Shown here: positions 1 to 64,000 of the stretch, one piece after another
Numbering within the stretch: position 1 is the first letter of the stretch
How the letters are laid out: the number at the start of each line of letters is the position of its first letter
Source of the DNA: a virus
Virus record (IMG/VR): IMGVR_UViG_3300042884_001120
Location: 32,001-96,000 of that record
Length of the DNA stretch: 64,000 nt
Direction: 5' to 3' (one strand)
Program-made: the position numbers and the translations under genes
The notes under the pieces: model-generated
Seen by the model: only the letters and a program-made list of their open reading frames with translations
What the model was told of the DNA's origin: nothing
The model's database searches: none

Positions 1-490
1 TCCAATCTGAAATTATTTGAGGAAAAAATAAAATAGTGCCAGAATCTGTAAATTTGTTGGCAACCATTTTATATGGTTCAATATTTAATAACTCATTTGT
101 GCTTGGTTTGTACATTCCAGCATAAGAAGTAATAATCGGCTTGGTAGATTTGGTAGACTTCATCATGCCTACTAACTCTTCGTCCCAATTTTGTGCAAAT
201 CTGTGATGACTATCTAGTTGCATTGTATATTTTTCGCCATTCCATAGTTTTTGGATAAGGCTTCTTGCCCAACATAATCCCTTACTTTCATACCAAGGCA
301 CATCTATAATTTGAAATCTATCATCATCTTTAAATTCATCCAAAGATTCATGCTCATCCCTCTGCCAACAAATACCAAAAGTAAGATTTTCTGGATATTT
401 TGCCTTGTCGAGACAGTCTTTTATGGTTGGTAGTAGCTCCGGATCTCTATATGAAGCTATCTGCACAAAAATTTTGTTAATTTCGTCCAT
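1..490 (-). CDS. GT60-like (Skp1/polypeptide-type) GlcNAc transferase, 3'-truncated at window edge
   Basis: Not in the ORF track; translated by hand from ATG at 490: MDEINKIFVQIASYRDPELLPTIKDCLDKAKYPENLTFGICWQ...SKGLCWARSLIQKLWNGEKYTMQLDSHHRFAQNWD. IASYRD, G.CWAR and QLDSH.RF are typical motifs of the GlcNAc-transferase family. Confidence 0.85.
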   Translation of the reverse strand, partial: MDEINKIFVQIASYRDPELLPTIKDCLDKAKYPENLTFGICWQRDEHESLDEFKDDDRFQIIDVPWYESKGLCWARSLIQKLWNGEKYTMQLDSHHRFAQNWDEELVGMMKSTKSTKPIITSYAGMYKPSTNELLNIEPYKMVANKFTDSGTILFFPQIISDW

Positions 491-543
491 ATTAATTATA
501 GATAAACTGCTGTCAAATTCCAAAATAGCGTGTAATATTGTTT

Positions 544-888
544 ATGTCAGCATATTCATTCATTGGAACAGCGAGTTTAGCTACAGGACAGGCCACTCCC
601 TTTACTGGGGAATGGGCAAACGTTGCGGTGGCTAGAAATATCATGCTTGCAGTTTACGGCAATAAATCCGGTACTGTAAAAGTTGGGGTACAGTGTAAAA
701 CAGCATTATCTGGATCAGCTGTTTTTCAGACTGGCGGCATCTATGAGGGCATTGACATATATGAATTTAGTCAGGTTGGGTCGGGCTATGCATCGCCTGC
801 TTTTATGGATTCGCCTGTTAGTCATATTAGATTATACTGTAATGAAACAGGTAATAATATTTGGGGTTACGCAAGTCTACAGAATTAA
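544..888 (+). CDS. small beta-rich putative virion protein, paralogous to an internal module of 53604..55748
   Basis: ORF track 538..888. ATG at 544 preferred because it lies 8 nt after GTGTAA (530-535). Shares LATGQ..FTG.W..V and NIW with the 54 kb protein. Confidence 0.7.
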   Translation: MSAYSFIGTASLATGQATPFTGEWANVAVARNIMLAVYGNKSGTVKVGVQCKTALSGSAVFQTGGIYEGIDIYEFSQVGSGYASPAFMDSPVSHIRLYCNETGNNIWGYASLQN

Positions 889-889
889 A

Positions 890-1339
890 CTACTTATTTT
901 TTAAGTGTTTTGAATTAAAGTGGTCTGTTATAATTTTTTGCCACTCATTCATTATAAATACCGCTTTAGTACCAGATAAATCGTTACTATTATTTATAAT
1001 TTCTTCGTTTAAGAATCTTTGATGTTCTTTAGTGTCTAGCATAAAATTTGTTAAATATGCGAAAACTTCTTCTTTTGTGTTAAAGATATAAGTATCATTA
1101 TATTTCATGCTTATATATTGATTATTGGTATACTTTTTCTTTGAAATGTCAAATATTTTAAGAAAAACCGCGTATTGATTTGTATTTTTTATATATAAAC
1201 CAAATATATTATAAAATGCATTTTTTATAATCTTCTTATTTCTGGTGAGAACTAGGGTTGATTTTGGCGCAGCACAAAATAAAATATTAACAACTAAGTT
1301 GTCTAATAGTTCTAGCTGTTCATTGTATTCGCTGCTCAT
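890..1339 (-). CDS. hypothetical protein
   Basis: 149-aa ORF filling the gap between two + strand genes; no motif recognised. Confidence 0.6.
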   Translation of the reverse strand: MSSEYNEQLELLDNLVVNILFCAAPKSTLVLTRNKKIIKNAFYNIFGLYIKNTNQYAVFLKIFDISKKKYTNNQYISMKYNDTYIFNTKEEVFAYLTNFMLDTKEHQRFLNEEIINNSNDLSGTKAVFIMNEWQKIITDHFNSKHLKNK

Positions 1340-1401
1340 GTCGCTATTAAATCATAGCTAATAAGTGATACGATTTATAAAAATAGTGTAAATAATCTGT
1401 A

Positions 1402-2028
1402 ATGAATGTTGTTGAAAATAAAAAGTTGGGACAAGCTCAGGTTTCTAGCTCTTTAAAAAATTTATCTAATATTTCCCCGATTTCCTACTCGGGAAGTAGT
1501 GATTATTCGCTTGGTGGAACACTTTCGATTTCTCGTTCTGACGACTTAACGCGCCCACCTCAAGTGGCAGTTACATATAAATCATTTAATGATATTTTTA
1601 ATACTTCAAAGGTAGCGTTATATGACAGCGTAAGTACCTATAGTGGTACATTACCAAGTGGTAATATAATTGCTGTTAGTGGGAATAATATTTATAAAGA
1701 TTTAATTTTTTCTAAACAAGATTTAAAGAAGCTTGGGAGTAATTACTTACCCTATTCTATTGAATTTAATGGTTCTCCTTATACTGGGGCTAAATCAAGT
1801 GATACTCCATCTGGCTATTTTTCTGAGTTCGTTACTATTAGTGGCGCTGGCCTAAATAGTTTAATAGGGGTAATTGATTGCTCCGGAAATAATATTAACT
1901 TATATACATATGCATCTAGTTTAAAAACTGTAAATATACCCGTAACTCCAGCAAGTGGGCATAGAATTTGTGTTTATGGTAACTGTTTTAGTTTAAATAC
2001 TGGCAATAAAACACTAACACTAATATAA
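1402..2028 (+). CDS. putative virion structural protein (Ser-Gly rich)
   Basis: 208 aa, GTGTAA motif at 1386-1391, many SG/TG dipeptides. Confidence 0.6.
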   Translation: MNVVENKKLGQAQVSSSLKNLSNISPISYSGSSDYSLGGTLSISRSDDLTRPPQVAVTYKSFNDIFNTSKVALYDSVSTYSGTLPSGNIIAVSGNNIYKDLIFSKQDLKKLGSNYLPYSIEFNGSPYTGAKSSDTPSGYFSEFVTISGAGLNSLIGVIDCSGNNINLYTYASSLKTVNIPVTPASGHRICVYGNCFSLNTGNKTLTLI

Positions 2029-2030
2029 TT

Positions 2031-3161
2031 ATGTCGCTAAATACAGAAGAAATTTACAAAAAATTAGGAAATTCATTAGAAATTTCGGTACTGAAAGGCA
2101 CTAACTTATTCGCAACTGGCGCTAATAAAGCTAGTGTTTCTAAAACCTCAGTTAGACCAATTATATCTGATGATTCGTCTGTATTTACGGCGGGTATTCT
2201 AGTAGAAAAGGGTACAAATAAATTCGATTGTACTGTTTTATCTCAAGATTCTAATATATTTTATACATCAGAAATTAGTATTGAAGATACTCAATATGGA
2301 GAATATCAGAAATTTTTGATCCCATTGGGTTTAAAATTGGGAGATACGGATAATGAAAATCTTACTTTTAACCCAGTGAGACTAGTGACTGGGCATTCTA
2401 TAGAATATGGCGCATTAGATTTTAGCGCACGTATTTATCCTAATAATTATTATGGTAAATGTGATAGTGTAATTGATGGTTTATTGTGTGTTTCAACTGG
2501 TAGTGAGGCAGATAAAAAAATAGTATTCGTATCTGACCATGATTTGATTACTGGCAGGGCTTTTAGTGGTTTATATACTACTGGTTCATATGCTACTGGT
2601 AGTTTTTATTCTGGCGTAACTAGCGTAAATAAAACCGGATGTATAGCAAGTGGTTTGGTTGCCAACCCGTATTTATCGGGAGGATTTTTAAGTGGTTTTA
2701 ATGATTATTTAAAACAGTCTGGAAATTTGACAGGAACTAACTTTTTTAATCTTTACGGCAATACTCTTGGAAATGTAAATTCCGGAGTTACTTGGGATGG
2801 CACAATACCATCGGGAGTTCCTTACTCTATTTTTATATTAAGTACTGGGGGTTTTTCCAGTAAAATGCTAGATCTTTCTATATATAATACTGGTATTCAA
2901 AATTTATTTTCTAGCGGAAGTTCTTTTGAGGGGCTGTCCGTATCTTTAAGTGGGGAACTTGATTTAGTATTAAATAATTTATTTTTAAATTCTTATAGTG
3001 GCATTGGCAATGGTATTGCTAGAACCGATAGATTTGCACAGTCTACTGCCTATTTGAATGCTATTAAAGATATAGAGGAACAGAAATATTCTGTACAAAA
3101 TACTTACAGGCAGCTAATTAATACCACCCCATCATCATTAACTACTGGTGAGGATAGCTAG
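2031..3161 (+). CDS. putative virion structural protein (SG/TG rich)
   Basis: 376 aa, starts 2 nt after the previous gene, e.g. ITGRAFSGLYTTGSYATGSFYSGVTS. Confidence 0.65.
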   Translation: MSLNTEEIYKKLGNSLEISVLKGTNLFATGANKASVSKTSVRPIISDDSSVFTAGILVEKGTNKFDCTVLSQDSNIFYTSEISIEDTQYGEYQKFLIPLGLKLGDTDNENLTFNPVRLVTGHSIEYGALDFSARIYPNNYYGKCDSVIDGLLCVSTGSEADKKIVFVSDHDLITGRAFSGLYTTGSYATGSFYSGVTSVNKTGCIASGLVANPYLSGGFLSGFNDYLKQSGNLTGTNFFNLYGNTLGNVNSGVTWDGTIPSGVPYSIFILSTGGFSSKMLDLSIYNTGIQNLFSSGSSFEGLSVSLSGELDLVLNNLFLNSYSGIGNGIARTDRFAQSTAYLNAIKDIEEQKYSVQNTYRQLINTTPSSLTTGEDS

Positions 3162-3172
3162 GCAAATTTGTT

Positions 3173-3661
3173 ATGCCACAAGCCGCTGTTAACATAAGGG
3201 CAAGAAGAAATTTTTACGCAGAATTTATTGGAGCGCGTAATCTTGCGTCTAATGCTCAATCAGTATTCTCATTAAGGACAGAAAATTTTACTGGTGGGGC
3301 AGACTATACCAACCCTTTGGCTGTCAGATTCGGACAATATTCTATAACACCATCATCAATAGAAAGAGGGGCCGTTGATTATTATAATAGTTTATTAACA
3401 ATGACTTCGCCAACAGAGGAGCAAATGTCAATTATTGGTGGTTTATATGAATTTTATAAAAACAATACCGAAATAGTGGTTAAAGCTTTTTATCGGAGAT
3501 ACCCTGAGAGAGTGCCATCAATTAATACTGAGGGGCAAGCAAGAGTATTTGCACTTAATTTACCTATAGTTCTTCAGATTCCTGTCGAATATACAACCTG
3601 CCCTAGTTTGCGTATATTAAAAGTTGCCCCACCCATTACTGTTTCAATTGAGCAATTTTAA
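3173..3661 (+). CDS. hypothetical protein
   Basis: 162-aa ORF continuing the + strand operon. Confidence 0.6.
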   Translation: MPQAAVNIRARRNFYAEFIGARNLASNAQSVFSLRTENFTGGADYTNPLAVRFGQYSITPSSIERGAVDYYNSLLTMTSPTEEQMSIIGGLYEFYKNNTEIVVKAFYRRYPERVPSINTEGQARVFALNLPIVLQIPVEYTTCPSLRILKVAPPITVSIEQF

Positions 3662-3699
3662 AATTGCAAACCTATATTAGTTAATTTAAAAAAACTATT

Positions 3700-4320
3700 T
3701 TATAAAGAGAAAGCTTCTAGCGTATATTTGAAAGGATTGCCTTCGATATTTTTAACTGCCACTAGCATTTTCGAGGCGATGTCTCGTATTTCTACTTGAG
3801 CATGTTCGGAATTTCTTAGTCTTTGAAAATTAACAAAACTACGAAAATTAAACATTACGTCTGCCTGTATTTGTGAATTGTATGTCTTAAAAAAGCGCGC
3901 CGACTCCTTTGCTCTTTTTCTATCTAGCCCAGCTGCTTCTAATCCAGCCAAGCATTCGTGGTACAGGTCATTGCCAGCTTCTGTATAGGCCTGTAGCTTG
4001 CTTTTCCATTCATCTGGCCAGTCATTGGGTATGTAGAATTTATCCTCTTTTAATTCTTTATATCTTGCGCTCTCGGCATTGAGAGAACTAATCCTATGTT
4101 TTAATAGGTGAATGTGGCTGGCTATTTCAGTATTAACTAAGAAATGCAAGTTAGACTTCTCAAATGGCGTTTCGTGTCCATTTTCTGCAAGCATCTTTAA
4201 AAGATTAGGAATTCTATTCTTTTTCTCTTCTGTTAGTTCTCTACTGGTAGAAGTCCATGCACTACAGGCATTTACTGTATCACCTCCATACCAGCCTATT
4301 AGTTCTACGGTATTATTCAT
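3700..4320 (-). CDS. thyX: flavin-dependent thymidylate synthase
   Basis: GHETPFE and KHRISSLNAESARY (variant of the RHRx7S ThyX motif), LRNSEHAQVEIR. Start moved to ATG 4320 (MNNTVELIG), which overlaps the upstream stop. Confidence 0.93.
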   Translation of the reverse strand: MNNTVELIGWYGGDTVNACSAWTSTSRELTEEKKNRIPNLLKMLAENGHETPFEKSNLHFLVNTEIASHIHLLKHRISSLNAESARYKELKEDKFYIPNDWPDEWKSKLQAYTEAGNDLYHECLAGLEAAGLDRKRAKESARFFKTYNSQIQADVMFNFRSFVNFQRLRNSEHAQVEIRDIASKMLVAVKNIEGNPFKYTLEAFSL

Positions 4321-4855
4321 TAATTGCAAGCTGTTGATCAATATATTTACCAACGTTTGCTGGTGTATAGGATGGGCTTTTTTGAACTTTCCCATCCTTT
4401 GCTTTAACAAGAAATGACCTTCCCGAAAACTCAACGGGCTTTACTGTATAAAGATCTGGATTTAATTGCATTACCTCTTCTTCCGTAAACAGTTTTGTCA
4501 TGTTTGAATTATGAACCTCTTCCTCAACTGGCGCAATATCTATTCCATAGGCATTCGCCACGCCGTAATTAACGTAGGAAATATCTGCAACCGCATCCGC
4601 TATCCCAACTAGGGATACTGGCGTGTTTTGAATTTCTTTGAATTTAATTTTATTTGTCTTAATTGAGCTGGTATCTAGGGGGGTATTAAATGTATCGAGT
4701 ATTCGAATACTACTTGCTTCGGCAAGTTCCAAAACCTCCTCTAAAAGTAACTTTATTCTTAAAATTCTAATATCTGTAGAAGGTATTGTTGGTATGCTGG
4801 GGCATTCTTGACCAAATACGTTCATGAACTCTTTTACTTTTTCTTGGTAATGCAT
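4313..4855 (-). CDS. MazG-like / PRA-PH family nucleoside triphosphate pyrophosphohydrolase
   Basis: VKEFM..FGQ, LRIKLLLEEVLEL, DAVADISYV.YG, EVHNSNMTK, DGKVQK.PSY. Confidence 0.85.
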   Translation of the reverse strand: MHYQEKVKEFMNVFGQECPSIPTIPSTDIRILRIKLLLEEVLELAEASSIRILDTFNTPLDTSSIKTNKIKFKEIQNTPVSLVGIADAVADISYVNYGVANAYGIDIAPVEEEVHNSNMTKLFTEEEVMQLNPDLYTVKPVEFSGRSFLVKAKDGKVQKSPSYTPANVGKYIDQQLAINE

Positions 4856-4919
4856 ATCTATATATAAATAAATTTTAATAAATAATCAATATAATTTTTA
4901 TTAATTGTGTAATATATAT

Positions 4920-5714
4920 ATGAACTGGATACCATCCCCACCTCCTAATCAAGGGCAAATCCTTCCAGATGGAACTTTTGACCCTATAGAGAATGGCGGA
5001 TATAGTAGATCTAATAGTTTTCAAGAACGTAAATTGAATTTACAAATCCCATTAAGATGGGATTTTGATATTACGTTAGCTCCTGATGTTGTGGGGGTTG
5101 CAGTTACTCAAGCGCCGTTGGTTATTCAACGACAGCAGAGATCAGGTCCTAGTATATCCATAACTGCAGAAGAAAAATTTAAGGTAGTATTAACTCCGGC
5201 CACACAAGTTATTGCGGGGTGGCCACCGGACTCACCCCCATTTAATTCTTTTGCTAGTCTTGGTCCCGTAGCTTCGAGTGATAAATGTCCTTGGGCGAAT
5301 GAAAATGAATTATTAATAAATAATTTTGATTGGGTTAAAAATGTTCGTGATTTTGGGCAGTACTGGCATTCTTTTGAGGCGAAACGTCGTGTACAAAAAT
5401 GGTTAGACGATTGGTTTATAGTAAAATGGGTTAGATTTGCGCGCGATAGTACAGAACTTGTATTATATGGTGATCTTATAGCTTTGGACAAGTATGGTAA
5501 TGTGCTTGGTAGTTGGAGTAATTATGCTAACCAAGAGGCAGCTGTTGCAGCTACTTTGTCTGTTAATTTTAAATTAATTTTATTGTGCCATGAATTATGT
5601 AACTACACATACCTTCAAGAAGGTTCTATAGGTTATTTTTATCGCCAAAGACCAGATAGTGAGGAGGCAATAAATTGGAGCATAGATGAAAACGGGTACT
5701 GGGAAGAACAGTAA
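4920..5714 (+). CDS. hypothetical protein (Trp/Pro-rich, putative late gene)
   Basis: ORF track 4905..5714; ATG 4920 lies 7 nt after GTGTAA (4907-4912). Confidence 0.6.
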   Translation: MNWIPSPPPNQGQILPDGTFDPIENGGYSRSNSFQERKLNLQIPLRWDFDITLAPDVVGVAVTQAPLVIQRQQRSGPSISITAEEKFKVVLTPATQVIAGWPPDSPPFNSFASLGPVASSDKCPWANENELLINNFDWVKNVRDFGQYWHSFEAKRRVQKWLDDWFIVKWVRFARDSTELVLYGDLIALDKYGNVLGSWSNYANQEAAVAATLSVNFKLILLCHELCNYTYLQEGSIGYFYRQRPDSEEAINWSIDENGYWEEQ

Positions 5715-5811
5715 TACGGTTATATATACAATATATAAGATATATTCAATAATTTTTACATGAAATATACAATTTAATGTAAAATAAATTTATTTGAATG
5801 TAAATAAGTAT

Positions 5812-6138
5812 ATGTCAATTAGCAAAGAGCAAGTTAACGATTTTATAAAAAAACCAAAGTTAGATAACATCTTATCTGTAGATAATATCTGGAAAGTTTC
5901 CGTTCTTGCTTTTATGGCGGCAAATTTGTATTTACAGCAAAATTATACAAGTAGAATACAGTTTGAGCGCATGGATGATAGGGTTAAAAAAATTGAGTTA
6001 ATTTTGGCACAATTAGAAATTAAAAATCAAATAGATGCCACTCAAACATCTCAGTTACAATCAATTGATTCTAGAATCAGAGATCTTGAAAAAACATCTG
6101 CAGTTTTATTGAGATTAATAGAACAGTCAAAAAATTAA
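5812..6138 (+). CDS. membrane-anchored coiled-coil protein (possible lysis accessory)
   Basis: Hydrophobic segment IWKVSVLAFMAANLYL followed by a heptad-rich coiled coil; ATG at 5812. Confidence 0.55.
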   Translation: MSISKEQVNDFIKKPKLDNILSVDNIWKVSVLAFMAANLYLQQNYTSRIQFERMDDRVKKIELILAQLEIKNQIDATQTSQLQSIDSRIRDLEKTSAVLLRLIEQSKN

Positions 6139-6145
6139 AAACAAA

Positions 6146-6358
6146 ATGAAACAAAGGAGCACGGCAGTTAATAAAAGAAGGAAGTTAAGGGCAATTTGTA
6201 CAGTTTTTGACTTACTGCTCATTCTAAGTATAATTGCCCTATTGCTCACTGTTTTATGTATGATGTTTGGGGCCACAATAGGTGCCGCTATGATAGGCTC
6301 ATATGGCTTGGCTGGGTTAGCCGCATGGTCATTTCTTAGGAGTATGCTTAATTTTTAA
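6146..6358 (+). CDS. small two-TM membrane protein (holin-like)
   Basis: Basic N-terminus followed by two hydrophobic helices. Confidence 0.5.
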   Translation: MKQRSTAVNKRRKLRAICTVFDLLLILSIIALLLTVLCMMFGATIGAAMIGSYGLAGLAAWSFLRSMLNF

Positions 6359-7392
6359 AAGTATACAACATTACCAATTTTTTTTAACGACTGATTGATT
6401 TTTGATAGTATCATTGGATCAATTGCTTTTAGTTTAGATATTTCTTCTAGCGCATCTTTGAACATTTGTGAGTTTTCTAGAATATATTTCTGAGATTTTT
6501 CGTCAGAGAAAAATACTGCTGTAAGTCGTTCGTTATTAATTAGCGGCAAAAAGAATTTTAAATATTCTTTGTTTCTTTTAATTATTGGCAGAGATCCTTG
6601 GAAATTGTTTTCATTTGTAAAAAACTCCCGTGTTTCTTTGCCATTTTTTTCTTCAAACAGTTGTTTAATCTTGCTCTCCAAACTGCCAACTTGCAATGTA
6701 ACTAATAGTTTTGTGGGATTAGTTTTTTCATCTAAAACGTCGTATATATCGCCCCCTTCATTAAAAACTTCAAGCGCATAATCTAAACGCCTTGGTGACA
6801 CTAGTTTTTGAGCGTCTTTGGGTAATCCATCCCACCACTCAATTGCTCCATGGGCAATTTTAGTTCCGAATTTATTATTAAAATAATCGAAATCAGGAAC
6901 ATAGGGAACTTTGATTTTAATTTGAAAGCGGTCAATTTGTGCCGAATCTAGATTTTCCACATCGTATGTTTCATCCTCGTCATCCGAGGGATTAATTGCC
7001 GCCCATACTACTTTTAGATTAGGAAATTTTCTGCCATTAATGCTTTTAAACTGTATTAATTCCATGGTAGCATTTCTGACTTTCTTGTGGCTTCTGTTAT
7101 ACTCATCGAAGAACATTGCTTTTAAATTAGTATTGATCATTTGTTTCGGCAATATAAAATCCAAACAAGGTTCATTATTTATTTTCGATTCTTTGGGTAC
7201 ACCAATTAAATCTGTCCATGGGTCTAGGGTACTAGAAGAGAAATATATCCAGTTATTCTCGCCAAATTCTTCATTAAAGATTTTTTGAATCAATGCTGTT
7301 TTACCAACTCCGTGCTTGCCCTCTAGCATTACATTTTTATTTAATTTTAAATAAATTCGAAGTTTGTTTTCTAATTCTTGCGAGTTTAGCAT
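6355..7392 (-). CDS. MoxR-like AAA+ ATPase
   Basis: Walker A GKHGVGKT, Walker B FFDEYNR, AAINP sensor, LDSAQIDRF Arg finger. Confidence 0.9.
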   Translation of the reverse strand: MLNSQELENKLRIYLKLNKNVMLEGKHGVGKTALIQKIFNEEFGENNWIYFSSSTLDPWTDLIGVPKESKINNEPCLDFILPKQMINTNLKAMFFDEYNRSHKKVRNATMELIQFKSINGRKFPNLKVVWAAINPSDDEDETYDVENLDSAQIDRFQIKIKVPYVPDFDYFNNKFGTKIAHGAIEWWDGLPKDAQKLVSPRRLDYALEVFNEGGDIYDVLDEKTNPTKLLVTLQVGSLESKIKQLFEEKNGKETREFFTNENNFQGSLPIIKRNKEYLKFFLPLINNERLTAVFFSDEKSQKYILENSQMFKDALEEISKLKAIDPMILSKINQSLKKIGNVVYF

Positions 7393-7424
7393 AAAGGTAT
7401 ATTATTTCATTTTTGTATAAATGT

Positions 7425-8681
7425 CTACTCAAAATTTTCTAAAAGGTATGTTTTGCACCCTCTCGGAATGTATCTTTGGCAATTATCCTTGGTTAAAAAC
7501 CAGCTCCATTTTTCTTGTTCTTTATCAGGTATAGGAGGATAGTCTCCATAACCATCAGTCAAAACCCAAACATAAGGATTTGCGTTCTTTTGCTTATATA
7601 CAAAATCACTAATACACCTAAAGCTCGTGCCACCAAAGCCAAATAATTTTTTATCTTTCATGTTGACTTTGTATACTTGCGTATCAAAACAATAATACTC
7701 AACATCGAATTTATCTTTATTAATACTGTTAGCTGCATCAAAGAAGCGTTGTGCTAGTCCTTGACATGAGCCACTTGTGTCCATAAAAAAATAAGTCTTG
7801 ATTTTGTCTTTATTTGTTTTTCTTATACTAAACTCAATTTCAGATGGCAGGCAAATATCAGATATGATATTGTACATCCTTCTATCTCTTAACGCCCAAT
7901 AAGAGTCGGTTGTTTCTTCTTTTCCAAAACTTTTTTCAAACCGTTTAATAATTGTTTCCCATTTGGATTTTTGTTTTATTGGTTTCTTTTCTAGTTTTTT
8001 TATTAAATTGCCACTTTGCGATCCAGCTATCTTATCGCTATTATTTTCGTTTTTGCTATTCTGTTCACTTCTTTGTGCAATATTTTTTAAAATATCTGCT
8101 TCCTCGTCAGAAAGTGAGTTTATTATTTTTTGTGCGAAATCTTCTGGAATATCTAGTCCCGAGTGATTGTTCACGTAAGATTGTGAGTTTTGTGGAACCT
8201 CTATGTTTTCTTCTATAATTTTATTTAAATAGTATTCAAAACTATTTTCCCTTAAAATTTCTGGTTTATTTTTAAATATAGAATTAAACCAAACATATTC
8301 ATTTTTCGGATCTATTTCTATTTTATTAAAGCCAAAATACTTTACAAGTGACTCGTTTACTACTATATCCATCGCGCAATTAGCTTGTTCAATATTTTGC
8401 GCTAGTTTTTTCTTCCCGCGTTTGCCGTGAGAGTTAATTACATGCATACACTCATGACAAATAACAAATTGCTTTTTTCTTTCTGAAATGGATTTCCAGA
8501 AATCTTCGTTAATTAAAAATTCCACACATTTGCCATCGTTATTAAAGCTAACACACGCTGTGTCGATTTCTTCTGAAAAACATGGCTTTATTAATCTCCA
8601 GAATTGGTAAAATATCGCATGATAATTTACCAAAGAATTTAAAATTTTTTGATATTCTTGGAAATCTAATGCTTTTGACAT
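7425..8681 (-). CDS. metallopeptidase-like + VWA domain protein (DUF2201 type)
   Basis: HECMH (HExxH), NCAMD.VVN, MIDAS DTSGS, GGTSF, VLTDGYG. Confidence 0.88.
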   Translation of the reverse strand: MSKALDFQEYQKILNSLVNYHAIFYQFWRLIKPCFSEEIDTACVSFNNDGKCVEFLINEDFWKSISERKKQFVICHECMHVINSHGKRGKKKLAQNIEQANCAMDIVVNESLVKYFGFNKIEIDPKNEYVWFNSIFKNKPEILRENSFEYYLNKIIEENIEVPQNSQSYVNNHSGLDIPEDFAQKIINSLSDEEADILKNIAQRSEQNSKNENNSDKIAGSQSGNLIKKLEKKPIKQKSKWETIIKRFEKSFGKEETTDSYWALRDRRMYNIISDICLPSEIEFSIRKTNKDKIKTYFFMDTSGSCQGLAQRFFDAANSINKDKFDVEYYCFDTQVYKVNMKDKKLFGFGGTSFRCISDFVYKQKNANPYVWVLTDGYGDYPPIPDKEQEKWSWFLTKDNCQRYIPRGCKTYLLENFE

Positions 8682-8682
8682 T

Positions 8683-8934
8683 TTAATGTATGATTTTTTC
8701 AGTTCTGGTTATTATAGAAATATATCCACCATTAGGTAATGGTCTTAGGTCCACCCTGCACTGATCTGTAAATCTTTTTTTACTATTGTACATTCTAGTA
8801 TTGGCATCATTACATGCATTAAATGATGTTGAACCAAGTCCAATTATTGTTACTTGCCTATACTCTGGAGGTTTGATATCAGAACAAAAAGCTGAACTCG
8901 TTCCTAATAGGATTGCTAATAATATTGTCTTCAT
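8683..8934 (-). CDS. small exported protein
   Basis: Signal-peptide-like MKTILLAILLGTSSAFC. Confidence 0.55.
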   Translation of the reverse strand: MKTILLAILLGTSSAFCSDIKPPEYRQVTIIGLGSTSFNACNDANTRMYNSKKRFTDQCRVDLRPLPNGGYISIITRTEKIIH

Positions 8935-8949
8935 GTAATGAAGATAGTA

Positions 8950-9246
8950 TCATTTTAACATTCCGTCAATCTTTTTTTGTAGATTGTCTGCTTCGGTATA
9001 ATAACCAGCATTTGCCAAAACTGATGGGGTATAGCAAACATATGTCTCGTCTACAGAGGACATTTTGTCATTTGAAACCATAATTACCATGCCCAAATTA
9101 GGTGGCGACGGAATGTCTAGGGCGCTATTGCTTTTTTTTATTAAAGTTTCTATAACTAGCGTGGCTAATTCCATAGGGTTAGAATCCTTAGGTGCCGTTA
9201 ACTGTTCTTGCCAGTCACAACCTTCAATTGTCCATAATGCGTTCAT
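8950..9246 (-). CDS. hypothetical protein
   Basis: 98 aa; first gene after a consensus sigma70 promoter. Confidence 0.65.
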   Translation of the reverse strand: MNALWTIEGCDWQEQLTAPKDSNPMELATLVIETLIKKSNSALDIPSPPNLGMVIMVSNDKMSSVDETYVCYTPSVLANAGYYTEADNLQKKIDGMLK

Positions 9247-9252
9247 TATTGC

Positions 9253-9281
9253 ATTATAAGTTAATATTTATTTAATGTCAA
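9253..9281 (-). promoter_or_regulatory. sigma70-type promoter TTGACA-N17-TATAAT, probably leaderless transcript
   Basis: -35 at 9281-9276, -10 at 9258-9253, ATG 6 nt downstream at 9246. Confidence 0.8.
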
Positions 9282-9286
9282 TTAAA

Positions 9287-10579
9287 TTAAGCGCCAACCT
9301 TCTTACTGGGCGACCAAGACCACTGGCATGACCAGTATCTTGCTTTCCATTTTGGACCCGGATTGTCACAATTATGTCTTGATCTAAAGTTTTCTCTGCG
9401 CTGTGGTATGTCGCGCTTAATTTCCATATTTGGGTCGCCGAACCTTACAATAACAACATTACCACTTTCATTTTTAGTATACACCGCAAATTTTTTGGGG
9501 CCATTTGGAGTTCTGAATGGCCTATTTAATGTAACTTTACTGCCTTGGTATTCAGCGCCTTGAGCTTTTTCCCAAGCATCTGGTGAGGGACGATCTTTAT
9601 CTCCAACCTTGGCTGGTTTATAATTTTTCCCCTCTCTTTTTTTCTTGCGTCTTATATTCTCCCAAAGACCGGGCCTTTCTTTTGCAATGTCGTATTGAAA
9701 CGTATCCGCCTCATTAAGGGCAATTTCTTCATTACTTACATATTCGCTCTCTTCTGGAATATAAAGATTATCAACCGTAAGATCTTCTGCGGTCATATAT
9801 TCTTCAGTTTCATTCTCGGTTTCTTCGCCGGATTCATTTTCTGTTTCCTCTGTATCTTCTGTCTCCATGGTGTCCATGGTGTCCTCGTTTTCTGTTTCGG
9901 ATTCAGTTTCATCCTCGTCGGACTCGTCTGTAAATAGTATGTAATCAGCAACATCCTTAAGATTATCATCAATAATGGCTATTTTCCCCTGTAGCCAAGG
10001 CTCTGTTAAGTTGTATTTGGCGTTCTCGTCGGCTTCCAATGCCATGAAAATAGAGTCAATCCTAGCTTTAATTGATTTCAATGAAGATAGCGACATACCG
10101 AGAAATTCAGCTTGATAGTCTTCAATGGTATCTTCAGAGGCTTTGATTTTATACTCATCCTTAATTGACTGGGGAAGTGCTTTTACAAAGTCAGCACCTC
10201 TTGATCTTACCTTTTTTACTAGTCTACGCTTAAAATCATTGTAATCCTTCCCCTTGCTACGTCCAAAGCTATTAACGGCATCTTTAACGTCAGCTGGCGT
10301 TACGATGGGGAAACTTCTTTCGTTTGGGTATAGGAAATCACTATTTTTTAATTCGCTACGCTTTTTGCCCCCATAAGTTTTTTGGGCAGAAAATAAAACT
10401 TCATTATCACCACTTCCCACTACTGCGGTTGCTTCTTTTTTTGCACTGTCCCACTGTGTATAGCAGATAGCAATTCTTTGCTTTTGATCTGGAAAGTCTT
10501 TAGCTGTTTGGTTGTCGCCAATACAACGTGATACGAACTCAGAACGCTTTTCTTGTTTTTTGGGACTAGGAAGTGGCAT
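9287..10579 (-). CDS. modular phage protein with acidic linker (putative head-associated)
   Basis: Short modules MPLPSPKKQE..FVSRC, GKKRSELKNSDF..ERSFPI, a D/E/T-rich tract, GLWENIRRKK, and C-terminal AEYQG.KVTLN.PFRTP.GPKKFAVY..SRHNC..KARYWSC. GTGTAA motif upstream. Confidence 0.7.
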   Translation of the reverse strand: MPLPSPKKQEKRSEFVSRCIGDNQTAKDFPDQKQRIAICYTQWDSAKKEATAVVGSGDNEVLFSAQKTYGGKKRSELKNSDFLYPNERSFPIVTPADVKDAVNSFGRSKGKDYNDFKRRLVKKVRSRGADFVKALPQSIKDEYKIKASEDTIEDYQAEFLGMSLSSLKSIKARIDSIFMALEADENAKYNLTEPWLQGKIAIIDDNLKDVADYILFTDESDEDETESETENEDTMDTMETEDTEETENESGEETENETEEYMTAEDLTVDNLYIPEESEYVSNEEIALNEADTFQYDIAKERPGLWENIRRKKKREGKNYKPAKVGDKDRPSPDAWEKAQGAEYQGSKVTLNRPFRTPNGPKKFAVYTKNESGNVVIVRFGDPNMEIKRDIPQRRENFRSRHNCDNPGPKWKARYWSCQWSWSPSKKVGA

Positions 10580-10625
10580 AGAGTTATAGTATATAATTAC
10601 ACTTTTAATTAATAAAAATCAATAT

Positions 10626-13163
10626 TTATTTTAAATCACGCATATTCTTGTATATCTTACAGTCTTGCTTGATGATCTTGTCGGCAAAAATTGCATCACT
10701 GCCCTTTAATCTGCCCTTAATAGCTACTATATCGCCTTCCTCTGGAAAACTACCTCCATTATCATACTTGCATTCATCTAATAACCCCTGCTTTCCATCA
10801 AATAGTAAACAAGTAATTGTTCCCGTGTCATCTGCGACTACCGCTTTATAGAATTTATTACCATTCTTAGATTTGGACTGTTTGCACTCAAGCACTTGTC
10901 CAACGGCTAAAACCTTGTCATTTTCCTTTCTATTTTGTTTAATATACTCTATGGTATTGAATTCATTATTTTTCTTTTTAAATAGTCTTGTTAGGTTTTG
11001 GCTATAGCTAAAACCAAGGCAATTTCTTTCGTAGAAATAATTTGTTACGTCTTCGTTTCTACTATTTAGCATATAGATATCCTTATAGGTATTATATTTA
11101 CTTTTTATAGTTTCAAAACGACTATCCTTAATCTGAGCTTTGTCATTCAATAGCTTAATAATTAGCAAGATATCCTTGTTATCAGTGTCATCATGTACAT
11201 CTTTAACTAAACGCTTCTCTCTATCAGTTAGTAAATTATAGGTTTGTGCCTCAAGAACTAACCTAGTTCTTTTCGTTTCTAAATCATCTAAAGAACCAGC
11301 CTGTATCAAAGAGGAAAGCACTCCAATATTTAAACCTGCCTGTTTTGCGGCAACAAAACAGTCGATCTTGCTATCATATTCGCCACGGAATTTGATTAAT
11401 TTTTCCATCGCGCTATCTGAAACCCCCTTAATTGCGCTTAGTCCATAACGAATATTATTTCCATCTATTTTAAATTTCATGTCAGACTTTAATAAGTGTG
11501 GGGGTAGCAACTTAATTCCAAAATGGGGAAGTTCTTGCTGCATTTTTCTAATTTCCTCCATTGGGTCTGGAAGACGCTGGCTAGCATTTAGACATGCTGT
11601 AAAGAATTGTAATGGATATTTATACTTAAGATAGACGGTAAGCGCGCCAAGGTAAGCCGTTGCCATTGAATGTGACTTATTGAATGAATAGTCCGCCGAA
11701 TCGCTACAAACCTTCCAAATAGCCTCTGCTACTTGCTCACCGAATCCATTCTTTTCACAAGTTTCAAATACTCTATCCTTCCATTTGGGCATCTCATCAC
11801 GCTTCTTTTTGCCAATAACTCGTCTAATGATTTCCCCCTCATCTGCCGAAAACCCAACGGCTACCAGACTTTGAATAAGTTGTTCTTGATAAAGTGGAAG
11901 ATTTCTACTTTCCGCAAAAACCTCCCTCAATTTCTCGTGTGGCGGCTCACCTGACATGCAAACATATTTATCTTCATATGCTAGCGCGCCAGGTCGAGCT
12001 ATAGCGTTTACATCGCTAAGTTCCTGAATATTTGCTGGTTTGATTTTTTGACATACTCTATACGCGCAATCAGCACTGATTTGATAAAGGCCGTAGGGTT
12101 TTAAATTATCGCTTTGTAAATGTTTATAAACATCAATATTTGTATCAAGCTCGATATCTTCAATTGATTCTGGAATATTTTCGAAAATATCTTTAATAAT
12201 TTCATTGCTTGTTAGACCAAGAAGATCAAGTTTAATGCCAAATTTTGCGGCAGTGTTCATTTCGTAAGAAATACTTATCTCACCTTCTTTATTTAATTCT
12301 ACTGGAATAAATTCGTTTAATGAAGAATAAGATATGAAATATCCACTAGCATGTGTTGATTTACCACGAATCAGGTCTCTTAACTTAAGGGCTACTCTAT
12401 AAGACTCGGGGTACGAGTCCGCCCATTCTTTAAACTTTTCGCTATTCTTGTAAGAGTCCTCAATATCCTCAACTACTCCAAAGGTTTTGCCAATGGTGTC
12501 GGATAGGTCAGAAGCCATTTCTTCTGTAGCTTCATTTATTATTTTAAAAACATCTTTTACTAGAATTTTACCAGAAAAAGTTGAAAGTGCTGCAATTTTA
12601 GCAACCTTGTTCGGATAGCAAGATTTTAGCCATTCAATTATCTCTTCCCTAACGCCACCCAAGTTAATATCAACGTCTGGAGCAAGATCTCCCTGTATAT
12701 ATGTCACACCATCAATAATTTCCTTCTTTGCTCTTACTCTCGAAATAAATCGTGTAAAAAATAGTTTTTTATCTATTGGGTCAACCCCTGTTACCCCAAT
12801 CAAAAAGAATATTAAACTACCAGCCGCACTACCACGACCCCAATCAATGAATGCGCCCATTTGTCGTGCTTTGTTAATTACTCTCCAAACCAACAGGAAA
12901 TAATCCACAAATCCTAGATCCTGAACAATTACGAATTCTTCTTGAAGTCTCTCGATATATTTAGGCCATAAATCTTTATTTACCTTATCTCTAAAAGAAA
13001 TCCAACCTTGGTTAATTAATTGTTGTAAAAACTCATCATTATTATTTACAGGCTTCGCAATAATATTTTTCTCGCTATCCGTAAGATCAATGCTTGGTAA
13101 GCGAACCAAGTTGATGTTATCTATTTTTATTTGACCGAATTCTTTAAGAAATTTATTGTTCAT
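10626..13163 (-). CDS. dnaE: DNA polymerase III alpha (family C) catalytic subunit lacking the N-terminal PHP domain
   Basis: GRGSAAGSL, PDVDIN, STHASG, KLDLLGL, YQEQ, YSFNKSH, IRYGLSAIKG and a C-terminal OB fold. ATG 13163 preferred over TTG 13208. Confidence 0.95.
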   Translation of the reverse strand: MNNKFLKEFGQIKIDNINLVRLPSIDLTDSEKNIIAKPVNNNDEFLQQLINQGWISFRDKVNKDLWPKYIERLQEEFVIVQDLGFVDYFLLVWRVINKARQMGAFIDWGRGSAAGSLIFFLIGVTGVDPIDKKLFFTRFISRVRAKKEIIDGVTYIQGDLAPDVDINLGGVREEIIEWLKSCYPNKVAKIAALSTFSGKILVKDVFKIINEATEEMASDLSDTIGKTFGVVEDIEDSYKNSEKFKEWADSYPESYRVALKLRDLIRGKSTHASGYFISYSSLNEFIPVELNKEGEISISYEMNTAAKFGIKLDLLGLTSNEIIKDIFENIPESIEDIELDTNIDVYKHLQSDNLKPYGLYQISADCAYRVCQKIKPANIQELSDVNAIARPGALAYEDKYVCMSGEPPHEKLREVFAESRNLPLYQEQLIQSLVAVGFSADEGEIIRRVIGKKKRDEMPKWKDRVFETCEKNGFGEQVAEAIWKVCSDSADYSFNKSHSMATAYLGALTVYLKYKYPLQFFTACLNASQRLPDPMEEIRKMQQELPHFGIKLLPPHLLKSDMKFKIDGNNIRYGLSAIKGVSDSAMEKLIKFRGEYDSKIDCFVAAKQAGLNIGVLSSLIQAGSLDDLETKRTRLVLEAQTYNLLTDREKRLVKDVHDDTDNKDILLIIKLLNDKAQIKDSRFETIKSKYNTYKDIYMLNSRNEDVTNYFYERNCLGFSYSQNLTRLFKKKNNEFNTIEYIKQNRKENDKVLAVGQVLECKQSKSKNGNKFYKAVVADDTGTITCLLFDGKQGLLDECKYDNGGSFPEEGDIVAIKGRLKGSDAIFADKIIKQDCKIYKNMRDLK

Positions 13164-13195
13164 ACTTCGATTGAAGATAATGGTAGCATATTTTT

Positions 13196-13975
13196 TTAAT
13201 AATCGCAAGATTTTATAAAAAGAGATTTATATGTATCAAATTTTCTATGCAATTTAAAGGATAATTTTTTTTTATAAATATAGTCTAAAAATATTTTTTG
13301 ATTTTTTTTGTGTAAAATCTCAAACCTAGAAAAACTAGTAGTAGATGTTTTGTATCTATAAATGTTATATTTAATATTTAAATTAGTACTTAATGTAATT
13401 AAAGCGTCCCATTTTTGATGATAAGATCCACATATTGTTAGTGTCTTTGAAATATGCCCATCGGCATCAAACCATCCTCTAAAAAAATGGTTATGTAGTT
13501 TATGCGGAATCAAAGAAAGTATTTTTACTGGGCTTTCTAGGGATTTATTGCAAAAATCGCTATTTTGCAAAAATATTGCTAATTTTTTATGGTTAAAATA
13601 AAACATGGTCTGGGGTTTCCAATTAGATTTTTGTGGTTTTTTTTGATGTATTTTCCACCTATTATCAAATAGGTTTTTAATATCTATAGCGTCCTCGCGC
13701 TTTATCGTAAGAGAAACGTGCCCCCCTCTTGAGGTGCTTTTTACTGTGCCATCTCCCCAAATAAAACCCAATAAATAAGAAATATTTTCTGTATTTATAT
13801 GAATAAAATCATTAATATTTGAATTATTTTCTCTGCAATTGGTTTTTATTTTAAGCTCACTAGCTACTCTCCTGATGGAGTCGGAACTTCTATTTATATA
13901 TTCTTTAACTTTTTTACAGCCGCCGTTTGGGTAATGTATCCTAATAATTTGTTTTTCGTAATCAGAATACTTCAT
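13196..13975 (-). mobile_element. free-standing double-motif LAGLIDADG homing endonuclease
   Basis: YLLGFIWGDG and FFRGWFDADG motifs; own GTGTAA motif; very AT-rich; no room for an intron core. Confidence 0.85.
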
Positions 13976-14005
13976 GTAGTTATATTACACTACATTGTGT
14001 GCCAA

Positions 14006-14638
14006 CTACACCTCGATGGCATATATCTGTTTCATAAATATTTTAAATACTAACGAGTTATCGTACAGTGAGTCATGCGCTTTATTTTCATCGTAGTCAA
14101 TATCATACACAGAACAAAGATGTTTAACAGATGTTTTTAATCCTCTTTGTCTAAAGTTTTGCATTTGAAAATTCCAACCACTACGATCTTCGGGTATTGA
14201 TTTAAGCCCTAAGTATATACCCTTTTGCATTGATTGTACATCAAGAATTCTATCTACATAAGAATAATCAGTCTCTAATCCCGCCGCCTTTCTTAAGTTA
14301 TTGTGTTGATAAACATCGAAACCAAGTAGGTTTGCACCAATAATTATATAGTCTTTATTGTAAAGATATTTATCAAAATCAGTAACAACCTTTTTAGGAT
14401 CTTCTGACTTTTTTGCCCAAGCCGCCCTATCAAAGCGTGTTATTTTGGCGGCACCATCAGACATCTTTAAATCATCCCAATAAATAAATCTATCTTCATT
14501 TTTTATAATTTTATTACCTTCTGCAATTGACCAGCTTAATTGCCAAGGCCTTGAATTTGCCAAGTTTAAACTTTCGGTTTCAGTGTCGAAAATTAAATAT
14601 TTCTGTTTTTTCTGAAAGCGTAAAAGATTATCTTGCAT
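14006..14638 (-). CDS. DEDDh 3'-5' exonuclease (DnaQ/epsilon-like)
   Basis: FDTETE (ExoI), N..GFD (ExoII), AHDSLYD (ExoIII). Confidence 0.9.
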   Translation of the reverse strand: MQDNLLRFQKKQKYLIFDTETESLNLANSRPWQLSWSIAEGNKIIKNEDRFIYWDDLKMSDGAAKITRFDRAAWAKKSEDPKKVVTDFDKYLYNKDYIIIGANLLGFDVYQHNNLRKAAGLETDYSYVDRILDVQSMQKGIYLGLKSIPEDRSGWNFQMQNFRQRGLKTSVKHLCSVYDIDYDENKAHDSLYDNSLVFKIFMKQIYAIEV

Positions 14639-15374
14639 TGTTCATTGCCTCCATACAGAATTCATTGCTTCCAAAGTGGGATAGTTCCGGCTTCTGAAAG
14701 TTTGATCTATTTAAAATACATCTATAAGTCATATAAGCATTAAAATCTGATTTATTATTATAATAGATAGTCTTACTTTCTATCTGGTCATACTTTATAC
14801 TTGATTGTATCTGTTTTTTTACAATACTGTCAAATGGTAAATTGTTATTTTCTATTGAAATATATGGGCTTGTAAAATCTATGTCCGGAATACAATAGTG
14901 ACCATGTAATAAATTATTGAATATAAATGAATCGTAAAATGGAATTAGCATTAATAAATTTTTAGTCCAATTCTTTTTTAAGATATTATAATCTAACCGT
15001 GGCTTACCATTAAAATTACCAATAGTAGTTGAGATATTATGAAGTTTAACTAGATCGGTAAAGCTATTGCTTTTAGCGAAAATAATCAACTTGCCTTCAG
15101 TTTGAGTAGAGGCATCTGTTTTATCTTCTATATTATTACATACGCTTACTCTAAAACCATAACGTAAATTTAGCCCGGCATTAGACGCGTTTTCATATGC
15201 TTCAACCATACCGCTTAAATTATTATCTGCAATAAAAACATCTTTAATATCGTTATCTTTACAGATATCAAATACTGAATCTGCTCGATTCAATTTCCTA
15301 TCGCTAATATCCGTACCCTTATCAAGGGTTAGTATGGACGTTAGAGAATAATTTGATCTAAATATTGGTATCAT
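14628..15374 (-). CDS. stand-alone PHP domain of DNA polymerase III alpha
   Basis: MIPIFRSNYSL.SIL, IADNNLSGMVEAY, LRYG, LIIFAK...DLVKL resemble the DnaE N-terminus. Confidence 0.8.
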   Translation of the reverse strand: MIPIFRSNYSLTSILTLDKGTDISDRKLNRADSVFDICKDNDIKDVFIADNNLSGMVEAYENASNAGLNLRYGFRVSVCNNIEDKTDASTQTEGKLIIFAKSNSFTDLVKLHNISTTIGNFNGKPRLDYNILKKNWTKNLLMLIPFYDSFIFNNLLHGHYCIPDIDFTSPYISIENNNLPFDSIVKKQIQSSIKYDQIESKTIYYNNKSDFNAYMTYRCILNRSNFQKPELSHFGSNEFCMEAMNNAR

Positions 15375-15937
15375 TAACCTTGATTAATTAGTGTAGATAT
15401 GGAGTATTCTCTAGAAATATTTAATCTAGGACTATCAATATGATCAACGATACCATACTTTTTAGCCTGTTTCGCGTTTAGATATAAATTACTATTTTTA
15501 TTACTTTCTACGGCCTTGTAGAAGAAGCCACTAGCCTTTCCGCAATTTTTATCTAGAATGGAAAATAACTGTTTATTAAGTGCGAGAGCATGGTTTGTAT
15601 CAATATTCACATCACTAACCTTTGTTTGGCCAGTGCCAGTGAGAACTTCGTGAACCATGATGTGCGCATATTCGCTTGCGAATCTAAGCCCCTTTGTTCC
15701 ACAGCTTAGTAGGATTGCGGCGGCGCTCATTGCTTTTGAGTCTACTATTGTGCATACTTGCTTTTCAGTGCTCTTTATGATACTAACCATTCCAAGAACA
15801 GAATAAACTTCGCCACCATAACAATCAATAACTATTGGTATTATAGGTTGATCGGTATTCCTGTCTAGGTTCCAGAACTCTTGACGAAACTTTCTAAGGC
15901 CGTGCTCGTTAATTTGGTTTACGCAGATATATTCCAT
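15374..15937 (-). CDS. clpP: ClpP-like protease subunit
   Basis: IDCYGGEV, KAMSAAAIL (catalytic Ser), IMVHE (His), YLNAKQAKKYGIVD. Confidence 0.85.
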   Translation of the reverse strand: MEYICVNQINEHGLRKFRQEFWNLDRNTDQPIIPIVIDCYGGEVYSVLGMVSIIKSTEKQVCTIVDSKAMSAAAILLSCGTKGLRFASEYAHIMVHEVLTGTGQTKVSDVNIDTNHALALNKQLFSILDKNCGKASGFFYKAVESNKNSNLYLNAKQAKKYGIVDHIDSPRLNISREYSISTLINQG

Positions 15938-15961
15938 ATTTCTATATTATCAATATTTTTA

Positions 15962-16963
15962 TTAGAAGTCAAATGCATCTTTTTGTTTTTTAACTTCCCA
16001 AGCCGGACACCCTTCGTATCTCCTTTCCTCGACAGTAAAACCTTCCTTAATATCTTCTGCGTTAATATCTTCCGAGGCAAATACTGATTTAATTATTTTT
16101 TTATCTTTATCAAGTAAAACTTTATAATTCATTGCTTCAAGATATGGGCACTTCCATCCAGATTTTGTTTTACACATCCACTTTTTACTGAACTCGTTTT
16201 TTGCAAAATTGGATTTTGCAGACTGTTCGTTAAATGATTGTAATAAATTAGAAGTATATTCTAGATAATGCTCAAACCCATCAAGTTCGTTATCTGAAAA
16301 AGCTGGAGAAGATTTTTCTGGATCATTTGGGTATCTCAAGAAAAGAAATTTTGCAATAATTTCCTTATATTGATTTGGATATTTTTTCTTAAGGGCTAGG
16401 GAATACATCATTGATTGCAGATTACTTTCAAGTTCTGCGGTATCAAATGTTTTTTTACTGCTTTTATAATCTCTTACTATTAATTTTCCATCCTTGTCTT
16501 TTACAAGTCTATCAACAAATCCTACAATTCTATATTTTGGACTTTCGTTTGTAATATCAAAAGCCCACTCACTACCTATAAATCCATCTATATTGATAAA
16601 ATCAAACTTTAAACCAACTAAAATCATTTGATCTATACATTTTAGATTAGTAACTTCTGGCTCCTTCTTAAGGGGCTTTACCATTTCATCTAAATCTAGT
16701 CCAATTTTTCTTGCGGTCTTGAATATAAGATTCCAAACAGAGGGAACGGCCTTGCATGTTTCTTTTTTTATTATTTTTTTTACATACTTGTGATGCCTTG
16801 GGTTTGAGAGGATTTCAAATATTAAGTGGGCAATAGTGCCCCTCATTGCACCAGAGTTATTTGTTTGCGGCAATTTTAATACATAATTCGAATAATAACT
16901 CCAAGTACATGACTGAAGGGTTTTAATTCTACTTGCAGAAAGCCTAACTAGTTCTTCGCTCAT
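15962..16963 (-). CDS. PD-(D/E)XK nuclease (RecB/Cas4-like)
   Basis: LSASRIKTLQSC, RGTIAHLIFE, GFVDRL..VRDYKSSK, Q..MY, C-terminal cysteines. Start at ATG 16963 (ATGA overlap). Confidence 0.88.
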   Translation of the reverse strand: MSEELVRLSASRIKTLQSCTWSYYSNYVLKLPQTNNSGAMRGTIAHLIFEILSNPRHHKYVKKIIKKETCKAVPSVWNLIFKTARKIGLDLDEMVKPLKKEPEVTNLKCIDQMILVGLKFDFINIDGFIGSEWAFDITNESPKYRIVGFVDRLVKDKDGKLIVRDYKSSKKTFDTAELESNLQSMMYSLALKKKYPNQYKEIIAKFLFLRYPNDPEKSSPAFSDNELDGFEHYLEYTSNLLQSFNEQSAKSNFAKNEFSKKWMCKTKSGWKCPYLEAMNYKVLLDKDKKIIKSVFASEDINAEDIKEGFTVEERRYEGCPAWEVKKQKDAFDF

Positions 16964-17445
16964 ACGGCAACTTCTTCTCCGTTGATTAGGCACTTAATTC
17001 CTAGTTCTTTATTTAACAATAATATTGTAACTCCCGCCTCGGCAAACATTTCTTCGGCTTTTGATACTGATTTTGACCACTTTCCATGTGACAGTGTTGG
17101 GTATTGCTCGTGCAGTACCACAGTGTTTATTCCGGCCTGAATGATTGCTTTGGCACATTCATTACATGGCATTCCAGAAGTATAAAGCGCAGAACCCTTG
17201 GTGGCAATTCCATTTCTAGCCGCCGAAAGAATAGAGTTATGTTCTGCGTGGGTAATATAAAAATATTTATCTTCTCTGTTATTTAGTCTCTCCTCGGTAT
17301 CTTTTACTCCTCTTGGGAAGCCGTTATATCCAATTGATATGATATTATTATCACGAACCAGTACGGCACCAATTTTAGTGCTAGGGTCTTTGCTTTTCTG
17401 AGATGCCAAATATTGATGGCGTATGTAGTATTCTGTCCAGTTCAT
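16960..17445 (-). CDS. dCMP deaminase
   Basis: SKDPSTKIGA, GYNGFPRG, HAEHN, PCNECAKAIIQAGI. Confidence 0.95.
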   Translation of the reverse strand: MNWTEYYIRHQYLASQKSKDPSTKIGAVLVRDNNIISIGYNGFPRGVKDTEERLNNREDKYFYITHAEHNSILSAARNGIATKGSALYTSGMPCNECAKAIIQAGINTVVLHEQYPTLSHGKWSKSVSKAEEMFAEAGVTILLLNKELGIKCLINGEEVAV

Positions 17446-17446
17446 A

Positions 17447-18349
17447 TTATTTTAAATTGTTGTACCAGCTAATGTTTTCCTGATCATTCTGTTCACCGAA
17501 ATCATTCTTGATAGGGTGCGCGATTTTGATTTGATTTTCGTCAAAAAATTCAGTAAGTTTTTCCTTGATTCCTTTCGCTGCTTTCTGTCCGGCTTGGTTT
17601 GCATCATTATTAGTTGCAATAATAATACTTTTTGGATCTAAGCGCAATATTGCTTTTATTAAACCATTGCCTATATCAGTTCCAAATGTTATCCCTATAT
17701 TTTTGATTCCAGATTGCCACAATGACAACATGTCTCCTATGCTTTCAACTAATATAATTTCATTTTTATCGTTTATATATTTATAACTAAAAACTAATGG
17801 ATATGCCCAGTCATTCTTTTTGCCAATATGTTTCCACTTGATTTTTGAACTTCCAGATACATCTCTTCCCGAGAATCCTTCTATTTTTTTTCTAGAATTA
17901 AAAATTGGAAAAACATACCTATTTTGCATTTTACCACTCCCACATATTCCACTCTGGAATACTTTTAAGGTATCATTTTTTATTCCTCTACCATTCCAAT
18001 AAGAATGATCATCCTTCAGGGATAAAATATCATCGCTAGAATAGTATTTTACCGTTTTATTGAATGGGTCTTGATCGTCTATTGATGCGAAACAGGATGA
18101 ATAATACTCTTTTGTTCCATTTATTATTTTTTCTACTTGTTCGTAAGATTTTAAATTTAATGTCTTTTTCAAAAAATCCTCAAGTGACATTGTTTTGCTA
18201 GTAACGAAATCATGAACAGTATTTGTTTGTAAATAAACAGCAACAGAAGTTGGGTCATCGCCACCACGATATTTCGCAGTACATGTTAAATATGTACCAT
18301 GGTTTCTAGGCTGGCAACCAGCACTGCGCAATATGTCTATTAGGTTCAT
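17447..18349 (-). CDS. DNA primase (DnaG-like, TOPRIM)
   Basis: RYVFPI...GFSGR, ILVESIGD, NNDANQAGQKAA; adjacent to the helicase. Confidence 0.88.
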   Translation of the reverse strand: MNLIDILRSAGCQPRNHGTYLTCTAKYRGGDDPTSVAVYLQTNTVHDFVTSKTMSLEDFLKKTLNLKSYEQVEKIINGTKEYYSSCFASIDDQDPFNKTVKYYSSDDILSLKDDHSYWNGRGIKNDTLKVFQSGICGSGKMQNRYVFPIFNSRKKIEGFSGRDVSGSSKIKWKHIGKKNDWAYPLVFSYKYINDKNEIILVESIGDMLSLWQSGIKNIGITFGTDIGNGLIKAILRLDPKSIIIATNNDANQAGQKAAKGIKEKLTEFFDENQIKIAHPIKNDFGEQNDQENISWYNNLK

Positions 18350-19833
18350 AGCAATTCTTCGCCATCTTGTTCTTCCTTGTAATCTCTATCAAATATATCA
18401 ACCTTTACGCCAGATTTTGAGTCAACAATATCCTGCAACGTTCCCTTTTCCTGAACATCGAAATTATTTACATTAAACGAAATAAAGTTCTTTTTATATT
18501 TGAATTGATTGCCATCTTTAACTTTGATTAGATCATTATGCCCATGAGCATTTTTACCTTGATATCTGGCCGCAAGTTCGATCATCTTATGTGTTCCATA
18601 TTGAATTCCATCTTCAGCCTGTTCCTCTAGAGTCTTTCTTCTAAAGATACCAACGTATGCGGCAAACCACTGTAGACGATCACTCTGCGAGATTGCCGAA
18701 CTATCATCAGCGCCATTTTCCGCACTTCTATTTAGCTGACATGCTGTTAATAGTGGTATATTCAATCTAACAGAAAGATTCTTCAGCGAGTCAACCTTGT
18801 CGCCAATTAACTGATATTCCTGTTTGTTTTTATCGCCAGTTTCGCCAGTAAGCTTGATGTAATCGTAAACAACCATAGCTGGATTACCACGACCAACTTC
18901 ACTTAAATACCATCTCTGAATAATAGATTCAATTTCTTGAACTGGTTTTCCAGCCACCTGCATATGATTAACCCTGCCTTGAATTAGTGAGAGTTCTGTT
19001 TTCTTGCTATTCCATCTGGCCAATAATTCTTTATTATTTTTAAAGTTACCAGTTTCCAAATACCACATCGGAATACCTGTTATGCTACTAGCGATACGAA
19101 ATTTCATTACGTTAGTTTGCATTTCCGTATCAAGGATAAGTGCTCGCATATTAGGATTGATAATAGTAGATTTAGTTGCTATATCATTAAGAATAGTACT
19201 TTTACCATGCTTTGGCCTAGATACCCAAGCATATAATTCACCGGGCCTCAGTCCACCATACATTTGATTAAAATGTTTATATGGTGTCATATAACCAAGT
19301 TCCGCAACTGGCGCGTTGGCCCTCTCTTCAATTAATTGTTCTATATTGGCAAACAAATCCTCTGGTTTTACATCTAAATCATAGGCGCTAATCTTGTCAT
19401 TATACATCTTATCGGCAAGACTGATAATTTGATCTGGATTTTGATCTCCAGAGTTCAACATTGAGTCCTGAATTTGGGAACAGGTGTCAAATAGTTCCCT
19501 GCGAATGGTAACTGTTTTCAGTTCTTTACAGGCCTCAAGAAGAGATTTTTCACTTATTTTGATGAAAGTTAAGCCCTCGATGTAATCGAAAACATTAAAA
19601 TCCTGTTTATTAAATGTAATCCCTAAATTCTTTATCTTCTCCGAAAGAATAACTGCATCCAGAGGATGGTTATGCATTATTTGGTTTTTTATTACATTAA
19701 AAATAGTCTTGTGCCCATTCGTAAAGTCTTGCTCATTGATAAAATGAGAAACGTCATGATATACTTTTGGATGTTTTATGAATCCCGCAAGTACATGTTT
19801 TTCTACGTTAACGCTACGAATTTTTTGCTGCAT
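18346..19833 (-). CDS. dnaB: replicative DNA helicase
   Basis: Walker A SRPKHGKST, LDTEM, VYDYIK, ACQLNR, SQSDRLQW. Confidence 0.92.
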   Translation of the reverse strand: MQQKIRSVNVEKHVLAGFIKHPKVYHDVSHFINEQDFTNGHKTIFNVIKNQIMHNHPLDAVILSEKIKNLGITFNKQDFNVFDYIEGLTFIKISEKSLLEACKELKTVTIRRELFDTCSQIQDSMLNSGDQNPDQIISLADKMYNDKISAYDLDVKPEDLFANIEQLIEERANAPVAELGYMTPYKHFNQMYGGLRPGELYAWVSRPKHGKSTILNDIATKSTIINPNMRALILDTEMQTNVMKFRIASSITGIPMWYLETGNFKNNKELLARWNSKKTELSLIQGRVNHMQVAGKPVQEIESIIQRWYLSEVGRGNPAMVVYDYIKLTGETGDKNKQEYQLIGDKVDSLKNLSVRLNIPLLTACQLNRSAENGADDSSAISQSDRLQWFAAYVGIFRRKTLEEQAEDGIQYGTHKMIELAARYQGKNAHGHNDLIKVKDGNQFKYKKNFISFNVNNFDVQEKGTLQDIVDSKSGVKVDIFDRDYKEEQDGEELL

Positions 19834-20422
19834 ATATTTTTTGTTCTATAAATTCATGGTAAACCTTTTTTACATCATTTGCAAGATCAGAAAGGTCTTC
19901 CGGAGCATATGTTGGCCAAATTACAGAGTAATCTGCGCTATCTTTAATTAATTTATCATTAATTGATTCGTCCATATTTGCTGGTGGAACAATATCGCCA
20001 TTAATGTCCTTTCTTTCTATATGGATTAGAATACCTTTCATTTTTTCTTTAAGCCAAAAAACTTCGTCTTCTGGATATTGCAGATATCTAACATCTGGAA
20101 CTATGCAAATTTCTGGAGACTCTATTTCTACCTTTTTAGTGAGAAGGTTAGTCCAATACTTTCCTTCTGATTGCTGTCTTTTTACTTTACCATACCAAAC
20201 TAGCATTTCTCTAAAAATAGCCTTTTCTTCTGTCTTGTCAGTCCAAACGTCAAGATTAAGCTTTGATGATATAAACTCCTTACAGTCATGCTTTAGTGGT
20301 TCCGCTAAAGAGCTTTTAATTGCTTTAAAATTATTTTGTTTTAAAATTTCTAAAAGATTATTGGCGAAACTGTCTTTTCCAGATCTGGCGACCCCTCCTA
20401 TGCCTATATAAAAAATACTCAT
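19814..20422 (-). CDS. deoxynucleoside monophosphate kinase
   Basis: GIGGVARSGKDS P-loop, SLAEPLK, R..LV.YG, IVPDVRY..E. Confidence 0.8.
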   Translation of the reverse strand: MSIFYIGIGGVARSGKDSFANNLLEILKQNNFKAIKSSLAEPLKHDCKEFISSKLNLDVWTDKTEEKAIFREMLVWYGKVKRQQSEGKYWTNLLTKKVEIESPEICIVPDVRYLQYPEDEVFWLKEKMKGILIHIERKDINGDIVPPANMDESINDKLIKDSADYSVIWPTYAPEDLSDLANDVKKVYHEFIEQKIYAAKNS

Positions 20423-20456
20423 ATCTAAAGATATGATATCTTTGTCGAGAAGTAAA

Positions 20457-20873
20457 TTAAATTATTTCTATGTCGAATTTTTCTTTAAACCACTCTATTG
20501 TCAGGTCTTTAATTTCGTGATCAAAGATCTCTATAATCTTAAAGCCATTTTGTTCAAGCCAGTTATATTTTTGTAAATCTCTTTTAAATGATTTTTTAAA
20601 TGCAGTTCTATTCTTGTGAAAGAAGGGTACAAATTTATCGTGCTGTTGTCCATGTGTTTCTACGGCAATTTTCTTGGTTAGATTCAGTAGGTCGCACCTC
20701 ATTCTGCTACCCAAAACTGGAAATTCTTCACAAACTATGTTGCTACCCCAGTATGGCTCAAAAAACTTTTTAACATTTGTTTGCGCCTTGCTCCTGCACG
20801 GCTTGTCCCATTCGGCTAAATATGGGGTTATATTCTTGTTTACATATCTGCCGTATAAGTTTTTAAACTTCAT
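20457..20873 (-). CDS. Vsr/DUF559-like endonuclease
   Basis: EEFPV..MRCD...IAVETHGQQH...DLQK..WLEQNGFKIIEI. Confidence 0.75.
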   Translation of the reverse strand: MKFKNLYGRYVNKNITPYLAEWDKPCRSKAQTNVKKFFEPYWGSNIVCEEFPVLGSRMRCDLLNLTKKIAVETHGQQHDKFVPFFHKNRTAFKKSFKRDLQKYNWLEQNGFKIIEIFDHEIKDLTIEWFKEKFDIEII

Positions 20874-20875
20874 AT

Positions 20876-21226
20876 TTAATAACCTATTTTAACTTCGGCG
20901 TATGAACTATCAAACCATTTTTCTTGTAAGGCTTTCTTGGCTAGAAATCTTTTGTAATTTGCAGCATCAACTTCTTTTCCTAGGCAGGGGTCTAGTTTAA
21001 CTGCATCTACCAGCTCGAATGTTTCAAGATTTGCAACGCATAGGTCATTGTATTCTTTACTCTCAATTATATCTGCGGTTTTTTCTTTTCCAATTTGATT
21101 TGAAATTTCATTCAATAAAGCGCTAAAACTATTTAAATGAATGGAGTTTTCTGTGGATTTGATCATCTTGACTTGATAAACAGATAGAATATCAAAGATG
21201 TACCCTTCTGGCAGTGTTACTTTCAT
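20876..21226 (-). CDS. small helical protein associated with glycosyltransferase clusters (DUF6165-like)
   Basis: GYIFDILSVYQVK, ANLETFELVD, NYKRF..K, EVK; family match is by eye only. Confidence 0.5.
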   Translation of the reverse strand: MKVTLPEGYIFDILSVYQVKMIKSTENSIHLNSFSALLNEISNQIGKEKTADIIESKEYNDLCVANLETFELVDAVKLDPCLGKEVDAANYKRFLAKKALQEKWFDSSYAEVKIGY

Positions 21227-21825
21227 TTTTTTAAATTTATTATTAGTTGCTGTATTTCTTGATGGTGTTTTCCTTCACAAATAATTGGCGAATAAACTGA
21301 TTCATCTACCATGGTTGGATCTATGTACCAGTCTTCAAATTCTTTATTGTCCAGAACTTTAACATCTTTACATATTAACTTTAGCCCATTATGTTTAAAA
21401 ATCTCTCTAGATTTTGTTCGCATATGTTCGTCGCCGGTATAGGCATCATGTTCGAATGTAATGCATCTTACTTTATAAGATTTGAAGTTAAAGCTTTCTA
21501 GGCATGTTAGTGATGCCCCATGATCCAAGTCTAGTGATATATAATCAATTATATTTGGGGCGTTATTTTGATTTAAAATATCACAGATATTTTCTTTTGT
21601 CAAGTCTGCACAAATTGCTGGACTTGCTCTTTTTTGTGAGCAAAGGTTAACAAGATTCGGATCATAATCTACTAATATGCCACTCCATCCCATTTGCTCT
21701 AAAAGGGCAGTGTTATTGTATTTTACTGGTTCATTGCACCCTAAATCTAAAAAGTATCCATTTGTGGAATACTGATTTATATGAGCGGCAAAAACATCTT
21801 GACTCGCCTGAGAATTGGAGTTCAT
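21223..21825 (-). CDS. FkbM/Methyltransf_21-like SAM-dependent methyltransferase
   Basis: SQASQD, GYFLDLGC, NNT..LE..GWSGI, IDYISLD, ITFEHD, EDWY. Confidence 0.85.
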   Translation of the reverse strand: MNSNSQASQDVFAAHINQYSTNGYFLDLGCNEPVKYNNTALLEQMGWSGILVDYDPNLVNLCSQKRASPAICADLTKENICDILNQNNAPNIIDYISLDLDHGASLTCLESFNFKSYKVRCITFEHDAYTGDEHMRTKSREIFKHNGLKLICKDVKVLDNKEFEDWYIDPTMVDESVYSPIICEGKHHQEIQQLIINLKK

Positions 21826-22634
21826 AGCAAATTATGAATAGAATTTATAATATTGTCAAAATTAATATTACTTGCACTGTCTGCTTCTAGAAAAATAGCA
21901 TTTGGATTAATGGGAGTTCTATTTTGGAGCGGCGCACAATGGGGATACGAGTTGGTGGAGTATAGGCCTAATGTTTTATGTTTATAGCCAGACATTATCC
22001 AGTTCATACCTGTATCTGCGGTAACTAAAAATCTACAGGATCTTGCTACTCTAACGTCTTCAAAAATACTTCCACCCACTGCGGGTAAAGTTGTATTGAG
22101 TTTTTCATGTGATGTCAACCCTAATTGAACTGTCCTTAATCCTAAGGAGTGTATATATTCAATAATTTTATTACTCAAATCTTTTGGTACATCCCTTATC
22201 GCACCGGCGCTTGAAAAGGTTGTGAATGCTACATAGTCATCATATTTTTCAATTTTATCTGGCAAATCAGTTAAATCTATCTGCAGGTTACTTGGGGGTG
22301 TTAGATCATGCATTTTGCACACCGCACTTGTATGGTGCTCATATAGATACCATAAATTATTTTTATGTTGGGGCATTGGATTGAAAACTATGTCAAAATT
22401 ATTATTTTTAATATACTCTAGATCAGCATTCGACGGCCAATTGTCGTAATTCTCCCAAATTTTAATTTCATCTATAAGGGAATTGTTTTCAAAAATTGGC
22501 GCACATGATTGATACTTTTTATTTATCCCAAAAACTAAATGCGATCTAGGATATTTTTCTTTAAATGCTCTACATGCGATTAAATTCATGGCTAAATCGC
22601 CAATTTGTCCTTGATTAAATCCTATTGCTTTCAT
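21822..22634 (-). CDS. GT9 (heptosyltransferase-like) glycosyltransferase
   Basis: QGQIGDL, LVTADTGMNW. Confidence 0.8.
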   Translation of the reverse strand: MKAIGFNQGQIGDLAMNLIACRAFKEKYPRSHLVFGINKKYQSCAPIFENNSLIDEIKIWENYDNWPSNADLEYIKNNNFDIVFNPMPQHKNNLWYLYEHHTSAVCKMHDLTPPSNLQIDLTDLPDKIEKYDDYVAFTTFSSAGAIRDVPKDLSNKIIEYIHSLGLRTVQLGLTSHEKLNTTLPAVGGSIFEDVRVARSCRFLVTADTGMNWIMSGYKHKTLGLYSTNSYPHCAPLQNRTPINPNAIFLEADSASNINFDNIINSIHNLL

Positions 22635-23302
22635 GATATTTTCTCTACAGTGCCAGCTATTAAATCGCGTCTCTCTATATTACCATTCTCGTCTTCCCTG
22701 ACGCTGTATCTTCCGTTATTACAGAATAACATTTCCCAGTTATGGTGAACTTTATAGTTATTTTTTTTAAAATGATTTTGTGTTGATTCCTCGCTCCAGA
22801 ATATTTTGTGCTCAAATGGTCCCGGTCCGCCATAGGCTAAAGTGGGATTTTCTAGTATAGTATTTTTATTAATAAAATGAGCGCGTTCTGAGTATCTATC
22901 ATTATGCCCCGCACCACCAGAAAGGTCAATTGATGCATATTCGCTCTCGCAGGTTTTTATCATTTCGTGTAATTCTTTTTCTTCAAAATCTCTGCACATA
23001 TATTGATCATTTTGTACGTACATACAATAATCTGTATCACAAAAATTAAATAATGTGTTCGTGCCATGACCGCATCCGTAATTTTTCTTGCTGAGTATAA
23101 GCCTATCTATAAGATTAAGATTGTAAAATTCTCCTAAATAATCTTGTGTTCCGCCATTGCTAAGAAGCACGACTTCATAATCATTAAAACGAGTAAACTG
23201 TTTAATAGAAGACAAGCAAGCAGCTGTTTCAGACGGCTTGTTAAAATCCATGACAAGAAATGTCAACTTATGGTTAAAAAGATTTCTATTTCCGTAGTCC
23301 AT
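22631..23302 (-). CDS. GT2-like (GT-A fold) glycosyltransferase
   Basis: TFLVMDFNKP...CLSSI, EVVLLSNG, NYGCG.G.N, YVQND. Confidence 0.78.
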   Translation of the reverse strand: MDYGNRNLFNHKLTFLVMDFNKPSETAACLSSIKQFTRFNDYEVVLLSNGGTQDYLGEFYNLNLIDRLILSKKNYGCGHGTNTLFNFCDTDYCMYVQNDQYMCRDFEEKELHEMIKTCESEYASIDLSGGAGHNDRYSERAHFINKNTILENPTLAYGGPGPFEHKIFWSEESTQNHFKKNNYKVHHNWEMLFCNNGRYSVREDENGNIERRDLIAGTVEKIS

Positions 23303-23304
23303 AA

Positions 23305-24132
23305 TTATATTATATGATCAGAGTAATGATTTAGGTTATTCAAAATAACTTCGGGAAAATATTTATCAATATTAACGCGAGAGAATGGTGTCTCTTTCTT
23401 ATCAAGTTGCTCAAGATGAATAAAAAACCTATCACCCGATTGTTTAAACTTTTCAAAGTGTTCTTTGAATTGCTCCAGTGATGGGAGTTTTGTTTTGTCA
23501 AATGGCTCTATACATGAAAGACTTTTCTGGTAAATTTTTTCATATCCACCTAGCCAGCTAAAGTGCCATCCCGCATTTACTATTAATGGGTAATAATCTT
23601 TACTGTTCCTAATTGATTGGCAGCTATGCTGTTTGAATGTACTGAAATTACATGCCGTGGTTCCCACCCAAGATCTGTTTGAGGCTTTTAAATTTAAAAA
23701 GTATGCAAAAAAATCAAGCTCTAAAGAATAAATTAGGTCATGATTTTTCGGGTCTGAAAAAACTGTTTTTAAAGCCTGTATTGATTGCTGTCTGGGTATT
23801 TCATCAAGATCAGAAATCATTATTATATCTCTGGCATCTGGGTGTAGATCTATTACCGCTTTTTGAATGTAGTTTCTTTGGAAGTTCTCCATATTCCATA
23901 AATTATCATCATTATTAACGCATTCATTTTTTGGTATTTTGATATGCACTATTTTATCTTGGAATTTAGAAAGTTTATGTTTATTGTCTTCAAAGTAAAA
24001 TGGTTTATCCAGAAGACTCTGTGTTACGGCCGCCTCTACTAGTACAAATTTATCTACATGGCTATAAAGTTCTTCTAGCCTTACCTGCAGAAGATCTAGT
24101 TCGTTAAAAAATGTGAAACAATCAATTATCAT
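23305..24132 (-). CDS. GT17 (beta-1,4-GlcNAc transferase III-like) glycosyltransferase
   Basis: MIIDCFTFFNELDLL..RL.EL..VD.FVLVE, E.FQRN, SDLDEIP, GWHFSWLG. Confidence 0.9.
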   Translation of the reverse strand: MIIDCFTFFNELDLLQVRLEELYSHVDKFVLVEAAVTQSLLDKPFYFEDNKHKLSKFQDKIVHIKIPKNECVNNDDNLWNMENFQRNYIQKAVIDLHPDARDIIMISDLDEIPRQQSIQALKTVFSDPKNHDLIYSLELDFFAYFLNLKASNRSWVGTTACNFSTFKQHSCQSIRNSKDYYPLIVNAGWHFSWLGGYEKIYQKSLSCIEPFDKTKLPSLEQFKEHFEKFKQSGDRFFIHLEQLDKKETPFSRVNIDKYFPEVILNNLNHYSDHII

Positions 24133-24797
24133 AATTTAGGCAGTCTTTCATTGGGTATCAATACTAAATGTTTATGTGTATTCGGGATGGGATTCCAGTC
24201 TGCATCTTGCAATATATTACCATGCGGATTATCAATAATTGAGTATTGGTAGTCTTTTAAGTTATTAAAGTTAAAACCGCCATCCTCAGGCCACTTCCAG
24301 TGAGGATTATTTTGATAGTCATCTTTATTATTTTTTGAAGATGCGTGTATTTCTACATGAATCGTCGGGCGCTTATTCTCGAAAAGGAAATCAAAAGTAT
24401 TTAATACGATGCTTTCCATGCCTTCAATATCCATTTTAATAAAATCTGGTAAATCTATATTATGTATTTTTATAAAATCGTTTAGTCGTGAATATTTAAT
24501 TGGCTGCTCTCTATTTCTTTCTCCGTGAATTCTAAATTCTGAACAGTCTTTAAAGCGAGTGTTACAGTCATAATTTTTATCGTTAAGCGCTATGTTGTAG
24601 CAATGAATATTGTTGTGTCCTGAAGTATTATTCAATAAATCAGAAAAATTTAATGTAGAGGGTTCAAATGTAAATACTTTTCTTGCGCCAAGATTTACAA
24701 ATTTAATACTCATTTCACCAATATATCCGCCAATATCATAAACTATACTATTGGGTTCTAAGTATGTTTGATATAAAATGTCTTCGATGTTATTCAT
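24129..24797 (-). CDS. FkbM family methyltransferase
   Basis: VYDIGGYIG, VFTFEP, PDFIKMDIEGME, IHVEIH. Confidence 0.9.
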   Translation of the reverse strand: MNNIEDILYQTYLEPNSIVYDIGGYIGEMSIKFVNLGARKVFTFEPSTLNFSDLLNNTSGHNNIHCYNIALNDKNYDCNTRFKDCSEFRIHGERNREQPIKYSRLNDFIKIHNIDLPDFIKMDIEGMESIVLNTFDFLFENKRPTIHVEIHASSKNNKDDYQNNPHWKWPEDGGFNFNNLKDYQYSIIDNPHGNILQDADWNPIPNTHKHLVLIPNERLPKL

Positions 24798-24799
24798 GG

Positions 24800-25755
24800 T
24801 TATATATATTTTCTTTGTATTATTGTATTTTCTATTGTATTTCCGTATTCGGGAAACATGCTTGATGCTGGATGTAGGGTTGAATTAATTACTAATTGAG
24901 ATATCGCATTTATATCGTAATGCATTGGTAGTACATATTTCTCAAATACTAGCCACCTTAATAGGTGCGAAGGCGCGGGATTAAATGGTTGTTTACAGTA
25001 CTTAGAAAAAACATAGGTAGGTTTTCCGTAGTGTAGTGGGAAATATCTCAATCCAGAGTCTACGCCAATAAAGGCGGAACATGCCTCGCTTAATGCAAAA
25101 AAATCTTCTAGTGAGCAATCTGTCAAAGTAAAGTTTGGATATTGAAGATCTGAGATTTCTTTATAAAAATCCATATATTCGGTTTGACACACCGAAACAA
25201 CCTGCTTACCAGACGCTAATAGCTTTTTAAGCAATGCTATAACATACCACTGTTCAACATTATGATCAGAGTTGGGTCTTGGGTAAAGATGTGTAAGAAT
25301 ATAACTATCTTTAATATCAGACAACTGATTATTTATCTCTGGTCTTGGAAAGAAATAAAAATATCGTTTCCAATCAAAACTATAATTTAGCCAGTCAAGG
25401 TTGTCTATGCACAGGTTATAGAAGTAATCTGAGTCGTTAAGTAGTTTAATATATTGATCTGGTAGATTATCTAGATGGCAGTTATAAACCTCTTCTCCAA
25501 ACTGGCTTTTTACTTTAAAATCTTTACTTTTTCTACTTTCAATTACTTTGCAATTATTATTTGTATAAATACTTGGCCAAGCATACTTAAGCAAATTTAT
25601 CTGTTTGTGGTTATTTTCAGTATCTGAATAGAAATTTAATTGAGCATTAGGGTGCTTTTCCCTGATGGCCGCGACAAATCTATTAGATAGAAGATGATCT
25701 CCGATACCTAACCGCCCTCAAGACGAATAGAAACAGTGTGCTTACTTGGGGGCAA
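24800..25755 (-). CDS. GT9-like glycosyltransferase with a 5-nt frame disruption near the N-terminus (bypass candidate or pseudogene)
   Basis: TTG 25755 gives MPPSKHTVSIRLEGG-stop. The downstream frame reads GIGDHLLSNRFVAAIREKHPNA... into ORF 24800..25594, which contains FIGVDSG. Confidence 0.7.
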
Positions 25756-26584
25756 TTAAACCACCCCCTTGTACTTGTGAAAAAAAATCTTCCATTTTAA
25801 GTTTTTTTCTGTTTAAAAAAATGTTTGCATCTTTATATAGAAAGTTATATATAGATAGTATATCTTCTTGCGAATAAATGCAAGTATTATATAAATTAAA
25901 ATTTGTATATTTAGAGATAGAAACCCTTGGTCTTACTCCTGTAAGCTTTTGTATATGAAACTTAGCTTTTTCGTGCCATTCTTTTGTACTAATGATAGAA
26001 AATTCCCCGTTAATATAATTTCTTTGGTTTTTTTTAATTTTAAAACAGCCATCCCCATCAAACATTCCTCTTATATAGTGCCTAATTAATTCTTTTTGTA
26101 GATTTGGGAATTTTAAATTTACGGTCTTGTCTTGAATGCATCCAAAAGACAATAAGTCTTCACTGATTTTTCTTATGGGAACATAAAGTTTGTGCATGTT
26201 TTTTTTGCCCTTCTTTCCGGGTGGACGGTTTTGTAACGGCCTATCCCCAAAAAATAGAGAACTTATATTTTTTAGTATATAACCATCTTCTTCTTGTAGA
26301 GATATTTCGATCTTTCCTCTTTTTACATCGTTATAACCATCTGCATGAAAGAGCCCTAAAAAATAAGCTTTTTCTTGGGTATCGATGCTTGTAAAAATAT
26401 TTTTATTAGTTGGATATAATATATTTCTTTTTTGTATTGCTCCGTTCTTTTTAAGAACGTAATAAATTTGGTCCTTTGTCAGTCCTAATTCTGAAGAAAT
26501 TTCGTTGTATGGCTTTCCATCTAAATATAAGGATTTCATAGTGCATAACTGCTTTTCGGTGGGATAAAACGGTTCTTGTCTCAT
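25742..26584 (-). mobile_element. free-standing double-motif LAGLIDADG homing endonuclease with N-terminal HTH
   Basis: AYFLGLFHADG, HYIRGMFDGDG, YNFLYKDA..FL.RK; GTGTAA 9 nt before the ATG. Confidence 0.88.
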
Positions 26585-26622
26585 TAAATGATATTACACT
26601 CCTTCCGATCGTACAGTCGTTA

Positions 26623-27723
26623 TTATTTTGCTAGTGCGCCCTTGAACTTATTGAATAAGTAAAGACAAATTTCTTTATTTTCTTCCAAGAAAGTTCTTAA
26701 CTTTTCCATTCCTTGGATCGTGCTTGGTACTGCTTGCCCAGTTTCTTTTGCTACTTCGTCTATTAATTTAGAATCAAGATTAATCCATGCTCCAGCCTTT
26801 TTTGCAAAACCCCATTGAATTAGCATGTCAGATACTTCGTATTCAATCCAAATGCTATTTCCACCAGTTCTACCATGGCGAATTGGGTACAATATTTCAG
26901 TTCCTTCCTTCTCGTTCGTGGTCTTTCGGAGAAGAATTTTTGCCCAATGACCAATAATTTTTCCATCTTCAACTATCTGGTCTGCTTTATACCTAGGTTG
27001 GAACTCGAAAATCCAATCAGCATAATGCTGTAGAGCATTGCCACCAGAACTATTTGTAAGTTTTGGATCTGTTTTGGCGTACGGATTAATTTGAACATTA
27101 GAACGCACCTGTGAGATTAGCGCGCAAACGTGTCCAAAAGTTGATAGTGGCAACATGATCATTTTTAGAAAATGCGAACTAATAACTGCTCCAGCGGCGA
27201 CTTTTTGACTATCTTCAAAGCCCTTGGCGGCATCGTTTTTAGCGATAAGCGCATCCATGCTATCAATTAAAAAATAATATCTAGATTCGTCTGGATTATT
27301 CTTAATTAATTCCAAGATAATACTTGCAACATTTTCATAAATATTAGTACGCAATACGAAGCAAGTTCCATCAACCCAATCTTCGGCCTTGTCTACAAAC
27401 TTAACTCCAGATACGTTTTTTACATTAGAGTTAAGCCTTCCTTCTGCTTTAACTAGAAAACCCTTACCCTTTGGTACCGTATCTAGGAAATTCTTCATAA
27501 TAAGAAGAGCGGAACTGGTTTTTCCACCACCACTTACTCCAGTAAAACGTAAAATTGCTGGAACTTCTAACGATCCCCCCATCTCTGAATCCAAGAGGAG
27601 TGAGCCCGTAGATACGTTAAAAATTTTTTCGTCTTCAAAGTTATAGTGTTCACCTTTCGTGCTCTTTAGAAAGGATGCTAATACGGATTGACTTGAGTTT
27701 GATTTTACTTCTTCTTTTGCCAT
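26623..27723 (-). CDS. recA: RecA/UvsX-like recombinase
   Basis: STGSLLLD, GVSGGGKTS, KAEGRL, IDSMDAL, ISQVR, SGGNALQHYA, KAGAW. Confidence 0.9.
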   Translation of the reverse strand: MAKEEVKSNSSQSVLASFLKSTKGEHYNFEDEKIFNVSTGSLLLDSEMGGSLEVPAILRFTGVSGGGKTSSALLIMKNFLDTVPKGKGFLVKAEGRLNSNVKNVSGVKFVDKAEDWVDGTCFVLRTNIYENVASIILELIKNNPDESRYYFLIDSMDALIAKNDAAKGFEDSQKVAAGAVISSHFLKMIMLPLSTFGHVCALISQVRSNVQINPYAKTDPKLTNSSGGNALQHYADWIFEFQPRYKADQIVEDGKIIGHWAKILLRKTTNEKEGTEILYPIRHGRTGGNSIWIEYEVSDMLIQWGFAKKAGAWINLDSKLIDEVAKETGQAVPSTIQGMEKLRTFLEENKEICLYLFNKFKGALAK

Positions 27724-28223
27724 AAATTTAAAAATTCTCGCACTGTCATAGGTGCTTGTACAGTTTCACCTATTTTTCCCTGAAACTCAATATTATTATT
27801 TTCCAGAACAAAATTCTGTGGTTTTTCAGGTTCAAAAATGAATTTTTTGTATTCAGTATTTAACATTTTCCTTCCTTCGTCGGAAAGGAACCAGCAAAGA
27901 CTATTTAACTGAAATCTTAATGTTAAAGAATTCCAGAATAAATCATTTGGAAAAATTTTTAGGAGAGAATTTACTATCTTCATCTCTCTTGGCCAGACTA
28001 TACTCGCGTCTGGTTTAGTAAACTTTAAAACAAAATCTCTTTTATTTAGACTCGTATTCCGAACAGCCTTCGCAGGTTTCTTTTTGGATTTTGAAAATTT
28101 CCCTCTTTTCGCAGAAGAATCCTTTGTCTGTATAGTTTCCCCCTCTACAGGCACATCTAGTAATAAGTCTTTCCTGCTCATCTTGTGAGCGGAATTTACA
28201 AGTGCTAAGTTTTTCTTCTCCAT
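27705..28223 (-). CDS. hypothetical protein (start uncertain; 5' part overlaps the Cys-rich ORF)
   Basis: Core NKRDFVLKF...WPREMKI...FW. The first ~55 codons overlap 28042..28227 in another frame. Confidence 0.65.
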   Translation of the reverse strand: MEKKNLALVNSAHKMSRKDLLLDVPVEGETIQTKDSSAKRGKFSKSKKKPAKAVRNTSLNKRDFVLKFTKPDASIVWPREMKIVNSLLKIFPNDLFWNSLTLRFQLNSLCWFLSDEGRKMLNTEYKKFIFEPEKPQNFVLENNNIEFQGKIGETVQAPMTVREFLNLWQKKK

Positions 28224-28227
28224 TCAT
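28042..28227 (-). CDS. small Cys-rich (putative Zn-binding) protein, paralog of 39992..40207
   Basis: The pattern TCKFR..CAC..GFFC..REIF..CEGC..Y is shared with 39992..40207. Confidence 0.7.
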   Translation of the reverse strand: MNGEEKLSTCKFRSQDEQERLITRCACRGGNYTDKGFFCEKREIFKIQKETCEGCSEYESK

Positions 28228-28237
28228 AAGGATTATG

Positions 28238-29281
28238 TTACATATTTACACTATTTTCAATAACTAAATCCCTTTCAACCATTCTTTTTATAAGTTCTTT
28301 GAAGGAAATTTTTGGAACCCATGCTAGTTCAATTCTTGCCGTTGATGAATCGCCCCAAAGTAAATCAACTTCCGCTGGACGATAAAACTCTGAATTAATT
28401 TTAATTAAAATAGACCCATCCTTATCAATAAATTGTTCATCTATGCCATCACCTTTCCAGTTTCCTTGGATTTTAGCGTTTTCAAAAGCTAATTCAATAA
28501 ACTCTCTTACTGTATGTGTTTCTCCAGAAGAAAGTAGATGTTCCTTGGGCTGTTCTTGGTTTAACATTTTCCAAATACCATCTACAAAATCAAGCGCATG
28601 ACTCCAGTCACGCTTTGCGTCAATATTGCCTAGTTCTAACGGAGCAAATGGAATATTGTTATTAATAGCATTTTTAATTCTGGCGACTCCCTTTGTGATT
28701 TTTCTGGTAACAAATTCTACACCACGACGTTCTGATTCGTGATTATATAATAACCCCTGAATTGCATATAAATTATAACTCTCACGATATACTTTTACAA
28801 TATGCCTAGCGGCAGCTTTAGCTGCGCCATATGGACTTCTAGGTTTTAACGGATGGTTTTCATCTTGTGGCGAGTAATCAACATTACCAAGTTCTTCGCT
28901 AGAGCCTGCATTATAAAACCTGCAATTTGGTGCGTGTTTGCGAATTGCCTCTAAACACCTAATAATCCCGACAGCGCCAACATCGAATGTTTGTTCTGGA
29001 ATTTGCCAACTGCTACCAACAAAGCTTTGTGCTGCTAGATTAATAAAATAATCTGGATTAATTTCTTTAACAATGGAATCTATTGATTGACTGTCAGATA
29101 AATCTCCCGTAATAATAGTTAATCTTGGGTTATTAAGTAAGTGTGATATGTTAACAGTATTTAAATTGCTACTTCTTCTAACCATTCCAAAAATATGGTG
29201 ATCAGTATTTTCAAGTAGATAATCAACCATATAACTACCATCTTGACCAGTTATTCCTGTTACTATAATTTTTTTAACCAT
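28238..29281 (-). CDS. gmd: GDP-mannose 4,6-dehydratase
   Basis: TGITGQDGSY, NLAAQSFV..S, PRSPYGAAK, NHESERRG.EFVTRKIT, RDW, YRPAEVDLL.GD. Confidence 0.95.
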   Translation of the reverse strand: MVKKIIVTGITGQDGSYMVDYLLENTDHHIFGMVRRSSNLNTVNISHLLNNPRLTIITGDLSDSQSIDSIVKEINPDYFINLAAQSFVGSSWQIPEQTFDVGAVGIIRCLEAIRKHAPNCRFYNAGSSEELGNVDYSPQDENHPLKPRSPYGAAKAAARHIVKVYRESYNLYAIQGLLYNHESERRGVEFVTRKITKGVARIKNAINNNIPFAPLELGNIDAKRDWSHALDFVDGIWKMLNQEQPKEHLLSSGETHTVREFIELAFENAKIQGNWKGDGIDEQFIDKDGSILIKINSEFYRPAEVDLLWGDSSTARIELAWVPKISFKELIKRMVERDLVIENSVNM

Positions 29282-29320
29282 ATTTATTATAGATTATTAC
29301 CTATTGTAATTCAAATAAAT

Positions 29321-29695
29321 TTATTTATCAATATTTTCGTTAAAATGCTTTTCAATTTTTTTTATAATATTGTTATATATTTCTTGGTAATCTTCTGTTG
29401 TTGATGCTTCTTCTCCCTTATTCTGTAAAATGGAATAAAATATATTAACTGGAGAATTTAGTACGTTATTAATTACGTTTAAATCTTGTTTAATTATATT
29501 TTCTATAGCAAACTTCTTCCATTCTTTAAAGAAAATACTCTGTATTTTTACCTTGCTATCAAAGTCGTTTTGGCTATTAATTTGTTCACAAATTTGTTTA
29601 AAAACAAACAATAACATCGACCATTGCAGGTTATCTAGAAGTTTTTTTTCTATTAATTCGGAAATATCCTCAATTTCACTATTGTTTTCTTCCAT
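29321..29695 (-). CDS. hypothetical protein
   Basis: 124-aa helical ORF within the operon. Confidence 0.6.
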   Translation of the reverse strand: MEENNSEIEDISELIEKKLLDNLQWSMLLFVFKQICEQINSQNDFDSKVKIQSIFFKEWKKFAIENIIKQDLNVINNVLNSPVNIFYSILQNKGEEASTTEDYQEIYNNIIKKIEKHFNENIDK

Positions 29696-29702
29696 TGTAC
29701 TG

Positions 29703-31364
29703 TTATGCTTCGCAAGATTTGCACGTCATTATAGAGCGAGCTAATTCTTTTGCGGGATTGCTAGAGCGCTGATAATAAAGGCTTTTAATTCCGTTTTCCC
29801 ATGCAAAGATAATAAGCTCATTAACTGCTTTTGGTGGAGTTCCGGCAGGAATCATTAAATTTAAACTCTGCCCTTGGTCGATGAACTTCTGGCGAGAAGA
29901 GGCCTGAATGACAATCTCTCTTTGAGATGTTTCGGCAAATGTTTTGAATACATCCTTTTCTTCTTGAGTAAGGAAATCGAGATGCTGAACAGATCCTCCA
30001 TGAATTAGGATGGACTTCCAAGTTTCCTCATCATTCTTATCCTTGGACTTGAGAAGATTCTTAAGATAAGGATTCTTGTAGGTGAATTTGCCTTTTGCCA
30101 GATCCTTAACAAAGTAGTTAGATTCAAGAGGCTCAATACTTGGAGATACTTGACCAAGAATAAAGGAGCTTGAAGTAGTTGGGGCAACCGCAAGAGTTGT
30201 TGTGTTTCTACGACCGTATCCCTTGAGAAGTTCTGGTTCACCAAATATTCCAGCAAGCTCGGAACTGGCTTTGTCCGCTCTCTCGCGAATTGTTTTCCAG
30301 ATAGTTGAATTAAGAAGCTTTGCTTCCATTGATTCAAATCCGACCATCTTAGATTGAAGGAGGGAATGCCAACCAAGAACGCCAAGACCTAGTGCGCGAT
30401 GATTAATTGCAAAGTTACGAGGTGCATCCATGAACTTGATTCCTTCTGTTTTATTGATGAATTCTGACATAACAGCATCCAAGAAATAGATCATGGTTTC
30501 AATTGCATCAGTATCCTTCCACTCTTCCCAACGCTCAAGATTCATTGAGGAAAGGTCACAAACAAACGACTCTTCTTCGGAATCTGGTAACATAATTTCA
30601 CTACAAAGATTTGAGTGACTAATATTTAGTTTTTTATCCTTGTAAACTTGTGGTGCCTGATTATTTACATTGTCAGTAAAAAAGATATAAGGATATCCAG
30701 ATTCAAAACGTTTTTTTAGAACTAATCCCCAAATTCTACGCTTTTCCTTGTCTCCATCTACCATAGACTTCATCCATTCGTCAGAAACCGTTACACCAAT
30801 AGAAAGATCTTGAATACTATTTCCTTCAGAACGAATCTTTAGAAATTCTTCAATATCAATATGGTCAACTGGAAGATAGGCCGCAAAGGATCCACGACGG
30901 ACATTGCCCTGAGAAACTACATTCATCAGTTTGTCAAACATTTCCATAAAATGAACAGAACCAGTAGATTCTCCGCCAGATGAAATTGGTAGGCCTCTTC
31001 CACGAAGAGCGCCAAAATAAGCGGAAGTTCCGCCACCATTTTTTGTCATCATTCCTACTTCGGCAATCTTTTCTAAAATACCCTCCATTGTATCAGGAAC
31101 GTAAGAACCAAAACACGATATAGGGAGTCCGCGCTTGCGACCAAAGTTTGACCAAATAGGTGACGCAAGTGAATAAAATCCACGGTGCATGTAATTTTCA
31201 AATTTTTTAGCAAATCCTTTTTGACCGAGAATTTTTTCTGCTGATTTGGAAATATCAGAGATTCTCTGCTCTGGAGTCTCGCCTTCTAAAAGGTATCCTC
31301 TTTGTAGGAATTTTCTAGAATCTTTATTTAGCCAGTAAATATCGCCGTTAATTTCAATGCTCAT
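29703..31364 (-). CDS. nrdA: ribonucleotide reductase class I alpha subunit (no ATP cone)
   Basis: PISCF, GGGTS, SNLCSEI, APTTSSS, SLYY, C-terminal CKSCEA. Confidence 0.95.
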   Translation of the reverse strand: MSIEINGDIYWLNKDSRKFLQRGYLLEGETPEQRISDISKSAEKILGQKGFAKKFENYMHRGFYSLASPIWSNFGRKRGLPISCFGSYVPDTMEGILEKIAEVGMMTKNGGGTSAYFGALRGRGLPISSGGESTGSVHFMEMFDKLMNVVSQGNVRRGSFAAYLPVDHIDIEEFLKIRSEGNSIQDLSIGVTVSDEWMKSMVDGDKEKRRIWGLVLKKRFESGYPYIFFTDNVNNQAPQVYKDKKLNISHSNLCSEIMLPDSEEESFVCDLSSMNLERWEEWKDTDAIETMIYFLDAVMSEFINKTEGIKFMDAPRNFAINHRALGLGVLGWHSLLQSKMVGFESMEAKLLNSTIWKTIRERADKASSELAGIFGEPELLKGYGRRNTTTLAVAPTTSSSFILGQVSPSIEPLESNYFVKDLAKGKFTYKNPYLKNLLKSKDKNDEETWKSILIHGGSVQHLDFLTQEEKDVFKTFAETSQREIVIQASSRQKFIDQGQSLNLMIPAGTPPKAVNELIIFAWENGIKSLYYQRSSNPAKELARSIMTCKSCEA

Positions 31365-31390
31365 TTGTATATGATATACTTTTTTATCAA

Positions 31391-32362
31391 TTAAAACAAG
31401 TCATCTTCGTCAAAAGATTGATTTTTCTTTGAATACTCTACTGGTCTACTGTGAAAAAAATCAGTCATATTATTCCCCAAAAGCTCCTCTTCAAACCATT
31501 TGGTTTTTTTTATCAATTCCATGTCAACATCAAAGGCTTTTTTAAAACCAATTTGTAACAGAGATTCATTAATTCTATTTTTAATAAATTCCTTTAAAAT
31601 ATCTGCATTAAGCCCCTCTTCTTTAATTCCGTTTACCATCCAGTCCACAATTTTAGACTCTGACTCAAACGCCTGTAATGCTTCCTTGTTAATTTTTTCC
31701 TCTAATTCAGAGTCGAATAACTCTGGATATTCCTGACGAATAGTATTAATTAATTTAATACCAACTAGTGCATGAATATTTTCTTCATTGCGAGTATACT
31801 TTACTTGCTGATCGGTATCTTTTAGCACATTTTTGAAGCGCGCAAACCAGTTAATTACGTAAAACTGGGAAAATAGGGAGACATTTTCCACAAAAAGAGT
31901 AAAAAGAATTAAAGCATATAAATACTGTTTCTTACTATCCTTATAGAATCTATGGGTATATTTTCTTAGGTATTTTACACGGCCTTGTATCCACTCTAAT
32001 TTAAGGTTCTGTTCAAAGATCTCTTCCAGTCCCAATACGGAAATCAGCCTTTCGTATGCGTTATTATGAATAACCTCTACATTGGCCATTACATAACCAA
32101 GATCTTGAAGCGATGGGTGTGGGAGATTTTCCCCTAATTTTGCCCAAAAGGTCTTTACAGCTACTTCTATCTGCCCAATAGCCGATAGGGTGCGAATAAT
32201 AATTTCCCTCTCTTGGTCAGAGAGATTTACCTTAAATTGCTGTATATCTGATTTAAAGGAGAATTCTTTATCTGTCCAAAACCCGTTGTGCATTGACTCG
32301 ATAAAACTATCTACCCAAGGGTATAAGTTTGGTTTTCTGGAAATCTGTTCTTCAAATATCAT
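31391..32362 (-). CDS. nrdB: ribonucleotide reductase class I beta subunit
   Basis: FWT..EF, QIEV, EVIHNNAY, ENVSLFSQF, EENIH, DFFH.RP.EY. Confidence 0.95.
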   Translation of the reverse strand: MIFEEQISRKPNLYPWVDSFIESMHNGFWTDKEFSFKSDIQQFKVNLSDQEREIIIRTLSAIGQIEVAVKTFWAKLGENLPHPSLQDLGYVMANVEVIHNNAYERLISVLGLEEIFEQNLKLEWIQGRVKYLRKYTHRFYKDSKKQYLYALILFTLFVENVSLFSQFYVINWFARFKNVLKDTDQQVKYTRNEENIHALVGIKLINTIRQEYPELFDSELEEKINKEALQAFESESKIVDWMVNGIKEEGLNADILKEFIKNRINESLLQIGFKKAFDVDMELIKKTKWFEEELLGNNMTDFFHSRPVEYSKKNQSFDEDDLF

Positions 32363-32467
32363 ATTATACTATAGTGTTGTAGTAATATTACAATATATTG
32401 GCTAGTATTGAAAATAAAAAATGAAAAACTTAAAATTTTGGGGTAAGATTTAAAAAATTTGATTGTA

Positions 32468-32785
32468 CTATTGCATCTTTCTGCGCTTTTTCCAATCTTT
32501 AGAGAATTCTTTCTTTACTGGGTCGTTTTTTTTACCACCCCTTCTTTCGCTCATTTCTTTAGACAAATCCATAATATCTCCCAATGTGCCACCTTTATCT
32601 GTTTTTTTAACAAAAGCTTTTGAGTCATGTGGATCTATTTTAGTGTCAAAGGCAAATAATGTTGGAAAATAAACACGATTCCATTCCGTGCCATTCTCAT
32701 CTATATAAAACTTTTTATCATTCATTCCAAATGATAATTCTATAGTTTGTCCAGTTTTGGGATGTTCAAAAACGTAATTTGCCAC
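32468..32785 (-). CDS. FmdB-like small protein lacking the Cys ligands
   Basis: Y.F.HP.TG..IE...M.D....D..G.EW.RV pattern; GTG start. Confidence 0.55.
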   Translation of the reverse strand: MANYVFEHPKTGQTIELSFGMNDKKFYIDENGTEWNRVYFPTLFAFDTKIDPHDSKAFVKKTDKGGTLGDIMDLSKEMSERRGGKKNDPVKKEFSKDWKKRRKMQ

Positions 32786-32789
32786 AATT

Positions 32790-32963
32790 TTACTTTTCTT
32801 TTCTAATTATATACGCACGTTTGGAAGATCTTACCAGTTGACCATTTGGCATTCTAAAATAAGATGTCCCATCTTTAAACACTATCTGTTGTAAAGATTC
32901 TGATGCAGATTTTATTAATTCTATATCTTTATTATTTGAATTGTCAGTATTTTCAGTTGTCAT
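32790..32963 (-). CDS. hypothetical 57-aa protein (not in the ORF track)
   Basis: MTTENTDNSNNKDIELIKSASESLQQIVFKDGTSYFRMPNGQLVRSSKRAYIIRKEK; ATGA overlap with the upstream stop; fills the gap. Confidence 0.6.
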   Translation of the reverse strand: MTTENTDNSNNKDIELIKSASESLQQIVFKDGTSYFRMPNGQLVRSSKRAYIIRKEK

Positions 32964-34048
32964 AGCGATTTCATTATTTCTAGTATTGAATCTACCATTT
33001 TTTTATAGGTAAATTTATTTTGAAGTTCTAGACCATCGGTATTTACAGGGTTATTTCTAAACCTTTTCTCAACTTCTTCTAGTCCATTGATAAAGTCGTC
33101 TTCATTCCAGTCGAAGATATTCCCTTGATTAATATCCATGCCCTCTTTAAAGAACATGTTGTCATATACTGGGATTTTTCCAGATGGATTTATTAGAACT
33201 GTATTTTTATCTGTCATCCAGTCTTTATAGGCATGAGCATTTAAACCTACGCAGTGCTTGCCTAGGGCCACGCTCTGAAACTCTGGCAGTCCCCACCCTT
33301 CGCCGCCACTCATAGCAATTGCTATGTCATTATTATTAATAAATTTATTATAAGTTTCATTTGGGCCAATATATGGAATAAAATTTATATTCCAATATTT
33401 TTGTCCATTCAGTGCTTGCGTGATCAGCTGAGATTGCATGTTGGGGTCTAAAAACCTATTAAATATGTTGCAATTTAACATATACCCCTGTTTGTTGCCA
33501 TACTTTTTCACCCAAGAGGTTAGGATTTTCAAGTGACGTTTTCTGCTTGGCTCTAATTTTCCAAACATTCCAAATTGAATTATATCATTATTTTGTTCTT
33601 TTTCTGTTAAATTAAAATGGGTATCGTCAAAAGCTAATGGAATAAATTTAACATTTTCACACCCAGCCCAAAAAAATATATCTACAGAGTAATTACTGGA
33701 TAGTAAAACATTGGAATTATTTTTTACAATGTTTATTTCTGTCTCGGTTGGGGAATCTAGTTCGTAAAAACTAAGAAGAACTTGTTTGTCTGAAAAACTT
33801 TCTAAGCTACCAGATATGTGCCATAGTTTGAATACTGGAACATTTCTATTATGCTTTTTATTAGAAGAAAGAACACTTTTTTGTATCCACTCGAAAAAGT
33901 TAGAATCGTGTTTTTGAGTAGATAAGTCTATCTCTCCAATTGGAAATAGGCAGACTTCCATCCCACGAGAATATATTTCTCGCAGGATGGAAAGACTTAC
34001 TTGCCCTAGAGATGTCGAATTAAGAGGTAGGTGTAGGGCTATCTTCAC
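32960..34048 (-). CDS. GT4-like (GT-B) glycosyltransferase
   Basis: SGGEGWGLPEFQSVALGK, GKLE.RKRH. GTG 34048 start (VKIALHLPLNSTSLGQVS) avoids overlap with the upstream gene. Confidence 0.85.
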   Translation of the reverse strand: MKIALHLPLNSTSLGQVSLSILREIYSRGMEVCLFPIGEIDLSTQKHDSNFFEWIQKSVLSSNKKHNRNVPVFKLWHISGSLESFSDKQVLLSFYELDSPTETEINIVKNNSNVLLSSNYSVDIFFWAGCENVKFIPLAFDDTHFNLTEKEQNNDIIQFGMFGKLEPSRKRHLKILTSWVKKYGNKQGYMLNCNIFNRFLDPNMQSQLITQALNGQKYWNINFIPYIGPNETYNKFINNNDIAIAMSGGEGWGLPEFQSVALGKHCVGLNAHAYKDWMTDKNTVLINPSGKIPVYDNMFFKEGMDINQGNIFDWNEDDFINGLEEVEKRFRNNPVNTDGLELQNKFTYKKMVDSILEIMKSL

Positions 34049-34052
34049 AAGA

Positions 34053-34325
34053 TTAGAAAGGAATCTCGTCTGACTTCTCTGGCTTAGCCTGCTTAACAGG
34101 TGCGGAGTTGCTTGTGCCGACTGGGTTATCAAAATAAACCCTATAATCAGGCTGGTTAGAACCCTCTGGCTTATTAGAGTTGCTAAAAATAAGCAACTTG
34201 ATTTCCTGACCGTCCTTGGTCTTTACGCTACCGTTTAGGTAGGTGGTACCACTCTTACTAACGCGCTTCCATAGTGCTCCAGCTTCTTCTAGCTTCGGCT
34301 TGTTTGATGTGTTTGTATTTTCCAT
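34053..34325 (-). CDS. SSB-like / DUF736-like ssDNA-binding protein
   Basis: GALWKR.SK.G..YL.G...N..K...NQPDYRV, acidic tail SDEIPF. Confidence 0.7.
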   Translation of the reverse strand: MENTNTSNKPKLEEAGALWKRVSKSGTTYLNGSVKTKDGQEIKLLIFSNSNKPEGSNQPDYRVYFDNPVGTSNSAPVKQAKPEKSDEIPF

Positions 34326-34335
34326 AACAATTCAA

Positions 34336-34364
34336 ATTATAATATTAATGTTTCACGATGTCAA
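34336..34364 (-). promoter_or_regulatory. sigma70-type promoter TTGACA-N17-TATAAT
   Basis: -35 at 34364-34359, -10 at 34341-34336, 10 nt before ATG 34325. Confidence 0.75.
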
Positions 34365-34937
34365 TTTTTTTTTCGCTAGATCTATGAATTTGTTGTGCCA
34401 ATTCAGGGCTGTTTGAGGCGTAACGTTAAGAATCTTAGCAACTTCTGCATAATTCAAAATTTTATTTTTATTTGATAAATACCTGTAATAGATAGCATCT
34501 TTAATATTTTTATCTTCAATCTTGTCTAAAAGATCTATAATAGTATTGATAGCTTCTACTTTATTTGAATCTCTTGTTTCGCAGTTGTTCTTATTTAAGA
34601 GAAATTCAATTAAATCTTCTTCGGAGTTTACATATTTTGATATTTTATTTTTTAAGTTCAGACAGAAATATTTAACATTATTTGCCAACCATGTAGAAAA
34701 TTTAGATCCCATATCTGGCTTAAACGATAGAGCTGAAGAGTATATTATCCAATCTTTATTATCACTAAGCTCATTAAACTGGGCAGTAGACGCATTTAAG
34801 ATTTTTTTTCCAATTGAGAAGCATATGCCACTATGCCTAGATATAAGCTCAATTAGACTATCGTTACATGATTTTAACTTTATCTGTTTAACTAGATAAT
34901 TATCATCCACTATTTTTTTAGATTTTGTAGTTTTCAT
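34353..34937 (-). CDS. phage RNA polymerase sigma factor (sigma70 family)
   Basis: Region 2: LI.RHSG...FKPDMGSKFSTWL. Region 4 HTH: YAEVAKILNVTPQTALNWH. Confidence 0.85.
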   Translation of the reverse strand: MKTTKSKKIVDDNYLVKQIKLKSCNDSLIELISRHSGICFSIGKKILNASTAQFNELSDNKDWIIYSSALSFKPDMGSKFSTWLANNVKYFCLNLKNKISKYVNSEEDLIEFLLNKNNCETRDSNKVEAINTIIDLLDKIEDKNIKDAIYYRYLSNKNKILNYAEVAKILNVTPQTALNWHNKFIDLAKKKLTS

Positions 34938-34950
34938 TTAAACTAGATTA

Positions 34951-34979
34951 GTTATAAACCTTTTTATACTTAAAGTCAA
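34951..34979 (-). promoter_or_regulatory. sigma70-type promoter TTGACT-N17-TATAAC for the sigma factor gene
   Basis: -35 at 34979-34974, -10 at 34956-34951. Confidence 0.65.
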
Positions 34980-35019
34980 TTTAATTAGATTTTTTAAATA
35001 TTAAAAATAATAATAATTA

Positions 35020-35096
35020 TATTACGAACGGAGTGAGTAATAAACATTTACGAACAACGTGAGTAAATATTGTATGTGAGCTTGCGAACATGCAAT
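35020..35096 (+). repeat. three adjacent hairpins with tandem G.A mismatches at the transcription divergence point
   Basis: TATTAC-GA-AC-GGA-GT-GA-GTAATA; ATTTAC-GA-AC-AAC-GT-GA-GTAAAT; ATTGTATGT-GA-GC-TT-GC-GA-ACATGCAAT. Confidence 0.8.
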
Positions 35097-35134
35097 CAAC
35101 GAATATATACCTATATATATATTTTTTTATACCT

Positions 35135-35533
35135 ATGTCAATATTAATTTTAATCTTACTCTGTATTTTATTTTCTTCTATATCGCATTTATGGTTTAAT
35201 ACTGACTTTTTTCCTTTCTACGTTAAGCTATTTAAACCGCTCTGTCCAAAGAAGATTTATTCTTGGTTACTGATACAAGAATATTTTAACCGGCCAGTTA
35301 ATGAGATGAACTACTCTTCTTATATAGAGTATTTATCTGAAAAGAAACAGTTTTCAAAAAATTTCACAATAGTCTTTCTATTGAAGATTTTTTCATGCCA
35401 GTTGTGTTTAGGCATGTGGCTTTCTATTTTTTCAGTACTGTTATCTGGATCTAGTTTACTTTTTATTGGTTTTGCCTTTGTTTTAATTAGGGCCATAGAT
35501 AGTGTGTTAAATTATTTTTTAAAAATTCACTAA
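35135..35533 (+). CDS. membrane protein with CxxC (DUF1360-like)
   Basis: Hydrophobic helices and LLKIFSCQLCLGMWLS; ATG 35135 preferred. Confidence 0.6.
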   Translation: MSILILILLCILFSSISHLWFNTDFFPFYVKLFKPLCPKKIYSWLLIQEYFNRPVNEMNYSSYIEYLSEKKQFSKNFTIVFLLKIFSCQLCLGMWLSIFSVLLSGSSLLFIGFAFVLIRAIDSVLNYFLKIH

Positions 35534-35552
35534 TTCCTATTATCATCTTTTA

Positions 35553-35996
35553 ATGAAAAGAATAGAGTTTTATAAACCACAGAAATCTGGAAATGGCACT
35601 TGTGCAACTTTTGAGAACGTAACTGCAATAGATGACCAGAAGAAAAATGGGTTTTATGTAAACCTATTAAAGCAGCACTCATGGAACGACTCTTCAAAGA
35701 CAGGGTCATTCAAGGAGAATGTAAATATCGCAGAAAAACATAAGAAAATAAAACTAAATGATTTAGAGCTTTGTAATATTCTATATGTTTTAGAGTCAAA
35801 TTCTGAAAAAAAATTCTCAACAGTACATAAAAATGTGGATAAGACCACCCCAATATTCTTCGAGCCATATATCAAAGATGGGGCTTTTATTGGTCACGTA
35901 TTAAAAATAGATGGAGTAGGAATAGCTTTTAATCTTGTAGAGTCAATCAAATTAAGAGAGTATATTAAAGCATCACTGCAAAATCTATATTCCTGA
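35553..35996 (+). CDS. putative ssDNA-binding protein (Whirly/PC4-like fold)
   Basis: FYK..., FYVNLLKQ.SW, IKLN..E...I, FSTVH, FEPY, N..E...L; resemblance judged by eye. Confidence 0.5.
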   Translation: MKRIEFYKPQKSGNGTCATFENVTAIDDQKKNGFYVNLLKQHSWNDSSKTGSFKENVNIAEKHKKIKLNDLELCNILYVLESNSEKKFSTVHKNVDKTTPIFFEPYIKDGAFIGHVLKIDGVGIAFNLVESIKLREYIKASLQNLYS

Positions 35997-35997
35997 T

Positions 35998-37929
35998 ATG
36001 ACAAATAGAAAGAAGAGGGTTCTATTCCTTAGCGATTATGCCGGAGCGTTTACTGGATTCGGTAAAAATACTAAATTATTATTAAAGTATTTATACAAAA
36101 CCAAAAAATACGAAATATGTAATGCCGCACAGGGCTTACCAAAAGATGGCCCACATAATGATAGATTTCCTTGGAAAACAGTTGGAGTGCTCCCAAGCGA
36201 TCCGGCAAAAATTAATCAAATACAAAAAGATCCAAACCTAGGCAGGATGACTGCTTATGGTGACATGGAAATAGAAAATATAGTTAAAGAATTTAAACCA
36301 GACGTAATTTTTTCAGTAAATGATACTTGGGGATCGCATTTTGTGGTAGAGAAAAATTTCTTTAACACAATACCCACGGTATGCTGGAATACTTTTGATT
36401 CGCTCCCCCTACTTCCGGATACTGTAGAAAAAAGTAAAAAAATAAAGCATTATTGGACATGGAGTAACTTTGCTACAAAAGTATTTCATAAATACAATCA
36501 TTCACATGTAAAAAATCAATATCCTCTAGTTAATACAGATAACTTTTACAAGTTACCAGAAAGTAAAATAAAAGAAACTCTATTAAAGCATGGTCTACCA
36601 GAGGACTCATTTATTATTGGTTTTGTATTTAGGAATCAATTAAGAAAACTAATTAATACTCAAATTGAAGCTTACGCGCAATTTAAAAGACTTAATCCAG
36701 AGGTTAAAAATACATTTTTATACACCCATACTCACTATGGGGAAGGTTGGGACATACACAGACTATGTGAACAATACGGCGTAGATAAAAAAGAAATCTT
36801 GTGTACATATATTTGCAAAAGAACAAAAGAATATTTCATATTGCCATATACTGGACAAGACATTGAAAACCCCAAAACAAAAGAAAAAACACTAATAACA
36901 TCTAATTCCGGCTTTGGTATAACTGATGAACAGCTAAATGAAATATATAATATTTTTAGCTTTTACTCGCACCCAGCCACTTCCGGAGCTTGTGAGTTGC
37001 CATGTGTAGAAGCAGCGTTAACAGAAAAAATAATAGCTACTTGCGCTTACTCGTTTGGAGAAGATATCATAGAATTAAACAAGGGCTCAATAGGATACAA
37101 GTTTAGTTTTTATACTGAACATGGTACACAGTTTTTAAAATCCCAACCATCCGCTTCAAACATGTCACAAGTTTTCAAAAAAATATATGACATGAATAAA
37201 GACAAGAAGCGTGGTCTTGAAAAACTCTCAAGAGAGTGGGCGCTGGAAAATTACTCTATAGACGTTAATGGAGAAAAAATAGAAAATTTTATTGATAGCT
37301 TAAAAACACTAGAAGAAAAAGATTTTGACTTCGAAGGTTCGAAAACTAAATCAAATCCTCAAGCTCAAATTATTCATATTGAAGATAATAGGGAATGGAT
37401 AAAACAACTTTACTGCAAGATTCTAGGTAGGGAATCTATTGAAAATAATGACGAAGGCCTGATACATTGGGAAAAGCAATTATCAATTGGCGCACAAAGG
37501 AATGATATAGAAAAATACTTTAGAAATGTAGCCATTAACGAAGAAATTAAAAATAAACCCATTCAGTTATCTGATCTTTTCGATAAAGACGAAGGACTTA
37601 AAAGAGTTCTTCTAGTTCAACCAGAAAGCTTGGGAGATGTTTTCCTTGTTACAGCGCTATTCGAATCCTTGAGAAAAAGATACCCTCAAGATACTTATAA
37701 AATCTACATAGCAACAAAGCCAGAATATAGAGACATCATAGACGGCAACCCATTTATTGATAAGTGGATACCATACCATGAAATAATGGACTCGGCACTA
37801 GCAATGGAGGGCAGAGGAGAAGATAAGGGTTATTGTGATATTGTTTACCATCCATATTTTTCAACTCAAAGATTGTTAGATTATACACACAATGGTATTG
37901 ATAAAATTGATTTAGATATACATAATTAA
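35998..37929 (+). CDS. GT4-like glycosyltransferase fused to a helical module and the N-terminal half of a GT9
   Basis: TGFG, FRNQLRK, HPATSGACELPCVEA (GT4); LY..ILGR...D.EGL.HW (DUF4214-like); VLLVQPESLGDV...NPFID (GT9 N-domain). Confidence 0.85.
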   Translation: MTNRKKRVLFLSDYAGAFTGFGKNTKLLLKYLYKTKKYEICNAAQGLPKDGPHNDRFPWKTVGVLPSDPAKINQIQKDPNLGRMTAYGDMEIENIVKEFKPDVIFSVNDTWGSHFVVEKNFFNTIPTVCWNTFDSLPLLPDTVEKSKKIKHYWTWSNFATKVFHKYNHSHVKNQYPLVNTDNFYKLPESKIKETLLKHGLPEDSFIIGFVFRNQLRKLINTQIEAYAQFKRLNPEVKNTFLYTHTHYGEGWDIHRLCEQYGVDKKEILCTYICKRTKEYFILPYTGQDIENPKTKEKTLITSNSGFGITDEQLNEIYNIFSFYSHPATSGACELPCVEAALTEKIIATCAYSFGEDIIELNKGSIGYKFSFYTEHGTQFLKSQPSASNMSQVFKKIYDMNKDKKRGLEKLSREWALENYSIDVNGEKIENFIDSLKTLEEKDFDFEGSKTKSNPQAQIIHIEDNREWIKQLYCKILGRESIENNDEGLIHWEKQLSIGAQRNDIEKYFRNVAINEEIKNKPIQLSDLFDKDEGLKRVLLVQPESLGDVFLVTALFESLRKRYPQDTYKIYIATKPEYRDIIDGNPFIDKWIPYHEIMDSALAMEGRGEDKGYCDIVYHPYFSTQRLLDYTHNGIDKIDLDIHN

Positions 37930-37954
37930 TATCAATAAAAATGGAGGAATTATT

Positions 37955-39133
37955 TTGCACCTACTAGAAACATACGCCCTATCTACAGCAAGCAAGATAG
38001 GAAAGCCATATATACTTAAAAAATATTTTCCAATAGATGCGGAAAAATATATAACTATTCAAAATAGTAGCGGAATGCCCGGCAAATGTTATGATTTTTT
38101 TGAAGAAGTTGTTAAATTTTTAAAACCGTTACTGGATAGTAACAATTATAAAATAGTACAAATAGGAGACGAAAAAGATAGAAAAATATCCGAAGCCTTA
38201 GATTTAACTGGTAAAACTAATATAAATCAAACTGCACACGTAATATCAAGATCCTTACTTCATTTGGGTAATGATAGTTTCGCGGTTCATATGGCCAGTG
38301 CATTTGATGTCCCAACAGTTGCTCTTTATGGAATAACAACTCCAGAAATAGCTGGGCCATACTGGTCGAATAAAAAGATTAATTTATACTCAAATAAATT
38401 CAAGCCAAGCTTTAATCCAAATGAGTCTCCCAAAACTGTTAATAATATAAAAATAGAAGAAGTCGTTACCGCATGTGAACAACTACTATTTGGTAAAAAA
38501 TCTATAAATATAACCACTAATTATATTGGTTCTAGATATAATGATAGAATCATAGAAAGCATACCAAATCAAGTTATAAACAAAGAATTCTTTAAAGATA
38601 CTATCTTAAATCTAAGGTTTGACTATTTGGATGATGTAAGTGACCTTTCTAGTACTTTTTATAATTTATCGCAAAGAAGGTGTGCCATTGTTACTGATAA
38701 GGCCATAAATATAGAAAATTTAGAAAATGTAAAACAAAATATCGAAATAGTAATATACGATGTTAGTAAAGATGTTGATATTAGTTTTATAAAAAAACTA
38801 GAGAAGTTTGGCATAAATTATGTCTGTACAGTTGATAAAAGTTCTGTAAATGAGGATGTTATAGAAACAAGAAAATTTGAATTAATGGATTTTTGTAATA
38901 TTAATTTATATTTTTCTACTCCTGAAAACTTACCGTTAGAAATTAAAAATGAAACCCTATTTAAATCTAATAGAATTATTTTAAGCAATGGTAAAATCTA
39001 CAATAGTAGAAGTGCCCAGCTTAGCGATATACCGATTGTCGCGCCGAATGCGCCAATAAAATACTCTGATATTAAAGATAAAAAAGAGTTTTTAAAAGAT
39101 ATTGATTACTGTTTCTTATATACTGAAAATTAA
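37955..39133 (+). CDS. C-terminal half of a GT9 glycosyltransferase plus an extra domain
   Basis: IVQIG, LDLTGKTNINQTAHVI, HLGNDSFAVHMASAF..PTVALYG; GGAGG before the TTG start. Confidence 0.82.
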   Translation: MHLLETYALSTASKIGKPYILKKYFPIDAEKYITIQNSSGMPGKCYDFFEEVVKFLKPLLDSNNYKIVQIGDEKDRKISEALDLTGKTNINQTAHVISRSLLHLGNDSFAVHMASAFDVPTVALYGITTPEIAGPYWSNKKINLYSNKFKPSFNPNESPKTVNNIKIEEVVTACEQLLFGKKSINITTNYIGSRYNDRIIESIPNQVINKEFFKDTILNLRFDYLDDVSDLSSTFYNLSQRRCAIVTDKAINIENLENVKQNIEIVIYDVSKDVDISFIKKLEKFGINYVCTVDKSSVNEDVIETRKFELMDFCNINLYFSTPENLPLEIKNETLFKSNRIILSNGKIYNSRSAQLSDIPIVAPNAPIKYSDIKDKKEFLKDIDYCFLYTEN

Positions 39134-39170
39134 ACTTGACTTATTTAGAAATTTTTCAGAAAATATGTAA

Positions 39171-39992
39171 ATGGCAAGACAAAAGTTATCAAATACAGAA
39201 TCAATAGAAAAAGATTCCCCCCTCAATGTAGAGCTAGAAGCTCCTACACCTACTCGTTACCTAGACAAGGTAGACGGATTTTCTAGAGATAAAAATGGAT
39301 TTATACAATCTATAGAGTATGGGTTTAATCCAGATAATACAATTAATTGGCGTGGAATGATTAAGCCTGAACATCTAGTTCCTAACAGGGATTCCTTTAA
39401 AAATTCTCCAGACATAAATCTAAAGGAAATAGACGTATCAACACTTCCAGACAACAAGCTCCTGATTTTACTTGCTGGTATTAAAGAACTGGCGCAAATT
39501 CGTGGTTATGAAAACGTAGAATATGAGGTAATAGAGGCTCGTCCGGATTACGTTGCGGTAAAATGCACGATTAACTGGATAGGCAATTATGAAACCAGAA
39601 ATTCAAAAGTCAGTTTTTCTGCACTAGCGGATGCCCATTGGGATAATACACATAATTTTGCAAAAAACTTTTTAATGGCAATTGCTGAAAATAGAGCATT
39701 TGTTCGTGCTGTTAGAAATTTCTTAAAAATTAATATTGTTGGAAGTGACGAAATGGGTGGTAAGAATTCCCCAGTTTCGAATACTGAATACGAGCCATCT
39801 ACAGGCCCAGACCCAGTATCACTTTTGCAAAAAACAATGAATGATTATAATATATCATTCGATAAAATCAAAGATGGGGCAATAAAAAAGGGTATAGAAG
39901 GCGCAGAAACATGGTCATCCTGTGATGATATTCCCCCATTATCTATATTTACTATAGTTAGCGGAATAAAAAGTAAAAATAAGTTATCTTAA
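39171..39992 (+). CDS. Rad52/Sak-like single-strand annealing protein (putative)
   Basis: LAGIKELAQIRG, VAVKC.I.W, SALADA, AIAENRAFVRAVRNFL.I..VG.DE. Confidence 0.55.
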   Translation: MARQKLSNTESIEKDSPLNVELEAPTPTRYLDKVDGFSRDKNGFIQSIEYGFNPDNTINWRGMIKPEHLVPNRDSFKNSPDINLKEIDVSTLPDNKLLILLAGIKELAQIRGYENVEYEVIEARPDYVAVKCTINWIGNYETRNSKVSFSALADAHWDNTHNFAKNFLMAIAENRAFVRAVRNFLKINIVGSDEMGGKNSPVSNTEYEPSTGPDPVSLLQKTMNDYNISFDKIKDGAIKKGIEGAETWSSCDDIPPLSIFTIVSGIKSKNKLS

Positions 39993-40207
39993 TGAAATCC
40001 ACCGGAATTATTGTTCAGAACACTAATCCTACAAGTCAATTAGGAATATCTAAATTCGAAACTTGTTCATTTAGAACAGATAATAAAATTATTAAAAAAT
40101 CTTGCTGTTCAACAAATAATGTTTCTGGCTATAAGTGTAATTTAAGAAATATTTTTCCACTTTCGTATATACAGCATTGCGAAAAATGCGATAAGTATCA
40201 GCCTTAA
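39992..40207 (+). CDS. small Cys-rich protein, paralog of 28042..28227
   Basis: TCSFR..SCC..GYKC..RNIF..CEKC..Y; start overlaps the upstream stop. Confidence 0.7.
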   Translation: MKSTGIIVQNTNPTSQLGISKFETCSFRTDNKIIKKSCCSTNNVSGYKCNLRNIFPLSYIQHCEKCDKYQP

Positions 40208-41067
40208 ATTAGCTTACCACCAAATCTTTGACCAAGAGTAGATACAGTGCTTTCACAATCTTTTTTACATGTTTCATTAAACCTACTTTCGTCTCCCCCA
40301 TCCCAATAAAATCTATCACAACATCTTGTTCCTATTTCTATAGAGCCATCAACAGAAACCAAAGTTGGCGTATTTCGCGAGAAACTTGAACCATAAAATG
40401 GTATTACCCCATAAGTTGAAAACTTGACGCCACCTAATACATTTATATTTCCCGCATATCCTGCGATTTTAGACGACATAGATAAGGATGAAGATTGTAA
40501 TAAAATAAATATTTTAGGCCAATATAATCTTTTGGCAAAAACTATATCAGACATATCTATTTTTATATAGCCACTTGCACCAACGAATGTATGAATTGGA
40601 CCAGCTGAGCATAAGACTCCTTCATTAACCCTTACAATTGAACTAGTTAGAATATTTGGAGATATAGATTTATCAATCTCTACTGTTTTTTGTGTAACAC
40701 CATTTATAACACCTTCTCTTTCTTTTCTTATTTTTTTTCTATAAGTATTTATAATTTTCGTATAGCCATTTAAATTAGCGTTATTACCAGACCCTCCAAG
40801 ATTTATATTAGCTAAACCAGCATTTGCGCCAATTATACCCCCCGTGTTCCCACCTCCTTCTATAAACTGAGTGAACGGATCATCACCACCAATAGACGAA
40901 GAACCAATACGTACTCTATAACTTCTAACGGTCCAATATAATTTTACCATCTCTCCCAATGTTAAACCAATTGGCCTATCGCTACCAGATCCAGTCAAAT
41001 AATTTCTTTCTGGTAACTCGTCAGGATTATATGGCAAATGGCCTAAAAAATTTACATTAAAGCTCAT
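40204..41067 (-). CDS. putative tail/virion protein
   Basis: Last gene of the leftward structural run; Gly-rich with C-terminal cysteines. Confidence 0.6.
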   Translation of the reverse strand: MSFNVNFLGHLPYNPDELPERNYLTGSGSDRPIGLTLGEMVKLYWTVRSYRVRIGSSSIGGDDPFTQFIEGGGNTGGIIGANAGLANINLGGSGNNANLNGYTKIINTYRKKIRKEREGVINGVTQKTVEIDKSISPNILTSSIVRVNEGVLCSAGPIHTFVGASGYIKIDMSDIVFAKRLYWPKIFILLQSSSLSMSSKIAGYAGNINVLGGVKFSTYGVIPFYGSSFSRNTPTLVSVDGSIEIGTRCCDRFYWDGGDESRFNETCKKDCESTVSTLGQRFGGKLI

Positions 41068-41683
41068 TTACAGAATTTATAGAATTTAAATGATTTGAGC
41101 CACCTAAATATGGACTTGGAAAAATAATTGGCACCCCACTCATCATGGAGGCCAATAAGATTATGTCTGTACTTAATATTTGAACAGGGGAAAAAGATGC
41201 TCCATCTGTTGGTAGTGGTTTTGTGCCGCCATTTTTATTCGTATCATCGCTTCTATAACCAATTAATGAGTAACATTTAATTTGACGTTTTCCATCTACT
41301 AGTTTTTTTACTCTGCCACTAGAATCAAACTCGTCTGTTGGGTTTATCCAGAACATATCTGGATAACTTTTCCATAAATTTGGATTATTCTGATTTACAT
41401 TTCCAGCCTCTGCTCCAACCGTTGTACACTTAATCTCGGCACCACTTACTTGAAGATTAGGTAATATTGTAAAATCTATATATATTTTTTGATTTGCCTC
41501 AAATGCTAATTTCTGATTTAAGCCCTTTATTGGTATAAAACTGCCAGTATTATAGCTAAAAGTAGAAAAACAAACACCATTGCTAACCATATAACCACTA
41601 CCCTCTCCAGTCCAAGGAACTATTTCAAATGGAATGTTTCTAGCTTCTTCTTGTGGAGTACTTTTTCTTCTAAAATAAGACAT
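41057..41683 (-). CDS. putative tail/virion protein
   Basis: ATG 41683 (MSYFRRK) follows the stop of the 1495-aa gene. Confidence 0.6.
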   Translation of the reverse strand: MSYFRRKSTPQEEARNIPFEIVPWTGEGSGYMVSNGVCFSTFSYNTGSFIPIKGLNQKLAFEANQKIYIDFTILPNLQVSGAEIKCTTVGAEAGNVNQNNPNLWKSYPDMFWINPTDEFDSSGRVKKLVDGKRQIKCYSLIGYRSDDTNKNGGTKPLPTDGASFSPVQILSTDIILLASMMSGVPIIFPSPYLGGSNHLNSINSVNEL

Positions 41684-41696
41684 AATAATATATAAA

Positions 41697-44600
41697 TTAT
41701 AAATTTTTAATACCAAGTAATCTAAATGTAATACCAGTACCAGAAGGCCCAAAGTTCTTACCGCTAATAACGATATCCGCCACATCTATCTGCTCATTAT
41801 CTAAAGTATTTAAAATATTAGAGTAAAAAGATCTAAGCTGAATTACAGAAGAATTATTACCTATCGAGTTAGATTGTATAGAGTTATAGTAATTTAGCCC
41901 ACTTAAAAGATTATTATCCCTATATGAAATAATATTAAAGTTCATTCCAGTTTCTATATCCCAAACACCAGTAAAGGATCTTACTCCGGTAAATTTATTA
42001 ATATATCCTGTTATTGCACCAGAAGCGTATCCAGTATAATAACCTGTTGAAGCAAACGATACAGATGCCATTCCTGAAAAATTACTAGATGGAGACATTT
42101 GTAAATAAGAAGTTTTACCGCCAATTAATGTAGGATTTGGGATATTAATACCTGAGGTATTTGATGTTAAAGTAATAGAATTTCCAGAATCCCCAATAGC
42201 TATTGAAGTTAAAATTATTCCACTAGGCCCAAAAGCTGATCCAGTGCATAGAAAAACTCCCGAATTATTATTGATAATATCAACTAAGGCAGCTCTGGTA
42301 TTAAAAAAATCTGGTGCCAAATAATTTAAAGTATCATCATTATATGATATACTCTTATTATTAATAGATATAAAATCAAAATTATTTAATTTAGTATTAT
42401 CAATATAAACAACTCCAGTAGATTGCTGAAGCCCAGTTATTAATGGGTAATATGGATAATTATTATTATCAATATAATATCCACTTCCAGTAGCCATAAA
42501 TGATTGATTGTAATATCCATCATTGGAAAGGCCTCCTGTAATACCAGTTAGATAAAAATATCCAGTTACTCCAGTTTCACTATAACTCACTCCAGTTAAT
42601 AATCCAGTAAATTGTCCACTGGTTTTACCTGTTACATAAATATTATTATTTGAAAATAAACCACCAAGTGAGGTCGCCTTATCCACAATTGATTTTTTTA
42701 TAATAGTTTCCTCCGTAGAAAAAATACCACTTCCAGTAATATTTTTTGTATAAGTTTTGTCAAAAACCACTTCTTTAGTTCCAGTGTCGTAAAAATAATA
42801 ACCATCAAAAGTATGCGATAATAAGCCAGTTCCAGTAAAATTTCTAGTCAAAAATCCCGTAATATTACCAATATACTTACCGCTTCTATTTAGAAACTTT
42901 ACATTCCCTTCATTTACTGTTGGAATATATTGAATTTCTTCATTATAAGCTCTATAAACACCACTCATAGAGTCTCCACTAATAGTATAGTTATAATCTC
43001 CACTAAAAATAAGTGGTACAATATCACCTATATTAACAGTATAATCAGCACCTATTAAACATGATGACTGTCCAGAATGAGTGGTGATTCCAGTTTTTAA
43101 AGCGGAAAATAAATTTAAATTTTTGAAATAAACTTCATTTTTAGGTATTGAATAACTTTCCCTTCCTGCTGGTATTACGCCACTGAAATTTCTTGCAACT
43201 ATTCTATATCTATCAAAATTCAAATTAGTAATATCATATCCACTATTTGATAACCAGCAATTTAAATATTGTCCAGTTGGATCTAATACCCATCCAGTTC
43301 TAATATAAGATAAATATACATCTTCACTTTTTCCCTTATCTCCAATATTATCTGCCGTTACTCCCGAGCATAAATAACAATTGGTATCTGGAAAACTATA
43401 TTTAATAGCTATCGTAGGAACGTTTCCCTTGGAACACGCTTCCGAATCTTGTACTAAATTTAATTTTAATTTTTCAGACCATTTTGCGCAAGGGTCAACC
43501 AGATCGCTCCCACTGCACCCATTTACTCCAATTGGCCAACCAGTTGGGGTTTCAACTTTTATATCTCTAGATACTTGAATGGGCCCTCCACACTCTGGTT
43601 TAAGGTTTAGTGTTGATAATTGCGTTAAATCTAAAATAGTTTTAAAACCACCACTTATAGGATTTTCCACAAGAGTAATTTCTTCATTAGTAAAGTCTTG
43701 ATCTAATGACGCCATGCCTTGTCCAGAAGACAAGAAGTTATCATTTTGCATGTTTAATTTAATCGTGTCACCCTTTCCTGTAAGAAGTTTATACAATCCA
43801 CTTCTACGATCCAGTACTGCCCACCTACCATCAAGAGATCTCATAGCATTTGTTTGGCCCTGTATTTCTATAACATCTGGAATTAAGTAATCAAAACCAT
43901 TTTTTATGCTTTTTGTATAAGTTTCAGAATACTGTGGACTCCTATCCACTAAACTAAGACTGAAATTAAAACCTGATATATAATTTCTAAGAGATTTAAA
44001 TCTAATGATATTATTGTAATCTTCCTTGCCACTGTATTCTATACCAGTTAGTTTTTCGAATTGCATTAAACTTCCAGTTATATAAATCCCACTTGACTGC
44101 CCAGACAAACATTCATATGGATACCACACTGGGTAAGATCTTCCTAACCTATTATTAAGTGCGGAATTTAAACTGTCAATGCTATTAAAATCGTTTGGAT
44201 AAAATAATGAAAATCCAGTTGTTGGATAAATTGGATTATTATTTAAATGATAAGCTTTATACAAACCAGTATAGTCATAAGTATATAAAGAAAAAGACAA
44301 ACTGTCACCACTAATGAAATTGTTATATTTAATTTCACCAGTTCTAGTTGCAAAAAAATCAGTAATTGAAGAATTCTGTGTTACAGTATTTTGAGAAGCC
44401 GCACCATCGAAACCTTTAAAGAACGGATCACTTTTAAATCCAGATTTAAGTCCAGATATGTATTGATCATATGCAGTACCAGAAAGTGCTCCAGTATAAC
44501 ATATAACAATATCTTCAGGTGTCTCAATATCACCACACTCCGTAGGTTTAATACAGTAACCAGAATACGATGTAAAACTAATGCCAGTTGATTGCGAAAG

Positions 44601-46184
44601 AGATGGTATCTTTAAACTTTTTAAATAATTTAGTTTATTTTGTTCTTCATACCCACTATTAACTACTATATTATCAAAAGTAATTTTTTGAACAAGTTCT
44701 ACGGCATAAGAAAAAACATTCTTAGATAAACCTGACATATTAACACCCGTAGAAACATCATAAGCAGCCCAAATTTTATCATCCGCTGACAGTACTGAAT
44801 AAGTTGGCGGCTTAAAATTTAAATTTTTTACTTTAACACCTTGCCTAACTAGCTGTTGTGGAGAGAAAGTATCTTTAATTTTAAAATTTGTACTATAAAA
44901 ATCTTCATAAAAATAATCTGACACAATAACACCAGCATCTCCAGTAGCGATCCCAGTATAATTAAATTTTGCAAATTCTCCACTATTTTCTAACCAAGAA
45001 TCTCCACTTTTATATAGCCATAAATTTTTATATACCTCTATTGCCGTGTCAGTTGGATAGCTATACCTATCATCGTTTTGATATAATATATTACGACCAG
45101 ATCCATTATTATATATAGTAGATACTTGCAATGGTGAAATTGTTTTATTCCATATAGCAACTTCATCTACTAATCCACTAAATGGATTAAACATAATGTC
45201 TCCACTAACAAAACCGCCAAGACCGAATCCAGTAAATAGTCTATCAAATGTACTTGAATAAGAACCGGCCAAACTACCATTCCAGTACAATTTCATGCCA
45301 ACATTTTGCTGCGATGTTAACACAACATGATTCCATCTATTTGGTAGCCAAGGTTGATATTGTGCAATATTAGCACTCTCCACCCCATCATATACCCAAC
45401 CACCTAATCCAGTATTATCTTTATCAGCTAAAACTAGCGCCTGATTTCTTCCAGTTATTCCAGTTCCAGATATGGTACCAAGCGTCCAAATACAAGAAAG
45501 TTGATCAATGCCGCTCATGTTATAAGCATTAAACCAACAAGAAATAGAGTAATTATTTGGACCAACAACTATTCCAGTAGAGTTAAGGTAGTTAAGTCTG
45601 GAGTCTGAAACAAAAGCTGCGGCAGCGTTATTAATTCCACTTGCAGACCCGACAAAGCCTGATTGTAATAAAGTATTATTTTGCCCATTAATGCTATTGG
45701 GCCTATTTCCGGCAAATTGATTTAGTTTCCAATAAGCAATCAAATCATTAGTTAAAAATCCACTATATATCCCACTTCCACTTCCAATAGTTTGACCAAG
45801 AGAAACTATAGCTCGATTATATTCAGAACCTATAGACCCATTATTAGTAGCTATAATTAAGTTATTTCTTAAAAAATCTCCAGAACCAGAGGTGTAAGTA
45901 GAAATAAATTCAAATTCATCAATAAAATCTAAATTGGTAGTATTAAATACCTCGAAGGCATATTGCCATGTAGGAGTTGGCGTTGGGGTTGGGGTCGGCG
46001 TGGGGGTTGGGGTAGAAGTTGGGGTTGGTGTAGGCTCAGTAACATCCACTAAAATAGCTAAATTATAAGTGTTACCAGCCGAAATACCACTAGCCAATCT
46101 TCCAGTAACTAAATTCGGGACATAGTTCTCCAAAGAGTCGCCAGAACCCCAAGCATATAGATATCCAGTTTGATTAGTTGCCAT
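41697..46184 (-). CDS. large virion/tail protein: single RCC1-like repeat, Pro-Thr linker, LamG/ConA domain, TG/SG-rich body
   Basis: YLYAWG..ISAG..YNLAI; (PT)n; LIAYWKLN..YSISCWF..WNHVVLT..LYWNG..FSGLVDEVAIWNK...IYN.G.G (LamG). Confidence 0.8.
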   Translation of the reverse strand: MATNQTGYLYAWGSGDSLENYVPNLVTGRLASGISAGNTYNLAILVDVTEPTPTPTSTPTPTPTPTPTPTPTWQYAFEVFNTTNLDFIDEFEFISTYTSGSGDFLRNNLIIATNNGSIGSEYNRAIVSLGQTIGSGSGIYSGFLTNDLIAYWKLNQFAGNRPNSINGQNNTLLQSGFVGSASGINNAAAAFVSDSRLNYLNSTGIVVGPNNYSISCWFNAYNMSGIDQLSCIWTLGTISGTGITGRNQALVLADKDNTGLGGWVYDGVESANIAQYQPWLPNRWNHVVLTSQQNVGMKLYWNGSLAGSYSSTFDRLFTGFGLGGFVSGDIMFNPFSGLVDEVAIWNKTISPLQVSTIYNNGSGRNILYQNDDRYSYPTDTAIEVYKNLWLYKSGDSWLENSGEFAKFNYTGIATGDAGVIVSDYFYEDFYSTNFKIKDTFSPQQLVRQGVKVKNLNFKPPTYSVLSADDKIWAAYDVSTGVNMSGLSKNVFSYAVELVQKITFDNIVVNSGYEEQNKLNYLKSLKIPSLSQSTGISFTSYSGYCIKPTECGDIETPEDIVICYTGALSGTAYDQYISGLKSGFKSDPFFKGFDGAASQNTVTQNSSITDFFATRTGEIKYNNFISGDSLSFSLYTYDYTGLYKAYHLNNNPIYPTTGFSLFYPNDFNSIDSLNSALNNRLGRSYPVWYPYECLSGQSSGIYITGSLMQFEKLTGIEYSGKEDYNNIIRFKSLRNYISGFNFSLSLVDRSPQYSETYTKSIKNGFDYLIPDVIEIQGQTNAMRSLDGRWAVLDRRSGLYKLLTGKGDTIKLNMQNDNFLSSGQGMASLDQDFTNEEITLVENPISGGFKTILDLTQLSTLNLKPECGGPIQVSRDIKVETPTGWPIGVNGCSGSDLVDPCAKWSEKLKLNLVQDSEACSKGNVPTIAIKYSFPDTNCYLCSGVTADNIGDKGKSEDVYLSYIRTGWVLDPTGQYLNCWLSNSGYDITNLNFDRYRIVARNFSGVIPAGRESYSIPKNEVYFKNLNLFSALKTGITTHSGQSSCLIGADYTVNIGDIVPLIFSGDYNYTISGDSMSGVYRAYNEEIQYIPTVNEGNVKFLNRSGKYIGNITGFLTRNFTGTGLLSHTFDGYYFYDTGTKEVVFDKTYTKNITGSGIFSTEETIIKKSIVDKATSLGGLFSNNNIYVTGKTSGQFTGLLTGVSYSETGVTGYFYLTGITGGLSNDGYYNQSFMATGSGYYIDNNNYPYYPLITGLQQSTGVVYIDNTKLNNFDFISINNKSISYNDDTLNYLAPDFFNTRAALVDIINNNSGVFLCTGSAFGPSGIILTSIAIGDSGNSITLTSNTSGINIPNPTLIGGKTSYLQMSPSSNFSGMASVSFASTGYYTGYASGAITGYINKFTGVRSFTGVWDIETGMNFNIISYRDNNLLSGLNYYNSIQSNSIGNNSSVIQLRSFYSNILNTLDNEQIDVADIVISGKNFGPSGTGITFRLLGIKNL
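45970..46035 (-). repeat. degenerate 6-nt coding repeat (Pro-Thr linker)
   Basis: Encodes EPTPTPTSTPTPTPTPTPTPTPT. Confidence 0.9.
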
Positions 46185-46243
46185 ATTATTCCTTTTGCCT
46201 TATAATATTACACTTGATATATTATTTTTTTAAATTTATATGA

Positions 46244-47071
46244 TTAATAATCATAGTAATAAATGCCCAAACACGGCGGTATTGGCTTTGGAGGAGAACC
46301 GCTAGATTGTGGCGTACTAGTTAATAATAAGCCATGTGGATAATTTATATCAATATCCCTTACTCCAGTTAAACCTGTTGGGAACGGGTTTGGGAAAAGG
46401 CCTTCCTCACCACCCCATATCTGAATACCTGAACCTGCTCCACTATGAAAAGTAACTGTACAGTAATCATCTGCATAGATATCATAAATATCTGCTAAAA
46501 CTGTTGGAAAACTTAATTGACCATAGCTATCGTCTCCCCATCCAGTAATAGTATTATCATTTAACAATGCCACCGCGTGTGTCCATCCAGCCGAGATTTT
46601 TTTTACGCCAGTTAATGAATCACCTCCATATACTCGATTATAATAATCTATTCCCCATCCAGTTATTTTATTTTGTAATGTAATTGCCAATCCGTAGTAT
46701 GAATTTACTGATATAGATTTTATTCCAGTTAGCTTCGGTACAATTTTTTCAGAATACATTTGCCCACAACCAGTTACAGTACTATTGCTATCTAGAATGT
46801 AAGTAGTGTATTGATCCACCGCTATATCAACAGCTGGATAACTAAAATTTGGAATATTTTTTTGTCCAAAATCTGAATCTCCAGTTCCCCAAGCCAGTAC
46901 TTGTCCATTGTCAGTAAGCGCAATAGCGTGTTCTATTCCAGCGGCCACTTTTTTTACATTGTATAGCCCACTAGCAAAATTAAATTTTTCTATAAATTTA
47001 CCTCCGTTTGGTAAATCCAAAGTCTTATTGCTATTATTTCCCCAACCTATTGCTTGTGTTGTTATAATCAT
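46244..47071 (-). CDS. RCC1/BLIP-II repeat beta-propeller protein
   Basis: VKKVAAGIEHAIALTDNGQVLAWG...FGQ; VKKISAGWTHAVALLNDNTITGWGDDSYGQL. Confidence 0.9.
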   Translation of the reverse strand: MIITTQAIGWGNNSNKTLDLPNGGKFIEKFNFASGLYNVKKVAAGIEHAIALTDNGQVLAWGTGDSDFGQKNIPNFSYPAVDIAVDQYTTYILDSNSTVTGCGQMYSEKIVPKLTGIKSISVNSYYGLAITLQNKITGWGIDYYNRVYGGDSLTGVKKISAGWTHAVALLNDNTITGWGDDSYGQLSFPTVLADIYDIYADDYCTVTFHSGAGSGIQIWGGEEGLFPNPFPTGLTGVRDIDINYPHGLLLTSTPQSSGSPPKPIPPCLGIYYYDY

Positions 47072-47074
47072 ATA

Positions 47075-50000
47075 TTATGGACATGGGCACCAATCGCCAC
47101 CACAGTCTAATGGTGCGTTTCGAGTTAAAACTGAGCTACCGATTACTAGCGAGGCGCCAGCTGCGGCCTCTTCGCCTTGTAGTTTTTTATTGCTAGCATA
47201 AACTCTAGTATTAGATGCATCAAAAGCCTGCGCTTCGACACTAGCATAAGTCGGTGTCCATAGCGGCATTGGACTAGGCCAAGATACGGTAATGGTATCT
47301 TCCGGCCCATTTAAGGTGCCGACTAATACTGGAGCACATCCAGCAGCTGCCGAATTTCCCGGTGCGGAGGCATACCCACCAGTTCTATAAACTCTTACAG
47401 GATAAGCAATCTCGTCACAACCTGCCGGTGATGATGGGTATGGAACCAATTCGACATCAACCACGCGCTCATGTGGTCTCCAATAACCGCCATCTCTATC
47501 AAATACACCGTCGGGACAGTTCGAGTCTAATGGTATGTCAAATTTACTAAAAGCAAAATTTCCTCGATGTACTATTAACTGTAAAGTTCCTCTTGAAGAT
47601 GGTTTTATAAAAGACACTGGATATCTATATATAAAACTAAAATTATTATTAGTTCTTGTTATAAGTGACTGCATCCCGCCATTTCTTCTATCATAAACAA
47701 TTCTTCCGCCATTAACTAGGTAAACTCTATAATCCACACTAGGATCACCCCCCATAATCTCTCCATCAATAACCCATGTACTACCACAAACATTAGAGTT
47801 CTCACAACAATATGCTTGAGATAGATTTACTCCATATTCAAACGGTGTACCTCGACCATTTATGGTGGGAAATTCTGGACACTCTCTAGGTGGTGGTGTG
47901 GGTCGTGGCGGATATACGGTTGGTGGAGGATTAAATACGTTGTCACAATCCGGACATTGTGGCGGTTCTGGCGGTTCTGGCGGTTCTGGTGGTTCTGGAG
48001 GCTGTGGCGGCTCTGGAGGCTCTGGAGGCTGTGGTGGTTCTGGGGGTTCTGGCGGTTCTGGTGGCTGAGGCGGAGGGGGCAATATATTTGGATCTATAAG
48101 CTTAAAATCTATAAAAGAACTATTATTGTAAGGATACACCACCTCGTTAACTGGTGTTACAGTTTTTGAGCAATTGCCGGACTCATCATCATATAGTGAA
48201 AAGGTAGCTGTTGTTCTTGCATAATTAACCGAAGGATGTTCAAATATATTACCAAGTTTATAATTTGTATTAACTTGAAGGGATAAGGTTCCATTGCTAG
48301 TTTTTTCGTATTTACTGTTTGGGTAAACTGGTATAGCAAAATACTTAACGCTTTCATTAGGTTTTAGTATATAATCAAATATAAAACCACTAATTCTATT
48401 TTCATCTGAAAGATAGGGCAAATTATTATTTGTATTTTGAAATTGGGCAACCAATGTTCCACTTTGCGTATAATTTGTATATCCAGTTCTATTAACTTGA
48501 AAAGCAATATATTGATCTTTCTCGCATCCAGTATAGTCGCTATGACTCAAATAAATATTAGAAGACATTTGGCTTGGCACTATATTTTTAGATCTTAATT
48601 CTAAAGTATGATAACCAGTAGAAAAATTTTGAGTAACATTTAATCCACCAGTTTGTCCTAATAAATTGTTATTATAATTTATGTAATACCCACCACTCCA
48701 CTGCGTACCAGTTCTCGTTTTTTCATAAAAAACATTTCCAAAACCTGTTTTAACAACTATTTCAGATGGTGCCACTTTATACAATATATTTTTATTATAA
48801 AATACACCCGTAGTACCAGTAAAAAACCCCAAAACCCCACTAACGTTCATACCAGAATAAACGCCGGAAGATATAAAATAACCTGTTTCAAAATTTAAAT
48901 AATTCAATTTATAGAAATTAGCATATAGCATTTCTCCAGTTGTTACTGATTTGAAATTAAATGACAATGGATATTGTATATAACTTTTACCTGTAATTTT
49001 AAAATTAACACTAGTATAATCTTCATCATCAAATAAATTATACTTACCAGATACGTATGTTATGTTTTGATATTGGGAAACTTTCTTATAGCCAGTTTCT
49101 TCCGTTGTTAATAATGGCTGTTTCCAACCTAGAAAATCTATTCCATAGCCTGAAATTTTGCTATTATCTTTTGATATATAACCACCGGTAAAATATGGTT
49201 TTTGATATATATTATCATATACACCACTAGTCCCGCCTATGGTTGTTCTTTTATATTGATAACCACCAATTCCAGTATTTTTTTCATAAACAAATTCACC
49301 GCTATCAACAGGTAAATTATATAATTTAACTATAGGTGTAAAAACTCCAGTTTCATCTTCCAAAGAAATGGAGTTAGGTATTCCAGTTACAGGAATTTCA
49401 AAATCTAAATCTATTTCGTCACATCCAGCAAAACTTTTTCCAGTGGATATTATTTGTGAAATTATACCTGTTGTGAACTTAGTTTCATCAAACTTATCTT
49501 TAATTGGATTAAAATTTTCTATTAAATTAGTATTCCCACTAACCATTCCACTAAATGGCCTTGAAAATACATAATAACCGGGTTCATATATTGAACCGAA
49601 GTCGCCCATAAACTTGCCAGAAAGCCTTTCTCCAGTTGCAAAACCATATCCAATTAGGCGAATTTTATCTGTAAAATTTCCAGTAACAAATATTGTTGGA
49701 CTGGTTAAATTAATAATTTCCAAATCCTTGGAAGCAAAATCACCAGTAATTTTTCCAGTATATGGCACGAATCCATTGAAATTACCACCACTAGATATAA
49801 TTCCATATACAAACTGATTAAATATAACTCCAGAAGCGTTACCAGTAATATTGCCACCAGTAACATTGCCACCTAAATAAGAAATGTATCCACTATAATT
49901 TATATTATTTGAATAGCCAGTTGCTAATAGGTCAGTAGTTCCTTGTATATCACCAATACCAGTAGCCAATGTACTATAAAAACCACTTACAATCTTATCA

Positions 50001-50992
50001 TCCGATATTTTATATAAAGAACCTAATCCGGTTCCAGTTCCAAATTCGTATTGTGAATTTAGCGCGTTTAAACCACTTAATAATCCAGTTATATTTCCAG
50101 ATAAATACCCAGTACCAGAAATAAATCCTGATACTATTCCAGAATTTTGAAATCCAGTAGACTCTACATTTCTATAATAATTTCCAGTTATTCCGCTAAC
50201 GTAATTCAAACCTATACTTAAATCAACACCAGAAGGATTTCTGAAAGATATATTATATAAATTATAGTTATTATTATAAATCGTATCATTTTCTGGCCCA
50301 AACGTAAGATAATATAAATCATCAGTAATTAGTCTACCAGAAATTTGAACGTATAAATCTTTTTTACCAATATCGCTATATATTGATATAGGTATATCTT
50401 GTGTTGCGGTATTGCCAGTTAACGAATTAACAATAAAGAAAGATGCGTTACCGTTAGCTGGAACAACTAAATTTGTTGCACCACTTAATGTAAAATTTCT
50501 ATTATTTGTACTGCCAGAAAATATAGTAAATGGACTAGATCCACTATTATATATAGTAAATGGAACTATCTCTCCAGCATAGAATACCAAGAATGGATTG
50601 TATGAAGTTTGTGGCGTTTTTCCTAAAATTGTTAAATTATTTAAATTAACACATTGTCCACTAACATCTTTAAGAACCACCTTATTCAGATCGCCAGTAG
50701 TATTTCTCTCTAAACCCAAATATAAAGGTATGTTATTTTTATATAAATCTAATGTTTTTGTACCAATATTTCCGGATAACCCCAAAATTTCATTGTTCAG
50801 ATATGAACCAACTACTTCGTTCTTTGGCGAAAGAATCTTACCATTATGAAGAGTAAATATATTACAATTACCACCGATCCCAGAAAAAGATGCCGAAAAT
50901 TTTCCATAAGTGTTTGCAATTTCATATGAAGAACTCCAATTTATACTTTTTTGTGGATAGATTGTCCTATACCTTTCACCTGTAATTACCAT
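47075..50992 (-). CDS. large TG/SG-rich virion protein with Calx-beta-like domain, Pro-rich linker and Cys-containing C-terminal domain
   Basis: Y...E....F.V.RTG...PNES.K...I.V..N..YE...L...TAT..LYDDE (Calx-beta-like); PPEPPEPPQ repeats. Confidence 0.78.
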   Translation of the reverse strand: MVITGERYRTIYPQKSINWSSSYEIANTYGKFSASFSGIGGNCNIFTLHNGKILSPKNEVVGSYLNNEILGLSGNIGTKTLDLYKNNIPLYLGLERNTTGDLNKVVLKDVSGQCVNLNNLTILGKTPQTSYNPFLVFYAGEIVPFTIYNSGSSPFTIFSGSTNNRNFTLSGATNLVVPANGNASFFIVNSLTGNTATQDIPISIYSDIGKKDLYVQISGRLITDDLYYLTFGPENDTIYNNNYNLYNISFRNPSGVDLSIGLNYVSGITGNYYRNVESTGFQNSGIVSGFISGTGYLSGNITGLLSGLNALNSQYEFGTGTGLGSLYKISDDKIVSGFYSTLATGIGDIQGTTDLLATGYSNNINYSGYISYLGGNVTGGNITGNASGVIFNQFVYGIISSGGNFNGFVPYTGKITGDFASKDLEIINLTSPTIFVTGNFTDKIRLIGYGFATGERLSGKFMGDFGSIYEPGYYVFSRPFSGMVSGNTNLIENFNPIKDKFDETKFTTGIISQIISTGKSFAGCDEIDLDFEIPVTGIPNSISLEDETGVFTPIVKLYNLPVDSGEFVYEKNTGIGGYQYKRTTIGGTSGVYDNIYQKPYFTGGYISKDNSKISGYGIDFLGWKQPLLTTEETGYKKVSQYQNITYVSGKYNLFDDEDYTSVNFKITGKSYIQYPLSFNFKSVTTGEMLYANFYKLNYLNFETGYFISSGVYSGMNVSGVLGFFTGTTGVFYNKNILYKVAPSEIVVKTGFGNVFYEKTRTGTQWSGGYYINYNNNLLGQTGGLNVTQNFSTGYHTLELRSKNIVPSQMSSNIYLSHSDYTGCEKDQYIAFQVNRTGYTNYTQSGTLVAQFQNTNNNLPYLSDENRISGFIFDYILKPNESVKYFAIPVYPNSKYEKTSNGTLSLQVNTNYKLGNIFEHPSVNYARTTATFSLYDDESGNCSKTVTPVNEVVYPYNNSSFIDFKLIDPNILPPPPQPPEPPEPPEPPQPPEPPEPPQPPEPPEPPEPPEPPQCPDCDNVFNPPPTVYPPRPTPPPRECPEFPTINGRGTPFEYGVNLSQAYCCENSNVCGSTWVIDGEIMGGDPSVDYRVYLVNGGRIVYDRRNGGMQSLITRTNNNFSFIYRYPVSFIKPSSRGTLQLIVHRGNFAFSKFDIPLDSNCPDGVFDRDGGYWRPHERVVDVELVPYPSSPAGCDEIAYPVRVYRTGGYASAPGNSAAAGCAPVLVGTLNGPEDTITVSWPSPMPLWTPTYASVEAQAFDASNTRVYASNKKLQGEEAAAGASLVIGSSVLTRNAPLDCGGDWCPCP
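47961..48080 (-). repeat. 9-nt tandem coding repeat (PPE/PPQ)n
   Basis: ggcggttct / ggaggctgt / ggtggttct units on the + strand. Confidence 0.9.
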
Positions 50993-51010
50993 AATAATTA
51001 TTTACACTTT

Positions 51011-53599
51011 TTATATACCCGAATCTTTTAAGAAATTTATTTCGTTTGTTGTGGGCATATTACCATTCAGACTACCAACTGGTCTAATTTTGTCTATTAG
51101 GTTCTGCATTATATACTCATCACTTGGTGGTTGTACAACCTTATCTTCAAATGAATAAGAAGTATATATACCATTATCTGACACAGTTATCTGTATAGAA
51201 GAGAGCCCGTCACTAACATTATACTGAACTGGCATTAAACCAGCTACTTTAAATGACGCTGTTTTTTGCACTTCTATCATTTCATAGCTAGAGTTATCAT
51301 AAATAGAATCTACATAATTTTTAATATCCCCTTCTGGTATTATACAATTTTGCGAATTACCTCTTACTAAATTTAAGTTATCTTCTCTAATTTCTTTAAA
51401 ATTATAATCAATTTGTGCTACATTAGTACTACTAATATCTCTAGTTATAGTATATTGAATTTTTGGTATTACTTTTGAGAAACTTGCGGAAGCGCGTATA
51501 TGAATATCATATCCCGCATCTCCATCATTAAAATTACTTAAATCACTCAAACATTGCGATGGGGTAAATATTTCCATGCCCGGCAGCGTAATTTTGGCAC
51601 ACTGATTACTTTTTAATCCATACTTACCCAGAACCTTGCTTACTTGATCGCCATTTGTAGATTCAATAGACTCTACCTTATCTGTTTGGGCCGGAGTATC
51701 TAATGGGTGCGCCGATGCACCAATTTTTACTGAAAAATCATTTAATTCTCTGGCAAAAAATAATTTAATATTTGTATTTTGCCTTGCTTCGGGAAACAGT
51801 CTGAAAAGAAAGTTAGGTCTTCCTTCAGTATTCCCAAAAACTTTTGGCAAATGCTCCTCGTACCATTTGAAAAGCGAATCGTAATATTTTAAGTCATCGC
51901 CACTTGGACTCCATTTAGCATCTCTATTTAACAATAAAAAAGAACTACTTGCACGAATTTTTTTATCTTTATCGCCACCATTCGCCTGAGTAAATGGATC
52001 TTGATTTTGCTGTTGATCTGACTTTAAATCGTTCTTTAACCCAGCAACTAAAGAACCAGACTGGTGCCCAAAATTAAAAATATCTAATCCATTAAGATCT
52101 TGACGCGCTGGATACCATTGAACGCCGCCATCTGGACTCTCCGCGTCTATCTGAGTTCTACTATTACTCGCTCCGGGTACTGGGGTATTAAATTTTTTAT
52201 GCCAGAATTTACCCAAAAAATTCTTAGCCATATACTCAGCATCTGAAAACTGCTTTTCAGCTAACTCTTCATTTACTTCGGCAACAAAAAAGTAATAAGA
52301 CGGGTTAGTAAGCGGATCTCTATTGTTTTTCTTGTCAAAATCCTGAAGATTTTTTAAATCTTCTTTTGCTAGCTTTTTTTTGCACGACACGAAATTAGCA
52401 CTACCATTAACAGCAGAATATACATCAAGTATTTTCATATTGCCAAACTGACTCAATATCTTGTTCTGCTGAGATGGTAACTCTTGACTATCTTCGCCTT
52501 TTTGTATTTTATAGTAATTATTGGCTGTATCGGCATTTAATATTGCGTAATAACGAAACCAAACAAAGGCATCTCTTACAGATCTGCCATAATACGATAA
52601 TGCCGCCTCAAGTTCTTTTAATTTTATAAACTCAGTCCCATTCGGGTTTTCTTCGCTATAAACACTAGGATCTAATAGATCCTTCATAGTTAAGCACTTT
52701 AAATTTTGGAAAGATTGGCTTTGAGATAATTCGCATGGATAGTTTTTTACAAGGCCTTCTTTTGCAAAGTAACCTAATAAACCCCTACTAAATGTATTTT
52801 GTTTACTACCACCATATTGCAAATCAATAACATTACTAATTCCTTCTAACTCCGAAATTGCGGGAATTTTTAATGGGTGTTTTCTATCTACAAAAAACAA
52901 CTTATTAACTATTGGGTCCCAATAATAAGCCAATCCCAAATCAGAACACCATGCGCCTAAAACATCCTTTAGTTTTCCAGTATGTTGGGCACGAAACCTA
53001 TTATTAATATTAGATGGCGCATCGTAGGAGAGTGGTAATTTACCTAATAAATCATTGAATGTATAATATACATCCAAGATTTGAAAATCTGCTAAAGACT
53101 GATCACAGGTACTTTGATATTTATTTTCTGGAGTATTGGGGCATGGATCACAAGGGTCTATAATAGTTTCATTAAGTTCTTGATAACTTACAGTAGAATC
53201 ATAATTTTTATCGCATGGATGATACTCTTTTCCAACAATAATCAAATTCTTTGCACCACCGCTCTGAAGGCCATGTCTTTTATAAAGGCCAACATACCAT
53301 CTATCTAAATCTGCACTTTTATCTACATACTTTAAATTTAGTATTTTTTGATCTGGTGATTTGCTTATATCATAACTAACTAAATAACCATTAAAAACAA
53401 AAGAACCTATGCTAACTTTAGCAGTATCTTCGAAAGTTAGCTCGTTATCAATATCTGGATACCGACCATTTTCACTCACTACGCTAACAGATAGTGTAGA
53501 TGGTGATGATCCATCATTAAAATCCCAAGATATATTATAGGGTAGCCCCCCATAAAAATTTCCCTTGATATCACTAACTGTAAGAATTTTTGTAGGCAT
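51011..53599 (-). CDS. putative tail tip/baseplate hub protein
   Basis: 862 aa downstream of the tape measure. Resembles a hub (F.GYL.SY..., G.L.DVL..WC.DLG..YYWD); inferred mainly from synteny. Confidence 0.55.
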   Translation of the reverse strand: MPTKILTVSDIKGNFYGGLPYNISWDFNDGSSPSTLSVSVVSENGRYPDIDNELTFEDTAKVSIGSFVFNGYLVSYDISKSPDQKILNLKYVDKSADLDRWYVGLYKRHGLQSGGAKNLIIVGKEYHPCDKNYDSTVSYQELNETIIDPCDPCPNTPENKYQSTCDQSLADFQILDVYYTFNDLLGKLPLSYDAPSNINNRFRAQHTGKLKDVLGAWCSDLGLAYYWDPIVNKLFFVDRKHPLKIPAISELEGISNVIDLQYGGSKQNTFSRGLLGYFAKEGLVKNYPCELSQSQSFQNLKCLTMKDLLDPSVYSEENPNGTEFIKLKELEAALSYYGRSVRDAFVWFRYYAILNADTANNYYKIQKGEDSQELPSQQNKILSQFGNMKILDVYSAVNGSANFVSCKKKLAKEDLKNLQDFDKKNNRDPLTNPSYYFFVAEVNEELAEKQFSDAEYMAKNFLGKFWHKKFNTPVPGASNSRTQIDAESPDGGVQWYPARQDLNGLDIFNFGHQSGSLVAGLKNDLKSDQQQNQDPFTQANGGDKDKKIRASSSFLLLNRDAKWSPSGDDLKYYDSLFKWYEEHLPKVFGNTEGRPNFLFRLFPEARQNTNIKLFFARELNDFSVKIGASAHPLDTPAQTDKVESIESTNGDQVSKVLGKYGLKSNQCAKITLPGMEIFTPSQCLSDLSNFNDGDAGYDIHIRASASFSKVIPKIQYTITRDISSTNVAQIDYNFKEIREDNLNLVRGNSQNCIIPEGDIKNYVDSIYDNSSYEMIEVQKTASFKVAGLMPVQYNVSDGLSSIQITVSDNGIYTSYSFEDKVVQPPSDEYIMQNLIDKIRPVGSLNGNMPTTNEINFLKDSGI

Positions 53600-53603
53600 T
53601 TTG

Positions 53604-55748
53604 TTAAAAAAGGTCGTTATTATTATATAATATATCAGAATTTATATCAAAAATACCGCTTCCAGCATTACTGTCAAAATTCGGCAATTCTAAATAATCT
53701 ACCCCAACATTTAAACGTTTTCCAGACAAATATACTTCCGAATAGTTAGTATAATATCTATTTTCAGCTTTAATTAAATTACTATTTCCAGTGATATTAT
53801 AATCAAATATGGCTGGCAGTAATAACAAATCTCCAGATCCGTAAGAAAAAATCCCATTATATTCATCAAAATATAAACCCGATGGGGTTACAGCGTAATC
53901 ACAATTAATTCCAATATTTTCAATTTTTCCAGAAATCATTTTCCTGCCAGAAAAGAATAGCCTACTATTGGTTGGCCAATCAAGAATAAATCCAACTCCA
54001 GATGGATAATAACCAGAAGCCATACAGCCCGAAGAATTAATTAATCTATATGTAACCCAAGACCATATGTTTAGCGAAGAACCATTACCAATTGCTCTTA
54101 TTTTACTAAAATTATTATTCAATCTAGGTATAATACTTGAATATCCACCAGATATATTATTAATTAATGCTATATTAATCCCACTTTCAAGTCCACTTAT
54201 CTCACTTAAAATTTGTAAAGATACTGACCCAACCCCAGCGCCACTAGCATATATAAATATTAAGGAACTTTCCCCTGAAGATACGTCAACCCAATCACCA
54301 GTAAAATCTACTGACTGTCCAGTTGCTAAAAATCCAGTTTTTATTTCTGCAGATTCAGAATAACAGCCGCCCAAACTAAAATCTTTTATATATAAATTAG
54401 TATTATAAGCGTTTTCAACGCTATCAATTATAACCATGTCATTATCACTAGAATTACTACTAAAAAATACTTCATTTCTAGAATTAACCAAATAATCATT
54501 TGATATATTATTTTTTATGTCATATACAGAACCACTTGTAATATTTATTCCAGAAATTTTTGCCAATCCATTTTTTGAAATATAGTAAAAATAATTAGCA
54601 TCATAATTATTAAAAAAAGAGTTTTTGACATAGTCATATTGGCCCTTTAAATTTGTTCTATATGTATAATCATAATTGCCGGTTGGAACGCTTATATCAA
54701 CAACCGCATTATCTTGCATATTGTTTAATATATTTATTTTTGATCTACCAAAAGAATTGACAAAATTACTGTTAAAAACAACATATCCACCACTATATCC
54801 AGTTGACTCAATCACCCTTTGTCCAGAAAGAGGAATTATTCCAGTACCATATTCTGTACCAGTAAGTGCTATTTGGGAATAGCCAGTATACTCAATACCA
54901 AAATCATCAATAAGAACACCAGTAGCAATAATTGAATAACCAGTTATATTAGAATAATACTCAGTTATGCCAGTAGAATATCCAGTTATTTCATTAATAG
55001 TGACCTGTTCGACATAGGGAGTATCTGGTATAAAACTATGTGCAAAACCAGTATTTAAGTATACAATATCATTTAGATATACATAAGGACTAAACAGCAT
55101 AAACTGCTGCATATAGCCAGTGAATCTTTTATTATAGTTATAACTATTTACTACATTGGTATTATAACCTAAGTATATATTTTTAGGATCAAAAATATAA
55201 TTACCATCAATTAAAAAATTATTCGAATTTAGTTTGTTATAAAAATAATTATAATCACCAAATGAAATTTTATTATTGGTTACCGTTAAATATACAGAAC
55301 CCTTATCCGATAGCGTGGAACTAGAAGTGAAAACCTGAGGGCCATTATTTGTATAATATTCGAAATATAAAGCGTTATTAGCAGTGAAACCAAATTCAAA
55401 GCCCTTGTAATAGAATCCCGAGCCGTTATTTCCGGTATCTACTGTTGATATTAAAGTGCCTCCTCCACTAGCCAAATTTTCATAAACTACTACATAAGTA
55501 CTATCTGATAAATTAATATCATTTCCAGTATTTGTTATCTTAACAGAATTACCAGAAAAAAATCCATTTCCAGAATTATTCCAGAAACCATTTAATGTGG
55601 GAACTATCTGTCCGCTAACTTCCGCACCAATTCCACTAATATTAGTAATAGAATTTCCAGTTAAATTAAAATCAAAAAACACCCTGCAATTATCATTTGC
55701 AACGCTATTATATAAGTTTAAAAAATATGGAACTGAGTGATTTGACAT
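53604..55748 (-). CDS. TG/SG-rich virion protein with N-terminal LamG-like domain
   Basis: GGTLIST...FEFG..ANN.LYFEY...IYLG...FTGYMQQFMLF; internal module paralogous to 544..888. Confidence 0.7.
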   Translation of the reverse strand: MSNHSVPYFLNLYNSVANDNCRVFFDFNLTGNSITNISGIGAEVSGQIVPTLNGFWNNSGNGFFSGNSVKITNTGNDINLSDSTYVVVYENLASGGGTLISTVDTGNNGSGFYYKGFEFGFTANNALYFEYYTNNGPQVFTSSSTLSDKGSVYLTVTNNKISFGDYNYFYNKLNSNNFLIDGNYIFDPKNIYLGYNTNVVNSYNYNKRFTGYMQQFMLFSPYVYLNDIVYLNTGFAHSFIPDTPYVEQVTINEITGYSTGITEYYSNITGYSIIATGVLIDDFGIEYTGYSQIALTGTEYGTGIIPLSGQRVIESTGYSGGYVVFNSNFVNSFGRSKINILNNMQDNAVVDISVPTGNYDYTYRTNLKGQYDYVKNSFFNNYDANYFYYISKNGLAKISGINITSGSVYDIKNNISNDYLVNSRNEVFFSSNSSDNDMVIIDSVENAYNTNLYIKDFSLGGCYSESAEIKTGFLATGQSVDFTGDWVDVSSGESSLIFIYASGAGVGSVSLQILSEISGLESGINIALINNISGGYSSIIPRLNNNFSKIRAIGNGSSLNIWSWVTYRLINSSGCMASGYYPSGVGFILDWPTNSRLFFSGRKMISGKIENIGINCDYAVTPSGLYFDEYNGIFSYGSGDLLLLPAIFDYNITGNSNLIKAENRYYTNYSEVYLSGKRLNVGVDYLELPNFDSNAGSGIFDINSDILYNNNDLF

Positions 55749-57349
55749 TATATTGAAAAAATTGATGTTTCTGCGGTATCGCTTATAGTGAAAGAATACG
55801 TATATCCATTATCTTCTGCTCGCAAATTTCTTTCAACTCTATCTTCAACTCTTAATCTATTGCTAAAACCCACAGTATATAAATTTAAAATTTCTATTGC
55901 CTTGTTTCTTACTAACGAAGTTTTGTCATCCGAAGTTTCAAAAGTTGCACTACCCTGCACTGAAATTTGTCCACGACTAAACATATTTAAATTAAAAGCA
56001 CCATTATTGCCATCAAGATATTGTATTGGATTGTATTTATTTATTGAAGGGGTTATTGACAAATTCCATTCAAAAGTTTTAAAACCAGCTGGTGGAATCT
56101 GACTGTTATCAAAACTTGACTGGATAGAAATAGTTCCATTTATTCTATCTCTCTTAACGCTATAATTTTTAGCGTTGGTATTCATCGGTAAACTGGGATT
56201 AGTTACATTTTGTAAATAAAATTGTTGGCATAGTGGTATTATATTTAAATTATTTAAAGCGGCCTCTGCTTTGGCCAATCTACTGGATTCTGGCCCCCTT
56301 GCTGTTAAAGTTCCATTAAAACCAACCGAAACCTGATCGGTTAGAAATTCGTTATTAATATCTATATTATAATCGAATTTTATATCTTGAGGATCACTTG
56401 TGTAACTATAATTAAAATCTATCTTGTTATCAATGTCGTTCTCGTTAATTGAAAAACTTTCTGGCTCAATATTTAAATAAGTATAATTTGTTAATTTAGT
56501 AAAATTAGTTAATGTTATATTATATGGTTTAAAATTAGCAAACTCTGCTCTTAACTGCGCCATTGTTTTACATGACCCGCCATCTAAATTTCCATTAATA
56601 GATGCGGTATACAAACCTCTCTCATCATCATAATCAGCATCTACATTATAAGATATTATGCTAGAAGTTCTTGCGCCTTTTCTTAAAAGATAATCAATAT
56701 CAATGCTGTACTCGGAATTAAATCTATTAACTGTTTCTGAAATTTTTCTTGGACACAAGTTAGATTGCGATGGCGTAATATTAATAAATTTCGGCAGAAT
56801 TAAAGAACTAACCCCAGTTAAAGATTGTACATAAGACCTAGCATTACTTAGGGCATTATTTGTACCATTTGAAGTATTAAATCCTCGCGCTGAAAATGAT
56901 CTAGTAATTGCCACTGTTCCATCTTGCTGTTCCGTATATTTAATAGTAGAGACCGGATCTAACACCCCATATGTACCCGTAAATAAGTTTTCCGAATAAG
57001 ATGTTAAATCTATAGTAAAATTTAACATACCAACATAATTAGACTGATCAAAGTCAATAGAGTTTACTTTTATATATTTACCACTAAAAAGAGATTGCCC
57101 ATCTTGTTTGATTTCAAGATTTTTAAAATCCTCACGAAAACCAGAAAAAACCTTGTTTTGTTTAAATATTAAATCTGAATAGGAATCAGAGCATATACCA
57201 GTAACCATTCCCTGTAATGTTATCTTTTTTGACACGCCCCATCTCTGACCATAACTAATAAACTCGTCATCAATACCTATGAATGGCGTAGGTGCTACGC
57301 CACTAAAAACATCAATTCCATTGTAAAAAACCTTTACCATAAGTACCAA
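55748..57349 (-). CDS. putative tail protein
   Basis: Beta-rich, in the tail module, GTGTAA motif upstream; start could instead be ATG 57340. Confidence 0.65.
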   Translation of the reverse strand: MVLMVKVFYNGIDVFSGVAPTPFIGIDDEFISYGQRWGVSKKITLQGMVTGICSDSYSDLIFKQNKVFSGFREDFKNLEIKQDGQSLFSGKYIKVNSIDFDQSNYVGMLNFTIDLTSYSENLFTGTYGVLDPVSTIKYTEQQDGTVAITRSFSARGFNTSNGTNNALSNARSYVQSLTGVSSLILPKFINITPSQSNLCPRKISETVNRFNSEYSIDIDYLLRKGARTSSIISYNVDADYDDERGLYTASINGNLDGGSCKTMAQLRAEFANFKPYNITLTNFTKLTNYTYLNIEPESFSINENDIDNKIDFNYSYTSDPQDIKFDYNIDINNEFLTDQVSVGFNGTLTARGPESSRLAKAEAALNNLNIIPLCQQFYLQNVTNPSLPMNTNAKNYSVKRDRINGTISIQSSFDNSQIPPAGFKTFEWNLSITPSINKYNPIQYLDGNNGAFNLNMFSRGQISVQGSATFETSDDKTSLVRNKAIEILNLYTVGFSNRLRVEDRVERNLRAEDNGYTYSFTISDTAETSIFSI

Positions 57350-57374
57350 TACTTATTTACACTTTTTTGAACAC

Positions 57375-58913
57375 TTATGGCAATGAAGTTATCGATGCAT
57401 TTAGAGAAAAACTTCTTGAAAATGGGTTATAAGTATAGCTAACATCAGATAAAAACTCGCTAGAGCTATTTAATGGCGATATATAAGACTTAGCGGCCGC
57501 CAAGTAAGTGCCCAAACTGGTTGTAGCCTTACCATTCAAGTTTACAGTATAGGAAATTGTATTTGGTAATAAATTTGGCTGTTTTTGTAATATTTCCTTA
57601 TAATTAACAATATTAAAAGTACTGGCCAAGTTTCTATTAAAAGTTTTACTAATTGTTATTAGAGCTTTTCTTACATCTATATTGCTACCCAAATTAGAAT
57701 CGGAATTTGTATATTTTACAGTATAATCTACTTTTCCAGCAACCTTGTTAAATGTAGTTGACTGTGTAACAATTTTAATACCATTAACATAAGAAGATAA
57801 TCTTGAAGATATATTTGGACTAATTGCTAGCCAACCGTTTCTAGCATTTTGATATTTTACATCTATAATATGGTCAAAACCAACAACACTTCCCTGTTCT
57901 GTCAGTGTATATTGCCCAGCTTCCGATTTATCTACTGTAATTTCATATTGCCAATAGTAAGAGCTTTGAATTCTTTCTGTATTAGAGAAAACTATAGTAT
58001 AACTAACAGTGCCCTCAAATGGGGCCGCTGCCCAAGATTTAGTTATTGGATTTGTAGCTAAAGTATTATTACTAGCAGTTGGTAGGTAGTTTGTAAAAAT
58101 AGTATTACATCTTGAATAAGCATTAGCAATATCAGCTTTTGCCTGAGTGTTTGCAGTATCAAATGCAGTTGTTGTATGTCCAACATATTCAGCTTTTTCT
58201 GTTATTTTACCAACGCCAGCGTTATCAAAATCAATACTATGACTTAAACTTAAAGAGTAAACAGAATTAGAGTCTTTATTTATTTCAAAATTTCTTGAGA
58301 ATTGATACTCATTATTAATACTATCATAACTTTCATCGTAGTATTTTTTAATCTGCGAATCGTTGTATTTATTTCCAACAGTATTAATTAAATTATTATT
58401 GTTAAAGAAGTTTTCGGCCATTGTTTTGGCCGCTGTAACTGCGTCCAAAGAATACGGCCCCTTTAAACTAAAATTAATCGACTGCGAATAATTATCTTTA
58501 TTTAAGTTACGATCAAACGTACTAGATTCCGAGAAGTTCTCCAAGTACTTGGAATAAGTAAATATTAGTCCACCATAATCAGTTCCCAATAAACTAGAAA
58601 AATCCCCTTCTTCTGGAATGTCTATATTGACAGTGTAAGTTTTTGTTCTTACGTCATTACCATTGGCAAAACTAATACTTGTTATTGTACCAAGTCCAAA
58701 ATCATTACCATTAATTACTATTGGTTGCCAATTTTCAGAATCTAGTTCAAAAGATTTTAAATCAGTAATAATGCCAGTAACACCATCAGAATTTGTCAGG
58801 TCTAATAATAAACCTTCTATAGCTAATTTTTTAACTGTTCTATAACGAACTGTATCTGAAAAAAACTCAGAAGTTCTGGAAACAGAAAGTAATGTAGCAT
58901 TATTAAAGTTCAT
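57375..58913 (-). CDS. putative tail protein immediately downstream of the tape measure
   Basis: Synteny; beta-rich composition similar to 55748..57349. Confidence 0.65.
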   Translation of the reverse strand: MNFNNATLLSVSRTSEFFSDTVRYRTVKKLAIEGLLLDLTNSDGVTGIITDLKSFELDSENWQPIVINGNDFGLGTITSISFANGNDVRTKTYTVNIDIPEEGDFSSLLGTDYGGLIFTYSKYLENFSESSTFDRNLNKDNYSQSINFSLKGPYSLDAVTAAKTMAENFFNNNNLINTVGNKYNDSQIKKYYDESYDSINNEYQFSRNFEINKDSNSVYSLSLSHSIDFDNAGVGKITEKAEYVGHTTTAFDTANTQAKADIANAYSRCNTIFTNYLPTASNNTLATNPITKSWAAAPFEGTVSYTIVFSNTERIQSSYYWQYEITVDKSEAGQYTLTEQGSVVGFDHIIDVKYQNARNGWLAISPNISSRLSSYVNGIKIVTQSTTFNKVAGKVDYTVKYTNSDSNLGSNIDVRKALITISKTFNRNLASTFNIVNYKEILQKQPNLLPNTISYTVNLNGKATTSLGTYLAAAKSYISPLNSSSEFLSDVSYTYNPFSRSFSLNASITSLP

Positions 58914-58916
58914 TTA

Positions 58917-61900
58917 TTAAGTGATGTTAAGACCAAGAACGTTGAAAAGAGGTTTTGGTTTTTTGGGCGGCGGATTTAAACTTGGATCCTTAGTTACGGT
59001 TGCGGCTGCTATTGCCTCTACTTTGGCTAATCTTCCCTGTATAACATCAATAATTTCCTGATCAACACCTTGAAGCTCTTGTTGAATTTGTTGCCCCTGA
59101 GCTTGTGATGCGGCATTTATTGCGATTGTAATTGGAGAATTAAAACTAAGAGATGATTCGCCCGCTTGTGCTTGAGTCATATTTCTTTGAGTTTCTTCTT
59201 TTTGTCTTTGTATAACATCCATTTCCCCCTGAGTACTTAGCATCATACCCTGATATGGATTTGCTAGAGGGGAACCCGGTAAGGTCTGAGCCCTTTGTGA
59301 TTCAAGTGCGGCATCTGGCATTGTGAACCTTTCTCTATACATTTGGTTAGGTGCTGATTCTAGTAAATTACGCCCACCCATTAAAGCCGCACTATTCATG
59401 CCAACAGCTGGATTAAATATTGTTGACAAGTCTCCCCCTTTTTGTACTTCTTGTGCCGCCATGCCCGGAAGCTGCGCACCTTGTCCAGCTAACCCTCCCA
59501 AAATACTTACCATATTAGAAAGATAGCCATTTGACATTCCTATCTGCGTTGTAAAAACATCTCCTAGACTTCTTATTCCGTCTGGAATTTTATTGACCTC
59601 TTCTGTAGCCGCGCCGTATGTTGCCGATAAAGCAGCGCCTTCCGGACCTAGTTTGCTTATTATATCAGATTGCTTGCCCCTAAGTTGTTCAACTCGCGCG
59701 CTTTGTATATTAGCATCAGTTGGCTTAAATGCTATACCAGCCTTAACCTTTGCCGCCTCCATCAAGCCCTGTTCTGAAGTAAGCGCACCAGTGGTTTGCC
59801 TAACGGTTCTTGCAGCCATTGCTGGATCCAAACCAACTTTCGCTAAATTAGCCTCAATTGACGCCTGTTGTTTTTGACCAATTTTAGCCATAGATTCTAC
59901 CGCCATTTGATACATTGGATTGCTTGTGTCTATAGTGCCTCCTGTGGCTTGATAGGCTTTTATCCAATCGCTAGCGGCCTGTCCCCTTTGTTCGTCCGTA
60001 GCTGTCGTGTCTTTTTGTACGGCAATAAAATTATCTGTGGCCTCTGTAAATTTATCTGACACTGAATTGTCTCCCATTCCGCCATCGTTAAACATCTGAT
60101 CCATCGTTCCACCCAATTTATCCATTTCCTGAATAGTTACTTTAATTAACTCGTCCAGACGCTGAACAGTTTTGGTAGCAGCATCTTTTTGCGCAGCGAA
60201 TAGTAATTTATTATTACTATTGAATGTTTCTCTAAGTTTATTAAGCTGCTCCTCATCTTTAACCCCATTTTCTTTTAATGCAGAAATCATTCCCTCAGTA
60301 TCATATTGCTCTAATGGGCCCAAGGGCCCTTGTATTGTATTAGTTTTAACTGACCCAATTTTAGCAGATATATCTTGAATTTTTTTTGAAAAATCTTGAT
60401 TGCCAGTCACTCCAGATAAGTCACCTAACTGACCTCTTATATCATTATACTGACTAAAATCTTTAACTCCAGTGGCTGTTGGTATTGCTTTTTCGAACGC
60501 TGTATTCAAAGACTGTTTAATGGCCTCATCTATGTCTGCCGCAGATTTAGTTTGCTGTGCGCCAATAGTATCTTGATATATATTTTTTGTTTTAAGGTTT
60601 GATGCAGCTTTTTCAAACCCAAGTGCCTCTAAAATATCAACCTGTCCAGTTGATTTTGTTCTTTTAAAATCCGAAGCAAATTCTGCACCTGAAGTTGCAA
60701 TGCTTGTTCTCGTTGCAATATCCATACTTGATATTACTTTTTTCAACTTGTTTTCAAAATCTTGCAAGGCTTTTACGGCCGCCTGATTACGATCCACAAA
60801 ACCCTTGGCCGTATTCCTAGCCCCATCTAGTCTTATTCTTTTTTCTTCTGAAATTGCCTTGGCTAAATCTTGTGCAAAACTCTGCCAAGAATTTCCAAAC
60901 TGTTGTTCTAATTTTCCAGCTTGCTCCTCAGTAAGTCCTAGCGCACCTCTCAATTTACTTAAATCAATAGTTGCAGATGATAATTCATCACCCATTGCCT
61001 TAAGTTCAGCGTCAGTCTTTCCGCTAATAGCTTGCTTTGATATTTGCGCACCAAATTGTTCTTTATTAATTTTTCCGCCAATAGCGGCTTCAGCAATAGA
61101 AGTTGACTGAACTGCCGCTCCTTGTTTTGCTAGTCTATCACTTAAAGTTTTTAATACATCAGTTAGATTTTTTTGAGTTTTTGCGAAATCAAGACCACCA
61201 GCACTTATAGCCTTTTGTGCTTCTGGACTTGCATTACTTGCGATAGCTCTAATTTCTTTTTCTAACGCTACGGCCTCTCTAGAACCAGCATTACCACCTT
61301 GTCTTAATTCTTGCAGTTGTTCTAATTTTGGAAGTACAGCTTGAGTAACTTCGGCAAGCCTTGATTGCTCTTCCGATGTTTTTTTGGTGGATGCCTGCAA
61401 TTCTGGAAGGTTTGTCCTCGACTCATTTAACGCTTTAGTCCAAGCAGTTAATCCGCCGACAGCCAAACCAAGCGCCCCACCAATAGCGGTTCCGACAGGC
61501 CCTAAGGCGCTACCAACTAAAGCCCCAGTACCAGCGGCAGATAGGGCGGTTCCAATGCCAGTAACTGCGGCAGATTTAACTCTACCTTCTTTATTTGTGG
61601 TATCTATAGATGAGGCAACGGTTTCAGCTATAATCGGTGCAAAAGCCAACGCTGTTCCAGCAGCGCCAGCACCAGCCTGTAGCCTTGATGCGTTACGGGC
61701 GCCACGACTCAGTGTTTCGGCACCACCAGCTTGAATTGTTTTTAGTTTTGCGCGCCTGTCTTTAATTTCTTGGGCAAGCTGATTTCTTTCCTGCGTCTGT
61801 GTTGCGCTTAATTGTTTTGCCGCCTCACGCCTCTGGGAAATTTCTTCGGTAGTAACCTGTATTAAAGCCGCTTTTCTTGTGGCAATTTCTTCTTGATACG

Positions 61901-64000
61901 AGCGCTTGACATTTGGAATTTGAAAAGCTAGTAGTGTTGCAAAACTTGTAAGTTGCGCGCCAACAGCTGTAACAGTTGAACTAATACTAGTACCATCTCC
62001 CTCTGCAAAATTTGGTATATATCCCTTTGCATAACCACGATTTGACATCGCGCGTTTATCGGCTGAGGTAGAGCCCTCGTCTCGCTTGTTAAACACGCCA
62101 ACACCCATTGGATTACTAGAATTTACTAGCTCTGGATATTGTCTGGTATATATGCCGCTCTTCGGTACTCCAGCGCCAATTTCGCGTGATATTGATTCGT
62201 TTAAGGCATTTGCAAAGTTAGGAATATAGCCACTTGCAAATCCGGGCTTTCTTCTTGCTGGCTTACCGGGTGCTTTTCTTTTCGTTCGCTGTTCGGCACT
62301 GCTTCCAAGTATGGCATCTCTACCACCCCTTTCTTTAATAACTTTATCAGCAAAACTTAAAAGATTACCAGAAGATGCGGATACTTTAAAATCAGCAAGA
62401 TTTCCAGCATAACCAAATAATTGTTTTAATTTATCAGCGTTTTGTCCACCCCTTACGTCAAAATCTCCCATATTTGCTGTAGATTTTGCCGCTATATAAT
62501 CTAACGATTTAGATATAGCAACTTCAAACGCAGACCCAACAAAACCCTGTAAAGCGCCATAAGCACCCCTAGACCCACCATCTTTTTCACTTAAAAAACT
62601 CTGACTCAGAACTGATTCATCAACACCCTGACCAAGTGGTTGTAAAGTTTTTATATAATCAGCAACTGTCTGTAATCCTTGTTTTTTTATCAACTCATTT
62701 AAATTACCAGCTGGTTTTACTGCGCCCTTTTTATATCCACGGACTGGTATATCCGTTACTAATATATCTCTATTATTTTTTCCAACTGAACTTGCGTTCG
62801 GAAATGTTCCATATTCTGGAACTAACACGCTTGCATTAGAGTTTATACTAGTTTTTGCATTAGATTCTGCAAAATTAGGAATATATCCACGACCATACAT
62901 TGGAATAACAGCAGAATCACCATTTTTACCAAATCTTGGTATTTCCACTTCTTCACTATTCTTAATAAATTTCTTACCACCAATAGTTCCTCTACTTAAT
63001 TGCGCCCTTGGGTTTTTAGCACCTAATGCTTTAGCTTGCGCTTCTTCCATTGCGTACTGATCAGCAAAATTTGGAATATAACCAGCGGCTTTCGTAGTTA
63101 CTGGGACTTGACTGCCCTTTGGAACTCTAACACCAGCGCCAAATAAATTTTTTGATATTTGGGAAGTTAATGCGGCCTGTTGCTGCATTTGTGTAGTTTG
63201 TTGCTGAAGAACTGTTAATAAAACCTGAGAAGCCTGATTGACACTCATTGCCCCACTCGCCATTTGTTGATACAGCTGTGGATTTTTTGCTAATATTGCA
63301 GAAATACTAGCTTGAATACCTTGCTGTTGAGATGCCGTTGCGTTTAAACCTAGCAACTCCTTCACACTTCCTGCTGAAAATTTTGCGAAGTCTCCAAAAA
63401 GTTTTAACAAAACACCACCAACAAGTGCCAAACCGGGACCAGCGATAATATCTCCTAGCCCCTTTAAGATGCCATTTCCAATTTTGCCGCCAACACTTTC
63501 GCTATCTACATTATTTAAAGACTCTAATAAACTATTTCCTCCACCAACTAAATTTTCTAGCGCTGGGCCAAAAAGAGACTCTCCAGATTTTGCGGCAAAC
63601 TGGGTTGCATTTTGCTTTAGGGCGTTAACTTGCGCAGCTAAAGTTTTGTTTAATTGATCATTTCTTGTAATCGCCTCGTTTGTCGCAGTAGAAGATATTT
63701 GAACTGCGTTATTATAAACAGAATACTCTTTACCCAAATCAGATAGGGCAGCTTTTAAAATGTTAATCTGGAAAACACCACCGACAGCTTCAGCAACCGA
63801 AGCCTGTTGTTGAGAGCCAAGAGTATCATAAACCTTTCCAAGATCTTTTAATAAATCAATAGTTGATCTTAGTTGTCCACTAGCATCCGTAGTTTCGATA
63901 CCGAGACTACCAAGTAAGTCAACAACCTTACCACGCTGAAGCCTTGTAAAAATTGTCTTAAACGAGTTACCAATAACTGCACCACCACGGGCAGTTGTCT
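58917..64000 (-). CDS. tail tape measure protein (TP901-type core), 5'-truncated by the window edge
   Basis: Frame is open to the window edge: TTARGGAVIGNSFKTIFTRLQR...VAEAVGGVFQINIL. Ala/Gln/Gly-rich helices, hydrophobic segments, four GYIPNFA repeats. Confidence 0.92.
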   Translation of the reverse strand, partial: TTARGGAVIGNSFKTIFTRLQRGKVVDLLGSLGIETTDASGQLRSTIDLLKDLGKVYDTLGSQQQASVAEAVGGVFQINILKAALSDLGKEYSVYNNAVQISSTATNEAITRNDQLNKTLAAQVNALKQNATQFAAKSGESLFGPALENLVGGGNSLLESLNNVDSESVGGKIGNGILKGLGDIIAGPGLALVGGVLLKLFGDFAKFSAGSVKELLGLNATASQQQGIQASISAILAKNPQLYQQMASGAMSVNQASQVLLTVLQQQTTQMQQQAALTSQISKNLFGAGVRVPKGSQVPVTTKAAGYIPNFADQYAMEEAQAKALGAKNPRAQLSRGTIGGKKFIKNSEEVEIPRFGKNGDSAVIPMYGRGYIPNFAESNAKTSINSNASVLVPEYGTFPNASSVGKNNRDILVTDIPVRGYKKGAVKPAGNLNELIKKQGLQTVADYIKTLQPLGQGVDESVLSQSFLSEKDGGSRGAYGALQGFVGSAFEVAISKSLDYIAAKSTANMGDFDVRGGQNADKLKQLFGYAGNLADFKVSASSGNLLSFADKVIKERGGRDAILGSSAEQRTKRKAPGKPARRKPGFASGYIPNFANALNESISREIGAGVPKSGIYTRQYPELVNSSNPMGVGVFNKRDEGSTSADKRAMSNRGYAKGYIPNFAEGDGTSISSTVTAVGAQLTSFATLLAFQIPNVKRSYQEEIATRKAALIQVTTEEISQRREAAKQLSATQTQERNQLAQEIKDRRAKLKTIQAGGAETLSRGARNASRLQAGAGAAGTALAFAPIIAETVASSIDTTNKEGRVKSAAVTGIGTALSAAGTGALVGSALGPVGTAIGGALGLAVGGLTAWTKALNESRTNLPELQASTKKTSEEQSRLAEVTQAVLPKLEQLQELRQGGNAGSREAVALEKEIRAIASNASPEAQKAISAGGLDFAKTQKNLTDVLKTLSDRLAKQGAAVQSTSIAEAAIGGKINKEQFGAQISKQAISGKTDAELKAMGDELSSATIDLSKLRGALGLTEEQAGKLEQQFGNSWQSFAQDLAKAISEEKRIRLDGARNTAKGFVDRNQAAVKALQDFENKLKKVISSMDIATRTSIATSGAEFASDFKRTKSTGQVDILEALGFEKAASNLKTKNIYQDTIGAQQTKSAADIDEAIKQSLNTAFEKAIPTATGVKDFSQYNDIRGQLGDLSGVTGNQDFSKKIQDISAKIGSVKTNTIQGPLGPLEQYDTEGMISALKENGVKDEEQLNKLRETFNSNNKLLFAAQKDAATKTVQRLDELIKVTIQEMDKLGGTMDQMFNDGGMGDNSVSDKFTEATDNFIAVQKDTTATDEQRGQAASDWIKAYQATGGTIDTSNPMYQMAVESMAKIGQKQQASIEANLAKVGLDPAMAARTVRQTTGALTSEQGLMEAAKVKAGIAFKPTDANIQSARVEQLRGKQSDIISKLGPEGAALSATYGAATEEVNKIPDGIRSLGDVFTTQIGMSNGYLSNMVSILGGLAGQGAQLPGMAAQEVQKGGDLSTIFNPAVGMNSAALMGGRNLLESAPNQMYRERFTMPDAALESQRAQTLPGSPLANPYQGMMLSTQGEMDVIQRQKEETQRNMTQAQAGESSLSFNSPITIAINAASQAQGQQIQQELQGVDQEIIDVIQGRLAKVEAIAAATVTKDPSLNPPPKKPKPLFNVLGLNIT

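Follow-up and report, generated by a model that had tools for sequence, protein, structure and literature searches.

Ser/Thr-Gly dipeptides ([ST]G) are about three times more frequent than expected in the outer tail proteins of an uncultured 154-kb phage from a lake, and this conserved signature may mark sites of sugar attachment. In the window, that is, the whole 64,000-nucleotide stretch of the phage genome analysed here, we found seven open reading frames holding 2.3-3.3 times the [ST]G number expected from their own composition, as does a further one outside it at genome 7878-9389 (pooled z = 24). A first-pass annotation had described putative virion proteins saturated with SG and TG and had counted 12 sites in one 60-aa stretch. 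Both the saturation and the count were confirmed, and composition fails to explain the excess.

A dipeptide signature on peripheral tail proteins

The rich proteins and their unenriched tail neighbours are given below with observed versus expected sites and the ratio of the two (O/E).

538..888, + strand: [ST]G-rich 116-aa protein (7 vs 2.4, O/E 2.93)
1402..2028, + strand: [ST]G-rich 208-aa orphan (10 vs 4.3, O/E 2.32)
2031..3161, + strand: [ST]G-rich 376-aa protein with no family assignment (22 vs 8.7, O/E 2.53, z 5.3)
41697..46184, - strand: [ST]G-rich distal tail protein of 1495 aa, carrying a PT linker and a LamG domain (96 vs 29.7, O/E 3.24, z 14.5)
46244..47071, - strand: RCC1-like beta-propeller, moderately [ST]G-rich (12 vs 5.3, O/E 2.27; RCC1_2 match 1.2e-25)
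47075..50992, - strand: [ST]G-rich 1305-aa tail protein (O/E 2.89)
51011..53599, - strand: tail protein of 862 aa, lying among rich ones but itself unenriched (5 vs 7.3, O/E 0.68)
53604..55748, - strand: [ST]G-rich 714-aa tail protein (42 vs 13.1, O/E 3.20)
55748..64000, - strand: unenriched tail core with a 533-aa protein, a 512-aa protein and the tape measure, which leaves the window (O/E 0.99, 0.17 and 0.65-0.73)

Glycine stands after Ser or Thr in 54% of cases in the rich proteins versus 16% elsewhere in the genome (Fisher p 1e-68), with TG at 3.3 times and SG at 2.7 times expectation. The other xG pairs of the rich set are at or below expectation, except WG (7 vs 4.5 expected), and turn-forming and other pairs are depleted (NG 0.58, DG 0.47, PG 0.10, EG 0.26), while the reverse dipeptide G[ST] has an O/E of 0.76-0.8. 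Total glycine reaches 10.7% in these proteins, of which the non-motif part (4.9%) is near the genome norm of 5.9%. The excess is thus made of the dipeptide as a unit, and it is very large, directional and in frame. Shuffling ruled out chance and composition, with z values up to 14.7 per protein. The sequence A[CG]TGG occurs 187 times in frame 0, 2 and 8 times in the other frames and 17 times antisense, so the signal lies at the protein level and is not a DNA motif. In agreement with the earlier reading that this is no DNA repeat, TRF finds small linker repeats only. Codon bias was also discarded, since Gly codons are preferentially preceded by ACT, AGT and other NNT codons throughout the genome, as a codon-pair habit. 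The flanks of the motif are hydrophobic at -1, +1 and +2 (Phi-[ST]-G-Phi is enriched 5.9x), and Pro directly follows the motif Gly at none of 292 sites. Two other sequons are not enriched, namely NxS/T (1.13) and the Bacteroidetes D[ST][AILVMT] (1.05).

The signature is confined to peripheral tail and fibre proteins, where site density reaches 5-6 per 100 residues. All enzymes are near O/E 1, and, as the annotation had noted, these, the tape measure and the tail proteins at 51011 and 57375 are poorer in the motif. Orthologues of the 51011..53599 protein have O/E values of 0.31-0.80. In the tail core, which gives a weak PhageMin_Tail match, the 533-aa and 512-aa proteins would be Tal and Dit by position only, and the Dit-position protein (57375) has 1 site vs 5.8 expected. 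The capsid-module proteins also lack the signature (5 sites vs 4.9 expected in the one counted), and a tube candidate has 10 vs 6.7. Avoidance of the motif is not seen in non-target phage proteins (O/E 1.09).

PHROG searches of the tail proteins returned nothing except RCC1-type families for 46244-47071 and one marginal match. The orphan at 1402..2028 matched neither Pfam nor PHROG, and the 376-aa protein has as its sole homologue a 31% identical protein in the relative G009, ESM Atlas being uninformative for it. Many of the rich proteins are paralogous to one another; the 116-aa protein is a paralogue of the C-terminal part of the 714-aa one (29-35% identity). The 1495-aa protein matches Laminin_G_3 (2e-13), and its LamG stretch alone holds 9 sites vs 3.3 expected. 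Residues 1-960 of the 1305-aa protein are rich (67 vs 21.0 expected, GC 30%), and the C-terminal domain past a Pro-rich linker has 1 site vs 3.9 expected at 43% GC; judged by its foreign composition, this domain appears to be a recent acquisition that lacks the signature.

The 714-aa protein is predicted to begin with a ConA/LamG-like jelly roll, followed by a fibrous middle part (AF2, Foldseek). In its AF2 model, only moderate in confidence (pLDDT 65), the sites fall in loops, at strand edges or at strand starts, with 29 of the 42 in loops or at edges. Within the modelled lectin-like domain, loops and strand edges account for most of them. The apparent hairpin at residues 243-319 is probably a mis-modelled piece of a multimer.

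Conservation across relatives and folds

The motif is kept through considerable divergence. Between orthologues 32-43% identical, [ST]G is retained at 47-69% of aligned positions, where about 20-25% would be expected, and 17-36% of the retained sites show an exchange of Ser and Thr; relatives have NG in place of SG at some sites. All ten database homologues of the 714-aa protein are enriched (2.9-4.3x), and of the 32 sites that the full alignment covers, 17 recur in 10 or more of the 12 other aligned sequences. RCC1-like homologues have an O/E of 1.8-2.4 within the phage family versus 0.4-1.2 in cells, and three RCC1 loop positions read LTG[VI] in the family and LTNV in cellular homologues. 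Some TG sites (xTGWG, LTGV) occur in bacterial RCC1-like proteins too. Orthologous tube and connector proteins range from O/E 1.9-2.2 in G000 and G001 down to 1.05-1.3 in G004-G007, and the complete relative G004 has an O/E of 1.06 over its whole genome, without any large tail protein that is enriched. The excess is superimposed on unrelated folds (RCC1-like, LamG and lectin-like jelly roll) whose cellular or weak-clade relatives lack it. Because the pattern is graded by lineage and crosses folds, it suggests a pressure acting in trans. No cultured relatives of the phage were found.

In this sense, the proposal that [ST]G is a selected sequon on exposed virion proteins stands as regards selection at the protein level and confinement to peripheral tail and fibre proteins; its weak side is that no glycosyltransferase (GT) follows the signature.

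Sugar genes and their distribution

The phage carries a large set of sugar enzymes, including Gmd and a methyltransferase, as the annotation had claimed:

1..523, - strand: 5' portion, coding for 174 aa, of the gene of a GT60-like glycosyltransferase of 413 aa (whole gene at genome 31282-32523; Pfam PF11397, E 3.6e-67 at full length)
21822..25594, - strand: accessory sugar block with the weakly GT9-like 21822, GT2 22631, GT17 23305, FkbM methyltransferase 24129 and GT-like 24800 (Pfam)
28238..29281, - strand: Gmd, GDP-mannose 4,6-dehydratase, family-core (Pfam E 1.1e-110)
32960..34132, - strand: GT4-type (group 1) glycosyltransferase, family-core (family profile vs PDB 5i45, 7e-8)
35553..39992, + strand: family-core cassette of four genes (147-aa, 643-aa, 392-aa and 273-aa proteins)

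The annotation had counted eight GT genes, and we recovered the GT60-like, GT2 (2e-6), GT17 (2.9e-28), GT9 37955, GT4-type 32960 and 35998 genes as such. The two remaining, 21822 (E 0.21) and 24800 (no match of its own), resemble GT9 only weakly, by way of homologues in G002. One of two FkbM methyltransferases held up (6.7e-12) and the second was not found, while gmd was present as described. In the cassette, the 643-aa protein (35998) combines GT4-like, DUF4214 and GT9 N-domain parts by PDB profile matches, the 392-aa protein (37955) has the GT9 C-domain (2.4e-14) plus about 210 aa, and the 273-aa protein (39171) shows a weak Rad52/Sak-like fold (AF2, Foldseek; E about 0.04-0.1). The 643-aa gene occurs in 80 of 80 fetched loci, and each of the remaining three in 73-79. 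The GT4/GT9 pair lies 3' of DnaE on the same strand in G005 and, judging from gene layout, in most fetched loci, with the weakly Rad52-like gene behind it; in most relatives its setting is the replication module.

Gmd is present in all eight relatives whose record covers the region (the 46-kb fragment G003 does not cover it), and a 32960-type gene in every relative covering it, including the unenriched G004. The only sugar genes common to all enriched genomes are Gmd, the GT4-type gene and the GT4 plus split-GT9 pair, and all of them are also found in G004. The GT2, GT17, FkbM, 21822-like and 24800-like genes are patchy among relatives and independent of the signature, a distribution that discards the GT2 or the 24800-like gene as correlated writer. 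Across the family genomes we found no GT that co-varies with the signature, so the co-occurrence of enrichment with a particular GT anticipated earlier did not appear; neither did a GT-less relative carrying the enrichment among those examined. A search for genes specific to the strongly enriched clade gave phosphoesterases and metallopeptidase-like proteins and no GT. The approximately 600-aa poor partners of rich fibres in G002 were considered as GTs and rejected, being weakly reprolysin-like.

The GT60-like enzyme had been proposed as initiator. GT60 (PF11397) polypeptide alpha-GlcNAc transferases include Dictyostelium and Trypanosoma enzymes, and the 413-aa phage protein matches PF11397 nearly end to end (profile positions 97-350, plus 2-45 in the genome search); its gene adjoins three rich genes. 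Unlike what that role would require, it does not track the signature either way. The gene was found in one of 19 other family genomes searched and is missing from the other 18. It is absent from the complete, strongly enriched G002, G008 and G009, and also from G001-G003 and 16 of 17 further family genomes. Homologues with 49-80% identity occur in unrelated viral contigs, and the unrelated complete 292-kb phage G038 has one (68% identity) with a genome-wide [ST]G O/E of 1.08. Its distribution therefore rules it out as correlated writer, and the gene is accessory and horizontally mobile, untied to the signature.

Possible roles of the motif

The reading we tentatively favour, as a real possibility, is that Phi-[Ser/Thr]-Gly-Phi is a strand-loop O-glycosylation acceptor motif on exposed tail proteins, as in autotransporter heptosylation. 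The hydroxyl residue would open a tight Gly turn that links two beta-strands, where a cytoplasmic GT-B enzyme could reach it on the folded or folding protein, as GT9-type Aah/TibC do on autotransporter adhesins. The likeliest writers would be the family-core GT4-type 32960 and the GT4/split-GT9 pair 35998/37955, or alternatively a host enzyme; Gmd would supply a deoxyhexose donor, and the variable GTs (GT60-like, GT2, GT17) and FkbM may elaborate the glycan differently in each phage. The large in-frame directional excess, its overlay on unrelated folds, site conservation, peripheral confinement, the motif-free foreign domain of the 1305-aa protein, the hydrophobic context and the exclusion of Pro argue for glycosylation, as does the presence of Gmd, GT4-type and GT9-type genes in every enriched genome examined. 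Also in its favour, no ThyA-type hydroxymethylase, the usual source of the DNA sugar acceptor (hydroxymethyl-pyrimidine), is seen: PF00303 is absent from five complete family genomes, while control genomes matched, which counts against a T4-type pathway. Only ThyX is present. Against glycosylation stand the lack of a co-varying GT, the unenriched G004 with its whole core sugar set, the replication-module setting of the GT4/GT9 pair, whose GT9 part is closest to LPS heptosyltransferases, the lack of motif avoidance in non-target proteins, and the alternation of SG with NG, as expected of a plain turn position. To our knowledge, no [ST]-G O-glycosylation sequon has been described in bacteria or phages.

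Among known systems, chlorovirus capsid glycosylation employs a viral Gmd and cytoplasmic GTs, and is N-linked at atypical Asn sites of the major capsid protein of a eukaryotic virus. The phage likewise brings its own Gmd and GT-B enzymes, and chlorovirus B736L is the second-best PDB match of the 32960 family (3e-3), but NxS/T is not enriched in the phage. Proteoglycan xylosylation uses a Ser-Gly acceptor core with acidic flanks and Ser only; the phage motif shares the Ser-Gly core, whereas its flanks are hydrophobic and Thr and Ser are equally common in it, and no GT14-type xylosyltransferase emerged when the window ORFs were scanned with Pfam. In the BAHT system (Aah/TibC, GT9-type; AIDA-I, TibA, Ag43), cytoplasmic GT-B heptosyltransferases put many sugars on Ser/Thr of beta-rich adhesins. 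The phage resembles it in having Phi-[ST]-G-Phi on adhesins, GT9-type genes and one moderately enriched protein with an autotransporter PATR repeat. It differs in that its GT9 fold is split over two ORFs nearest to LPS heptosyltransferases, that Gly is near-obligatory whereas Aah has no sequence consensus, and that the enzyme pair also occurs in G004, a relative without motif excess. The 35998/37955 profiles match WaaF-type 1psw (1e-7) and 3tov, and no TibC chain at E <= 1. BAHT enzymes form an iron-finger dodecamer and use ADP-heptose as donor. In their beta-rich adhesin substrates the acceptor Ser/Thr opens a loop that joins two strands (PMC3835316), and the hydrophobic flanks, Pro exclusion and loop or edge positions of the phage motif, judged from sequence and the AF2 model, would be compatible with such an acceptor. 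According to the account of Freeman et al. 2023 given in PMC12619734, mycobacteriophage-encoded GTs decorate virion proteins, with glycans at the C-termini of capsid and tail-tube subunits. Here, in contrast, the capsid-module protein and tube candidate do not show such an acceptor pattern, the sites are spread through peripheral tail proteins, and the hosts and phage families are unrelated.

Nearly as likely as glycosylation is a purely structural explanation, in which [ST]-G is a favoured beta-corner or ST-turn of strand-rich lectin-like and fibrous modules with nothing attached, spread by descent and domain shuffling, and the sugar enzymes serve the host envelope (LPS, superinfection exclusion) or DNA. 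The loop and strand-edge placement of sites in the AF2 model, their strongly conserved positions, the interchange of SG, TG and NG at some of them, the TG sites shared with bacterial RCC1-like proteins and the paralogy among rich proteins all agree with it, and so do the absence of a tracking GT, the retention of GTs by G004 and the place of the core GT pair in the replication module. It is harder to reconcile with the depletion of the classic turn formers NG, DG and PG, with an excess laid over different folds that lack it elsewhere, with the unenriched tail core, where beta-richness is expected from position (Dit-position protein), and with the recently acquired domain lacking it within the 1305-aa protein. 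A fold with over half of its glycines placed after Ser or Thr is not known to us. It is rather unlikely that the motif is read by something other than a GT: its Ser/Thr might carry a different modification (phosphorylation, acylation, phosphoglycan), an assembly factor might recognise it, or it might form a surface that binds a ligand directly, such as a hydroxyl/Gly ladder for polysaccharide. The indicated trans-acting pressure without a tracking GT would suit such a reader. Strongly enriched genomes also have in common several paralogues of a calcineurin-like phosphoesterase, as well as a MoxR-type ATPase and its DUF2201 partner, all missing from the weak clade. However, the clade-specific genes examined include no kinase or acyltransferase, the phosphoesterase family also covers nucleases, and such a motif has no precedent that we know of.

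If sugars are attached at the motif, glycosylation sites on phage adhesins would be predictable from sequence alone, and virion glycosylation, beyond a few actinobacteriophages, would reach a widespread family of aquatic phages. This would bear on how hosts are recognised, on the stability of the virion and on its escape from grazers or host defences. A bolder version, which we consider improbable, is that the whole family of large uncultured aquatic siphoviruses hyper-glycosylates its peripheral tail proteins via Phi-[S/T]-G-Phi (about 300 sites per genome) with the conserved GT4 plus split-GT9 pair and Gmd-derived sugars, accessory GTs diversifying the coat; if true, phages would thereby have their first sequon-defined code for virion O-glycosylation. 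If purely structural, the motif would be a construction rule of phage fibre and lectin modules that is unusually strict and has gone unrecognised; it could help to predict folds and to pick out peripheral virion proteins where genomes lack annotation. Under either explanation, the signature tells the outer tail proteins of this phage family apart from its enzymes and core virion proteins.

Genome setting and sugar-enzyme genes

The source record is a complete phage genome of 154,360 bp with direct terminal repeats (IMG/VR) and a GC content of 36% (32-40% along the window). No nucleotide match to it was found among sequenced phages, where its DnaE, its terminase-like protein and a glycosyltransferase (GT)-like protein of 643 aa have distant matches only. 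Pfam content comprises a DnaE-based replication module, ribonucleotide reductase, ThyX, ClpP and a long tape measure, the minus-strand tail genes after the latter being left without usable annotation. There are also two free-standing homing endonuclease genes, and no counterpart of the first was found at the same spot in the related genomes G001 and G002 (positions are those of the window unless marked as genome):

13196-13975, minus strand: LAGLIDADG homing endonuclease, between the exonuclease and DnaE genes
25742-26584, minus strand: LAGLIDADG homing endonuclease, adjoining the 24800 GT-like gene

Among the sugar enzymes listed by the first-pass annotation, the GT60-like, GT2, GT17, FkbM, Gmd, GT4-type (32960) and GT9-type sequences stand, whereas the 21822 and 24800 proteins are only weakly GT9-like and a second FkbM gene was not found. 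The 643-aa protein consists of a GT4-like part, DUF4214 and, at its C-end, a GT9 N-terminal domain; the GT9 C-terminal domain stands at the start of the following ORF, which begins 25 nt further downstream (35998-39133, plus strand), so that one heptosyltransferase-like GT-B fold is split over two adjacent genes. We gathered 80 related loci using the Tal-position protein and the 643-aa protein as anchors, and the 643-aa gene occurs in all 80 and that of the following 392-aa protein (37955) in 76. Both belong to a four-gene cassette (35553-39992, plus strand) that comes directly after DnaE on the same strand in the related genome G005 and, judging by gene layout, apparently in most fetched loci. 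Its last gene is:

39171-39992, plus strand: family-core 273-aa protein whose model (pLDDT 74) weakly resembles the Rad52/Sak/Mgm101 fold (E ~0.04-0.1 in Foldseek)

It is perhaps a protein of single-strand annealing and not a sugar gene.

The Ser-Gly and Thr-Gly excess

Per-ORF counts of [ST]G (Ser-Gly or Thr-Gly) against composition expectation and shuffles bear out the claimed richness of putative virion proteins in these dipeptides. Seven window ORFs hold 2.3-3.3 times the expected number, with per-protein z up to 14.7 from shuffles, and other proteins of the genome share the feature:

538-888: [ST]G-rich ORF
1402-2028: [ST]G-rich ORF
2031-3161: [ST]G-rich ORF
41697-46184: [ST]G-rich ORF, 1495 aa
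46244-47071: [ST]G-rich ORF
47075-50992: [ST]G-rich ORF, 1305 aa
53604-55748: [ST]G-rich ORF, 714 aa
genome 7878-9389 (outside the window): [ST]G-rich, phage tail-tip domain
genome 118616-120547 (L005:2616-4547), minus strand: moderately [ST]G-rich, 643 aa, autotransporter passenger PATR repeat (Pfam 2.9e-9)
genome 120847: moderately [ST]G-rich protein

No excess exists in the tape measure or the two proteins that come next, nor in the 862-aa protein (51011-53599), the capsid-module proteins or any enzyme; all of these stay at expectation or under it. Within the rich set TG reaches 3.3 and SG 2.7 times expectation; other xG dipeptides do not exceed it, with the sole exception of WG (7 versus 4.5 expected), PG, EG, DG and NG are depleted (observed/expected, O/E, of 0.10, 0.26, 0.47 and 0.58), and the reverse G[ST] stands at about 0.8. 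Gly is preceded by Ser/Thr in 54% of cases versus 16% elsewhere (p 1e-68). Since Gly outside the motif makes up just 4.9% of residues, out of a total Gly content of 10.7%, the motif seems to have been superimposed as a unit on proteins that are otherwise ordinary.

That the pattern is not a DNA repeat, as had been proposed, was confirmed: A[CG]TGG occurs in the rich genes 187 times in frame 0, 2 and 8 times in the other frames and 17 times antisense, and Tandem Repeats Finder returned PT and PPE linkers, a few short units and nothing more. The strong preference for ACT/AGT before Gly reflects a habit of the whole genome, which avoids NNA-GGN codon pairs. The motif is flanked by hydrophobic residues (Phi) at -1, +1 and +2, Phi[ST]GPhi being enriched 5.9-fold, and Pro never follows the motif Gly (0/292). 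No enrichment of N-x-S/T or of the Bacteroidetes O-glycosylation motif was found.

Relatives, glycosyltransferases and possible roles of the motif

Nine whole related records (G001-G009) were fetched. G001-G003 keep the rich and poor proteins in syntenic order: the tape measure and the proteins at the Dit and Tal positions are poor, the one that follows is rich, the 862-aa orthologue is poor, and the one after that is rich again. Rich proteins number 7-12 in each of G002, G008 and G009, 4-6 in G005 and G006, and 2 by our criterion in G007, one of them resting on just three sites; complete G004 has essentially none (genome-wide O/E 1.06), and no excess of any dipeptide was found in its giant tail proteins. 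Each of the 10 homologues that the database yielded for the 714-aa protein is enriched (2.9-4.3x); the full alignment covers 32 of its sites, and 17 of these recur in at least 10 of the 12 other aligned sequences. In orthologues at 32-43% identity, 47-69% of sites are still [ST]G, with frequent S/T swaps, while the corresponding figures are 42-59% for other Gly and 27-46% for other Ser/Thr. As a separate observation, four gene pairs lie in tandem at G002 53420-69669 (L018, L019); in each of them a paralogue of ~560-655 aa with hardly any [ST]G (0-0.6x) and weak reprolysin-like metallopeptidase matches precedes an [ST]G-rich fibre paralogue.

The expectation that a particular GT tracks the enrichment fails, because the distributions of all tested GT genes disagree with it. 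Among 20 family genomes the GT60-like gene is present only in the phage under study and in G017, being absent from the complete, strongly enriched G002, G008 and G009. Homologues with 49-80% identity to it occur on unrelated viral contigs without the 643-aa gene (L165-L190; G038), including a giant-virus MAG and a complete 292-kb jumbo phage, G038, whose genome-wide O/E is 1.08 with mild cases only. This distribution points to recent horizontal transfer between aquatic viruses. GT2, GT17, FkbM, 21822-like and 24800-like genes are patchy among relatives, GT2 being present in G004 despite its lack of enrichment. The sugar genes common to all enriched genomes are Gmd, 32960 and the cassette, and unenriched G004 has them too; relatives that lack GTs and are equally enriched were looked for and not seen. 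No GT is among the genes that set the strongly enriched clade apart; these encode a MoxR-type ATPase, metallopeptidase-like proteins and phosphoesterases. The last include three calcineurin-like paralogues (L003, L007) that this clade shares and the weak one mostly lacks:

genome 16401-17030: calcineurin-like phosphoesterase
genome 20203-20880: calcineurin-like phosphoesterase
genome 29900-30796: calcineurin-like phosphoesterase

Our leading but tentative reading is that [ST]G serves as an acceptor site for O-glycosylation, the sugar being added by an enzyme of the phage core or of the host. The closest mechanistic precedent is that of the GT9-type Aah and TibC, which hyper-heptosylate autotransporter adhesins; Phi-[ST]-G-Phi on the phage adhesins, with GT9-type genes alongside, would be consistent with such a scheme. 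However, the phage enzyme falls outside the BAHT family, its nearest structures being LPS heptosyltransferases, and the enzyme pair is also present where the motif excess is absent. Nearly as probable is that [ST]G is an unmodified structural motif of beta-corners, the GTs serving another target. No ThyA-type hydroxymethylase was found in any of five complete genomes, a result that argues against a classical DNA-glycosylation route. Another modification or a recognition function of the motif seems unlikely.

The signature on different folds

Residues 20-235 of the 714-aa protein were modelled as a ConA/LamG-like jelly roll, which Foldseek pairs with a lectin-like subdomain from clostridial receptor-binding domains, the resemblance being one of fold alone; in the model most of its [ST]G sites fall in loops or on the edges of strands. 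In the 1495-aa protein, the stretch that matches Pfam LamG holds 9 sites versus 3.3 expected. RCC1-like homologues score 1.8-2.4 in this phage family versus 0.4-1.2 in bacteria and eukaryotes, and at three loop positions of the alignment cells have LTNV where the phage protein has LTG[VI]; some TG positions (xTGWG) are common to phage and bacterial proteins. Five orthologous tube and connector proteins give a summed O/E of 1.9-2.2 in the phage under study and G001, 1.5-1.8 in G002, G003, G008 and G009, and 1.05-1.3 in G004-G007. Finally, residues 1-960 of the 1305-aa protein hold 67 sites versus 21 expected (GC 30%), and the C-terminal domain past its Pro-rich linker 1 versus 3.9 expected:

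47075-50992, residues 961-1305, minus strand: (PPE)n linker (GC 55%), then a compositionally foreign C-terminal domain (GC 43% versus 30%)

This domain has the appearance of a receptor-binding tip that was acquired recently. Taken together, these comparisons favour a pressure that is graded by lineage and acts on exposed virion proteins, and not a property of one fold.

Follow-up and report, generated by a model that had tools for sequence, protein, structure and literature searches.

A glycosyltransferase gene in DNA of an uncultured lake phage was found to be broken by 5 nt at the most conserved motif of the enzyme, within a mobile element that carries a homing endonuclease gene. To judge from the comparisons below, the break is probably crossed by a short programmed translational hop, by which the element would break its own target site and leave the protein unchanged. 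The window, i.e. the whole stretch of DNA analysed, has 64,000 nt, and the gene lies on its minus strand:

25711–25755, minus strand: ORF-A of the glycosyltransferase, a TTG start and 14 codons, LPPSKHTVSIRLEGG (translation, N-termini of homologs)
25706–25710, minus strand: the 5-nt coding gap TAGGT, being TAG (25710–25708) and then GT (alignments with uninterrupted relatives)
24800–25705, minus strand: ORF-B of the glycosyltransferase, IGDHLLSNRF..., 301 codons, stop at 24802–24800 (translation)

ORF-A is preceded by an in-frame TAA directly 5' of its TTG (25755–25753), supplies strand β-1 and the EGG part of the conserved motif, and is closed after 15 codons by the TAG at 25710–25708; its last codon, GGT at 25713–25711, is the proposed take-off codon. 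A second GGT (25708–25706), the proposed landing codon, is followed by ATC (25705–25703), which opens the long frame. Both Rossmann-like domains and the GD motif, putatively catalytic, lie in ORF-B, which is 91% identical to an uninterrupted homolog (P0002). Its frame is closed upstream by TGA at 25720–25718, followed by 41 codons without a start, the first ATG, GTG or TTG being TTG at 25594. The first-pass annotation, made from the letters of the window, had placed the two GGT codons, the TAG between them, the TGA and the first start codon of the long frame at exactly these positions.

Close relatives of the enzyme have 314 aa, are unbroken and read MSQ(E/P)TVSIRLEGGIGDHLL. DNA alignment with uninterrupted relatives disclosed exactly five extra bases in the window, TAGGT, between G13 and I14, and deletion of 25710–25706 yields ..SIRLEGGIGDHLL.., identical to the unbroken relatives. 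The gap splits the motif E-G-G-x-G-D two codons ahead of the likely catalytic Asp, in a segment where E11, G12, G13, G15, D16, H17 and L18 are each at least 90% conserved among 43 sequences. As read from this alignment, a +5 hop is the only event predicted to restore the invariant motif of the family.

The glycosyltransferase had no Pfam match at E<0.1 and a profile of the 43 sequences had no PDB sequence match, while one weak match, 25% identical, carries PF01075. The AlphaFold model is confident (pLDDT 93.8), and both β-1 (residues 5–11) and the GG-xGD loop are integral to it. The best Foldseek matches of the model were WaaC, WaaF, a Veillonella GT9 protein and TibC (E 2e-8 to 2e-5, TM ~0.5), which supports a GT-B, heptosyltransferase-like enzyme. 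The earlier assignment to GT9 thus stands at the level of the fold (WaaC and WaaF) and has no counterpart in Pfam or PDB sequence matches. Several other glycosyltransferases are encoded by the same phage.

The same five bases occur in every endonuclease-bearing contig found, in at least 10 independent assemblies (NCBI, JGI, ENA and Logan; different samples). Metagenome assemblies are known to contain indels, and this prior is all that favours a sequencing or assembly artefact; against it stand the recurrence of the identical gap across projects and assemblers (at least 10 assemblies), its presence in two diverged alleles, and L020 and L023 as independent records. The artefact, a worry of the first-pass annotation, has a negligible probability and is already refuted for practical purposes. 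The 55 relatives in IMG/VR (48 distinct sites) are unbroken, as are, on inspection, all 27 IMG/VR loci with motif variants (GDHF, GDCL). Exact and degenerate pattern scans of IMG/VR gave no matches, a scan of GTDB genomes gave unrelated chance matches only, and 13 of the 15 metagenome matches were unrelated. No cultured-phage relatives of the enzyme or the locus were found, the recA-like gene having matches of only ~24% identity. Three short or odd homologs (P0013, P0017 and P0088) were excluded as contig-end or low-quality fragments. A genome-wide scan returned a second codon-stop-gap-codon candidate near position 19946 of the window (plus strand), which was rejected as a mere reflection of real genes on the opposite strand.

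The gap is part of a mobile element, next to a recombinase gene:

25661–26621, minus strand: mobile element of ~960 bp (mismatch maps against L002 and L008)
25742–26584, minus strand: LAGLIDADG homing endonuclease gene, 280 aa (Pfam LAGLIDADG_3 3e-8 and LAGLIDADG_1; PHROG endonuclease 4.5e-44)
26623–27723, minus strand: RecA/UvsX-like recombinase gene (Pfam RecA 9e-8; PHROG UvsX-like 8e-23; synteny in L004/L005)

The element, inserted between the recA-like and the glycosyltransferase gene, comprises the endonuclease gene and the first ~32 glycosyltransferase codons in a recoded version, with the 5-nt gap included. Relative to L002, a near-isogenic genome that is endonuclease-free, it is foreign: divergence from the window is confined to 26621–25661, and identity to L002 falls to ~78% in the recoded tract. 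Conversely, the window is identical to L008 over 26629–25656, though the L008 background is only ~78% identical. The mosaic profiles and the coincident ends, which agree within ~10 nt in three contexts, identify the segment as mobile. Two alleles of the element (endonuclease dS 0.58) were found in at least three phage backgrounds; allele 1 is 98–100% identical across backgrounds that are otherwise 63–88% identical, and allele 2 differs from it by ~12% inside flanks that are 97–100% identical. This spread among backgrounds offers indirect evidence of homing. The suspicion that the gap is linked to a mobile insertion with a LAGLIDADG gene was thus borne out by its location inside the element, in two diverged alleles and several backgrounds.

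The endonuclease has an N-terminal HTH and two LAGLIDADG motifs, ..LFHADGY.. and ..MFDGDGC.. (the LAGLIDADG_3 match falls in two stretches), both unchanged between the alleles. Since its dS is 0.58 and its dN/dS 0.10, indicating purifying selection, the alleles are taken to be old, and both retain the TTG, ORF-A and GGT-TAG-GT. Its last ~13 codons align with the recA 3' end, of which they are a diverged copy, and its ORF shares 14 nt with the TTG start region of the glycosyltransferase gene, an overlap already recorded in the earlier note. In endonuclease-free relatives the stop of the recA-like gene overlaps the glycosyltransferase ATG (TAATG). No credible Rfam match to a group I intron or other known RNA was found in 25400–26900.

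The same codon boundary is also interrupted in five other lineages of the enzyme family, by gaps of 4, 5 or 8 nt:

L020: gap TAGGT, take-off and landing codons GGT/GGT, no endonuclease
L095: gap TAGGT, GGT/GGT, HNH+NUMOD4 endonuclease upstream
L092: gap TTGGC, take-off GGT, landing GGC
L093: gap TGAATGGT (8 nt), take-off GGC, landing GGT
L094: gap GGGA (4 nt), take-off GGT, landing GGA

Together with the window and L009, which both have the GGT/GGT pair, take-off and landing codons encode Gly in all seven lineages and the landing triplet is always GGN. As a check the first-pass annotation had named a GGN-stop-(n)-GGN arrangement at this site in homologs; a gap between two GGN codons is present in five other lineages. 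Directly 3' of the take-off codon, the window and three other lineages have TAG and L093 has TGA; a sense codon stands there in L092 (TTG) and L094 (GGG), which counts against a stop-hop. Four lineages without an endonuclease retain the module and an intact ORF-B. On the enzyme tree the broken lineages are scattered, with 7 changes, of which supported branches force at least 5; this distribution fits spread of the module by homing. Broken relatives were sought via N-terminally truncated gene calls, a search that in-frame insertions would escape.

A hairpin, missed in the first reading, lies before the take-off codon:

25745–25753, minus strand: 5' arm of the hairpin, GCCCCCAAG (RNAfold of ORF-A and of a 101-nt context; pair counts in 7 lineages)
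25714–25722, minus strand: 3' arm of the hairpin, CUUGAGGGC, abutting the take-off codon

It adjoins the take-off codon in 7/7 lineages, 0–2 nt upstream of it. Over the seven lineages 93.9% of the hairpin cells are paired, against at most 69% in slid controls; compensatory changes occur in 3/7 pairs, and the covariation is 0.381 versus 0.189 in shuffles, none of 500 of which reached 0.381. In five lineages the folding energy is -18 to -26 kcal/mol (z -3 to -6). The hairpin is absent from 48 unbroken relatives, in which the same 45-nt window gives -3.3 ± 2.1 kcal/mol and 0/48 reach -11. The first three lineages alone displayed no helix covariation, significance being reached only with seven, and the coordinates in the last hairpin alignment were derived by hand from printed sequence. 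Three features of the hairpin count against the hop or against a simple action of the structure. In the window itself it is weak (-11.1 kcal/mol, z -0.7, one C·A mismatch); in a longer context its 5' arm pairs preferentially with a G-rich run further upstream (25760–25768); and at take-off its 3' arm is within the ribosome. Windows of 101 nt gave local folds with z -1.2, 0.0 and -1.9, not significant by themselves.

Differences between the two alleles were counted in the glycosyltransferase part, each side of the gap in its own frame, and were 8 synonymous versus 4 non-synonymous (omega ~0.12), whereas the control frame for the same comparison gave omega 1.4. These values indicate that both reading frames are under purifying selection. 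Recombination with unbroken, functional alleles could have brought in some of the synonymous differences that lie downstream of the gap.

We infer the following course of events. The gap and ~20 silent changes would destroy the endonuclease recognition site in the genome that bears the element, such that this genome would be left uncut while unbroken alleles of co-infecting phages would be cut and converted. This protection is suggested by the location in a conserved motif and the asymmetric conversion tract. The enzyme would still be made: the ribosome would initiate at TTG 25755 and read 15 codons, after which peptidyl-tRNA(Gly) on GGU in the P site, with UAG in the A site, would unpair and re-pair with the identical GGU 5 nt on. 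Decoding would restart at AUC and give exactly the ancestral ..SIRLEGG-IGDHLL.., the predicted junction peptide being LEGGIGDHLLSNR (..LEGGIGDHLL..) for the hop and LEGRLGIGDHLLSNR for a -1 shift. The hairpin, whose 3' arm consists of the last 2–3 codons before take-off, would re-form behind the ribosome, probably favouring forward movement. The GGU-UAG-GGU stop-hop proposed from the window to restore ..LEGGIGDHLL.. thus gains support from the comparison, i.e. from selection on both frames, five other gapped lineages and the co-varying hairpin. The further proposal that the recoding tunes a glycan-modifying enzyme found no support, and protection of the element's own target site appears the better supported role.

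Several other ways of reading the site were discarded. With TAG taken as a sense codon, as in stop-codon reassignment, 23 junk codons follow and then TAA, and TAG terminates 17 of 150 ORFs of the genome; the 18 tRNAs of the phage include no suppressor and no tRNA-Gly. The GAGGG sequence was dropped as a Shine-Dalgarno-like stimulator because there is no Shine-Dalgarno enrichment genome-wide, none being detected upstream of 145–150 ORFs.

The main rival to the hop is simple inactivation of the gene, in which the gap would be a target-site protection or repair scar and the enzyme dead and dispensable, the selfish element spreading anyway. We regard it as unlikely, though it accords with several observations. 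The insertions appear recent relative to background divergence, and an intact ORF-B would be expected even of a pseudogene; since every insertion looks recent in its background, an intact ORF-B says little on selection after insertion. The broken state has been gained many times and never forms a deep vertical clade, and the phage has several other glycosyltransferases. Inactivation leaves unexplained, however, the synonymous-biased change in both frames between old alleles, the preserved start codon and ORF-A, the GGN available for landing in all gap types, a co-varying hairpin that is tied to take-off and absent from the 48 unbroken relatives, and the keeping of the module with an intact ORF-B in the four endonuclease-free lineages.

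A programmed -1 frameshift within GAG-GGC-GGU, between the TGA of the ORF-B frame (25720) and the TAG of the ORF-A frame (25710), is formally possible by virtue of a 9-nt frame overlap, and an A-site stop can stimulate P-site slippage. Its product would read ..LEG-RLGIGD.., with the junction peptide LEGRLGIGDHLL, but the two extra residues would fall inside a motif at least 90% conserved. Moreover, the X XXY YYZ heptamer is absent and GGC changes to GGA between the alleles, altering -1 re-pairing; canonical -1/+1 sites of the dnaX and prfB types are likewise not represented, GAG GGC GGT TAG G having neither a slippery heptamer nor CUU-UGA-C with a Shine-Dalgarno sequence at the proper spacing. 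The gaps of L093 (8 nt) and L094 (4 nt) would each call for another shift, while re-pairing with the next GGN downstream accounts for all the gaps; the frameshift is judged very improbable. Equally improbable is a split or restarted protein, with ORF-A as a 15-residue peptide and ORF-B initiated at the non-canonical AUC (25705) or at TTG 25594. Termination-reinitiation is common in phage operons, and the surroundings of TTG 25594 are A-rich, as at other starts of the genome, but a restart at this codon loses β-1, α-1 and the GD motif. The context of the AUC is G+C-rich and structured, unlike the start regions of the genome; a separate β-1 peptide would need to join the Rossmann core, and the matched Gly codons would be left unexplained.

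Beyond the single site, we lean towards a natural, evolving family of programmed hops of 4–8 nt, driven by a hairpin at a Gly take-off codon and spread by LAGLIDADG or HNH endonucleases as a target-breaking device. If true, the T4 gene 60 bypass would have an independent counterpart in minimal form, and the stop-hop its first use in nature. To our knowledge, what is understood of efficient bypassing in bacteria and phages comes essentially from a single case, T4 gene 60. That shorter versions with matched landing codons exist has long been presumed (PMC5009743). The locus would offer a minimal natural system for what suffices for a hop, in which a hairpin and a gap of 5 nt go with a leader of 45 nt; natural variants differ in gap length (4, 5 or 8 nt), in the presence of a stop and in compensatory changes of the hairpin. 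It would also support an evolutionary logic in which a homing endonuclease targets the most conserved motif of a gene and immunises its own copy with a gap ignored by the ribosome. For annotation, such genes are routinely called as truncated proteins, the public calls here being 264, 300–306 and 223 aa.

Among known systems, prfB (RF2) undergoes a +1 shift on CUU U, stimulated by a Shine-Dalgarno-like sequence. As in prfB, an A-site stop and an upstream mRNA element would promote forward re-pairing of the P-site tRNA; unlike prfB, the move would be +5, in a genome without Shine-Dalgarno use. Synthetic stop-hops in E. coli operate at a low level, in laboratory constructs without stimulatory signals (PMC5009743; bioRxiv 10.1101/2024.12.09.627546), and, according to a review, no natural in-frame stop-hop is known (PMC5009743). 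In both settings the peptidyl-tRNA would quit the codon before a stop and re-pair with a matched codon a few bases on, the present site differing in being natural, conserved, frame-changing and placed behind a conserved hairpin. By analogy, the low level of the synthetic hops would count against an efficient hop here; E. coli rules may not transfer to a phage whose genes lack a Shine-Dalgarno signal.

The 'byps' of Magnusiomyces capitatus mitochondria (27–55 nt; pairing rules relaxed, A-site codon unused; PMC5009743) are, like the gap described here, short mobile inserts in coding regions made harmless by translational jumping. Unlike it they are mitochondrial, with no link to a homing endonuclease and no upstream hairpin described. 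Candidate, unproven short bypassing at UUA in terminase genes of Streptomyces phages (PMC5009743; PMC10732093) likewise involves a proposed short hop in a phage gene with a slow A-site codon as stimulus, but is regulatory and dependent on host tRNA, and is not endonuclease-linked.

The closest parallel is T4 gene 60 with its MobA element, in which a bypass cassette protects its own site, includes a recoded 'homR', overlaps the endonuclease ORF and outlasts loss or replacement of the endonuclease (bioRxiv 10.1101/2022.08.31.505936). No homology to MobA or gene 60 sequences was detected. The gap here is 5 nt, and 4–8 nt in relatives, against 50 nt in gene 60, and could house neither an A-site stem-loop nor a mini Shine-Dalgarno sequence of its own; the 15-residue nascent chain likewise leaves no room for a KKYK-type tunnel signal, which lies ~25–30 residues from the P site. 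The T4 hairpin ends 9 nt upstream of the take-off codon, the present one directly at it. The endonuclease is of the LAGLIDADG type (HNH in L095), not MobA, the target is the N-terminus of a glycosyltransferase instead of a topoisomerase, and the gene is not split into two proteins. The system is analogous to the gene 60 cassette and not a member of its family. Both place an endonuclease element at a conserved enzyme gene (bioRxiv 10.1101/2022.08.31.505936; PMC5009743), with a recoded copy of the target and an apparently untranslated gap in a highly conserved motif, and in both the endonuclease ORF runs, in another frame, into the start of the ORF that follows it. They share matched Gly take-off and landing codons, UAG right after take-off and an upstream stem-loop, and the role proposed for the 5' stem-loop of gene 60 is the one suggested here for the re-forming hairpin. 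In both, finally, the gap outlives loss or replacement of the endonuclease, and the insertions are repeated and recent while the element is old.

The source record (154,360 bp, direct terminal repeats, 36.4% G+C), of which the window covers bases 32001-96000, carries a glycosyltransferase gene split between two reading frames on the minus strand. The first-pass annotation had described a GGT take-off codon followed by TAG and an identical landing GGT, and all of its coordinates proved correct when both frames, starts and stops were re-examined.

Features of the interrupted gene and its surroundings.
25755-25753 to 25710-25708, minus: ORF-A, from a TTG start directly after an in-frame TAA to TAG; reads LPPSKHTVSIRLEGG
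25720-25718 (upstream TGA) to a stop at 24800, minus: second frame (frame B), 305 codons; reads GRLGIGDHLLSNRF...
25742-26584, minus: LAGLIDADG ORF, 280 aa, with a 14-nt overlap with the ORF-A TTG
Just upstream of the LAGLIDADG ORF: RecA/UvsX-like gene

The earliest canonical start in the second frame is TTG 25594, 41 codons in. About 90 homologs of this long frame were found, ranging from close to moderate, and the nearest (66-91% identical) are 314 aa with the N-terminus MSQ(E/P)TVSIRLEGGIGDHLL. DNA alignment with the endonuclease-free loci L002, L004 and L005, in which the recA stop and the glycosyltransferase ATG overlap as TAATG, disclosed exactly five extra bases in the window, between the codons for G13 and I14. 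Omission of 25710-25706, the skip claimed originally, gives back the ancestral protein without a single change. If TAG is taken as a sense codon, this protein is not restored; that reading was rejected, and no intron-like RNA was found at the site.

Eight contigs, originating from NCBI, JGI and Logan assemblies, carry both the endonuclease protein and the truncated gene call of 264 aa. Allele 1 of the endonuclease was also found in L008, a different phage background, and allele 2 (88% aa identity to allele 1) on four to five further contigs. GGT-TAG-GT-ATC is present in all of them, and the identical gap across NCBI, JGI and Logan contigs and both alleles excludes a sequencing or assembly artefact. 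Sliding identity between the window and L008 is 63-88% in recA and the glycosyltransferase body and 98-100% over 26629-25656, while against the element-bearing loci L009 and L010 the flanks are 97-100% identical and the element only 77-93%. Judged by sequence identity, this is a textbook mosaic, with the gap part of a mobile element. Relative to the near-isogenic L002, the foreign segment spans 26621-25661; the element therefore comprises the endonuclease gene and a recoded copy of the first ~32 glycosyltransferase codons. The gap lies within this copy, which is about 78% identical to L002. The 3' end of the element, ~45-50 nt past the gap, coincides within about 10 nt in three contexts, which together with the mosaic identity bears out the suggested link to a mobile insertion with a LAGLIDADG gene. 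The terminal ~13 codons of the endonuclease ORF, together with the G-rich run that precedes the TTG, represent a diverged recA 3' end: 25742-25790 (minus), from the ORF 3' end (..FSQVQGGGLIAPK) up to the TTG, aligns with the recA end and the old ATG (..FNKFKGALAK, TAATG). The flank upstream of the insertion is therefore present in the element as a second, diverged copy.

A metagenome scan allowing any five bases between R-L-E-G-G and x-G-D-H-L yielded L020 and L023, which are records of a single phage. The enzyme of this phage is ~41% identical to that of the window, and no other database sequence exceeds 48% identity to it. The site is the same (GAG GGC GGT TAGGT ATC GGA GAT), ORF-A is again 15 codons, frame B is without a start for 35 codons upstream, and no endonuclease was found on the 10.5-kb contig of L020. 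An exhaustive HMMER search, followed by DNA inspection of representatives with gene calls starting just after the motif, revealed four further loci in which this codon boundary is broken.

Breaks found through the HMMER search (gap; take-off to landing codon; triplet after take-off; upstream gene).
L092: TTGGC (5 nt); GGT to GGC; TTG (sense); no endonuclease
L093: TGAATGGT (8 nt); GGC to GGT; TGA (stop); no endonuclease
L094: GGGA (4 nt); GGT to GGA; GGG (sense); methyltransferase
L095: TAGGT (5 nt); GGT to GGT; TAG (stop); HNH+NUMOD4 endonuclease

In every broken case the triplet preceding the resume codon is GGN. The pattern GGN-stop-(n)-GGN, which the first-pass annotation had proposed to look for in homologs, occurs with matched Gly at the same boundary in L020 and L095 (TAGGT) and L093 (TGA); L092 (TTG) and L094 (GGG) have sense codons after take-off. 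In L095 an HNH_3 + NUMOD4 endonuclease gene (L095:1358-1903) lies directly upstream of the gap in a glycosyltransferase distant from that of the window, and the module is thus linked to a second family of endonucleases as well. The site is unbroken in 55 IMG/VR relatives (48 distinct sites). The seven broken rows lie scattered across an 83-protein tree and need seven changes, at least five of them forced by supported branches, and the beta-1 residues of each ORF-A are like those of its own clade. This distribution is consistent with a module that spread horizontally and re-copied host sequence, as likewise described for 'homR' of the MobA element (bioRxiv 10.1101/2022.08.31.505936). Four cluster representatives (P0283, P0298, P0297, P0267) have odd or truncated N-termini near the GD motif, e.g. 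..QRAVDLGDILCASRF, and may be further interrupted lineages. The codon at the ORF-A start position of L092 (1936-1938) is ATT (ATT CCC TCA..) in a frame without ATG, GTG or TTG, which would imply a non-canonical start if the gene is expressed.

Comparison of endonuclease alleles 1 and 2 gave dS 0.58 and dN 0.06 (omega 0.10) with both LAGLIDADG motifs intact, values that mark the alleles as old and the enzyme as maintained. In the glycosyltransferase part, each side taken in its own frame, 8 synonymous and 4 non-synonymous differences were counted (omega ~0.12), against omega 1.4 in a control reading frame; the two non-synonymous changes upstream of the gap fall in a non-conserved leader overlapping the endonuclease stop. 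By our own binomial estimate the synonymous excess has P about 0.001, or about 0.003 with the last two differences counted as recipient background. One caveat is that functional unbroken alleles may be the source of the differences located downstream of the gap.

Each of the seven lineages has a C-rich stretch close to the start codon, either a short way downstream of it or immediately upstream, that pairs with the GAR-GGN codons abutting the take-off codon. The hairpin is strong in five lineages (-18 to -26 kcal/mol over 63 nt; z -3.0 to -6.1) and weaker in the window (-11.1 kcal/mol over the 45-nt ORF-A, one C.A mismatch), where in longer context its 5' arm favours an upstream G-rich run. 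The equivalent 45 nt of 48 unbroken relatives fold at -3.3 +/- 2.1 kcal/mol (minimum -9.2). Across the seven-lineage alignment 93.9% of cells are paired, versus at most 69% in slid controls. Three of the seven pairs have changed on both sides. In the 3' arm only the third base of the Glu codon and that of the Gly codon are free to vary, and each of these positions is compensated. Covariation scores 0.381, versus 0.189 in shuffles, none of 500 reaching the observed value. GAG, GGT at G13 and ATC at position 14, minority states among the unbroken relatives (13/48, 16/48 and 1/48, respectively), are combined in the window, L009 and L020. In L020 a predicted inner stem of 7 bp ends 9 nt before the take-off codon, the same distance as quoted for T4. 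A further 9-bp hairpin at 25748-25768 (minus; GGGGGUGGU / AUUGCCCCC) encloses the TTG start and competes with the take-off hairpin for the same C-rich arm; in allele 2 one of its C-G pairs is U.G. The endonuclease ORF stops 11 nt downstream of this TTG, and the enclosing hairpin may couple glycosyltransferase translation to that of the endonuclease ORF.

No match for the glycosyltransferase was found in Pfam, PHROGs or a profile search of PDB sequences. Its AlphaFold model, built from a 43-sequence alignment, is confident (pLDDT 93.8), and the top Foldseek matches were the GT9 heptosyltransferases WaaC and WaaF, a Veillonella GT9 enzyme and TibC (E 2e-8 to 2e-5); the label GT9 given initially is therefore valid for the fold and not for the sequence family. 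In the model, strand beta-1 comprises residues 5-11 and a helix begins at residue 14, and the gap falls in the beta-1/alpha-1 loop, within the motif E11-G12-G13-x-G15-D16-H17-L18 (at least 90% conserved). The Asp of WaaC corresponding to the motif Asp is presumably catalytic. A product started at TTG 25594 would be without beta-1, alpha-1 and the E-G-G-x-G-D motif. The interrupted gene lies within a glycan cluster (22631-24797 and 28238-29281, both minus), with an FkbM-type methyltransferase and GT17-like and GT2-like transferases downstream of it and a GDP-mannose 4,6-dehydratase-like gene upstream of recA; the downstream gene order varies among related phages.

In the whole genome, no Shine-Dalgarno enrichment was found in the start regions, which are A/T-rich, and GTGT, TGTA, GTAA, TAAT and AATA are 2-3-fold enriched upstream of starts (GTGTAAATA-like motif); GTGTAATAT lies at window positions 26591-26599 (minus), 15 nt before the endonuclease ATG. 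These features suggest that the host relies only weakly on Shine-Dalgarno signals and that the motif is a promoter element specific to the phage. ARAGORN located 18 tRNA genes (positions 4020-6755 and 133660-148220 of the whole genome), with neither a tRNA-Gly nor a suppressor tRNA among them; three are unusually long (Ile-tat 95 nt, Ser-act 91 nt, Tyr 85 nt) and may contain introns or be miscalls.

The gap, its anatomy and its conservation are observed directly. What the first-pass annotation had seen is confirmed, and the candidate hop by which it explained the gap is supported by the comparative evidence. Peptidyl-tRNA(Gly) on GGU, with UAG in the A site, would unpair and re-pair with the GGU five bases on, and decoding would resume at AUC. 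The hairpin, partly inside the ribosome at take-off, may pull the mRNA forward while zipping up at the exit; it would then act as a 'driver', the part ascribed in a published proposal to the 5' stem-loop and extended stem-loop of gene 60 (bioRxiv 10.1101/2024.12.09.627546). The outer 6-bp stem of L020 would form only after forward movement. Since the genome shows no Shine-Dalgarno signal, the proposed mechanism assigns it no role. In unbroken alleles the endonuclease would recognise the stretch that codes for the conserved E-G-G-x-G-D motif, or a site some tens of bases further downstream, and the element's own copy would escape cutting through the gap and silent changes.

Because every insertion looks recent, some weight is due to the unlikely alternative that the glycosyltransferase is inactivated while a selfish element spreads; however, this would leave unexplained the purifying pattern in two frames, the invariant landing GGN, the co-varying hairpin and the endonuclease-free carriers of the module. 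A -1 frameshift in place of the hop is very improbable, as its product would gain two extra residues within the invariant motif and the 4-nt and 8-nt gaps would not be covered. Restart or a split protein, by which beta-1 would be lost or detached, merits equally little credence.

Short stop-hops like the one proposed have so far been described only in synthetic constructs, at low level (PMC5009743; bioRxiv 10.1101/2024.12.09.627546). The closest known system is the T4 MobA/gene 60 element (bioRxiv 10.1101/2022.08.31.505936). The 50-nt gap, A-site stem-loop and nascent-peptide signal of gene 60 are lacking here, and neither MobA nor gene 60 has homology to the window element, which therefore ranks as an analogue and not a member. 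Both elements combine an endonuclease with a recoded target copy, in which the gap lies within a conserved motif, take-off and landing codons encode Gly and UAG follows take-off. In both, the downstream ORF overlaps the endonuclease ORF out of frame, and the gap outlasts loss or replacement of the endonuclease.
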